A stretch of DNA of 64,000 nucleotides from Antedon mediterranea (taxonomy: Eukaryota > Animalia > Echinodermata), in assembly GCF_964355755.1 (NCBI RefSeq), contig NC_092675.1, forward strand, positions 12,891,812-12,955,811, written 5' to 3'. The notes under the pieces were generated by a model. That model ran no database searches. It worked only from the letters and a program-made list of their open reading frames with translations, and had not been told where the DNA came from. Below, piece after piece: positions 1 to 64,000 of the stretch. Position numbers and translations under genes: made by a program. Numbering within the stretch: the stretch's first letter is position 1; the number at the start of each line of letters is the position of its first letter.

Positions 1-3000
1 GCTTAATATCGTATTTAAAAATGTTTTAGACCATTTTGAGCATTTAGATAAAACTTTTTCACACAAAACACCAAAGTGCTTAGAATAGCTTCAAATCGCA
101 TTTGGAGACGTTTTAGACCATTTTGTGATTTTTGAAAAAACTTGTTAACATAAAAACACCAAAGTGTTAGAATAGCTTCAAATCACATTTGGAGACGTTT
201 CAGACCATTTTGTGATTTTCGAAAAAACTTGTTAACAAAAAAACACGAAAGTGCTTAGAATAGCTTCAAATCGAATTTGGAAACGTTTTAGACCATTTTG
301 TGATTTTCGAAAAAACTTGTTAACATAAAAACACGAAAGTGCTTAGAATAGCTTCAAATCGCATTTGGAAACGTTTTAGACCATTTTGTGATTTTCGATA
401 AAAATTGTTAACATAAAAACACCAAAGTGTTTAGAATAGCTTCAAATCGCATTTGGAGACGTTTTAGACCAATTTGTGATTTTCGAAAAAACTTATCAAC
501 ATAAAAACACCAAAGGGTTTAGAATAGCTTCAAATCGCATTTGGAGACGTTTTAGACCATTTTGTGATTTTGAAAAAACTTGTTAACATAAAAACACCAA
601 AGTGCTTAGAATAGCTTCAAATCGCATTTGGAGACGTTTTAGACCATTTTGTGATTTTCGAAAAAACTTGTTAACATAAAAACACCAAAGTGCTTAGAAT
701 AGCTTCAAATCGTATTTGGAGACGTTTTAGACCATTTTGAGATTTTCGAAAAAACTTGGTTACACAAAAACATCAAAGTGCTTAAAATCACATTATAAAC
801 CGTTTTAGACCATTTTGAGCATTTCGATAACACTTTTCACACAAAAACATCAAAGAGCACAAAATAGCTTAATATCGTATTTAAAAACGTTTTAGACCAT
901 TTTGAGCATTTCGACAAAACTTTTTCACACAAAACACCAAAGTGCTTAGAATAGCTTCAAATCGCATTTGGAGACGTTTTAGACCAATTTGTGCTTTTCG
1001 ATGAAACTTGATTTGCTTAGAATAGCTTCAAATCACATTTGGAGACGTTTTAGACCATTTTGTGATTTTCGAAAAAACTTGTTAACATAAAAACACGAAA
1101 GTGCTTAGAATCACATTATAAACCGTTTTAGACCATTTTGAGCATTTCGATAACAATTTTCACACAAAAACATCAAAGAGCACAAAATAGCTTAATATCG
1201 TATTTAAAAATGTTTTAGACCATTTTGAGCATTTAGAAAAAACTTTTTCACACAAAACACCAAAGTGCTTAGAATAGCTTCAAATCGTATTTGGAGACGT
1301 TTTAGACCATTTTGAGATTTTCGAAAAAACTTGGTTACACAAAAATATCAAAGTGCTTAAAATCACATTATAAACCGTTTTAGACCATTTTGAGCATTTC
1401 GATAACACTTTTCACACAAAAACATCAAAGAGCACAAAATAGCTTAATATCGTATTTAAAAACGTTTTAGACCATTTTGAGCATTTCGACAAAACTTTTT
1501 CACACAAAACACCAAAGTGCTTAGAATAGCTTCAAATCGCATTTGGAGACGTTTTAGACCAATTTGTGCATTTCGATGAAACTTGGTTACACAAAAACAT
1601 CAAAGTGCTTAAAATCACATTATAAATCGTTTTAGACCATTTTGAGCATTTCGATAACACTTTTCACACAAAAACATCAAAGAGCACAAAATAGCTTAAT
1701 ATCTTATTTAAAAACGTTTTAGACCATTTTGAGCATTTAGACAAAACTTTTTCACACAAAACACCAAAGTGCTTAGAATAGCTTCAAATCGCATTTGGAG
1801 ACGTTTTAGACCATTTTGTGATTTTCAAAAAAACTTGTTAACATAAAAACACCAAAGTGCTTAGAATAGCTTCAAATCGTATTTGGAGACGTTTTAGACC
1901 ATTTTGTGATTTTCGAAAAAACTTGTAAACATAAAAACACCAAAGTGCTTAGAATAGCTTCAAATCGCATTTGGAGACATTTTAGACCAATTTGTGATTT
2001 TCGAAAAAAACTTGTCAACATAAAAACACCAAAGTGTTTAGAATAGCTTCAAATCGCATTTGGAGACGTTTTAGACCAATTTGTGATTTTCGAAAAAACT
2101 TATCAACATAAAAACACCAAAGGGTTTAGAATAGCTTCAAATCGCATTTGGAGACGTTTTAGACCATTTTGTGATTTTTGAAAAAAACTTGTTAACATAA
2201 AAACACGAAAGTGCTTAGAATAGCTTCAAATCGCATTTGGAAACGTTTTAGACCATTTTGTGATTTTCGAAAAAACTTGTTAACATAAAAACACGAAAGT
2301 GCTTAGAATAGCTTCAAATCGCATTTGGAAACGTTTTAGACCATTTTGTGATTTTCGAAAAAAATTGTTAACATAAAAACACCAAAGTGCTTAGAATAGC
2401 TTCAAATCGCATTTGGAGACATTTTAGACCAATTTGTGATTTTCGAAAAAAACTTGTCAACATAAAAACACCAAAGTGTTTAGAATAGCTTCAAATCGCA
2501 TTTGGAGACGTTTTAGACCAATTTGTGATTTTCGAAAAAACTTATCAACATAAAAACACCAAAGGGTTTAGAATAGCTTCAAATCGCATTTGGAGACGTT
2601 TTAGACCATTTTGTGATTTTTGAAAAAAACTTGTTAACATAAAAACACGAAAGTGCTTAGAATAGCTTCAAATCGCATTTGGAAACGTTTTAGACCATTT
2701 TGTGATTTTCGAAAAAACTTGTTAACATAAAAACACGAAAGTGCTTAGAATAGCTTCAAATCGCATTTGGAAACGTTTTAGACCATTTTGTGATTTTCGA
2801 AAAAAATTGTTAACATAAAAACACCAAAGTGCTTAGAATAGCTTCAAATCGCATTTGGAGACATTTTAGACCAATTTGTGATTTTCGAAAAAAACTTGTC
2901 AACATAAAAACACCAAAGTGTTTAGAATAGCTTCAAATCGCATTTGGAGACGTTTTAGACCAATTTGTGATTTTCGAAAAAACTTATCAACATAAAAACA

Positions 3001-6000
3001 CCAAAGGGTTTAGAATAGCTTCAAATCGCATTTGGAGACGTTTTAGACCATTTTGTGATTTTTGAAAAAAACTTGTTAACATAAAAACACGAAAGTGCTT
3101 AGAATAGCTTCAAATCGCATTTGGAAACGTTTTAGACCATTTTGTGATTTTCGAAAAAACTTGTTAACATAAAAACACGAAAGTGCTTAGAATAGCTTCA
3201 AATCGCATTTGGAAACGTTTTAGACCATTTTGTGATTTTCGAAAAAAATTGTTAACATAAAAACACCAAAGTGCTTAGAATAGCTTCAAATCGCATTTGG
3301 AAACGTTTTAGACCATTTTGTTATTTTCGAAAAAAATTGTTAACATAAAAACACCAAAGTGCTTAGAATCACATTATAAACCGTTTTAGACCATTTTGAG
3401 CATTTCGATAACAATTTTCACACAAAAACATCAAAGAGCACAAAATAGCTTAATATCGTATTTAAAAATGTTTTAGACCATTTTGAGCATTTAGATAAAA
3501 CTTTTTCACAAAAAACACCAAAGTGCTTAGAATAGCTTCAAATCGCATTTGGAGACGTTTTAGACCATTTTGTGATTTTTGAAAAAACTTGTTAACATAA
3601 AAACACCAAAGTGCTTAGAATAGCTTCAAATCACATTTGGAGACGTTTTAGACCATTTTGTGATTTTCGAAAAAACTTGTTAACATAAAAACACGAAACT
3701 GCTTAGAATAGCTTCAAATCGCATTTGGAAACGTTTTAGACCATTTTGTGATTTTCGAAAAAACTTGTTAACATAAAAACACGAAAGTGCTTAGAATAGC
3801 TTCAAATCGCATTTGGAAACGTTTTAGACCATTTTGTGATTTTCGAAAAAAATTGTTAACATAAAAACACCAAAGTGTTTAGAATAGCTTCAAATCGCAT
3901 TTGGAGACGTTTTAGACCAATTTGTGATTTTCGAAAAAACTTATCAACATAAAAACACCAAAGGGTTTAGAATAGCTTCAAATCGCATTTGGAGACGTTT
4001 TAGACCATTTTGTGATTTTCGAAAAAACTTGTTAACATAAAAACACGAAAGTGCTTAGAATAGCTTCAAATCGCATTTGGAAACGTTTTAGACCATTTTG
4101 TGATTTTCGAAAAAACTTGTTAACATAAAAACATGAAAGTGCTTAGAATAGCTTCAAATCGTATTTGGAGACGTTTTAGACCATTTTTTGATTTTCGAAA
4201 AAACTTGTTAACATAAAAACACCAAAGTGCTTAGAATAGCTTCAAATCGCATTTGGAGACGTTTTAGACCATTTTGTGCATTTCGATGAAACTTGGTTAC
4301 ACAAAAACATCAAAGTGCTTAAAATCACATTATAAACCATTTTAGACCATTTTGAGCATTTCGATAACACTTTTCACACAAAAACATCAAAGAGCACAAA
4401 ATAGCTTAATATCGTATTTAAAAACGTTTTAGACCATTTTGAGCATTTCGACAAAACTTTTTCACACAAAACACCAAAGTGCTTAGAATAGCTTCAAATC
4501 GCATTTGGAAACGTTTTAGACCATTTTGTGATTTTCGAAAAAAATTGTTAACATAAAAACACCAAAGTGCTTAGAATCACATTATAAACCGTTTTAGACC
4601 ATTTTGAGCATTTCGATAACAATTTTCACACAAAAACATCAAAGAGCACAAAATAGCTTAATATCGTATTTAAAAATGTTTTAGACCATTTTGAGCATTT
4701 GGATAAAACTTTTTCACACAAAACACCAAAGTGCTTAGAATAGCTTCAAATCGCATTTGGAGACGTTTTAGACCATTTTGTGATTTTTGAAAAAAATTGT
4801 TAACATAAAAACACCAAAGTGCTTAGAATAGCTTCAAATCACATTTGGAGACGTTTTAGACCATTTTGTGATATTCGAAAAAACTTGTTAACATAAAAAC
4901 ACGAAAGTGCTTAGAATAGCTTCAAATCGCATTTGGAAACGTTTTAGACAATTTTGTGATTTTCGAAAAAACTTGTTAACATAAAAACACCAAAGTGCTT
5001 AGAATAGCTTCAAATCGCATTTGGAAACGTTTTAGACCATTTTGTTATTTTCAAAAAAAATTGTTAACATAAAAACACCAAAGTGCTTAGAATCACATTA
5101 TAAACCGTTTTAGACCATTTTGAGCATTTCGATAACAATTTTCACACAAAAACATCAAAGAGCACAACATAGCTTAATATCGTATTTAAAAATGTTTTAG
5201 ACCATTTTGAGCATTTAGATAAAACTTTTTCACACAAAACACCAAAGTGCTTAGAATAGCTTCAAATCGCATTTGGAGACGTTTTAGACCATTTTGTGAT
5301 TTTTGAAAAAACTTGTTAACATAAAAACACCAAAGTGCTTAGAATAGCTTCAAATCACATTTGGAGACGTTTTAGACCATTTTGTGATTTTCGAAAAAAC
5401 TTGTTAACATAAAAACACGAAAGTGCTTAGAATAGCTTCAAATCGCATTTGGAAACGTTTTAGACCATTTTGTGATTTTCGAAAAAACTTGTTAACATAA
5501 AAACACGAAAGTGCTTAGAATAGCTTCAAATCGCATTTGGAAACGTTTTAGACCATTTTGTGATTTTCGAAAAAAATTGTTAACATAAAAACACCAAAGT
5601 GTTTAGAATAGCTTCAAATCGCATTTGGAGACGTTTTAGACCAATTTGTGATTTTCGAAAAAACTTATCAACATAAAAACACCAAAGGGTTTAGAATAGC
5701 TTCAAATCGCATTTGGAGACGTTTTAGACCATTTTGTGATTTTCGAAAAAACTTGTTAACATAAAAACACGAAAGTGCTTAGAATAGCTTCAAATCGCAT
5801 TTGGAAACGTTTTAGACAATTTTGTGATTTTCGAAAAAACTTGTTAACATAAAAACATGAAAGTGCTTAGAATAGCTTCAAATCGTATTTGGAGACGTTT
5901 TAGACCATTTTGTGATTTTCGAAAAAACTTGTTAACATAAAAACACCAAAGTGCTTAGAAAAGCTTCAAATCGCATTTGGAGACGTTTTAGACCATTTTG

Positions 6001-9000
6001 TGCATTTCGATGAAACTTGGTTACACAAAAACATCAAAGTGCTTAAAATCACATTATAAACCATTTTAGACCATTTTGAGCATTTCGATAACACTTTTCA
6101 CACAAAAACATCAAAGAGCACAAAATAGCTTAATATCGTATTTAAAAACGTTTTAGACCATTTTGAGCATTTCGACAAAACTTTTTCACACAAAACACCA
6201 AAGTGCTTAGAATAGCTTCAAATCGCATTTGGAGACGTTTTAGACCATTTTGTGATTTTCGAAAAAACTTGTTAACATAAAAACATCAAAGTGTACAGAA
6301 TAACTTCAAATCGCATTTGGAGACCGTTTTAGGCCAATTTGTGATTTTCGAAAAAACTTGTTAACCTAAAAATACCAAAGTGTTTAGAATAGCTTCAAAT
6401 CGCATTTGGAGACGTTTTAGACCATTTTGTGATTTTCGAAAAAACTTGTTAACATAAAAACACCAAAGTGCTTCAAATCGCATTTGGAGACATTTTAGAC
6501 CAATTTGTGATTTTTGAAAAAACTTGTTAACATAAAAACACCAAAGTGCTTACAATAGCTTCAAATCGTATTTGGAGACGTTTTAGACCATTTTGTGATT
6601 TTCGAAAAAACTTGTTAACATAAAAACACCAAAGTACTTAGAATAGCTTCAAATCGCATTTGGAGACGTTTTAGACCATTTTATGCATTTCGATGAAACT
6701 TGGATACACAAAAACATCAAAGTGCTTAAAATCACATTATAATCCGTTTTAGACTATTTTGAGCATTTCGATAACACTTTTCACACAAAAACATCAAAGA
6801 GCACAAAATAGCTTAATATCGTATTTAAAAACGTTTTAGACCATTTTGAGCATTTCGACAAAACTTTTTCACACAAAACACCAAAGTGCTTAGAATAGCT
6901 TCAAATCGCATTTGGAGACGTTTTAGACCATTTTGTGATTTTCGAAAAAAATTGTTAACATAAAAACATCAAAGTGAACAGAATAGCTTCAAATCGCATT
7001 TGGAGACATTTTAGACCAATTTGTGATTTTCGAAAAAACTTGTCAACATAAAAACACCAAAGTGTTTAGAATAGCTTCAAATCGCATTTGGAGACGTGTT
7101 AGACCAATTTGTGATTTTCGAAAAAACTTATCAACATAAAAACACCAAAGGGTTTAGAATATCTTCAAATCGCATTTGGAGACGTTTTAGACCATTTTGT
7201 GATTTTCGAAAAAACTTGTTAACATAAAAACACCAAAGTGCTTAGAAAAGCTTCAAATCGCATTTGGAGACGTTTTAGACCATTTTGTGATTTTCAAAAA
7301 AAATTGTTAACATAAAAACACCAAAGTGCATAGAATCACATTATAAACCGTTTTAGACCATTTAGAGCATTTCGATAACAATTTTCACACAAAAACATCA
7401 ATGAGCACAAAATAGCTTAATATCGTATTTAAAAATGTTTTAGACCATTTTGAGCATTTAGACAAAACTTTTTCACACAAAACACCAAAGTGCTTAGAAT
7501 AGCTTCAAATCGCATTTGGAGACGTTTTAGACAATTTTGTGATTTTCGAAAAAACTTGGTTACACAAAAACATCAAAGTGCTTAAAATCACATTATAAAC
7601 CGTTTTAGACCATTTTGAGCATTTCGATAACACTTTTCACACAAAAACATCATAGAGCACAAAATAGCTTAATATCGTATTTAAAAACGTTTTAGACCAT
7701 TTTGAGCATTTCGACAAAACTTGTTAACATAAAAACACCAAAGTGCTTAGAATGGCTTCAATCGCATTTGGAGACGCTTTAGACCATTTTGTGATTTTCG
7801 AAAAAAATTGTTAACATAAAAACACCAAAGTGCTTAGAATCACATTATAAACCGTTTTAGACCATTTTGAGCATTTCGATAACAATTTTCACACAAAAAC
7901 ATCAAAGAGCACAAAATAGCTTAATATCGTATTTAAAAATGTTTTAGACCATTTTGAGCATTTAGAAAAAACTTTTTCACACAAAACACCAAAGTGCTTA
8001 GAATAGCTTCAAATCGTATTTGGAGACGTTTTAGACCATTTTGAGATTTTCGAAAAAACTTGGTTACACAAAAACATCAAAGTGCTTAAAATCACATTAT
8101 AAACCGTTTTAGACCATTTTGAGCATTTCGATAACACTTTTCACACAAAAACATCAAAGAGCACAAAATAGCTTAATATCGTATTTAAAAACGTTTTAGA
8201 CCATTTTGAGCATTTCGACAAAACTTTTTCACACAAAACACCAAAGTGCTTAGAATAGCTTCAAATCGCATTTGGAGACGTTTTAGACCAATTTGTGCAT
8301 TTCGATGAAACTTGGTTACACAAAAACATCAAAGTGCTTAAAATCACATTATAAATCGTTTTAGACCATTTTGAGCATTTCGATAACACTTTTCACACAA
8401 AAACATCAAAGAGCACAAAATAGCTTAATATCTTATTTAAAAACGTTTTAGACCATTTTGAGCATTTAGACAAAACTTTTTCACACAAAACACCAAAGTG
8501 CTTAGAATAGCTTCAAATCGCATTTGGAGACGTTTTAGACCATTTTGTGATTTTCAAAAAAACTTGTTAACATAAAAACACCAAAGTGCTTAGAATAGCT
8601 TCAAATCGCATTTGGAGACATTTTAGACCAATTTGTGATTTTCGAAAAAAACTTGTCAACATAAAAACACCAAAGTGTTTAGAATAGCTTCAAATCGCAT
8701 TTGGAGACGTTTTAGACCAATTTGTGATTTTCGAAAAAACTTATCAACATAAAAACACCAAAGGGTTTAGAATAGCTTCAAATCGCATTTTGAGACGTTT
8801 TAGACCATTTTTGTGATTTTCGAAAAAACTTGTTAACATAAAAACACGAAAGTGCTTAGAATAGCTTCAAATCGCATTTGGAAACGTTTTATTCCATTTT
8901 GTGATTTTCGAAAAAAATTGTTAACATAAAAACACCAAAGTGCTTAGAATCCCATTATAAACCGTTTTAGACCATTTTGAGCATTTCGATAACAATTTTC

Positions 9001-12000
9001 ACACAAAAACATCAAAGAGCACAAAATAGCTTAATATCGTATTTAAAAATGTTTTAGACCATTTTGAGCATTTAGATAAAACTTTTTCACACAAAACACC
9101 AAAGTGCTTAGAATAGCTTCAAATCGCATTTGGAGACGTTTTAGACCATTTTGTGATTTTTGAAAAAACTTGTTAACATAAAAACACCAAAGTGCTTAGA
9201 ATAGCTTCAAATCACATTTGGAGACGTTTTAGACCATTTTGTGATTTTCGAAAAAACTTGTTAACATAAAAACACGAAAGTGCTTAGAATAGCTTCAAAT
9301 CGCATTTGGAAACGTTTTAGACCATTTAGTGATTTTCGAAAAAAATTGTTAACATAAAAACACCAAAGTGTTTAGAATAGCTTCAAATCGCATTTGGAGA
9401 CGTTTTAGACCAATTTGTGATTTTCGAAAAAACTTATCAACATAAAAACACCAAAGGGTTTAGAATAGCTTCAAATCGCATTTGGAGACGTTTTAGACCA
9501 TTTTGTGATTTTCGAAAAAACTTGTTAACATAAAAACACGAAAGTGCTTAGAATAGCTTCAAATCGCATTTGGAAACGTTTTAGACCATTTTGTGATTTT
9601 CGAAAAAACTTGTTAACATAAAAACATGAAAGTGCTTAGAATAGCTTCAAATCGTATTTGGAGACGTTTTAGACCATTTTGTGATTTTCGAAAAAACTTG
9701 TTAACATAAAAACACCAATGTGCTTAGAATAGCTTCAAATCGCATTTGGAGACGTTTTAGACCATTTTGTGCATTTCGATGAAACTTGGTTACACAAAAA
9801 TATCAAAGTGCTTAAAATCACATTATAAACCATTTTAGACCATTTTGAGCATTTCGATAACACTTTTCACACAAAAACATCAAAGAGCACAAAATAGCTT
9901 AATATCGTATTTAAAAACGTTTTAGACCATTTTGAGCATTTCGACAAAACTTTTTCACACAAAACACCAAAGTGCTTAGAATAGGTTCAAATCGCATTTG
10001 GAGACGTTTTAGACCATTTTGTGATTTTCGAAAAAAATTGTTAACATAAAAACATCAAAGTGTACAGAATAGCTTCAAATCGCATTTGGAGACCGTTTTA
10101 GGCCAATTTGTGATTTTCGAAAAAACTTGTTAACCTAAAAATACCAAAGTGTTTAGAATAGCTTCAAATCGCATTTGGAGACGTTTTAGACCATTTTGTG
10201 ATTTTCGAAAAAACTTGTTAACATAAAAACACCAAAGTGCTTAGAATAGCTTCAAATCGCATTTGGAGACATTTTAGACCAATTTGTGATTTTCGAAAAA
10301 ACTTATCAACATAAAAACACCAAAGGGTTTAGAATATCTTCAAATCGCATTTGGAGACGTTTTAGACCATTTTGTGATTTTCGAAAAAACTTGCTAACAT
10401 AAAAACACCAAAGTGCTTAGAATAGCTTCAAATCGCATTTGGAGACGTTTTAGACCAATTTGTGATTTTCGAAAAAACTTATCAACATAAAAACACCAAA
10501 GGGTTTAGAATAGCTTCAAATCGCATTTGGAGACGTTTTAGACCATTTTGTGATTTTGAAAAAACTTGTTAACATAAAAACACCAAAGTGCTTAGAATAG
10601 CTTCAAATCGCATTTGGAGACGTTTTAGACCATTTTGTGATTTTCGAAAAAACTTGTTAACATAAAAACACCAAAGTGCTTAGAATAGCTTCAAATCGTA
10701 TTTGGAGACGTTTTAGACCATTTTGAGATTTTCGAAAAAACTTGGTTACACAAAAACATCAAAGTGCTTAAAATCACATTATAAACCGTTTTAGACCATT
10801 TTGAGCATTTCGATAACACTTTTCACACAAAAACATCAAAGAGCACAAAATAGCTTAATATCGTATTTAAAAACGTTTTAGACCATTTTGAGCATTTCGA
10901 CAAAACTTTTTTAAACAAAACACCAAAGTGCTTAGAATAGCTTCAAATCGCATTTGGAGACGTTTTAGACCAATTTGTGATTTTTGAAAAAACTTGTTAA
11001 CATAAAAACACCAAAGTGCTTAGAATAGCTTCAAATCACATTTGGAGACGTTTTAGACCATTTTGTGATTTTCGAAAAAACTTGTTAACAAAAAAACACG
11101 AAAGTGCTTAGAATAGCTTCAAATCGCCTTTGGAAACGTTTTAGACCATTTTGTGATTTTCGAAAAAACTTGTTAACATAAAAACACGAAAGTGCTTAGA
11201 ATCACATTATAAACCGTTTTAGACCATTTTGAGCATTTCGATAACAATTTTCACACAAAAACATCAAAGAGCACAAAATAGCTTAATATCGTATTTAAAA
11301 ATGTTTTAGACCATTTTGAGCATTTAGATAAAACTTTTTCACACAAAACACCAAAGTGCTTAGAATAGCTTCAAATCGCATTTGGAGACGTTTTAGACCA
11401 ATTTGTGATTTTTGAAAAAACTTGTTAACATAAAAACACCAAAGTGCTTAGAATAGCTTCAAATCACATTTGGAGACGTTTTAGACCATTTTGTGATTTT
11501 GAACAAACTTGTTAACATAAAAACACCAAAGTGCTTAGAATAGCTTCAAATCGCCTTTGGAAACGTTTTAGACCATTTTGTGATTTTCGAAAAAACTTGT
11601 TAACATAAAAACACGAAAGTGCTTAGAATCACATTATAAACCGTTTTAGACCATTTTGAGCATTTCGATAACAATTTTCACACAAAAACATCAAAGAGCA
11701 CAAAATAGCTTAATATCGTATTTAAAAATGTTTTAGACCATTTTGAGCATTTAGATAAAACTTTTTCACACAAAACACCAAAGTGCTTAGAATAGCTTCA
11801 AATCGCATTTGGAGACGTTTTAGACCAATTTGTGATTTTTGAAAAAACTTGTTAACATAAAAACACCAAAGTGCTTAGAATAGCTTCAAATCACATTTGG
11901 AGACGTTTTAGACCATTTTGTGATTTTGAACAAACTTGTTAACATAAAAACACCAAAGTGCTTAGAATAGCTTCAAATCGCATTTGGAGACGTTTTAGAC

Positions 12001-15000
12001 CATTTTGTGATTTTCGAAAAAACTTGTTAACATAAAAACACCAAAGTGCTTAGAATAGCTTCAAATCGTATTTGGAGACGTTTTAGACCATTTTGAGATT
12101 TTCGAAAAAACTTGGTTACACAAAAACATCAAAGTGCTTAAAATCACATTATAAACCGTTTTAGACCATTTTGAGCATTTCGATAACACTTTTCACACAA
12201 AAACATCAAAGAGCACAAAATAGCTTAATATCGTATTTAAAAACGTTTTAGACCATTTTGAGCATTTCGACAAAACTTTTTCACACAAAACACCAAAGTG
12301 CTTAGAATAGCTTCAAATCGCATTTGGAGACGTTTTAGACCAATTTGTGCATTTCGATGAAACTTGATTACACAAAAACATCAAAGTGCTTAAAATCACA
12401 TTATAAACCGTTTTAGACCATTTTGAGCATTTCGATAACACTTTTCACACAAAAACATCAAAGAGCACAAAATAGTTTAATATCGTATTTAAAAACGTTT
12501 AGACCATTTTGAGCATTTAGACAAAACTTTTTCACACAAAACACCAAAGTGCTTAGAATAGCTTCAAATAACATTTGGAGACGTTTTAGACCATTTTGTG
12601 CATTTCGATGAAACTTGGTTACACAAAAACATCAAAGTGCTTAAAATCACATTATAAATCGTTTTAGACCATTTTGAGCATTTCGACAAAACTTTTTCAC
12701 ACAAAATATCAAAGGGCTTAGAATAGCTTCAAATCGCATTTGGAGACGTTTTAGACCATTTTGTGATTTTCGAAAAAACTTTTTAACATAAAAACACCAA
12801 AGTGCTTAGAATAGCTTCAAATCACATTTGGAGACGTTTTAGACCATTTTGTGATTTTCGAAAAAACTTGTTAACATAAAAACACGAAAGTGCTTAGAAT
12901 AGCTTCAAATCGCATTTGGAAACGTTTTAGACCATTTTGTGATTTTCGAAAAAAATTGTTAACATAAAAACACCAAAGTGCTTAGAATCACATTATAAAC
13001 CGTTTTAGACCATTTTGAGCATTTCGATAACAATTTTCACACAAAAACATCAAAGAGCACAAAATAGCTTAATATCGTATTTAAAAATGTTTTAGACCAT
13101 TTTGAGCATTTAGATAAAACTTTTTCACACAAAACACCAAAGTGCTTAGAATAGCTTCAAATCGCATTTGGAGACGTTTTAGACCATTTTGTGATTTTCG
13201 AAAAAACTTTTTAACATAAAAACACCAAAGTGCTTAGAATAGCTTCAAATCACATTTGGAGTCGTTTTAGACCATTTTGTGATTTTCGAAAAAACTTGTT
13301 TACATAAAAACACGAAAGTGCTTAGAATAGCTTCAAATCGCATTTGGAAACGTTTTAGACCATTTTGTGATTTTCGAAAAAAATTGTTAACATAAAAACA
13401 CCAAAGTGCTTAGAATCACATTATAAACCGTTTTAGACCATTTTGAGCATTTCGATAACAATTTTCACACAAAAACATCAAAGAGCACAAAATAGCTTAA
13501 TATCGTATTTAAAAATGTTTTAGACCATTTTGAGCATTTAGATAAAACTTTTTCACACAAAACACCAAAGTGCTTAGAATAGCTTCAAATCGCATTTGGA
13601 GACGTTTTAGACCATTTTGTGATTTTTGAAAAAACTTGTTAACATAAAAACACCAAAGTGCTTAGAATAGCTTCAAATCACATTTGGAGACGTTTTAGAC
13701 CATTTTGTGATTTTCGAAAAAACTTGTTAACATAAAAACACGAAAGTGCTTAGAATAGCTTCAAATCGCATTTGGAAACGTTTTAGACCATTTTGTGATT
13801 TTCGAAAAAACTTGTTAACATAAAAACACGAAAGTGCTTAGAATAGCTTCAAATCGCATTTGGAGACGTTTTAGACCAATTTGTGATTTTCGAAAAAACT
13901 TATCAACATAAAAACACCAAAGGGTTTAGAATAGCTTCAAATCGCATTTGGAGACGTTTTAGACCATTTTGTGATTTTGAAAAAACTTGTTAACATAAAA
14001 ACACCAAAGTGCTTAGAATAGCTTCAAATCGCATTTGGAGACGTTTTAGACCATTTTGTGATTTTCGAAAAAACTTGTTAACATAAAAACACCAAAGTGC
14101 TTAGAATAGCTTCAAATCGTATTTGGAGACGTTTTAGACCATTTTGAGATTTTCGAAAAAACTTGGTTACACAAAAACATCAAAGTGCTTAAAATCACAT
14201 TATAAACCGTTTTAGACCATTTTGAGCATTTCGATAACACTTTTCACACAAAAACATCTAAGAGCACAAAATAGCTTAATATCGTATTTAAAAACGTTTT
14301 AGACCATTTTGAGCATTTCGACAAAACTTTTTCAAACAAAACACCAAAGTGCTTAGAATAGCTTCAAATCGCATTTGGAGACGTTTTAGACCAATTTGTG
14401 ATTTTTGAAAAAACTTGTTAACATAAAAACACCAAAGTGCTTAGAATAGCTTCAAATCACATTTGGAGACGTTTTAGACCATTTTGTGATTTTCGAAAAA
14501 ACTTGTTAACAAAAAAACACGAAAGTGCTTAGAATAGCTTCAAATCGCCTTTGGAAACGTTTTAGACCATTTTGTGATTTTCGAAAAAACTTGTTAACAT
14601 AAAAACACGAAAGTGCTTAGAATCACATTATAAACCGTTTTAGACCATTTTGAGCATTTCGATAACAATTTTCACACAAAAACATCAAAGAGCACAAAAT
14701 AGCTTAATATCGTATTTAAAAATGTTTTAGACCATTTTGAGCATTTAGATAAAACTTTTTCACACAAAACACCAAAGTGCTTAGAATAGCTTCAAATCGC
14801 ATTTGGAGACGTTTTAGACCAATTTGTGATTTTTGAAAAAACTTGTTAACATAAAAACACCAAAGTGCTTAGAATAGCTTCAAATCACATTTGGAGACGT
14901 TTTAGACCATTTTGTGATTTTGAACAAACTTGTTAACATAAAAACACCAAAGTGCTTAGAATAGCTTCAAATCGCATTTGGAGACGTTTTAGACCATTTT

Positions 15001-16495
15001 GTGATTTTCGAAAAAACTTGTTAACATAAAAACACCAAAGTGCTTAGAATAGCTTCAAATCGTATTTGGAGACGTTTTAGACCATTTTGAGATTTTCGAA
15101 AAAACTTGGTTACACAAAAACATCAAAGTGCTTAAAATCACATTATAAACCGTTTTAGACCATTTTGAGCATTTCGATAACACTTTTCACACAAAAACAT
15201 CAAAGAGCACAAAATAGCTTAATATCGTATTTAAAAACGTTATAGACCATTTTGAGCATTTCGACAAAACTTTTTCACACAAAACACCAAAGTGCTTAGA
15301 ATAGCTTCAAATCGCATTTGGAGACGTTTTAGACCAATTTGTGCATTTCGATGAAACTTGATTACACAAAAACATCAAAGTGCTTAAAATCACATTATAA
15401 ACCGTTTTAGACCATTTTGAGCATTTCGATAACACTTTTCACACAAAAACATCAAAGAGCACAAAATAGTTTAATATCGTATTTAAAAACGTTTTAGACC
15501 ATTTTGAGCATTTAGACAAAACTTTTTCACACAAAACACCAAAGTGCTTAGAATAGCTTCAAATAACATTTGGAGACGTTTTAGACCATTTTGTGCATTT
15601 CGATGAAACTTGGTTACACAAAAACATCAAAGTGCTTAAAATCACATTATAAATCGTTTTAGACCATTTTGAGCATTTCGACAAAACTTTTTCACACAAA
15701 ATATCAAAGGGCTTAGAATAGCTTCAAATCGCATTTGGAGACGTTTTAGACCATTTTGTGATTTTCGAAAAAACTTTTTAACATAAAAACACCAAAGTGC
15801 TTAGAATAGCTTCAAATCACATTTGGAGACGTTTTAGACCATTTTGTGATTTTCGAAAAAACTTGTTAACATAAAAACACGAAAGTGCTTAGAATAGCTT
15901 CAAATCGCATTTGGAAACGTTTTAGACCATTTTGTGATTTTCGAAAAAAATTGTTAACATAAAAACACCAAAGTGCTTAGAATCACATTATAAACCGTTT
16001 TAGACCATTTTGAGCATTTCGATAACAATTTTCACACAAAAACATCAAAGAGCACAAAATAGCTTAATATCGTATTTAAAAATGTTTTAGACCATTTTGA
16101 GCATTTAGATAAAACTTTTTCACACAAAACACCAAAGTGCTTAGAATAGCTTCAAATCGCATTTGGAGACGTTTTAGACCATTTTGTGATTTTCGAAAAA
16201 ACTTTTTAACATAAAAACACCAAAGTGCTTAGAATAGCTTCAAATCACATTTGGAGACGTTTTAGACCATTTTGTGATTTTCGAAAAAACTTGTTTACAT
16301 AAAAACACGAAAGTGCTTAGAATAGCTTCAAATCGCATTTGGAAACGTTTTAGACCATTTTGTGATTTTCGAAAAAAATTGTTAACATAAAAACACCAAA
16401 GTGCTTAGAATCACATTATAAACCGTTTTAGACCATTTTGAGCATTTCGATAACAATTTTCACACAAAAACATCAAAGAGCACAAAATAGCTTAA
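1..16495 (+). repeat. Satellite DNA array, segment 1 (monomers A 88 bp, B 77 bp, C 87 bp)
   Basis: Continuous head-to-tail repeats. Monomer starts at 601, 689 and 777 give A = 88 bp (AGTGCTTAGAATAGCTTCAAATCGCATTTGGAGACGTTTTAGACC...). 777 to 854 gives B = 77 bp (AGTGCTTAAAATCACATTATAAACCGTTTTAGACC...). 854 to 941 gives C = 87 bp (AGAGCACAAAATAGCTTAATATCGTATTTAAAAACGTTTTAGACC...). The array continues beyond the left window edge. Confidence 0.99.
1930..3260 (+). repeat. Local higher-order repeat: 5 x A monomers, 442 bp, about 3 tandem copies
   Basis: The variant GAGACATTTT recurs with its CAT at 1978, 2420 and 2862 (period 442 = 5x88+2), with the same order of GTCAAC, TATCAAC/AAGGGTTT and CACGAAAG variants. 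Boundaries approximate. Confidence 0.9.
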
Positions 16496-17869
16496 AGTGG
16501 AGCTACACTCAGACTTTCTCAGCTTATATTATGTTTAAGTATGTTTAATTGAAAGTGATTACATAAAAAAAACAGAGAAAACACGGAAATATTTTTCAAA
16601 AACCCATTTCTAAAAAATCGGTTAGAAAATAGTGTCTTTTAATACATTACACTTTTTCAGTAACTTAGGGGTTATTAGTTTACAATACGTCGCGAAACGC
16701 GTTACACTTAGCGACTGACGCGTTTTAGTCGCCGGTGAACTGTCTCCCCTTTGATAAATTATGTGTCGAAAAATGGGGAATAAATTTTATACACACAATT
16801 AATACGATTTGTTTAGGCCTAAGTAATATTTCCGATAAAAATGTCAGTATAATTTACATGTATAACCTCATGATTTGCAATGTACAACAACAGCATAATT
16901 AATCTTATCAGATTGCTTATTAACTTTAAGCTAGGCCTAGCTAAGCCGTCTCTGCTCAGCCTAGCTAGCCTTGAATTTTTGTCTAAGCCTATGGCATTCA
17001 TGGGTTTGAAAATGCTTGGTCGTTTCGCCCCATTTATCGTTCCTGGGTTTTCTCGCACATTCACAAGAATTGTGAAACACAAAATCCCATACAGAACAAG
17101 AGTAGTAAAGCGATGACCGATGTGGAAGCTTAGGCCTGACTGAAAAGCAACTTTTCAGGCACCCTATCATGGCCCATGGGTAGGCCGAAGTTGGGTGTCA
17201 ACAGAACAAACTTCACTGCTGTCAGCCTAGCTAGAGGCCAAACAGCATCGGTACATACCTACACTCTAGTAGGCCTAGGCCTAGCTTTATTGAATATATA
17301 GCCACGTCTTTCTCAAATCTCGTTAAATTTGACATTTTAGTAATAGTCTCATAATCACATTATTACACTGTGAAACATGATAGGGTCACATTCAGAATGT
17401 TTCAATATACTTTTCGCCCGTCAAAAATAACATCGCGACAAAATAACAGATCGCCAGCTCTGCAGTAGTGTGATTGTAAAAATTGTCACGTGATCAGACT
17501 CCCTAGCAAAATAAAAAACCCAATTGGACCCGAACGGGGGAAAGTGTCTATTTACGCAAAATTGCGCAATGTATACGCGATAAAAATACAAGAAATAGAA
17601 AGATCTGGAAAAATTACATAAAAAAACTTTTTAAATTTTTTTTTTAGTGAAGAATTTAATTTTTTAGGATTATTCAAATATACCCCCCTTTTGCATGTAA
17701 AAGAATAGGAAATTACAAGGTATCCCCCCAAAACTCAAAAAGGCGTGATTTTCAAGAAAATCGTACTCATTGAAAAAAATTTCAAAAAAATATGAAGTAT
17801 GAGGGATGATATTTTTAAATAATAGTTGAAATGTATGAAAAATAGTAATTTTCTGGGTGGAGCTCCACT
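16496..17869. mobile_element. Non-autonomous TIR DNA transposon, 1374 bp, Kolobok-like (TTAA TSD, AG...CT termini)
   Basis: TTAA duplicated at 16492-16495 and 17870-17873, and the satellite resumes in exact register. Left TIR AGTGGAGCTACACTCAGA versus reverse-complemented right end AGTGGAGCTCCACCCAGA (16/18 match). TTAA TSD with purine-purine 5' termini is the Kolobok signature, whereas piggyBac begins with C. No transposase-length ORF. Confidence 0.88.
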
Positions 17870-20800
17870 TTAATATCGTATTTAAAAATGTTTTAGACCA
17901 TTTTGAGCATTTAGATAAAACTTTTTCACACAAAACACCAAAGTGCTTAGAATAGCTTCAAATCGCATTTGGAGACATTTTAGACCATTTTGTGATTTTT
18001 GAAAAAACTTGTTAACATAAAAACACCAAAGTGCTTAGAATAGCTTCAAATCACATTTGGAGACGTTTTAGACCATTTTGTGATTTTCGAAAAAACTTTT
18101 TAACATAAAAACACCAAAGTGCTTAGAATAGCTTCAAATCACATTTGGAGACGTTTTAGACCATTTTGTGATTTTTGAAAAAACTTGTTAACATAAAAAC
18201 ACGAAAGTGCTTAGAATAGCTTCAAATCGCATTTGGAAACGTTTTAGACCATTTTGTGATTTTCGAAAAAGATTGTTAACATAAAAACACCAAAGTGCTT
18301 AGAATCACATTATAAACCGTTTTAGACCATTTTGAGCATTTCGATAACAATTTTCACACAAAAACATCAAAGAGCACAAAATAGCTTAATATCGTATTTA
18401 AAAATGTTTTAGACCATTTTGAGCATTTAGATAAAACTTTTTCACACAAAACACCAAAGTGCTTAGAATAGCTTCAAATCGCATTTGGAGACGGTTTAGA
18501 CCATTTTGTGATTTTGAAAAAACTTGTTAACATAAAAACACCAAAGTGCTTAGAATAGCTTCAAATCGCATTTGGAGACGTTTTAGACCATTTTGTGATT
18601 TTCGAAAAAACTTGTTAACATAAAAACACCAAAGTGCTTAGAATAGCTTCAAATCGTATTTGGAGACGTTTTAGACCATTTTGAGATTTTCGAAAAAACT
18701 TGGTTACACAAAAACATCAAAGTGCTTAAAATCACATTATAAACCGTTTTAGACCATTTTGAGCATTTCGATAACACTTTTCACACAAAAACATCAAAGA
18801 GCACAAAATAGCTTAATATCGTATTTAAAAACGTTTTAGACCATTTTGAGCATTTCGACAAAACTTTTTCACACAAAACACCAAAGTGCTTAGAATAGCT
18901 TCAAATCGCATTTGGAGACGTTTTAGACCAATTTGTGCATTTCGATGAAACTTGATTACACAAAAACATCAAAGTGCTTAAAATCACATTATAAACCGTT
19001 TTAGACCATTTTGAGCATTTCGATAACACTTTTCACACAAAAACATCAAAGAGCACAAAATAGCTTAATATCGTATTTAAAAACGTTTTAGACCATTTTG
19101 AGCATTTAGACAAAACTTTTTCACACAAAACACCAAAGTGCTTAGAATAGCTTCAAATCGCATTTGGAGACGTTTTAGACCATTTTGTGCATTTCGATGG
19201 AACTTGGTTACACAAAAACATCAAAGTGCTTAAAATCACATTATAAATCGTTTTAGACCATTTTGAGCATTTCGACAAACTTTTTCACACAAAATACAAA
19301 AGTGCTTAGAATAGCTTCAAATCGCATTTGGAGACGTTTTAGACCATTTTGTGATTTTCGAAAAAACTTTTTAACATAAAAACACCAAAGTGCTTAGAAT
19401 AGCTTCAAATCACATTTGGAGACGTTTTAGACCATTTTGTGATTTTCGAAAAAACTTGTTAACATAAAAACACGAAAGTGCTTAGAATAGCTTCAAATCG
19501 CATTTAGAAACGTTTTAGACCATTTTGTGATTTTCGAAAAAATTGTTAACATAAAAACACCAAAGTGCTTAGAATCACATTATAAACCGTTTTAGACTAT
19601 TTTGAGCATTTCGATAACAATTTTCACACAAAAACATCAAAGAGCACAAAATAGCTTAATATCGTATTTAAAAATGTTTTAGACCATTTTGAGCATTTAG
19701 ATAAAACTTTTTCACACAAAACACCAAAGTGCTTAGAATAGCTTCAAATCGCATTTGGAGACGTTTTAGACCAATTTGTGATTTTTGAAAAAACTTGTTA
19801 ACATAAAAACACCAAAGTGCTTAGAATAGCTTCAAATCACATTTGGAGACGTTTTAGACCATTTTGTGATTTTGAACAAACTTGTTAACATAAAAACACC
19901 AAAGTGCTTAGAATAGCTTCAAATCGCATTTGGAGACGTTTTAGACCATTTTGTGATTTTCGAAAAAACTTGTTAACATAAAAACACCAAAGTGCTTAGA
20001 ATAGCTTCAAATCGTATTTGGAGACGTTTTAGACCATTTTGAGATTTTCGAAAAAACTTGGTTACACAAAAACATCAAAGTGCTTAAAATCACATTATAA
20101 ACCGTTTTAGACCATTTTGAGCATTTCGATAACACTTTTCACACAAAAACATCAAAGAGCACAAAATAGCTTAATATCGTATTTAAAAACGTTTTAGACC
20201 ATTTTGAGCATTTCGACAAAACTTTTTCACACAAAACACCAAAGTGCTTAGAATAGCTTCAAATCGCATTTGGAGACGTTTTAGACCAATTTGTGCATTT
20301 CGATGAAACTTGATTACACAAAAACATCAAAGTGCTTAAAATCACATTATAAACCGTTTTAGACCATTTTGAGCATTTCGATAACACTTTTCACACAAAA
20401 ACATCAAAGAGCACAAAATAGCTTAAAATCGTATTTATAAACGTTTTAGACCATTTTGAGCATTTCGACAAAACTTTTTCACATAAAACACCAAAGTGCT
20501 TAGAATAGCTTCAAATCGCATTTGGAGACGTTTTAGACCAATTTGTGCATTTCGATGAAACTTGATTACACAAAAACATCAAAGTGCTTAAAATCACATT
20601 ATAAACCGTTTTAGACCATTTTGAGCATTTCGATAACACTTTTCACACAAAAACATCAAAGAGCACAAAATAGCTTAATATCGTATTTAAAAACGTTTTA
20701 GACCATTTTGAGCATTTAGAAAAAACTTTTTCACACAAAACACCAAAGTGCTTAGAATAGCTTCAAATCGCATTTGAAGACGTTTTAGACCATTTTGTGA

Positions 20801-21788
20801 TTTTTGAAAAAACTTGTTAACATAAAAACACCAAAGTGCTTAGAATAGCTTCAAATCGCATTTGGAGACGTTTTAGACCATTTTGTGATTTTCGAAAAAA
20901 CTTGTTAACATAAAAACAAGAAAGTGCTTAGAATCACATTATAAACCGTTTTAGACCATTTTGAGCATTTCGATAACAATTTTCACACAAAAACATCAAA
21001 GAGCACAAAATAGCTTAATATCGTATTTAAAAATGTTTTAGACCATTTTGAGCATTTAGATAAAACTTTTTCACACAAAACACCAAAGTGCTTAGAATAG
21101 CTTCAAATCGCATTTGGAGACGTTTTAGACCATTTTGTGATTTTTGAAAAAACTTGTTAACATAAAAACACCAAAGTGCTTAGAATAGCTTCAAATCACA
21201 TTTGGAGATGTTTTAGACCATTTTGTGATTTTTGTAAAAACTTGTTAACATAAAAACACGAAAGTGCTTAGAATAGCTTCAAATCACATTTGGAGACGTT
21301 TTAGACCATTTTGTGATTTTTGAAAAAACTTGTTAACATAAAAACACGAAAGTGCTTAGAATAGCTTCAAATCGCATTTGGAAACGTTTTAGACCATTTT
21401 GTGATTTTCGAAAAAGATTGTTAACATAAAAACACCAATGTGCTTAGAATCACATTATAAACCGTTTTAGACCATTTTGAGCATTTTGATAACAATTTTC
21501 ACACAAAAACATCAAAGAGCACAAAATAGCTTAATATCGTATTTATAAATGTTTTAGACCATTTTGAGCATTTCGACAAAACTTTTTCACACAAAACACC
21601 AAAGTGCTTAGAATAGCTTCAAATCGCATTTGGAGACGTTTTTTATACCATTTTGTGATTTCGATGAAACTTGATTACACAAAAACATCAAAGTCCTTAA
21701 AATCACATTATAAACCGTTTTAGACCATTTTGAGCATTTCGATAACACTTTTCACACAAAAACATCAAAGAGCACAAAATAGCTTAAT
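17870..21788 (+). repeat. Satellite DNA array, segment 2
   Basis: Same A/B/C monomers in the same orientation. Confidence 0.99.
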
Positions 21789-22005
21789 TTTTTTATTTTA
21801 TTTTATTTTATTTAATTTTCAGGCAAACATACATGACAACACAGCCGTGCAGCACCCTGAGGATTGCCATGAGTGCAAAGCACTATCGAGATGGCTCTCC
21901 ATATACTGCACTAGAACATATAAGACAAACATATACACAAGATGCTCTACATAGACAAAGACTTATTATTAAGTCTTTGGGAGTGGAGTTGTAAATTGTC
22001 ATGAG

Positions 22006-22012
22006 AAAAAAA
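22006..22012 (-). terminator. Candidate Pol III terminator (T7) inside the SINE
   Basis: TTTTTTT on the minus strand, 15 nt after the B box. Function is inferred from the rule that Pol III terminates at runs of 4 or more T. Confidence 0.45.
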
Positions 22013-22027
22013 CCCTGACATATGACA

Positions 22028-22038
22028 GGACTTGAACC
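22028..22038 (-). promoter_or_regulatory. RNA polymerase III internal promoter B box of the SINE head
   Basis: GGTTCAAGTCC on the minus strand matches GGTTCRANNCC and lies 33 nt downstream of the A box. Confidence 0.8.
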
Positions 22039-22071
22039 CAGGACCCTTAGATTGGTAGCCAAGCATCATAA

Positions 22072-22082
22072 CCACCAAGCCA
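22072..22082 (-). promoter_or_regulatory. RNA polymerase III internal promoter A box of the SINE head
   Basis: TGGCTTGGTGG on the minus strand, close to the TRGCNNARYGG consensus, 12 nt from the element 5' end. Confidence 0.75.
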
Positions 22083-25000
22083 CAGCTCCACTCCTAATAT
22101 CGTATTTAAAAACGTTTTAGACCATTTTGAGCATTTAGACAAAACTTTTTCACACAAAACACCAAAGTGCTTAGAATAGCTTCAAATCGCATTTGGAGAC
22201 GTTTTAGAACATTTTGTGTTTTTCGAAAAAAACTGTTAACATAAAAACACCAAAGTGCTTAGAATAGCTTCAAATCGCATTTGGAGACGTTTTAGAACAT
22301 TTTGTGTTCTTCGAAAAAACCTGTTAACATAAAAACACCAAAGTGCTTAGAATAGCTTCAAATCGCATTTGGAGACGTTTTAGACCATTTTGTGATTTTT
22401 GAAAAAACTTGTTAACATAAAAACACCAAAGTGCTTAGAATAGCTTCAAATCACATTTGGAGACGTTTTAGACCATTTTGTGATTTTCGAAAAAACTTGT
22501 TAACATAAAAACACGAAAGTGCTTAGAATAGCTTCAAATCGCATTTGGAAACGTTTTAGACCATTTTGTGATTTTCGAAAAAGATTGTTAACATAAAAAC
22601 ACCAAAGTGCTTAGAATCACAATATAAACCGTTTTAGACCATTTTGAGCATTTCGATAACAATTTTCACACAAAAACATCAAAGAGCACAAAATAGCTTA
22701 ATATCGTATTTAAAAATGTTTTAGACCATTTTGAGCATTTAGATAAAACTTTTTCACACAAAACACCAAAGTGCTTAGAATAGCTTCAAATCGCATTTGG
22801 AGACGGTTTAGACCATTTTGTGATTTTGAAAAAACTTGTTAACATAAAAACACCAAAGTGCTTAGAATAGCTTCAAATCGCATTTGGAGACGTTTTAGAC
22901 CATTTTGTGATTTTCGAAAAAACTTGTTAACATAAAAACACCAAAGTGCTTAGAATAGCTTCAAATCGTATTTGGAGACGTTTTAGACCATTTTGAGATT
23001 TTCGAAAAAACTTGGTTACACAAAAACATCAAAGTGCTTAAAATCACATTATAAACCGTTTTAGACCATTTTGAACATTTCGATAACACTTTTCACACAA
23101 AAACATCAAAGAGCACAAAATAGCTTAATATCGTATTTAAAAACGTTTTAGACCATTTTGAGCATTTCGACAAAACTTTTTCACACAAAACACCAAAGTG
23201 CTTAGAATAGCTTCAAATCGCATTTGGAGACGTTTTAGACCAATTTGTGCATTTCGATGAAACTTGATTACACAAAAACATCAACGTGCTTAAAATCACA
23301 TTATAAACCGTTTTAGACCATTTTGAGCATTTCGATAACACTTTTCACACAAAAACATCAAAGAGCACAAAATAGCTTAATATCGTATTTAAAAACGTTT
23401 TAGACCATTTTGAGCATTTAGACAAAACTTTTTCACACAAAACACCAAAGTGCTTAGAATAGCTTCAAATCGCATTTGGAGACGTTTTAGACCATTTTGT
23501 GCATTTCGATGAAACTTGGTTACACAAAAACATCAAAGTGCTTAAAATCACATTATAAATCGTTTTAGACCATTTTGAGCATTTCGACAAAACTTTTTCA
23601 CACAAAAACACGAAAGTGCTTAGAATAGCTTCAAATCGCATTTGGAAACGTTTTAGACCATTTTGTGATTTTCGAAAAAACTTGTTAACATAAAAACACG
23701 AAAGTGCTTAGAATAGCTTCAAATCGCATTTGGAAACGTTTTAGACCATTTTGTGATTTTCGAAAAAAATTGTTAACATAAAAACACCAAAGTGTTTAGA
23801 ATAGCTTCAAATCGCATTTGGAGACGTTTTAGACCAATTTGTGATTTTCGAAAAAACTTATCAACATAAAAACACCAAAGGGTTTAGAATAGCTTCAAAT
23901 CGCATTTGGAGACGTTTTAGACCATTTTGTGATTTTGAAAAAACTTGTTAACATAAAAACACCAAAGTGCTTAGAATAGCTTCAAATCGCATTTGGAGAC
24001 GTTTTAGACCATTTTGTGATTTTCGAAAAAACTTGTTAACATAAAAACACCAAAGTGCTTAGAATAGCTTCAAATCGTATTTGGAGACGTTTTAGACCAT
24101 TTTGAGATTTTCGAAAAAACTTGGTTACACAAAAACATCAAAGTGCTTAAAATCACATTATAAACCGTTTTAGACCATTTTGAACATTTCGATAACACTT
24201 TTCACACAAAAACATCAAAGAGCACAAAATAGCTTAATATCGTATTTAAAAACGTTTTAGACCATTTTGAGCATTTCGACAAAACTTTTTCACACAAAAC
24301 ACCAAAGTGCTTAGAATAGCTTCAAATCGCATTTGGAGACGTTTTAGACCAATTTGTGCATTTCGATGAAACTTGATTACACAAAAACATCAACGTGCTT
24401 AAAATCACATTATAAACCGTTTTAGACCATTTTGAGCATTTCGATAACACTTTTCACACAAAAACATCAAAGAGCACAAAATAGCTTAATATCGTATTTA
24501 AAAACGTTTTAGACCATTTTGAGCATTTAGACAAAACTTTTTCACACAAAACACCAAAGTGCTTAGAATAGCTTCAAATAACATTTGGAGACGTTTTAGA
24601 CCATTTTGTGCATTTCGATGAAACTTGGTTACACAAAAACATCAAAGTGCTTAAAATCACATTATAAATCTTTTTAGACCTTTTTGAGAATTTCGACAAA
24701 ACTTTTTCACACAAAATATCAAAGGGCTTAGAATAGCTTCAAATCGCATTTGGAGACGTTTTAGACCATTTTGTGCATTTCGATGAAACTTGGTTACACA
24801 AAAACATCAAAGTGCTTAAAATCACATTATAAATCGTTTTAGACCATTTTGAGCATTTCGACAAAACTTTTTCACACAAAAACACGAAAGTGCTTCGAAT
24901 AGCTTCAAATCGCATTTGGAAACGTTTTAGACCATTTTGTGATTTTCGAAAAAACTTGTTAACATAAAAACACGAAAGTGCTTAGAATAGCTTCAAATCG

Positions 25001-28000
25001 CATTTGGAGACGTTTTAGACCAATTTGTGATTTTCGAAAAAACTTATCAACATAAAAACACCAAAGGGTTTAGAATAGCTTCAAATCGCATTTGGAGACG
25101 TTATAGACCATTTTGTGATTTTGAAAAAACTTGTTAACATAAAAACACCAAAGTGCTTAGAATAGCTTCAAATCGCATTTGGAGACGTTTTAGACCATTT
25201 TGTGATTTTCGAAAAAACTTGTTAACATAAAAACACCAAAGTGCTTAGAATAGCTTCAAATCGTATTTGGAGACGTTTTAGACCATTTTGAGATTTTCGA
25301 AAAAACTTGGTTACACAAAAACATCAAAGTGCTTAAAATCACATTATAAACCGTTTTAGACCATTTTGAACATTTCGATAACACTTTTCACACAAAAACA
25401 TCAAAGAGCACAAAATAGCTTAATATCGTATTTAAAAACGTTTTAGACCATTTTGAGCATTTCGACAAAACTTTTTCACACAAAACACCAAAGTGCTTAG
25501 AATAGCTTCAAATCGCATTTGGAGACGTTTTAGACCAATTTGTGCATTTCGATGAAACTTGATTACACAAAAACATCAAAGAGCACAAAATCACATTATA
25601 AACCGTTTTAGACCATTTTGAGCATTTCGATAACACTTTTCACACAAAAACATCAAAGAGCACAAAATAGCTTAATATCGTATTTAAAAACGTTTTAGAC
25701 CATTTTGAGCATTTAGACAAAACTTTTTCACACAAAACACCAAAGTGCTTAGAATAGCTTCAAATAACATTTGGAGACGTTTTAGACCATTTTGTGCATT
25801 TCGATGAAACTTGGTTACACAAAAACATCAAAGTGCTTAAAATCACATTATAAATCTTTTTAGACCATTTTGAGCATTTCGACAAAACTTTTTCACACAA
25901 AATATCAAAGGGCTTAGAATAGCTTCAAATCGCATTTGGAGACGTTTTAGACCATTTTGTGATTTTCGAAAAAACTTGTTAACATAAAAACACGAAAGTG
26001 CTTAGAATAGCTTCAAATCGCATTTGGAGACGTTTTAGACCATTTTGTGATTTTCGAAAAAACTTGTTAACATAAAAACACGAAAGTGCTTAGAATCACA
26101 TTATAAACCGTTTTAGACCATTTTGAGCATTTCGATAACAATTTTCACACAAAAACATCAAAGAGCACAAAATAGCTTAATATCGTATTTAAAAATGTTT
26201 TAGACCATTTTGAGCATTTAGATAAAACTTTTTCACACAAAACACCAAAGTGCTTAGAATAGCTTCAAATCGCATTTGGAGACGTTTTAGACCATTTTGT
26301 GATTTTTGAAAAAACTTGTTAACATAAAAACACCAAAGTGCTTAGAATAGCTTCAAATCACATTTGGAGATGTTTTAGACCATTTTGTGATTTTTGAAAA
26401 AACTTGTTAACATAAAAACACGAAAGTGCTTAGAATAGCTTCAAATCACATTTGGAGACGTTTTAGACCATTTTGTGATTTTTGAAAAAACTTGTTAACA
26501 TAAAAACACGAAAGTGCTTAGAATAGCTTCAAATCGCATTTGGAAACGTTTTAGACCATTTTGTGATTTTCGAAAAAGATTGTTAACATAAAAACACCAA
26601 TGTGCTTAGAATCACATTATAAACCGTTTTAGACCATTTTGAGCATTTCGATAACAATTTTCACACAAAAACATCAAAGAGCACAAAATAGCTTAATATC
26701 GTATTTATAAATGTTTTAGACCATTTTGAGCATTTCGACAAAACTTTTTCACACAAAACACCAAAGTGCTTAGAATAGCTTCAAATCGCATTTGGAGACG
26801 TTTTTTATACCATTTTGTGATTTCGATGAAACTTGATTACACAAAAACATCAAAGTGCTTAAAATCACATTATAAACCGTTTTAGACCATTTTGAGCATT
26901 TCGATAACACTTTTCACACAAAAACATCAAAGAGCACAAAATAGCTTAATATCGTATTTAAAAACGTTTTAGACCATTTTGAGCATTTAGACAAAACTTT
27001 TTCACACAAAACACCAAAGTGCTTAGAATAGCTTCAAATCGCATTTGGAGACGTTTTAGAATATTTTGTGTTTTTCGAAAAAAACTGTTAACATAAAAAC
27101 ACCAAAGTGCTTAGAATAGCTTCAAATCACATTTGGAGACGTTTTAGAACATTTTGTGTTCTTCGAAAAAACCTGTTAACATAAAAACACCAAAGTGCTT
27201 AGAATAGCTTCAAATCGCATTTGGAGACGTTTTAGACCATTTTGTGATTTTTGAAAAAACTTGTTAACATAAAAACACCAAAGTGCTTAGAATAGCTTCA
27301 AATCACATTTGGAGACGTTTTAGACCATTTTGTGATTTTCGAAAAAACTTGTTAACATAAAAACACGAAAGTGCTTAGAATAGCTTCAAATCGCATTTAG
27401 AAACGTTTTAGACCATTTTGTGATTTTCGAAAAAGATTGTTAACATAAAAACACCAAAGTGCTTAGAATCACAATATAAACCGTTTTAGACCATTTTGAG
27501 CATTTCGATAACAATTTTCACACAAAAACATCAAAGAGCACAAAATAGCTTAATATCGTATTTAAAAATGTTTTAGACCATTTTGAGCATTTAGACAAAA
27601 CTTTTTCACACAAAACACCAAAGTGCTTAGAATAGCTTCAAATCGCATTTGGAGACGTTTTAGACCATTTTGTGCATTTCGATGAAACTTGGTTACACAA
27701 AAACATCAAAGTGCTTAAAATCACATTATAAATCGTTTTAGACCATTTTGAGCATTTCGACAAAACTTTTTCACACAAAATACCAAAAGGCTTAGAATAG
27801 CTTCAAATCGCATTTGGAGACGTTTTAGACCATTTTGTGATTTTCGAAAAAACTTTTTAACATAAAAAGACCAAAGTGCTTAGAATAGCTTCAAATCACA
27901 TTTGGAGACGTTTTAGACCATTTTGTGATTTTCGAAAAAACTTGTTAACATAAAAACACGAAAGTGCTTAGAATAGCTTCAAATCGCATTTGGAAACGTT

Positions 28001-31000
28001 TTAGACCATTTTGTGATTTTCGAAAAAAATTGTTAACATAAAAACACCAAAGTGCTTAGAATCACATTATAAACCGTTTTAGACCATTTTGAGCATTTCG
28101 ATAACAATTTTCACACAAAAACATCAAAGAGCACAAAATAGCTTAATATCGTATTTAAACATGTTTTAGACCATTTTGAGCATTTAGATAAAACTTTTTC
28201 ACACAAAACACCAAAGTGCTTAGAATAGCTTCAAATCGCATTTGGAGACGTTTTAGACCATTTTGTGATTTTTGAAAAAACTTGTTAACATAAAAACACC
28301 AAAGTGCTTAGAATAGCTTCAAATCACATTTGGAGACGTTTTAGACCATTTTGTGATTTTCGAAAAAACTTGTTAACATAAAAACACGAAAGTGCTTAGA
28401 ATAGCTTCAAATCGCATTTGGAGACGTTTTAGACCATTTTGTGATTTTCGAAAAAACTTGTTAACATAAAAACACGAAAGTGCTTAGAATAGCTTCAAAT
28501 CGCATTTGGAAACGTTTTAGACCATTTTGTGATTTCCGAAAAAAATTGTTAACATAAAAACACCAAAGTGTTTAGAATTGCTTCAAATCGCATTTGGAGA
28601 CGTTTTAGACCAATTTGTGATTTTCGAAAAAACTTATCAACATAAAAACACCAAAGGGTTTAGAATAGCTTCAAATCGCATTTGGAGACGTTTTAGACCA
28701 TTTTGTGATTTTCGAAAAAACTTGTTAACATAAAAACACCAAAGTGCTTAGAATAGCTTCAAATCGTATTTGGAGACGTTTTAGACCATTTTGAGATTTT
28801 CGAAAAAACTTGGTTACACAAAAACATCAAAGTGCTTAAAATTACATTATAAACCGTTTTAGACCATTTTGAACATTTCGATAACACTTTTCACACAAAA
28901 ACATCAAAGAGCACAAAATAGCTTAATATCGTATTTAAAAACGTTTTAGACCATTTTGAGCATTTCGACAAAACTTTTTCACACAAAACACAAAAGTGCT
29001 TAGAATAGCTTCAAATCGCATTTGGAGACGTTTTAGACCAATTTGTGCATTTCGATGAAACTTGATTACACAAAAACATCAACGTGCTTAAAATCACATT
29101 ATAAACCGTTTTAGACCATTTTGAGCATATCGATAACACTTTTCACACAAAAACATCAAAGAGCACAAAATAGCTTAATATCGTATTTAAAAACGTTTTA
29201 GACCATTTTGAGCATTTAGACAAAACTTTTTCACAAAAAACACCAAAGTGCTTAGAATAGCTTCAAATAACATTTGGAGACGTTTTAGACCATTTTGTGC
29301 ATTTCGATGAAACTTGGTTACACAAAAACATCAAAGTGCTTAAAATCACATTATAAATCGTTTTAGACCATTTTGAGCATTTCGACAAAACTTTTTCACA
29401 CAAAATATCAAAGGGCTTAGAATAGCTTCAAATCGCATTTGGAGACGTTTTAGACCATTTTGTGATTTTCGAAAAAACTTTTTAACATAAAAACACCAAA
29501 GTGCTTAGAATAGCTTCAAATCACATTTGGAGACGTTTTAGACCATTTTGTGATTTTCGAAAAAACTTGTTAACATAAAAACACGAAAGTGCTTAGAATA
29601 GCTTCAAATCGCATTTGGAAACGTTTTAGACCATTTTGTGATTTTCGAAAAAAATTGTTAACATAAAAACACCAAAGTGCTTAGAATCACATTATAAACC
29701 GTTTTAGACCATTTTGAGCATTTCGATAACAATTTTCACACAAAAACATCAAAGAGCACAAAATAGCTTAATATCGTATTTAAAAATGTTTTAGACCATT
29801 TTGAGCATTTAGATAAAACTTTTTCACACAAAACACCAAAGTGCATTTGGAGACGTTTTAGACCATTTTGTGATTTTTGAAAAAACTTGTTAACATAAAA
29901 ACACCAAAGTGCTTAGAATAGCTTACATTCGCATTTGGAGACGTTTTAGACCAATTTGTGATTTTTGAAAAAACTTGTTAACATAAAAACACCAAAGTGC
30001 TTAGAATAGCTTCAAATCACATTTGGAGACGTTTTAGACCATTTTGTGATTTTGAACAAACTTGTTAACATAAAAACACCAAAGTGCTTAGAATAGCTTC
30101 AAATCGCATTTGGAGACGTTTTAGACCATTTTGTGATTTTCGAAAAAACTTGTTAACATAAAAACACCAAAGTGCTTAGAATAGCTTCAAATCGTATTTG
30201 GAGACGTTTTAGACCATTTTGAGATTTTCGAAAAAACTTGGTTACACAAAAACATCAAAGTGCTTAAAATCACATTATAAACCGTTTTAGACCATTTTGA
30301 GCATTTCGATAACACTTTTCACACAAAAACATCAAAGAGCACAAAATAGCTTAATATCGTATTTTAAAACGTTTTAGACCATTTTGAGCATTTCGACAAA
30401 ACTTTTTCACACAAAACACCAAAGTGCTTAGAATAGCTTCAAATCGCATTTGGAGACGTTTTAGACCAATTTGTGCATTTCGATGAAACTTGATTACACA
30501 AAAACATCAAAGTGCTTAAAATCACATTATAAACCGTTTTAGACCATTTTGAGCATTTTGTTAACACTTTTCACACAAAAACATCAAAGAGCACAAAATA
30601 GCTTAATATCGTATTTAAAAACGTTTTAGACCATTTTGAGCATTTAGACAAAACTTTTTCACACAAAACACCAAAGTGCTTAGAATAGCTTCAAATCGCA
30701 TTTGGAGACGTTTTAGACCATTTTGTGCATTTCGATGAAACTTGGTTACACAAAAACATCAAAGTGCTTAAAATCACATTATAAATCGTTTTAGACCATT
30801 TTGAGCATTTCGACAAAACTTTTTCACACAAAATACCAAAGTGCTTAGAATAGCTTCAAATCGCATTTCGAGACGTTTTAGACCATTTTGTGATTTTCGA
30901 AAAAACTTTTTAACATAAAAACACCAAAGTGCTTAGAATAGCTTCAAATCACATTTGGAGACATTTTAGACCATTTTGTGATTTTCGAAAAAACTTGTTA

Positions 31001-34000
31001 ACATAAAAACACGAAAGTGCTTAGAATAGCTTCAAATCGCATTTGGAAACGTTTTAGACCATTTTGTGATTTTCGAAAAAAATTGTTAACATAAAAACAC
31101 CAAAGTGCTTAGAATCACATTATAAACCGTTTTAGACCATTTTGAGCATTTCGATAACAATTTTCACACAAAAACATCAAAGAGCACAAAATAGCTTAAT
31201 ATCGTATTTAAAAATGTTTTAGACCATTTTGAGCATTTAGATAAAACTTTTTCACACAAAACACCAAAGTGCTTAGAATAGCTTCAAATCGCATTTGGAG
31301 ACGTTTTAGACCATTTTGTGATTTTTGAAAAAACTTGTTAACATAAAAACACCAAAGTGCTTAGAATAGCTTCAAATCACATTTGGAGACGTTTTAGACC
31401 ATTTTGTGATTTTCGAAAAAACTTTTTAACATAAAAACACCAAAGTGCTTAGAATAGCTTCAAATCACATTTGGAGACGTTTTAGACCATTTTGTGATTT
31501 TTGAAAAAACTTGTTAACATAAAAACACGAAAGTGCTTAGAATAGCTTCAAATCGCATTTGGAAACGTTTTAGACCATTTTGTGATTTTCGAAAAAGATT
31601 GTTAACATAAAAACACCAAAGTGCTTAGAATCACATTATAAACCGTTTTAGACCATTTTGAGCATTTCGATAACAATTTTCACACAAAAACATCAAAGAG
31701 CACAAAATAGCTTAATATCGTATTTAAAAATGTTTTAGACCATTTTGAGCATTTAGATAAAACTTTTTCACACAAAACACCAAAGTGCTTAGAATAGCTT
31801 CAAATCGCATTTGGAGACGGTTTAGACCATTTTGTGATTTTGAAAAAACTTGTTAACATAAAAACACCAAAGTGCTTAGAATAGCTTCAAATCGCATTTG
31901 GAGACGTTTTAGACCATTTTGTGATTTTCGAAAAAACTTGTTAACATAAAAACACCAAAGTGCTTAGAATAGCTTCAAATCGTATTTGGAGACGTTTTAG
32001 ACCATTTTGAGATTTTCGAAAAAACTTGGTTACACAAAAACATCAAAGTGCTTAAAATCACATTATAAACCGTTTTAGACCATTTTGAGCATTTCGATAA
32101 CACTTTTCACACAAAAACATCAAAGAGCACAAAATAGCTTAATATCGTATTTAAAAACGTTTTAGAACATTTTGAGCATTTCGACAAAACTTTTTCACAC
32201 AAAACACCAAAGTGCTTAGAATAGCTTCAAATCGCATTTGGAGACGTTTTAGACCATTTTGTGCATTTCGATGAAACTTGATTACACAAAAACATCAAAG
32301 TGCTTAAAATCACATTATAAACCATTTTAGACCATTTTGAGCATTTCGATAAAACTTTTCACACAAAAACATCAAAGAGCACAAAATAGCTTAATATCGT
32401 ATTTAAAAACGTTTTAGACCATTTTGAGCATTTAGACAAAACTTTTTCACACAAAACACCAAAGTGCTTAGAATAGCTTCAAATCGCATTTGGAGACGTT
32501 TTAGACCATTTTGAGCATTTCGATGGAACTTGGTTACACAAAAACATCAAAGTGCTTAAAATCACATTATAAATCGTTTTAGACCATTTTGAGCATTTCG
32601 ACAAAACTTTTTCACACAAAATACAAAAGTGCTTAGAATAGCTTCAAATCGCATTTGGAGACGTTTTAGACCATTTTGTGATTTTCGAAAAAACTTTTTA
32701 ACATAAAAACACCAAAGTGCTTAGAATAGCTTCAAATCACATTTGGAGACGTTTTAGACCATTTTGTGATTTTCGAAAAAACTTGTTAACATAAAAACAC
32801 GAAAGTGCTTAGAATAGCTTCAAATCGCATTTAGAAACGTTTTAGACCATTTTGTGATTTTCGAAAAAAATTGTTAACATAAAAACACCAAAGTGCTTAG
32901 AATCACATTATAAACCGTTTTAGACCATTTTGAGCATTTCGATAACAATTTTCACACAAAAACATCAAAGAGCACAAAATAGCTTAATATCGTATTTAAA
33001 AATGTTTTAGACCATTTTGAGCATTTAGATAAAACTTTTTCACACAAAACACCAAAGTGCTTAGAATAGTTTCAAATCGCATTTGGAGACGTTTTAGACC
33101 AATTTGTGATTTTTGAAAAAACTTGTTTACATAAAAACACCAAAGTGCTTAGAATAGCTTCAAATCACATTTGGAGACGTTTTAGACCATTTTGTGATTT
33201 TGAACAAACTTGTTAACATAAAAACACCAAAGTGCTTAGAATAGCTTCAAATCGCATTTGGAGACGTTTTAGACCATTTTGTGATTTTCGAAAAAACTTG
33301 TTAACATAAAAACACGAAAGTGCTTAGAATAGCTTCAAATCGCATTTGGAAACGTTTTAGACCATTTTGTGATTTTCGAAAAAGATTGTTAACATAAAAA
33401 CACCAAAGTGCTTAGAATCACAATATAAACCGTTTTAGACCATTTTGAGCATTTCGATAACAATTTTCACACAAAAACATCAAAGAGCACAAAATAGCTT
33501 AATATCGTATTTAAAAATGTTTTAGACCATTTTGAGCATTTAGATAAAACTTTTTCACACAAAACACCAAAGTGCTTAGAATAGCTTCAAATCGCATTTG
33601 GAGACGGTTTAGACCATTTTGTGATTTTGAAAAAACTTGTTAACATAAAAACACCAAAGTGCTTAGAATAGCTTCAAATCGCATTTGGAGACGTTTTAGA
33701 CCATGTTGTGATTTTCGAAAAAACTTGTTAACATAAAAACACCAAAGTGCTTAGAATAGCTTCAAATCGTATTTGGAGACGTTTTAGACCATTTTGAGAT
33801 TTTCGAAAAAACTTGGTTACACAAAAACATCAAAGTGCTTAAAATCACATTATAAACCGTTTTAGACCATTTTGAACATTTCGATAACACTTTTCACACA
33901 AAAACATCAAAGAGCACAAAATAGCTTAATATCGTATTTAAAAACGTTTTAGACCATTTTGAGCATTTCGACAAAACTTTTTCACACAAAACACCAAAGT

Positions 34001-34545
34001 GCTTAGAATAGCTTAAAATCGCATTTGGAGACGTTTTAGACCAATTTGTGCATTTCGATGAAACTTGATTACACAAAAACATCAACGTGCTTAAAATCAC
34101 ATTATAAACCGTTTTAGACCATTTTGAGCATTTCGATAACACTTTTCACACAAAAACATCAAAGAGCACAAAATAGCTTAATATCGTATTTAAAAACGTT
34201 TTAGACCATTTTGAGCATTTAGACAAAACTTTTTCACACAAAACACCAAAGTGCTTAGAATAGCTTCAAATCGCATTTGGAGACGTTTTAGACCATTTTG
34301 TGCATTTCGATGAAACTTGGTTACACAAAAACATCAAAGTGCTTCAAATGACATTATAAATCGTTTTAGACCATTTTGAGCATTTCGACAAAACTTTTTC
34401 ACACAAAATACCAAAGGGCTTAGAATAGCTTCAAATCGCATTTGGAGACGTTTTAGACCATTTTGTGATTTTCGAAAAAACTTTTTAACATAAAAACACC
34501 AAAGTGCTTAGAATAGCTTCAAATCACATTTGGAGACGTTTTAGA

Positions 34546-37500
34546 CCATAAGTGCTTAGAATCACATTATAAACCGTTTTAGACCATTTTGAGCATTTCG
34601 ATAACAATTTTAACACAAAAACATCAAAGAGCACAAAATAGCTTAATATCGTATTTAAAAATGTTTTAGACCATTTTGAGCATTTAGATAAAACTTTTTC
34701 ACACAAAACACCAAAGTGCTTAGAATAGCTTACATTCGCATTTGGAGACGTTTTAGACCAATTTGTGATTTTTGAAAAAACTTGTTAACATAAAAACACC
34801 AAAGTGCTTAGAATAGCTTCAAATCACATTTGGAGACGTTTTAGACCATTTTGTGATTTTGAACAAACTTGTTAACATAAAAACACCAAAGTGCTTAGAA
34901 TAGCTTCAAATCGCATTTGGAGACGTTTTAGACCATTTTGTGATTTTCGAAAAAACTTGTTAACATAAAAACACCAAAGTGCTTAGAATAGCTTCAAATC
35001 GTATTTGGAGACGTTTTAGACCATTTTGAGATTTTCGAAAAAACTTGGTTACACAAAAACATCAAAGTGCTTAAAATCACATTATAAACCGTTTTAGACC
35101 ATTTTGAGCATTTCGATAACACTTTTCACACAAAAACATCAAAGAGCACAAAATAGCTTAATATCGTATTTAAAAACGTTTTAGACCATTTTGAGCATTT
35201 CGACAAAACTTTTTCACACAAAACACCAAAGTGCTTAGAATAGCTTCAAATCGCATTTGGAGACGTTTTAGACCAATTTGTGCATTCCGATGAAACTTGA
35301 TTACACAAAAACATCAAAGTGCTTAAAATCACATTATAAACCGTTTTAGACCATTTTGAGCATTTCAATAACACTTTTCACACAAAAACATCAAAGAGCA
35401 CAAAATAGCTTAATATCGTATTTAAAAACGTTTTAGACCATTTTGAGCATTTAGACAAAACTTTTTCACACAAAACACCAAAGTGCTTAGAATAGCTTCA
35501 AATCGCATTTGGAGACGTTTTAGACCATTTTGTGCATTTCGATGAAACTTGGTTACACAAAAACATCAAAGTGCTTAAAATCACATTATAAATCGTTTTA
35601 GACCATTTTGAGCATTTCGACAAAACTTTTTCACACAAAATACCAAAGTGCTTAGAATAGCTTCAAATCGCATTTGGAGACGTTTTAGACCATTTTGTGA
35701 TTTTCGAAAAAACTTTTTAACATAAAAACACCAAAGTGCTTAGAATAGCTTCAAATCACATTTGGAGACGTTTTAGACCATAAGTGCTTAGAATCACATT
35801 ATAAACCGTTTTAGACCATTTTGAGCATTTCGATAACAATTTTAACACAAAAACATCAAAGAGCACAAAATAGCTTAATATCGTATTTAAAAATGTTTTA
35901 GACCATTTTGAGCATTTAGATAAAACTTTTTCACACAAAACACCAAAGTGCTTAGAATAGCTTCAAATCGCATTTGGAGACGTTTTAGACCAATTTGTGA
36001 TTTTTGAAAAAACTTGTTAACATAAAAACACCAAAGTGCTTAGAATAGCTTCAAATCACATTTGGAGACGTTTTAGACCATTTTGTGATTTTGAAAAAAC
36101 TTGTTAACATAAAAACACCAAAGTGCTTAGAATAGCTTCAAATCGCATTTGGAGACGTTTTAGACCATTTTGTGATTTTCGAAAAAACTTGTTAACATAA
36201 AAACACCAAAGTGCTTAGAATAGCTTCAAATCGTATTTGGAGACGTTTTAGACCATTTTGAGATTTTCGAAAAAACTTGGTTACACAAAAACATCAAAGT
36301 GCTTAAAATCACATTATAAACCGTTTTAGACCATTTTGAGCATTTCGATAACACTTTTCACACAAAAACTTCAAAGAGCACAAAATAGCTTAATATCGTA
36401 TTTAAAAACGTTTTAGACCATTTTGAGCATTTCGACAAAACTTTTTCACACAAAACACCAAAGTGCTTAGAATAGCTTCAAATCGCATTTGGAGACGTTT
36501 TAGACCAATTTGTGCATTTCGATGAAACTTGATTACACAAAAACATCAAAGTGCTTAAAATCACATTATAAACCGTTTTAGACCATTTTGAGCATTTCGA
36601 TAAAACTTTTCACACAAAAACATCAAAGAGCACAAAATAGCTTAATATCGTATTTAAAAACGTTTTAGACCATTTTGAGCATTTAGACAAAACTTTTTCA
36701 CACAAAACACCAAAGTGCTTAGAATAGCTTCAAATCGCATTTGGAGACGTTTTAGACCATTTTGTGCATTTCGATGGAACTTGGTTACACAAAAACATCA
36801 AAGTGCTTAAAATCACATTATAAATCGTTTTAGACCATTTTGAGCATTTCGACAAAACTTTTTCACACAAAATACAAAAGTGCTTAGAATAGCTTCAAAT
36901 CGCATTTGGAGACGTTTTAGACCATTTTGTGATTTTCGAAAAAACTTTTTAACATAAAAACACCAAAGTGCTTAGAATAGCTTCAAATCACATTTGGAGA
37001 CGTTTTAGACCAATTTGTGATTTTCGAAAAAACTTGTTAACATAAAAACACGAAAGTGCTTAGAATAGCTTCAAATCGCATTTAGAAACGTTTTAGACCA
37101 TTTTGTGATTTTCGAAAAAAATTGTTAACATAAAAACACCAAAGTGCTTAGAATCACATTATAAACCGTTTTAGACCATTTTGAGCATTTCGATAACAAT
37201 TTTCACACAAAAACATCAAAGAGCACAAAATAGCTAAATATCGTATTTAAAAATGTTTTAGACCATTTTGAGCATTTAGATAAAACTTTTTCACACAAAA
37301 CACCAAAGTGCTTAGAATAGCTTCAAATCGCATTTGGAGACGTTTTAGACCAATTTGTGATTTTTGAAAAAACTTGTTAACATAAAAACACCAAAGTGCT
37401 TAGAATAGCTTCAAATCACATTTGGAGACGTTTTAGACCATTTTGTGATTTTGAACAAACTTGTTAACATAAAAACACCAAAGTGCTTAGAATAGCTTCA

Positions 37501-39520
37501 AATCGTATTTGGAGACGTTTTAGACCATTTTGAGATTTTCGAAAAAACTTGGTTACACAAAAACATCAAAGTGCTTAAAATCACATTATAAACCGTTTTA
37601 GACCATTTTGAGCATTTCGATAACACTTTTCACACAAAAACATCAAAGAGCACAAAATAGCTTAATATCGTATTTAAAAACGTTTTAGACCATTTTGAGC
37701 ATTTCGACAAAACTTTTTCACACAAAACACCAAAGTGCTTAGAATAGCTTCAAATCGCATTTGGAGACGTTTTAGACCAATTTGTGCATTTCGATGAAAC
37801 TTGATTACACAAAAACATCAAAGTGCTTAAAATCACATTATAAACCGTTTTAGACCATTTTGAGCATTTCGATAACACTTTTCACACAAAAACATCAAAG
37901 AGCACAAAATAGCTTAATATCGTATTTAAAAACGTTTTAGACCATTTTGAGCATTTAGACAAAACTTTTTCACACAAAACACCAAAGTGCTTAGAATAGC
38001 TTCAAATCGCATTTGGAGACGTTTTAGACCATTTTGTGCATTTCGATGAAACTTGGTTACACAAAAACATCAAAGTGCTTAAAATCACATTATAAATCGT
38101 TTTAGACCATTTTGAGCATTTTGACAAAACTTTTTCACACAAAATACCAAAGTGCTTAGAATAGCTTCAAATCGCATTTGGAGACGTTTTAGACCATTTT
38201 GTGATTTTCGAAAAAACTTTTTAACATAAAAACACCAAAGTGCTTAGAATAGCTTCAAATCACATTTGGAGACGTTTTAGACCATAAGTGCTTAGAATCA
38301 CATTATAAACCGTTTTAGACCATTTTGAGTATTTCGATAACAATTTTAACACAAAAACATCAAAGAGCACAAAATAGCTTAATATCGTATTTAAAAATGT
38401 TTTAGACCATTTTGAGCATTTAGATAAAACTTTTTCACACAAAACACCAAAGTGCTTAGAATAGCTTCAAATCGCATTTGGAGACGTTTTAGACCAATTT
38501 GTGATTTTTGAAAAAACTTGTTAACATAAAAACACCAAAGTGCTTAGAATAGCTTCAAATCACATTTGGAGACGTTTTAGACCATTTTGTGATTTTGAAC
38601 AAACTTGTTAACATAAAAACACGAAAGTGCTTAGAATAGCTTCAAATCGCATTTGGAGACGTTTTAGACCATTTTGTGATTTTCGAAAAAACTTGTTAAC
38701 ATAAAAACACCAAAGTGCTTAGAATAGCTTCAAATCGTATTTGGAGACGTTTTAGACCATTTTGAGATTTTCGAAAAAACTTGGTTACACAAAAACATCA
38801 AAGTGCTTAAAATCACATTATAAACCGTTTTAGACCATTTTGAGCATTTCGATAACACTTTTCACACAAAAACATCAAAGAGCACAAAATAGCTTAATAT
38901 CGTATTTAAAAACGTTTTAGACCATTTTGAGCATTTCGACAAAACTTTTTCACACAAAACACCAAAGTGCTTAGAATAGCTTCAAATCGCATTTGGAGAC
39001 GTTTTAGACCAATTTGTGCATTTCGATGAAACTTGATTACACAAAAACATCAAAGTGCTTAAAATCACATTATAAACCGTTTTAGACCATTTTGAGCATT
39101 TCGATAACACTTTTCACACAAAAACATCAAAGAGCACAAAATAGCTTAATATCGTATTTAAAAACGTTTTAGACCATTTTGAGCATTTAGACAAAACTTT
39201 TTCACACAAAACACCAAAGTGCTTAGAATAGCTTCAAATCGCATTTGGAGACGTTTTAGACCATTTTGTGCATTTCGATGAAACTTGGTTACACAAAAAC
39301 ATCAAAGTGCTTAAAATCACATTATAAATCGTTTTAGACCATTTTGAGCATTTCGACAAAACTTTTTCACACAAAATACCAAAGTGCTTAGAATAGCTTC
39401 AAATCGCATTTCGAGACGTTTTAGACCATTTTGTGATTTTCGAAAAAACTTTTTAACATAAAAACACCAAAGTGCTTAGAATAGCTTCAAATCACATTTG
39501 GAGACGTTTTAGACCATAAG
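34546..39520 (+). repeat. Higher-order repeat region with ~1232 bp unit marked by deletion junction AGACCATAAGTG
   Basis: Junction at 34546, 35778, 38282 and 39514 (spacings 1232, 2504, 1232). The ORF track independently shows the same peptide at 34524 and 35756 (offset 1232). Confidence 0.85.
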
Positions 39521-41699
39521 TGCTTAGAATCACATTATAAACCGTTTTAGACCATTTTGAGCATTTCGATAACAATTTTCACACAAAAACATCAAAGAGC
39601 ACAAAATAGCTTAATATCGTATTTAAAAATGTTTTAGACCATTTTGAGCATTTAGATAAAACTTTTTCACACAAAACACCAAAGTGCTTAGAATAGCTTC
39701 AAATCGCATTTGGAGACGTTTTAGACCATTTTGTGATTTTTGAAAAAACTTGTTAACATAAAAACACCAAAGTGCTTAGAATAGCTTCAAATCACATTTG
39801 GAGACGTTTTAGACCATTTTGTGATTTTCGAAAAAACTTGTTAACATAAAAACACGAAAGTGCTTAGAATAGCTTCAAATCGCATTTGGAAACGTTTTAG
39901 ACCATTTAGTGATTTTCGAAAAAACTTGTTAACATAAAAACACGAAAGTGCTTAGAATAGCTTCAAATCGCATTTGGAAACGTTTTAGACCATTTTGTGA
40001 TTTTCGAAAAAAATTGTTAACATAAAAACACCAAAGTGTTTAGAATAGCTTCAAATCGCATTTGGAGACGTTTTAGACCAATTTGTGATTTTCGAAAAAA
40101 CTTATCAACATAAAAACACCAAAGGGTTTAGAATAGCTTCAAATCGCATTTGGAGACGTTTTAGACCATTTTGTGATTTTCGAAAAAACTTGTTAACATA
40201 AAAACATGAAAGTGCTTAGAATAGCTTCAAATCGTATTTGGAGACGTTTTAGACCATTTTGTGATTTTCGAAAAAACTTGTTAACATAAAAACACCAAAG
40301 TGCTTAGAATAGCTTCAAATCGCATTTGGAGACGTTTTAGACCATTTTGTGCATTTCGATGAAACTTGGTTACACAAAAACATCAAAGTGCTTAAAATCA
40401 CATTATAAACCATTTTAGACCATTTTGAGCATTTCGATAACACTTTTCACACAAAAACATCAAAGAGCACAAAATAGCTTAATATCGTATTTAAAAACGT
40501 TTTAGACCATTTTGAGCATTTCGACAAAACTTTTTCACACAAAACACCAAAGTGCTTAGAATAGCTTCAAATCGCATTTGGAGACGTTTTAGACCATTTT
40601 GTGATTTTCGAAAAAACTTGTTAACATAAAAACATCAAAGTGTACAGAATAACTTCAAATCGCATTTGGAGACCTTTTTAGGCCAATTTGTGATTTTCAA
40701 AAAAACTTGTTAACATAAAAACACCAAAGTGCTTAGAATAGCTTCAAATCGTATTTGGAGACATTTTAGACCAATTTGTGATTTTCGAAAAAAACTTGTC
40801 AACATAAAAACACCAAAGTGTTTAGAATAGCTTCAAATCGCATTTGGAGACGTTTTAGACCAATTTGTGATTTTCGAAAAAACTTATCAACATAAAAACA
40901 CCAAAGGGTTTAGAATAGCTTCAAATCGCATTTTGAGACGTTTTAGACCATTTTGTGATTTTCGAAAAAACTTGTTAACATAAAAACACGAAAATGCTTA
41001 GAATAGCTTCAAATCGCATTTGGAAACGTTTTATTCCATTTTGTGATTTTCGAAAAAAATTGTTAACATAAAAACACCAAAGTGCTTAGAATCACATTAT
41101 AAACCGTTTTAGACCATTTTGAGCATTTCGATAACAATTTTCACACAAAAATATCAAAGAGCACAAAGTAGCTTAATATCGTATTTAAAAATGTTTTAGA
41201 CCATTTTGAGCATTTAGATAAAACTTTTTCACACAAAACACCAAAGTGCTTAGAATAGCTTCAAATCGGATTTGGAGACGTTTTAGACCATTTTGTGATT
41301 TTTGAAAAAACTTGTTAACATAAAAACACCAAAGTGCTTAGAATAGCTTCAAATCACATTTGGAGACGTTTTAGACCATTTTGTGATTTTCGAAAAAAAC
41401 TTGTCAACATAAAAACACCAAAGTGTTTAGAATAGCTTCAAATCGCATTTGGAAACGTTTTAGACCATTTAGTGATTTTCGAAAAAACTTGTTAACATAA
41501 AAACACGAAAGTGCTTAGAATAGCTTCAAATCGCATTTGGAAACGTTTTAGACCATTTTGTGATTTTCGAAAAAAATTGTTAACATAAAAACATGAAAGT
41601 GCTTAGAATAGCTTCAAATCGTATTTGGAGACGTTTTAGACCATTTTGTGATTTTCGAAAAAACTTGTTAAACATAAAAACACCAAAGTGCTTAGAATA

Positions 41700-43560
41700 G
41701 CTTCAAATCGCATTTGGAGACGTTTTAGACCATTTTTTGCATTTCGATGAAACTTGGTTACACAAAAACATCAAAGTGCTTAAAATCACATTATAAACCA
41801 TTTTAGACCATTTTGAGTATTTCGATAACACTTTTCACACAAAAACATCAAAGAGCACAAAATAGCTTAATATCGTATTTAAAAACGTTTTAGACCATTT
41901 TGAGCATTTCGACAAAACTTTTTCACACAAAACACAAAAGTGCTTAGAATAGCTTCAAATCGCATTTGGAGACGTTTTAGACCATTTTGTGATTTTCGAA
42001 AAAACTTGTTAACATAAAAACATCAAAGTGTACAGAATAACTTCAAATCGCATTTGGAGACCGTTTTAGGCCAATTTGTGATTTTCGAAAAAACTTGTTA
42101 ACCTAAAAATACCAAAGTGTTTAGAATAGCTTCAAATCGCATTTGGAGACGTTTTAGACCATTTTGTAATTTTCGAAAAAAATTGTTAACATAAAAACAC
42201 CAAAGTGCTTCAAATCGCATTTGGAGACATTTTAGACCAATTTGTGATTTTTGAAAAAACTTGTTAACATAAAAACACCAAAGTGCTTACAATAGCTTCA
42301 AATCGTATTTGGAGACGTTTTAGACCATTTTGTGATTTTCGAAAAAACTTGTTAACATAAAAACACGAAAGTACTTAGAATAGCTTCAAATCGCATTTGG
42401 AGACGTTTTAGACCATTTTATGCATTTCGATGAAACTTGGTTACACAAAAACATCAAAGTGCTTAAAATCACATTATAAACCATTTTAGACCATTTTGAG
42501 TATTTCGATAACACTTTTCACACAAAAACATCAAAGAGCACAAAATAGCTTAATATCGTATTTAAAAACGTTTTAGACCATTTTGAGCATTTCGACAAAA
42601 CTTTTTCACACAAAACACCAAAGTGCTTAGAATAGCTTCAAATCGCATTTGGAGACGTTTTAGACCATTTTGTGATTTTCGAAAAAACTTGTTAACATAA
42701 AAACATCAAAGTGTACAGAATAACTTCAAATCGCATTTGGAGACCGTTTTAGGCCAATTTGTGATTTTCGAAAAAACTTGTTAACCTAAAAATACCAAAG
42801 TGTTTAGAATAGCTTCAAATCGCATTTGGAGACGTTTTAGACCATTTTGTGATTTTCGAAAAAACTTGTTAACATAAAAACACCAAAGTGCTTCAAATCG
42901 CATTTGGAGACATTTTAGACCAATTTGTGATTTTTGAAAAAACTTGTTAACATAAAAACACCAAAGTGCTTACAATAGCTTCAAATCGTATTTGGAGACG
43001 TTTTAGACCATTTTGTGATTTTCGAAAAAACTTGTTAACATAAAAACACGAAAGTACTTAGAATAGCTTCAAATCGCATTTGGAGACGTTTTAGACCATT
43101 TTATGCATTTCGATGAAACTTGGTTACACAAAAACATCAAAGTGCTTAAAATCACATTATAATCCGTTTTAGACCATTTTGAGCATTTCGATAACACTTT
43201 TCACACAAAAACATCAAAGAGCACAAAATAGCTTAATATCGTATTTAAAAACGTTTTAGACCATTTTGAGCATTTCGACAAAACTTTTTCACACAAAACA
43301 CCAAAGTGCTTAGAATAGCTTCAAATCGCATTGTGAGACGTTTTAGACCATTTTGTGATTTTCGAAAAAAATTGTTAACATAAAAACATCAAAGTGTACA
43401 GAATAGCTTCAAATCGCATTTGGAGACCGTTTTAGGGCAATTTGTGATTTTCGAAAAAACTTGTTAACCTAAAAATACCAAAGTGTTTAGAATAGCTTCA
43501 AATCGCATTTGGAGACGTTTTAGACCATTTTGTGATTTTCGAAAAAACTTGTTAACATCA
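41700..43560 (+). repeat. Higher-order repeat of 683 bp (6A+B+C), about 2.5-3 copies
   Basis: The rare variant GTGTACAGAATA occurs at 42028, 42711 and 43394 (period 683 = 6x88 - 10 + 1 + 77 + 87). Boundaries approximate. Confidence 0.85.
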
Positions 43561-46500
43561 AAACACCAAAGTGCTTAGAATAGCTTCAAATCGCATTTGG
43601 AGACATTTTAGACCAATTTGTGATTTTCGAAAAAACTTGTCAACATAAAAACACCAAAGTGTTTAGAATAGCTTCAAATCGCATTTGGAGACGTTTTAGA
43701 CCAATTTGTGATTTACGAAAAAACTTATCAACATAAAAACACCAAAGGGTTTAGAATAGCTTCAAATCGCATTTTGAGACGTTTTAGACCATTTTGTGAT
43801 TTTCGAAAAAACTTGTTAACATAAAAACACGAAAGTGCTTAGAATAGCTTCAAATCGCATTTGGAAACGTTTTAGACCATTTTGTGATTTTCGAAAAAGA
43901 TTGTTAACATAAAAACACCAATGTGCTTAGAATCACATTATAAACCGTTTTAGACCATTTTGAGCATTTCGATAACAATTTTCACACAAAAACATCAAAG
44001 AGCACAAAATAGCTTAATATCGTATTTAAAAATGTTTTAGACCATTTTGAGCATTTAGATTAAACTTTTTCACACAAAACACCAAAGTGCTTAGAATAGC
44101 TTCAAATCGAATTTGGAGACGGTTTAGACCATTTTGTGATTTTGAAAAAACTTGTTAACATAAAAACACCAAAGTGCTTAGAATAGCTTCAAATTGCATT
44201 TGGAGACGTTTTAGACCATTTTGTGATTTTCGAAAAAACTTGTTAACATAAAAACACCAAAGTGCTTAGAATAGCTTAAAATCGTATTTGGAGACGTTTT
44301 AGACCATTTTGAGATTTTCGAAAAAACTTGGTTACACAAAAACATCAAAGTGCTTAAAATCACATTATAAACCGTTTTAGACCATTTTGAGCATTTCGAT
44401 AACACTTTTCACACAAAAACATCAAAGAGCACAAAATAGCTTAATATCGTATTTAAAAACGTTTTAGACCATTTTGAGCATTTCGACAAAACTTTTTCAC
44501 ACAAAACACCAAAGTGCTTAGAATAGCTTCAAATCGCATTTGGAGACGTTTTAGACCAATTTGTGCATTTCGATGAAACTTGATTACACAAAAACATCAA
44601 AGTGCTTAAAATCACATTATAAACCGTTTTAGACCATTTTGAGCATTTCGATAACACTTTTCACACAAAAACATCAAAGAGCACAAAATAGCTTAATATC
44701 GTATTTAAAAACGTTTTAGACCATTTTGAGCATTTAGAAAAAACTTTTTCACACAAAACACCCAAGTGCTTAGAATAGCTTCAAATCGCATTTGAAGACG
44801 TTTTAGACCATTTTGTGATTTTTGAAAAAACTTGTTAACATAAAAACACCAAAGTGCTTAGAATAGCTTCAAATCACATTTGGAGACGTTTTAGACCATT
44901 TTGTGATTTTCGAAAAAACTTGTTAACATAAAAACACGAAAGTGCTTAGAATAGCTTCAAATCGCATTTGGAAACGTTTTAGACCATTTTGTGATTTTCG
45001 AAAAAACTTGTTAACATAAAAACACGAAAGTGCTTAGAATCACATTATAAACCGTTTTAGACCATTTTGAGCATTTCGATAACAATTTTCACACAAAAAC
45101 ATCAAAGAGCACAAAATAGCTTAATATCGTATTTAAAAATGTTTTAGACCATTTTGAGCATTTAGATAAAACTTTTTCACACAAAACACCAAAGTGCTTA
45201 GAATAGCTTCAAATCGCATTTGGAGACGTTTTAGACCATTTTGTGATTTTTGAAAAAACTTGTTAACATAAAAACACCAAAGTGCTTAGAATAGCTTCAA
45301 ATCACATTTGGAGATGTTTTAGACCATTTTGTGATTTTTGTAAAAACTTGTTAACATAAAAACACGAAAGTGCTTAGAATAGCTTCAAATCACATTTGGA
45401 GACGTTTTAGACCATTTTGTGATTTTTGAAAAAACTTGTTAACATAAAAACACGAAAGTGCTTAGAATAGCTTCAAATCGCATTTGGAAACGTTTTAGAC
45501 CATTTTGTGATTTTCGAAAAAGATTGTTAACATAAAAACACCAATGTGCTTAGAATCACATTATAAACCGTTTTAGACCATTTTGAGCATTTCGATAACA
45601 ATTTTCACACAAAAACATCAAAGAGCACAAAATAACTTAATATCGTATTTATAAACGTTTTAGACCATTTTGAGCATTTCGACAAAACTTTTTCACACAA
45701 AACACCAAAGTGCTTAGAATAGCTTCAAATCGCATTTGGAGACGTTTTAGACCAATTTGTGCATTTCGATGAAACTTGATTACACAAAAACATCAACGTG
45801 CTTAAAATCACATTATAAACCGTTTTAGACCATTTTGAGCATTTCGATAACACTTTTCACACAAAAACATCAAAGAGCACAAAATAGCTTAATATCGTAT
45901 TTAAAAACGTTTTAGACCAGTTTGAGCATTTAGACAAAACTTTTTCACACAAAACACCAAAGTGCTTAGAATAGCTTCAAATCGCATTTGGAGACGTTTT
46001 AGACCATTTTGCGCATTTCGATGAAACTTGGTTACACAAAAACATCAAAGTGCTTAAAATCACATTATAAATCGTTTTAGACCATTTTGAGCATTTCGAC
46101 AAAACTTTTTCACACAAAAACACGAAAGTGCTTAGAATAGCTTCAAATCGCATTTGGAAACGTTTTAGACCATTTTGTGATTTTCGAAAAAACTTGTTAA
46201 CATAAAAACACGAAAGTGCTTAGAATAGCTTCAAATCGCATTTGGAAACGTTTTAGACCATTTTGTGATTTTCGAAAAAAATTGTTAACATAAAAACACC
46301 AAAGTGTTTAGAATAGCTTCAAATCGCATTTGGAGACGTTTTAGACCAATTTGTGATTTTCGAAAAAACTTATCAACATAAAAACACCAAAGGGTTTAGA
46401 ATAGCTTCAAATCGCATTTGGAGACGTTTTAGACCATTTTGTGATTTTGAAAAAACTTGTTAACATAAAAACACCAAAGTGCTTAGAATAGCTTCAAATC

Positions 46501-47699
46501 GCATTTGGAGACGTTTTAGACCATTTTGTGATTTTCGAAAAAACTTTTTAACATAAAAACACCAAAGTGCTTAGAATAGCTTCAAATCGTATTTGGAGAC
46601 GTTTTAGACCATTTTGAGATTTTCGAAAAAACTTGGTTACACAAAAACATCAAAGTGCTTAAAATCACATTATAAACCGTTTTAGACCATTTTGAGCATT
46701 TCGATAACACTTTTCACACAAAAACATCAAAGAGCACAAAATAGCTTAATATCGTATTTAAAAACGTTTTAGACCATTTTGAGCATTTCGACAAAACTTT
46801 TTCACACAAAACACCAAAGTGCTTAGAATAGCTTCAAATCGCATTTGGAGACGTTTTAGACCAATTTGTGCATTTCGATGAAACTTGATTACACAAAAAC
46901 ATCAAAGTGCTTAAAATCACATTATAAACCGTTTTAGACCATTTTGAGCATTTCGATAACACTTTTCACACAAAAACATCAAAGAGCACAAAATAGCTTA
47001 ATATCGTATTTAAAAACGTTTTAGACCATTTTGAGCATTTAGACAAAACTTTTTCACACAAAACACCAAAGTGCTTAGAATAGCTTCAAATCGCATTTGG
47101 AGACGTTTTAGACCATTTTGTGCATTTCGATGAAACTTGGTTACACAAAAACATCAAAGTGCTTAAAATCACATTATAAATCGTTTTAGACGATTTTGAG
47201 CATTTAGATAAAACTTTTTCACACAAAACACCAAAGTGCTTAGAATAGCTTCAAATCGCATTTGGAGACGTTTTAGACCATTTTGTGATTTTTGAAAAAA
47301 CTTGTTAACATAAAAACACCAAAGTGCTTAGAATAGCTTCAAATCACATTTGGAGATGTTTTAGACCATTTTGTGATTTTCGAAAAAACTTGTTAACATA
47401 AAAACACGAAAGTGCTTAGAATAGCTTCAAATCGCATTTGGAAATGTTTTAGACCATTTTGTGATTTTCGAAAAAGATTGTTAACATAAAAACACCAATG
47501 TGCTTAGAATCACATTATAAACCGTTTTAGACCATTTTGAGCATTTCGATAACAATTTTCACACAAAAACATCAAAGAGCACAAAATAGCTTAACATCGT
47601 ATTTATAAATGTTTTAGACCATTTTGAGCATTTCGACAAAACTTTTTCACACAAAACACCAAAGTGCTTAGAATAGCTTCAAATCGCATTTGGAGACGT

Positions 47700-50600
47700 T
47701 TTTTATACCATTTTGTGATTTCGATGAAACTTGATTACACAAAAACATCAAAGTGCTTAAAATCACATTATAAACCGTTTTAGACCATTTTGAGCATTTC
47801 GATAACACTTTTCACACAAAAACATCAAAGAGCACAAAATAGCTTAATATCGTATTTAAAAACGTTTTAGACCATTTTTTGCATTTAGACAAAACTTTTT
47901 CACACAAAACACCAAAGTGCTTAGAATAGCTTCAAATCGCATTTGGAGACGTTTTAGAACATTTTGTGTTTTTCGAAAAAAACTGTTAACATAAAAACAC
48001 CAAAGTGCTTAGAATAGCTTCAAATCGCATTTGGAGACGTTTTAGAACATTTTGTGTTCTTCGAAAAAACCTGTTAACATAAAAACACCAAAGTGCTTAG
48101 AATAGCTTCAAATCGCATTTGGAGACGTTTTAGACCATTTTGTGATTTTCGAAAAAACTTGTTAACATAAAAACACGAAAGTGCTTAGAATAGCTTCAAA
48201 TCGCATTTGGAGACGTTTTAGACCATTTTGTGATTTTCGAAAAAACATGTTAACATAAAAACACCAAAGTGCTTAGAATAGCTTCAAATCGTATTTGGAG
48301 ACGTTTTAGACCATTTTGAGATTTTCGAAAAAACTTGGTTACACAAAAACATCAAAGTGCTTAAAATCACATTATAAACCGTTTTAGACCATTTTGAGAA
48401 TTTCGATAACACTTTTCACACAAAAACATCAAAGAGCACAAAATAGCTTAATATCGTATTTAAAAACGTTTTAGACCATTTTGAGCATTTCGACAAAACT
48501 TTTTCACACAAAACACCAAAGTGCTTAGAATAGCTTCAAATCGCATTTGGAGACGTTTTAGACCAATTTGTGCATTTCGATGACACTTGATTACACAAAA
48601 ACATCAAAGTGCTTAAAATCACATTATAAACCGTTTTAGACCATTTTGAGCATTTCGATAACACTTTTCACACAAAAACATCAAAGAGCACAAAATAGCT
48701 TAATATCGTATTTAAAAACGTTTTAGACCATTTTGAGCATTTAGACAAAACTTTTTCACACAAAACACCAAAGTGCTTAGAATAGCTTCAAATCGCATTT
48801 GGAGACGTTTTAGACCATTTTGTGCATTTCGATGAAACTTGGTTACACAAAAACATCAAAGTGCTTAAAATCACATTATAAATCGTTTTAGACCATTTTG
48901 AGCATTTCGACAAAACTTTTTCACACAAAATACAAAAGTGCTTAGAATAGCTTCAAATCGCATTTCGAGACGTTTTAGACCATTTTGTGATTTTCGAAAA
49001 AACTTTTTAACATAAAAACACCAAAGTGCTTAGAATAGCTTCAAATCACATTTGGAGACGTTTTAGACCATTTTGTGATTTTCGAAAAAACTTGTTAACA
49101 TAAAAACACGAAAGTGCTTAGAATAGCTTCAAATCGCATTTAGAAACGTTTTAGACCATTTTGTGATTTTCGAAAAAAATTGTTAACATAAAAACACCAA
49201 AGTGCTTAGAATCACATTATAAACCGTTTTAGACCATTTTGAGCATTTCGATAACAATTTTCACACAAAAACATCAAAGAGCACAAAATAGCTTAATATC
49301 GTATTTAAAAATGTTTTAGACCATTTTGAGCATTTAGATAAAACTTTTTCACACAAAACACCAAAGTGCTTAGAATAGCTTCAAATCGCATTTGGAGACG
49401 TTTTAGACCATTTTGTGATTTTTGAAAAAACTTGTTAACATAAAAACACCAAAGTGCTTAGAATAGCTTCAAATCACATTTGGAGACGTTTTAGACCATT
49501 TTGTGATTTTCGAAAAAACTTGTTAACATAAAAACACGAAAGTGCTTAGAATAGCTTCAAATCGCATTTGGAAACGTTTTAGACCATTTTGTGATTTTCG
49601 AAAAAAATTGTTAACATAAAAACACCAAAGTGCTTAGAATCACATTATAAACCGTTTTAGACCATTTTGAGCATTTCGATAACAATTTTCACACAAAAAC
49701 ATCAAAGAGCACAAAATAGCTTAATATCGTATTTAAAAATGTTTTAGACCATTTTGAGCATTTAGATAAAACTTTTTCACACAAAACACCAAAGTGCTTA
49801 GAATAGCTTCAAATCGCATTTGGAGACGTTTTAGACCATTTTGTGATTTTTGAAAAAACTTGTTAACATAAAAACACGAAAGTGCTTAGAATAGCTTCAA
49901 ATCGCATTTGGAAACGTTTTAGACCATTTTGTGATTTTCGAAAAAACTTGTTAACATAAAAACACGAAAGTGCTTAGAATAGCTTCAAATCGCATTTGGA
50001 AACGTTTTAGACCATTTTGTGATTTTCGAAAAAACTTGTTAACATAAAAACACCAAAGTGCTTAGAATAGCTTCAAATCACATTTGGAGACGTTTTAGAC
50101 CATTTTGTGATTTTCGAAAAAACTTATCAACATAAAAACACCAAAGGGTTTAGAATAGCTTCAAATCGCATTTGGAGACGTTTTAGACCATTTTGTGATT
50201 TTGAAAAAACTTGTTAACATAAAAACACCAAAGTGCTTAGAATAGCTTCAAATCGCATTTGGAGACGTTTTAGACTATTTTGTGATTTTCGAAAAAACTT
50301 GTTAACATAAAAACACCAAAGTGCTTAGAATAGCTTCAAATCGTATTTGGAGACGTTTTAGACCATTTTGAGATTTTCGAAAAAACTTGGTTACACAAAA
50401 ACATCAAAGTGCTTAAAATCACATTATAAACCGTTTTAGACCATTTTGAGCATTTCGATAACACTTTTCACACAAAAACATCAAAGAGCACAAAATAGCT
50501 TAATATCGTATTTAAAAACGTTTTAGACCATTTTGAGCATTTCGACAAAACTTTTTCACACAAAACACCAAAGTGCTTAGAATAGCTTCAAATCGCATTT

Positions 50601-53600
50601 GGAGACGTTTTAGACCAATTTGTGCATTTCGATGAAACTTGATTACACATAAACATCAAAGTGCTTAAAATCACATTATAAACCGTTTTAGACCATTTTG
50701 AGCATTTCGATAACACTTTTCACACAAAAACATCAAAGAGCACAAAATAGCTTAATATCGTATTTAAAAACGTTTTAGACCATTTTGAGCATTTAGACAA
50801 AACTTTTTCACACAAAACACCAAAGTGCTTAGAATAGCTTCAAATCGCATTTGGAGACGTTTTAGACCATTTTGTGCATTTCGATGAAACTTGGTTACAC
50901 AAAAACATCAAAGTGCTTAAAATCACATTATAAATCGTTTTAGACCATTTTGAGCATTTCGACAAAACTTTTTCACACAAAATACCAAAGTGCTTAGAAT
51001 AGCTTCAAATCGCATTTAGAGACGTTTTAGACCATTTTGTGATTTTCGAAAAAACTTTTTAACATAAAAACACCAAAGTGCTTAGAATAGCTTCAAATCA
51101 CATTTGGAGACATTTTAGACCATTTTGTGATTTTCGAAAAAACTTGTTAACATAAAAACACGAAAGTGCTTAGAATAGCTTCAAATCGCATTTGGAAACG
51201 TTTTAGACCATTTTGTGATTTTCGAAAAAAATTGTTAACATAAAAACACCAAAGTGCTTAGAATCACATTATAAACCGTTTTAGACCATTTTGAGCATTT
51301 CGATAACAATTTTCACACAAAAACATCAAAGAGCACAAAATAGCTTAATATCGTATTTAAAAATGTTTTAGACCATTTTGAGCATTTAGATAAAACTTTT
51401 TCACACAAAACACCAAAGTGCTTAGAATAGCTTCAAATCGCATTTGGAGACGTTTTAGACCATTTTGTGATTTTTGAAAAAACTTGTTAACATAAAAACA
51501 CCAAAGTGCTTAGAATAGCTTCAAATCACATTTGGAGACGTTTTAGACCATTTTGTGATTTTCGAAAAAACTTGTTAACATAAAAACACGAAAGTGCTTA
51601 GAATAGCTTCAAATCGCATTTGGAAACGTTTTAGACCATTTTGTGATTTTCGAAAAAACTTGTTAACATAAAAACACGAAAGTGCTTAGAATAGCTTCAA
51701 ATCGCATTTGGAAACGTTTTAGACCATTTTGTGATTTTCAAAAAAACTTGTTAACATAAAAACACGAAAGTGCTTAGAATAGCTTCAAATCGCATTTGGA
51801 AACGTTTTAGACCATTTTGTGATTTTCGAAAAAAATTGTTAACATAAAAACACCAAAGTGTTTAGAATAGCTTCAAATCGCATTTGGAGACGTTTTAGAC
51901 CAATTTGTGATTTTCGAAAAAACTTATCAACATAAAAACACCAAAGGGTTTAGAATAGCTTCAAATCGCATTTGGAGACGTTTTAGACCATTTTGTGATT
52001 TTTAAAAAACTTGTTAACATAAAAACACCAAAGTGCTTAGAATAGCTTCAAATCGCATTTGGAGACATTTTAGACCATTTTGTGATTTTCGAAAAAACTT
52101 GTTAACATAAAAACACCAAAGTGCTTAGAATAGCTTCAAATCGTATTTGGAAACGTTTTAGACCATTTTGAGATTTTCGAAAAAACTTGGTTACACAAAA
52201 ACATCAAAGTGCTTAAAATCACATTATAAACCGTTTTAGACCATTTTGAGCATTTCGGTAACACTTTTCACACAAAAACATCAAAGAGCACAAAATAGCT
52301 TAATATCGTATTTAAAAACGTTTTAGACCATTTTGAGCATTTAGACAAAACTTTTTCACACAAAACACCAAAGTGCTTAGAATAGCTTCAAATCGCATTT
52401 GGAGACGTTTTAGACCATTTTGTGCATTTCGATGAAACTTGGTTACACAAAAACATCAAAGTGCTTAAAATCACATTATAAATCGTTTTAGACCATTTTG
52501 AGCATTTCGACAAAACTTTTTCACACAAAATACCAAAGTGCTTAGAATAGCTTCAAATCGCATTTGGAGACGTTTTAGACCATTTTGTGATTTTCGAAAA
52601 AACTTTTTAACATAAAAACACCAAAGTGCTTAGAATAGCTTCAAATCACATTTGGAGACGTTTTAGACCATAAGTGCTTAGAATCACATTATAAACCGTT
52701 TTAGACCATTTTGAGCATTTCGATAACAATTTTCACACAAAAACATCAAAGAGCACAAAATAGCTTAATATCGTATTTAAAAATGTTTTAGACCATTTTG
52801 AGCATTTAGATAAAACTTTTTCACACAAAACACCAAAGTGCTTAGAATAGCTTCAAATCGCATTTGGAGACGTTTTAGACCATTTTGTGATTTTTGAAAA
52901 AACTTGTTAACATAAAAACACCAAAGTGTTTAGAATAGCTTCAAATCACATTTGGAGACGTTTTAGACCATTTTGTGATTTTCGAAAAAACTTGTTAACA
53001 TAAAAACACGAAAGTGCTTAGAATAGCTTCAAATCGCATTTGGAAACGTTTTAGACCATTTTGTGATTTTCGAAAAAACTTGTTAACATAAAAACATGAA
53101 AGTGCTTAGAATAGCTTCAAATCGTATTTGGAGACGTTTTAGACCATTTTGTAATTTTCGAAAAAACTTGTTAACATAAAAACACCAATGTGCTTAGAAT
53201 AGCTTCAAATCGCATTTTGAGACGTTTTTTATACCATTTTGTGATTTCGATGAAAATTGATTACACAAAAACATCAAAGTGCTTAAAATCACATTATAAA
53301 CCGTTTTAGACCATTTTGAGCATTTCGATAACACTTTTCACACAAAAACATCAAAGAGCACAAAATAGCTTAATATCGTATTTAAAAACGTTTTAGACCA
53401 TTTTGAGCATTTAGACAAAACTTTTTCACACAAAACACCAAAGTGCTTAGAATAGCTTCAAATCGCATTTGGAGACGTTTTAGAACATTTTGTGTTTTTC
53501 GAAAAAAACTGTTAACATAAAAACACCAAAGTGCTTAGAATAGCTTCAAATCGCATTTGGAGACGTTTTAGAACATTTTGTGTTCTTCGAAAAAACCTGT

Positions 53601-56600
53601 TAACATAAAAACACCAAAGTGCTTAGAATAGCTTCAAATCGCATTTGGAGACGTTTTAGACCATTTTGTGATTTTCGAAAAAACTTGTTAACATAAAAAC
53701 ACGAAAGTGCTTAGAATAGCTTCAAATCGCATTTGGAGACGTTTTAGACCATTTTGTGATTTTCGAAAAAACATGTTAACATAAAAACACCAAAGTGCTT
53801 AGAATAGCTTCAAATTGTATTTGGAGACGTTTTAGACCATTTTGAGATTTTCGAAAAAACTTGGTTACACAAAAACATCAAAGTGCTTAAAATCACATTA
53901 TAAACCGTTTTAGACCATTTTGAGAATTTCGATAACACTTTTCACACAAAAACATCAAAGAGCACAAAATAGCTTAATATCGTATTTAAAAACGTTTTAG
54001 ACCATTTTGAGCATTTCGACAAAACTTTTTCACACAAAACACCAAAGTGCTTAGAATAGCTTCAAATCGCATTTGGAGACGTTTTAGACCAATTTGTGCA
54101 TTTCGATGACACTTGATTACACAAAAACATCAAAGTGCTTAAAATCACATTATAAACCGTTTTAGACCATTTTGAGCATTTCGATAACACTTTTCACACA
54201 AAAACATCAAAGAGCACAAAATAGCTTAATATCGTATTTAAAAACGTTTTAGACCATTTTGAGCATTTAGACAAAACTTTTTCACACAAAACACCAAAGT
54301 GCTTAGAATAGCTTCAAATCGCATTTGGAGACGTTTTAGACCATTTTGTGCATTTCGATGAAACTTGGTTACACAAAAACATCAAAGTGCTTAAAATCAC
54401 ATTATAAATCGTTTTAGACCATTTTGAGCATTTCGACAAAACTTTTTCACACAAAATACAAAAGTGCTTAGAATAGCTTCAAATCGCATTTCGAGACGTT
54501 TTAGACCATTTTGTGATTTTCGAAAAAACTTTTTAACATAAAAACACCAAAGTGCTTAGAATAGCTTCAAATCACATTTGGAGACGTTTTAGACCATTTT
54601 GTGATTTTCGAAAAAACTTGTTAACATAAAAACACGAAAGTGCTTAGAATAGCTTCAAATCGCATTTAGAAACGTTTTAGACCATTTTGTGATTTTCGAA
54701 AAAAATTGTTAACATAAAAACACCAAAGTGCTTAGAATCACATTATAAACCGTTTTAGACCATTTTGAGCATTTCGATAACAATTTTCACACAAAAACAT
54801 CAAAGAGCACAAAATAGCTTAATATCGTATTTAAAAATGTTTTAGACCATTTTGAGCATTTAGATAAAACTTTTTCACACAAAACACCAAAGTGCTTAGA
54901 ATAGCTTCAAATCGCATTTGGAGACGTTTTAGACCATTTTGTGATTTTTGAAAAAACTTGTTAACATAAAAACACCAAAGTGCTTAGAATAGCTTCAAAT
55001 CACATTTGGAGACGTTTTAGACCATTTTGTGATTTTCGAAAAAACTTGTTAACATAAAAACACGAAAGTGCTTAGAATAGCTTCAAATCGCATTTGGAAA
55101 CGTTTTAGACCATTTTGTGATTTTCGAAAAAAATTGTTAACATAAAAACACCAAAGTGCTTAGAATCACATTATAAACCGTTTTAGACCATTTTGAGCAT
55201 TTCGATAACAATTTTCACACAAAAACATCAAAGAGCACAAAATAGCTTAATATCGTATTTAAAAATGTTTTAGACCATTTTGAGCATTTAGATAAAACTT
55301 TTTCACACAAAACACCAAAGTGCTTAGAATAGCTTCAAATCGCATTTGGAGACGTTTTAGACCATTTTGTGATTTTTGAAAAAACTTGTTAACATAAAAA
55401 CACGAAAGTGCTTAGAATAGCTTCAAATCGCATTTGGAAACGTTTTAGACCATTTTGTGATTTTCGAAAAAACTTGTTAACATAAAAACACGAAAGTGCT
55501 TAGAATAGCTTCAAATCGCATTTGGAAACGTTTTAGACCATTTTGTGATTTTCGAAAAAACTTGTTAACATAAAAACACCAAAGTGCTTAGAATAGCTTC
55601 AAATCACATTTGGAGACGTTTTAGACCATTTTGTGATTTTCGAAAAAACTTATCAACATAAAAACACCAAAGGGTTTAGAATAGCTTCAAATCGCATTTG
55701 GAGACGTTTTAGACCATTTTGTGATTTTGAAAAAACTTGTTAACATAAAAACACCAAAGTGCTTAGAATAGCTTCAAATCGCATTTGGAGACGTTTTAGA
55801 CTATTTTGTGATTTTCGAAAAAACTTGTTAACATAAAAACACCAAAGTGCTTAGAATAGCTTCAAATCGTATTTGGAGACGTTTTAGACCATTTTGAGAT
55901 TTTCGAAAAAACTTGGTTACACAAAAACATCAAAGTGCTTAAAATCACATTATAAACCGTTTTAGACCATTTTGAGCATTTCGATAACACTTTTCACACA
56001 AAAACATCAAAGAGCACAAAATAGCTTAATATCGTATTTAAAAACGTTTTAGACCATTTTGAGCATTTCGACAAAACTTTTTCACACAAAACACCAAAGT
56101 GCTTAGAATAGCTTCAAATCGCATTTGGAGACGTTTTAGACCAATTTGTGCATTTCGATGAAACTTGATTACACATAAACATCAAAGTGCTTAAAATCAC
56201 ATTATAAACCGTTTTAGACCATTTTGAGCATTTCGATAACACTTTTCACACAAAAACATCAAAGAGCACAAAATAGCTTAATATCGTATTTAAAAACGTT
56301 TTAGACCATTTTGAGCATTTAGACAAAACTTTTTCACACAAAACACCAAAGTGCTTAGAATAGCTTCAAATCGCATTTGGAGACGTTTTAGACCATTTTG
56401 TGCATTTCGATGAAACTTGGTTACACAAAAACATCAAAGTGCTTAAAATCACATTATAAATCGTTTTAGACCATTTTGAGCATTTCGACAAAACTTTTTC
56501 ACACAAAATACCAAAGTGCTTAGAATAGCTTCAAATCGCATTTAGAGACGTTTTAGACCATTTTGTGATTTTCGAAAAAACTTTTTAACATAAAAACACC

Positions 56601-59200
56601 AAAGTGCTTAGAATAGCTTCAAATCACATTTGGAGACATTTTAGACCATTTTGTGATTTTCGAAAAAACTTGTTAACATAAAAACACGAAAGTGCTTAGA
56701 ATAGCTTCAAATCGCATTTGGAAACGTTTTAGACCATTTTGTGATTTTCGAAAAAAATTGTTAACATAAAAACACCAAAGTGCTTAGAATCACATTATAA
56801 ACCGTTTTAGACCATTTTGAGCATTTCGATAACAATTTTCACACAAAAACATCAAAGAGCACAAAATAGCTTAATATCGTATTTAAAAATGTTTTAGACC
56901 ATTTTGAGCATTTAGATAAAACTTTTTCACACAAAACACCAAAGTGCTTAGAATAGCTTCAAATCGCATTTGGAGACGTTTTAGACCATTTTGTGATTTT
57001 TGAAAAAACTTGTTAACATAAAAACACCAAAGTGCTTAGAATAGCTTCAAATCACATTTGGAGACGTTTTAGACCATTTTGTGATTTTCGAAAAAACTTG
57101 TTAACATAAAAACACGAAAGTGCTTAGAATAGCTTCAAATCGCATTTGGAAACGTTTTAGACCATTTTGTGATTTTCGAAAAAACTTGTTAACATAAAAA
57201 CACGAAAGTGCTTAGAATAGCTTCAAATCGCATTTGGAAACGTTTTAGACCATTTTGTGATTTTCAAAAAAACTTGTTAACATAAAAACACGAAAGTGCT
57301 TAGAATAGCTTCAAATCGCATTTGGAAACGTTTTAGACCATTTTGTGATTTTCGAAAAAAATTGTTAACATAAAAACACCAAAGTGTTTAGAATAGCTTC
57401 AAATCGCATTTGGAGACGTTTTAGACCAATTTGTGATTTTCGAAAAAACTTATCAACATAAAAACACCAAAGGGTTTAGAATAGCTTCAAATCGCATTTG
57501 GAGACGTTTTAGACCATTTTGTGATTTTTAAAAAACTTGTTAACATAAAAACACCAAAGTGCTTAGAATAGCTTCAAATCGCATTTGGAGACATTTTAGA
57601 CCATTTTGTGATTTTCGAAAAAACTTGTTAACATAAAAACACCAAAGTGCTTAGAATAGCTTCAAATCGTATTTGGAAACGTTTTAGACCATTTTGAGAT
57701 TTTCGAAAAAACTTGGTTACACAAAAACATCAAAGTGCTTAAAATCACATTATAAACCGTTTTAGACCATTTTGAGCATTTCGGTAACACTTTTCACACA
57801 AAAACATCAAAGAGCACAAAATAGCTTAATATCGTATTTAAAAACGTTTTAGACCATTTTGAGCATTTAGACAAAACTTTTTCACACAAAACACCAAAGT
57901 GCTTAGAATAGCTTCAAATCGCATTTGGAGACGTTTTAGACCATTTTGTGCATTTCGATGAAACTTGGTTACACAAAAACATCAAAGTGCTTAAAATCAC
58001 ATTATAAATCGTTTTAGACCATTTTGAGCATTTCGACAAAACTTTTTCACACAAAATACCAAAGTGCTTAGAATAGCTTCAAATCGCATTTGGAGACGTT
58101 TTAGACCATTTTGTGATTTTCGAAAAAACTTTTTAACATAAAAACACCAAAGTGCTTAGAATAGCTTCAAATCACATTTGGAGACGTTTTAGACCATAAG
58201 TGCTTAGAATCACATTATAAACCGTTTTAGACCATTTTGAGCATTTCGATAACAATTTTCACACAAAAACATCAAAGAGCACAAAATAGCTTAATATCGT
58301 ATTTAAAAATGTTTTAGACCATTTTGAGCATTTAGATAAAACTTTTTCACACAAAACACCAAAGTGCTTAGAATAGCTTCAAATCGCATTTGGAGACGTT
58401 TTAGACCATTTTGTGATTTTTGAAAAAACTTGTTAACATAAAAACACCAAAGTGTTTAGAATAGCTTCAAATCACATTTGGAGACGTTTTAGACCATTTT
58501 GTGATTTTCGAAAAAACTTGTTAACATAAAAACACGAAAGTGCTTAGAATAGCTTCAAATCGCATTTGGAAACGTTTTAGACCATTTTGTGATTTTCGAA
58601 AAAACTTGTTAACATAAAAACATGAAAGTGCTTAGAATAGCTTCAAATCGTATTTGGAGACGTTTTAGACCATTTTGTAATTTTCGAAAAAACTTGTTAA
58701 CATAAAAACACCAATGTGCTTAGAATAGCTTCAAATCGCATTTTGAGACGTTTTTTATACCATTTTGTGATTTCGATGAAAATTGATTACACAAAAACAT
58801 CAAAGTGCTTAAAATCACATTATAAACCGTTTTAGACCATTTTGAGCATTTCGATAACACTTTTCACACAAAAACATCAAAGAGCACAAAATAGCTTAAT
58901 ATCGTATTTAAAAACGTTTTAGACCATTTTGAGCATTTAGACAAAACTTTTTCACACAAAACACCAAAGTGCTTAGAATAGCTTCAAATCGCATTTGGAG
59001 ACGTTTTAGAACATTTTGTGTTTTTCGAAAAAAACTGTTAACATAAAAACACCAAAGTGCTTAGAATAGCTTCAAATCGCATTTGGAGACGTTTTAGAAC
59101 ATTTTGTGTTCTTCGAAAAAACCTGTTAACATAAAAACACCAAAGTGCTTAGAATAGCTTCAAATCGCATTTGGAGACGTTTTAGACCATTTTGTGATTT
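47700..59200 (+). repeat. Recent tandem segmental duplication, period 5526 bp, about 2.1 copies
   Basis: Private variants recur at an exact offset of 5526: GACACTTG 48582/54108, TCGGTAAC (C at 52256/57782), CCATAAG 52668/58194, GACGTTTTTTATACC 53221/58747. Confidence 0.92.
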
Positions 59201-60622
59201 TTGAAAAAACTTGTTAACATAAAAACACCAAAGTGCTTAGAATAGCTTCAAATCACATTTGGAGACGTTTTAGACCATTTTGTGATTTTCGAAAAAACTT
59301 GTTAACATAAAAACACGAAAGTGGTTAGAATAGCTTCAAATCGCATTTGGAAACGTTTTAGACCATTTTGTGATTTTCGAAAAAGATTGTTAACATAAAA
59401 ACACCAAAGTGCTTAGAATCACAATATAAACCGTTTTAGACCATTTTGAGCATTTCGATAACAATTTTCACACAAAAACATCAAAGAGCACAAAATAGCT
59501 TAATATCGTATTTAAAAATGTTTTAGACCATTTTGAGCATTTAGATAAAACTTTTTCACACAAAACACCAAAGTGCTTAGAATAGCTTCAAATCGCATTT
59601 GGAGACGGTTTAGACCATTTTGTGATTTTGAAAAAACTTGTTAACATAAAAACACCAAAGTGCTTAGAATAGCTTCAAATCGCATTTGGAGACGTTTTAG
59701 ACCATTTTGTGATTTTCGAAAAAACTTGTTAACATAAAAACACCAAAGTGCTTAGAATAGCTTCAAATCGTATTTGGAGACGTTTTAGACCATTTTGAGA
59801 TTTTAGAAAAAACTTGTTAACATAAAAACACGAAAGTGCTTAGAATAGCTTCAAATCGCATTTGGAAACGTTTTAGACCATTTTGTGATTTTCGAAAAAA
59901 CTTGTTAACATAAAAACACGAAAGTGCTTAGAATAGCTTCAAATCGCATTTGGAAACGTTTTAGACCATTTTGTGATTTTCGAAAAAAATTGTTAACATA
60001 AAAACACCAAAGTGCTTAGAATCACATTATAAACCGTTTTAGACCATTTTGAGCATTTCGATAACAATTTTCACACAAAAACATCAAAGAGCACAAAATA
60101 GCTTAATATCGTATTTAAAAATGTTTTAGACCATTTTGAGCATTTAGATAAAACTTTTTCACACAAAACACCAAAGTGCTTAGAATAGCTTCAAATCGCA
60201 TTTGGAGACGTTTTAGACCATTTTGTGATTTTTGAAAAAACTTGTTAACATAAAAACACCAAAGTGCTTAGAATAGCTTCAAATCACATTTGGAGACGTT
60301 TTAGACCATTTTGTGATTTTCGAAAAAACTTGTTAACATAAAAACACGAAAGTGCTTAGAATAGCTTCAAATCGCATTTGGAAACGTTTTAGACCATTTT
60401 GTGATTTTCGAAAAAACTTGTTAACATAAAAACACGAAAGTGCTTAGAATAGCTTCAAATCGCATTTGGAAACGTTTTAGACCATTTTGTGATTTTCGAA
60501 AAAACTTGTTAACATAAAAACACGAAAGTGCTTAGAATCACATTATAAACCGTTTTAGACCATTTTGAGCATTTCGATAACAATTTTCACACAAAAACAT
60601 CAAAGAGCACAAAATAACTTAA

Positions 60623-61169
60623 AGATGTATTGTCCCTTTGACTAATTCCAAAAAAATAAAAAATAAAAGATTTCGAAAAAAGGTGGGTCATTTTGAAGTA
60701 TCATAATAGTTATTAACTATCACCAAAAATTTTTTGAAAAAAAAAAAATTTAACTGAAATACAGACGTGTTTTTGTTAAAAAAATAACTTTGACTTCCAG
60801 TCAAAGTTTTCAGTCAAAACATATCCCATAAGGAAACACGCTTGTTTGGCTACTCTGTATGCATAATCATAAAACTTCCTCATGATCTGTGTGAAATAAC
60901 CTTCTTAACCGTGACGAGTTGTAAACAATCCTAATTTAGCATATGCATAATGCGTACTCATGGTTTGAAATCTTTGTTTACTTTAGCTCGTGACGATTTT
61001 CCAAATGAAATGTAATCAAACTAATTTACCTGTTAATTACGTAAACTTGTTGTTTTTGGCTAAAATTTTCGACTTAAAGTGAATAACTTTAACATTACTT
61101 TGATATGGCCACTTTAAATTTAGAATATTTTGACCTTCATTTTTTTGTGTTTCAAGGGACAATACATCT
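60623..61169. mobile_element. MITE, 547 bp, Kolobok-like (TTAA TSD, perfect 16 bp TIR)
   Basis: TTAA at 60619-60622 and 61170-61173. TIR AGATGTATTGTCCCTT at 60623-60638 and AAGGGACAATACATCT at 61154-61169. AG...CT termini, no ORF. TIR and interior differ from the 1374 bp element, so it is a separate family. Confidence 0.9.
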
Positions 61170-63914
61170 TTAATATCGTATTTATAAATGTTTTAGACCA
61201 TTTTGAGCATTTCGACAAAACTTTTTCACACAAAACACCAAAGTTCTTAGAATAGCTTCAAATCGCATTTGGAGACGTTTTAGACCATTTTGTGATTTCG
61301 ATGAAACTTGATTACACAAAAACATCAAAGTGCTTAAAATCACATTATAAACCGTTTTAGACCATTTTGAGCATTTCGATAACACTTTTCACACAAAAAC
61401 ATCAAAGAGCAAAAAATAGCTTAATATCGTATTTAAAAACGTTTTAGACCATTTTGAGCATTTAGACAAAACTTTTTCACACAAACACCAAAGTGCTTAG
61501 AATAGCTTCAAATCGCATTTGGAGACGTTTTAGAACATTTTGTGTTTTTCGAAAAAAACTGTTAACATAAAAACACCAAAGTGCTTAGAATAGCTTCAAA
61601 TCGCATTTGGAGACGTTTTAGAACATTTTGTGTTCTTCGAAAAAACCTGTTAACATAAAAACACCAAAGTGCTTAGAATAGCTTCAAATCGCATTTGGAG
61701 ACGTTTTAGACCATTTTGTGATTTTTGAAAAAACTTGTTAACATAAAAACACCAAAGTGCTTAGAATAGCTTCAAATCACATTTGGAGACGTTTTAGACC
61801 ATTTTGTGATTTTCGAAAAAACTTGTTAACATAAAAACACCAAAGTGCTTAGAATAGCGTCAAATCGTATTTGGAGACGTTTTAGACCATTTTGTGATTT
61901 TCGAAAAAACTTGTTAACATAAAAACACCAAAGTGCTTAGAATAGCTTCAAATCGCATTTGGAGACGGTTTAGACCATTTTATGATTTTGAAAAAACTTG
62001 TTAACATAAAAACACCAAAGTGCTTATAATAGCTTCAAATCGCATTTGGAGACGTTTTAGACCATTTTGTGATTTTCGAAAAAACTTGTTAACATAAAAA
62101 AACCAAAGTGCTTAGAATAGCTTCAAATCGTATTTGGAGACGTTTTAGACCATTTTGAGATTTTCGAAAAAACTTGGTTACACAAAAACATCAAAGTGCT
62201 TAAAATCACATTATAAACCGTTTTAGACCATTTTGAGCATTTCGATAACACTTTTCACACAAAAACATCAAAGAGCACAAAATAGCTTAATATCGTATTT
62301 AAAAACGTTTTAGACCATTTTGAGCATTTCGACAAAAACTTTTTCACACAAAACACCAAAGTGCTTAGAATAGCTTCAAATCGCATTTGGAGACGTTTTA
62401 GACCAATTTGTGCATTTCGATGAAACTTGATTACACAAAAACATCAAAGTGCTTAAAATCACATTATAAACCGTTTTAGACCATTTTGAGCATTTCGATA
62501 ACACTTTTCACACAAAAACATCAAAGAGCACAAAATAGCTTAATATCGTATTTAAAAACGTTTTAGACCATTTTGAGCATTTCGACAAAACTTTTTCACA
62601 CAAAACACCAAAGTGCTTAGAATAGCTTCAAATCGCATTTGGAGACGTTTTAGACCAATTTGTGCATTTCGATGAAACTTGATTACACAAAAACATCAAA
62701 GTGCTTAAAATCACATTATAAACCGTTTTAGACCTTTTTGAGCATTTCGATAACACTTTTCACACAAAAACATCAAAGAGCACAAAATAGCTTAATATCG
62801 TATTTAAAAACGTTTTAGACCATTTTGAGCATTTAGACAAAACTTTTTCACACAAAACACCAAAGTGCTTAGAATAGCTTCAAATCGCATTTGGAGACGT
62901 TTTAGACCATTTTGTGATTTTTGAAAAAACTTGTTAACATAAAAACACCAAAGTGCTTAGAATAGCTTCAAATCACATTTGGAGACGTTTTAGACCATTT
63001 TGTGATTTTCGAAAAAACTTGTTAACATAAAAACACGAAAGTGCTTAGAATAGCTTCAAATCGCATTTGGAAACGTTTTAGACCATTTTGTGATTTTCGA
63101 AAAAACTTGTTAACATAAAAACACGAAAGTGCTTAGAATCACATTATACACCGTTTTAGACCATTTTGAGCATTTCGATAACAATTTTCACACAAAAACA
63201 TCAAAGAGCACAAAATAGCTTAATATCGTATTTAAAAATGTTTTAGACCATTTTGAGCATTTAGATAAAACTTTTTCACACAAAACACCAAAGTGCTTAG
63301 AATAGCTTCAAATCGCATTTGGAGACGTTTTAGACCATTTTGTGATTTTCGAAAAAACTTGTTAACATAAAAACACGAAAGTGCTTAGAATAGCTTCAAA
63401 TCGCATTTGGAAACGTTTTAGACCATTTTGTGATTTTCGAAAAAAATTGTTAACATAAAAACACCAAAGTGTTTAGAATAGCTTCAAATCGCATTTGGAG
63501 ACGTTTTAGACCAATTTGTGATTTTCGAAAAAACTTATCAACATAAAAACACCAAAGGGTTTAGAATAGCTTCAAATCGCATTTGGAGACGTTTTAGACC
63601 ATTTTGTGATTTTGAAAAAACTTGTTAACATAAAAACACCAAAGTGCTTAGAATAGCTTCAAATCGCATTTGGAGACGTTTTAGACCATTTTGTGATTTT
63701 CGAAAAAACTTGTTAACATAAAAACACCAAAGTGCTTAGAATAGCTTCAAATCGTATTTGGAGACGTTTTAGACCATTTTGAGATTTTCGAAAAAACTTG
63801 GTTACACAAAAACATCAAAGTGCTTAAAATCACATTATAAACCGTTTTAGACCATTTTGAGCATTTCGGTAACACTTTTCACACAAAAACATCAAAGAGC
63901 ACAAAATAGCTTAA
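61170..63914 (+). repeat. Satellite DNA array, segment 4
   Basis: Same A/B/C monomers in the same orientation. Confidence 0.99.
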
Positions 63915-64000
63915 CACTTTGACTGCCAGAGGTTTTTCCAGTTAGAAACTGCCACCGCCAGCGTTTTTAGCCCAATTCGATGTTTTTATTAAAGCTGATT
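63915..64000. mobile_element. Left end of a probable piggyBac-like element, truncated by the window edge
   Basis: The satellite stops right after TTAA (63911-63914) of a C monomer and is followed by CACTTTGACTGCCAGAGG.... TTAA followed by a C(A/C)CTTT-type terminus fits piggyBac ends. The second TIR and TSD are outside the window. Confidence 0.55.

What the first reader, a model, noticed from the sequence alone, without database searches (positions are those of the whole stretch)
16492..63914. Four unrelated mobile elements all inserted at the same TTAA of the minority C monomer: a satellite-encoded insertion hotspot
Seen: every interruption of the array (TTAA at 16492, 21784, 60619, 63911) falls at CAAAGAGCACAAAATARC^TTAA^TATCGTATTT. 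The elements share no family: two Kolobok-like TIR elements with different TIRs, one piggyBac-like end and one SINE. TTAA is not limiting. It also occurs in GTTAAC (A monomers, the commonest type), GCTTAAAATC (B) and ATTTAAAA (12 bp downstream in C). A hand count in one C-rich 1232 bp unit (34546-35777) gave 14 TTAA, only 3 of this class, and A-rich zones have fewer. Established: Kolobok and piggyBac need TTAA, but SINEs insert by LINE-driven target-primed reverse transcription with no TTAA requirement. Inference: convergence of different integration chemistries on one position points to a host-side determinant, such as an exposed linker in a phased nucleosome array, a deformable DNA step, a tethering protein, or selection that tolerates insertions only there. 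Caveat: n = 4.
Basis: partly seen in the sequence, partly recalled or inferred. Interest (0 to 1): 0.85.

Follow-up and report, generated by a model that had tools for sequence, protein, structure and literature searches.

The report
Shared transposon landing spot in satellite
All four mobile elements that interrupt this 64-kb satellite array sit at one spot of a minority repeat unit (three exactly, one about a base off); this likely reflects a real landing bias, inferred to come from bendable, exposed DNA, but four events cannot exclude element preferences plus luck.

Summary
Observation confirmed, with corrections. The array has exactly four interruptions, all in C monomers (122 of 725 segments). 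Two Kolobok-type MITEs duplicate the C1 TTAA exactly. The piggyBac-like element shows only its left end. The SINE duplicates TAA(T), not TTAA. C1 is 124 of 659 TTAAs: P = 0.007 for three elements at C1, 0.13 for any one class, about 0.01 with the SINE added. Against simple flank preference: natural relatives of the piggyBac-like end show no bias at base -1 (14 to 40 flanks from other species). For the host-side reading: 375 of 378 TpA-densest windows overlap C1 (post hoc). Against it: those relatives do not prefer TpA-rich flanks, and TTAAT, which matches the SINE tail, occurs at C1 in 119 of 120 cases, so the SINE may need no host factor. Kolobok flank preference is untested. The genome-wide test failed: no genome is held and contigs did not show junctions. 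Positional bias in satellite monomers is known from rice. Verdict: probably a real hot spot, mechanism inferred.

The parts
1..63914 (+). AT-rich satellite array of 78/87/88-bp monomers (A runs separated by B-C-D blocks; commonest C-to-C spacing 252 bp)
16492..16495 (.). C1 TTAA, left copy of E1 target duplication (right copy 17870-17873)
16496..17869 (.). E1: 1374-bp non-coding Kolobok-type element, AG...CT ends, 18-bp TIR with 2 mismatches, TTAA duplication
   Evidence: empty paralogous site at 31196 with 3 mismatches in 600 bp
21788..22094 (-). 307-bp tRNA-type SINE: A- and B-box-like words, head folds into a long stem (z -3.15), A-rich tail; duplication TAA or TAAT (21785-21787/8 and 22095-22097/8)
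   Evidence: empty paralogous site at 26946 with 4 mismatches in 600 bp
60623..61169 (.). E3: 547-bp non-coding Kolobok-type element, AG...CT ends, perfect 16-bp TIR, TTAA duplication (60619-60622 and 61170-61173)
   Evidence: empty paralogous blocks at 97.7% over 600 bp
63915..64000 (.). E4: left end of a piggyBac-like TTAA element, cut off by the window end
   Evidence: similar over 49-58 bp to L009 and L029, which are complete 197- and 213-bp TIR elements with TTAA on both sides
18808..18828 (.). Example of an empty C-monomer tail: C1 TTAA (18813-18816) and C2 TTAA (18825-18828) within the array's TpA-densest 21 bp (5 TpA steps)

Best explanation
Four unrelated mobile elements inserted independently and recently at or one base beside the first TTAA of the C-monomer tail, likely because that short TpA-rich stretch is the most bendable and, by inference, most exposed spot of the array. 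Shown: the positions, the junctions, the independence of the events, the empty paralogous sites and the TpA density. Inferred: transposases that must bend and melt TTAA, and a LINE endonuclease/reverse transcriptase that must open a T-rich primer, all gain from the same soft, accessible DNA; the neighbouring B and C2 TTAAs run into A-tracts, and A sites would be covered by phased chromatin or lost as A runs turn over. The SINE's choice is likely helped by pairing between its tail and the target.
For: 4 of 4 interruptions at a class that holds 124 of 659 TTAAs; joint P 0.0006-0.011; Bayes factor 18-234 against availability, 3-41 with A sites left out. Near-identical empty paralogues and one copy of each insert show separate, recent events. 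375 of 378 21-bp windows with 5 or more TpA steps, of 61,654, overlap a C1 TTAA; C1 is the only class with TpA within 4 bp on both sides and has the least A-tract contact within 4 bp (0.09, against 0.12 for A, 0.42 for B, 0.78 for C2). Natural E4-like ends accept any base at -1 (A4 C2 G3 T5 in 14 family-verified flanks; A7 C11 G7 T15 in all 40), which predicts only 14-21% of insertions at C1. piggyBac bends its target severely and unpairs TTAA (PMC7351741, passages) and does not use all TTAAs alike (PMC3078864, passages). A monomer-position bias is reported for a rice retrotransposon (10.1101/2024.07.28.605524, section 9).
Against: n = 4, of which one is half seen and one is a base off. TpA density was picked after the fact from about 20 features; duplex stability, A+T content, symmetry, all pyrimidine-purine steps and hairpin folding do not single out C1. 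Natural E4-like ends do not favour TpA-rich flanks: 4 of 14 and 7 of 40 against 111 of 328 background sites, the latter p=0.047 in the wrong direction, so bendability alone is not supported and the argument leans on untested chromatin. TTAAT alone can explain the SINE. Kolobok flank preference was not measured. No chromatin map or genome-wide insertion map was obtained.
Confidence: 0.45

Rival explanations
1. Element-side sequence rules plus one lucky draw: the SINE is placed by pairing of its tail with TTAAT, the two Kolobok-type elements share a transposase preference for this flank, and the piggyBac-like element hit C1 by chance (about 1 in 5).
For: TTAAT: 119 of 120 occurrences are at C1; the SINE tail holds the matching ATTAA word; short duplications of about 5 bp are typical of an L2 LINE (PMC4245944, passages). 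Counting the Kolobok pair as one draw gives P=0.035.
Against: B shares C at -1 and GC at -2/-1 with C1 and was not used; the recalled Xenopus T2-MITE target TTTAA(A/T) fits C2 better (recalled, not checked). One Kolobok lineage shows no strong target preference (PMC9587614, passages), though its duplications vary (supplement passages), so it is a poor match. If the SINE nicks TAAT only, C1 holds 119 of 300 sites.
Confidence: 0.3
2. Chance: four events happened to agree and were noticed because they agree.
For: Three elements in some one class has P=0.13; with A left out 0.115. The scan reads very many windows and reports coincidences.
Against: Agreement on a minority class with the SINE added has P=0.0006, on any class 0.011.
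Confidence: 0.13
3. Survival bias: insertions land everywhere but those in A runs are removed faster by unequal exchange, or those at other positions are selected against.
For: A runs vary from 1 to about 20 monomers whereas C is always single between B and D; leaving A out cuts the Bayes factor to 3-41.
Against: B and C2 lie in the same block, 87 and 12 bp from C1, share its turnover and hold 210 TTAAs with no insertion. The inserts are recent, which leaves little time for selection.
Confidence: 0.08
4. A sequence-specific satellite-binding protein next to C1 tethers integration complexes of several classes.
For: Base-pair agreement across classes; the rice peak coincides with a B-box-like motif.
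Against: No such protein or footprint is in hand; tethering is usually specific to one integrase (recalled).
Confidence: 0.04

Closest known systems
SZ-22 LTR retrotransposon insertions in rice CEN155 satellite (10.1101/2024.07.28.605524; passages and section 9 read; supplementary figure not seen)
   Same: Insertions mapped to a satellite consensus are biased to one part of the monomer.
   Different: One family, 2,258 insertions spread over the whole monomer with a 20-bp peak; here several classes meet within 1 bp, in one minority monomer type, with n = 4.
piggyBac TTAA hot spots in HEK293 cells (PMC3078864; passages)
   Same: One TTAA is used repeatedly while adjacent or near-identical TTAAs are not.
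   Different: One engineered transposase in unique human DNA; no piggyBac target was found in satellite there.
Kolobok non-autonomous elements, such as Xenopus T2-MITE (PMC6004289, PMC9587614; passages)
   Same: TTAA duplication, RR...YY (AG...CT) ends, short TIRs, no coding capacity.
   Different: No sequence match to a named family was tested; no satellite-site targeting appears in the passages read.
Target-specific elements of multicopy repeats (Pokey in rDNA, Dada in small-RNA genes, R2; recalled, no call)
   Same: Repeated use of one position in a multicopy host repeat.
   Different: There one family is specialised for its target; here unrelated families share a site and none is shown to be confined to it.

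Membership tests
Kolobok (E1, E3) | TTAA target duplication | tested here: met
   both sides of both elements; definition in PMC9587614
Kolobok (E1, E3) | 5'-RR...YY-3' ends with short TIRs | tested here: met
   AG...CT; TIR 18 bp with 2 mismatches and 16 bp perfect
Kolobok (E1, E3) | Kolobok transposase or homology to a known family | not testable with these tools
   longest stop-free frames 111 aa (E1) and 46 aa (E3); no genome or repeat library held; viral-contig hits match only the 17-19-base pattern
piggyBac (E4) | TTAA duplication on both sides | tested here: inconclusive
   left TTAA only; right end outside the window. Relatives L009, L029, L033 have TTAA on both sides
piggyBac (E4) | C/T-rich 5' end unlike Kolobok's RR | tested here: met
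   begins CACTTT; beetle piggyBac ends include CCCTTT and CACGTT (PMC12732532, passages)
piggyBac (E4) | piggyBac transposase | not testable with these tools
   86 bases in the window
tRNA-derived SINE | internal Pol III A and B boxes, structured head, A-rich tail, short duplication | tested here: met
   box-like words at 13-23 and 57-66 (box patterns recalled), fold z -3.15, tail and TAA(T) duplication
tRNA-derived SINE | recognisable tRNA homology; many dispersed copies; partner LINE | tested here: inconclusive
   ARAGORN found 0 genes; Rfam gave 5 matches, all below gathering score; copies and partner not testable
Genome-wide insertion hot spot in a satellite monomer | enrichment in a large independent set of insertions | tested here: inconclusive
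   contig laying showed satellite variants only and no known junction
Genome-wide insertion hot spot in a satellite monomer | excess beyond each family's flank preference | tested here: inconclusive
   met for E4-like ends at base -1 in other species; not tested for E1, E3 or the SINE
Centromeric satellite with phased nucleosomes | CENP-A occupancy and nucleosome phasing | not testable with these tools
   only very high contig depth in runs X5-X8, which the tool says is no copy number

The most novel reading that the evidence does not exclude
A minority monomer of a major animal satellite encodes a universal landing pad: one exposed, deformable step in phased chromatin that draws Kolobok, piggyBac and LINE-driven insertions to the same base, so that insertions genome-wide would read out the array's chromatin structure at base resolution.
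Probability: 0.25. Interest if true: 0.75.

Novelty: new variant of a known kind. Interest (0 to 1): 0.45.

Why it matters
If it holds genome-wide, natural insertions would map the accessible positions of a satellite array whose chromatin is otherwise hard to resolve, and would show that different integration chemistries can be steered to one base by the target. It would also bear on how arrays tolerate insertions. Bias within monomers is already reported for a single family; convergence of several classes at base precision did not turn up in my searches (exact-phrase searches of an open-access library, so weak evidence of absence). The test is cheap once the assembly is in hand.

Tried and rejected
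No whole genome is held for this window, so the genome-wide map could not be made. Laying X5-X8 on an A-B-C-D stretch showed 24 of 353 loose-end rows, all satellite variants. Laying X6 alone on 74 bases around C1 and C2 gave 4 loose-end rows, none a clean element end at C1 or C2; since not even the window's own junction types appeared, this is no evidence either way. Satellite patterns found nothing in viral, metagenome or prokaryote contigs. TIR patterns in viral contigs gave 2, 0 and 4 hits with no similarity beyond the pattern. Rejected as what marks C1: duplex stability, A+T content, flank symmetry (C2 is higher), hairpin folding, all pyrimidine-purine steps. A TpA-flank preference of E4-like ends was tested and not found. 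No derivation of the satellite from the inserts: only 8-18-base matches. My recollection that PMC5333637 reports linker preference for piggyBac was not borne out ('nucleosome' 0 occurrences); another recalled paper is not held, so linker preference is uncited. PMC11707139, PMC3983033, PMC6169391 and PMC10984392 (passages) gave no usable flank matrix; PMC3983033 reports no non-trivial motif within 50 bp of piggyBac sites. Earlier scan notes: nothing relevant (one search returned unrelated bacterial notes).
Full report
What is there. The window is one AT-rich satellite array of 78-, 87- and 88-bp monomers. Splitting at the shared anchor gives 725 segments, 122 of them C type; runs of A monomers alternate with B-C-D blocks, and the commonest C-to-C spacing is 252 bp (30 of 123). 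The kinds of inserts point to an animal genome (inference); the source is not known and no genome is held. Four public runs of one sample hold the satellite at very high contig depth.

The observation. There are exactly four interruptions, all in C monomers; with them removed no run of unique sequence remains. E1 (16496-17869) and E3 (60623-61169) are non-coding, end in AG...CT with 16-18-bp TIRs and duplicate TTAA, which fits the published definition of Kolobok ends (PMC9587614, passages; PMC6004289, passages). E4 begins at 63915 and is cut by the window end; its start resembles complete short TTAA-flanked TIR elements from metagenome contigs (L009, L029), and its C-rich end fits piggyBac (PMC12732532, passages). 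The fourth insert (21788-22094, minus strand) is a tRNA-type SINE (box patterns recalled; ARAGORN and Rfam gave no firm match). Its duplication is TAA or TAAT, one base off the TTAA. Each insert is single in the window and has an almost identical empty paralogue: 3 mismatches in 600 bp for E1, 4 for the SINE, 1 in the 300-bp left flank for E4, 97.7% for E3. They are therefore separate and recent events.

Is it more than chance? Three TTAA-bound elements at C1 has P=0.0067, in any one class 0.134. Adding the SINE at a random TA step within 2 bp gives 0.011 for any class and 0.0006 for minority classes. A simple hot-class model is favoured by a factor of 18-234, or 3-41 if A sites are left out; the one-sided 95% lower bound on the C1 share is 0.37 from 3 of 3. 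These figures do not allow for the scan's selection of striking cases. I put a real bias of some kind at about 85%.

Do element preferences explain it? For the piggyBac-like end I could test relatives. A pattern scan gave 60 loci, 40 distinct flanks after removing duplicates and three copies of one old locus; 14 belong to families seen at two or more different flanks (picked, L012 added by eye). Base -1 is A4 C2 G3 T5 in the 14 and A7 C11 G7 T15 in the 40, against a background of T134 A84 G61 C57; weighting the satellite's classes accordingly leaves C1 at 14-21%. Some of the 40 may be chance matches, all are from other species, and the sample is small. The two closest complete relatives sit in T-TTAA-A, the C2 context. 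So base -1 does not explain E4. For Kolobok I have no matched data: one lineage is reported to lack strong preference, but its duplications vary (supplement passages). Pairing of tail and target at the start of reverse transcription is recalled for L2-type LINEs; the paper I could read documents only their short duplications and 5' annealing (PMC4245944, passages). With the looser word TAAT, C1 holds 119 of 300 sites.

What marks C1? It lies in the TpA-densest stretch of the array: 375 of the 378 21-bp windows with five or more TpA steps, of 61,654, overlap it. It is the only class with TpA close on both sides, while B and C2 run into A-tracts. piggyBac bends and melts its target (PMC7351741, passages) and discriminates among TTAAs (PMC3078864, passages). 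But this feature was found after the fact; stability, A+T content, symmetry, hairpins and total pyrimidine-purine steps do not single out C1, A sites also have little A-tract contact within 4 bp (0.12), and E4-like ends show no liking for TpA flanks (4 of 14, 7 of 40, background 111 of 328). Shape alone is thus not supported; if the site is special, exposure in chromatin is the likelier added cause, and that is untested.

The genome-wide test failed. Laying contigs on the unit showed only satellite variants (24 of 353 rows shown); a narrow stretch with one run gave four loose ends, none a clean element end. One of them joins 255 foreign bases four bases right of C1; it is not a clean insertion end and I give it no weight.

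Comparison and verdict. Position bias within a satellite monomer is reported for a rice retrotransposon, with a peak at 100-120 of CEN155 (10.1101/2024.07.28.605524, section 9; its supplementary figure could not be seen and may show how sharp the peak is). Searches for several classes meeting at one satellite position found no paper, which is weak evidence. The elements are ordinary; the convergence is a new variant of a known kind, probably real, resting on four events of which perhaps two or three are independent tests. Best reading: an exposed, bendable spot (0.45); element-side rules plus luck (0.30); chance (0.13); survival bias (0.08); tethering protein (0.04).

Noticed in passing
run X6, laid at window 18820: One contig joins 255 non-satellite bases to the C monomer four bases right of the C1 TTAA; its last 30 letters share three short words, in order, with the body of the window's SINE (by eye). 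Possibly an array edge or a deletion after insertion.
   Followed up: partly
window 21980-22094 (minus strand): The SINE head closes a long stem between its first 15 bases and bases near 100-113 (z -3.15), and its first bases share the word AGTGGAGCT with the E1 TIR; probably chance.
   Followed up: partly
whole array: B, C and D look like mosaics of head and tail halves; two C variants keep head and tail markers linked over about 55 bp (67 and 42 of 117 monomers matched), so exchange within C is rare.
   Followed up: partly
window 34538, 35770, 38274, 39506, 52660, 58186: Six copies of a 38-bp deleted monomer mark a higher-order unit (1232 bp between the first two) that was duplicated locally and again about 15-20 kb away.
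   Followed up: no
window 16496-17869: E1's interior holds five AGGCCT words, some in 14-bp palindromes.
   Followed up: no
L009, L029, L033, L049: Complete 197-437-bp piggyBac-like miniature elements with TTAA on both sides in metagenome contigs, probably host DNA; L029 and L049 share the left flank but differ on the right.
   Followed up: partly
whole window: Four inserts in 64 kb of an array whose blocks differ by about 0.5-2% imply a high recent insertion rate or a position near the array edge.
   Followed up: no
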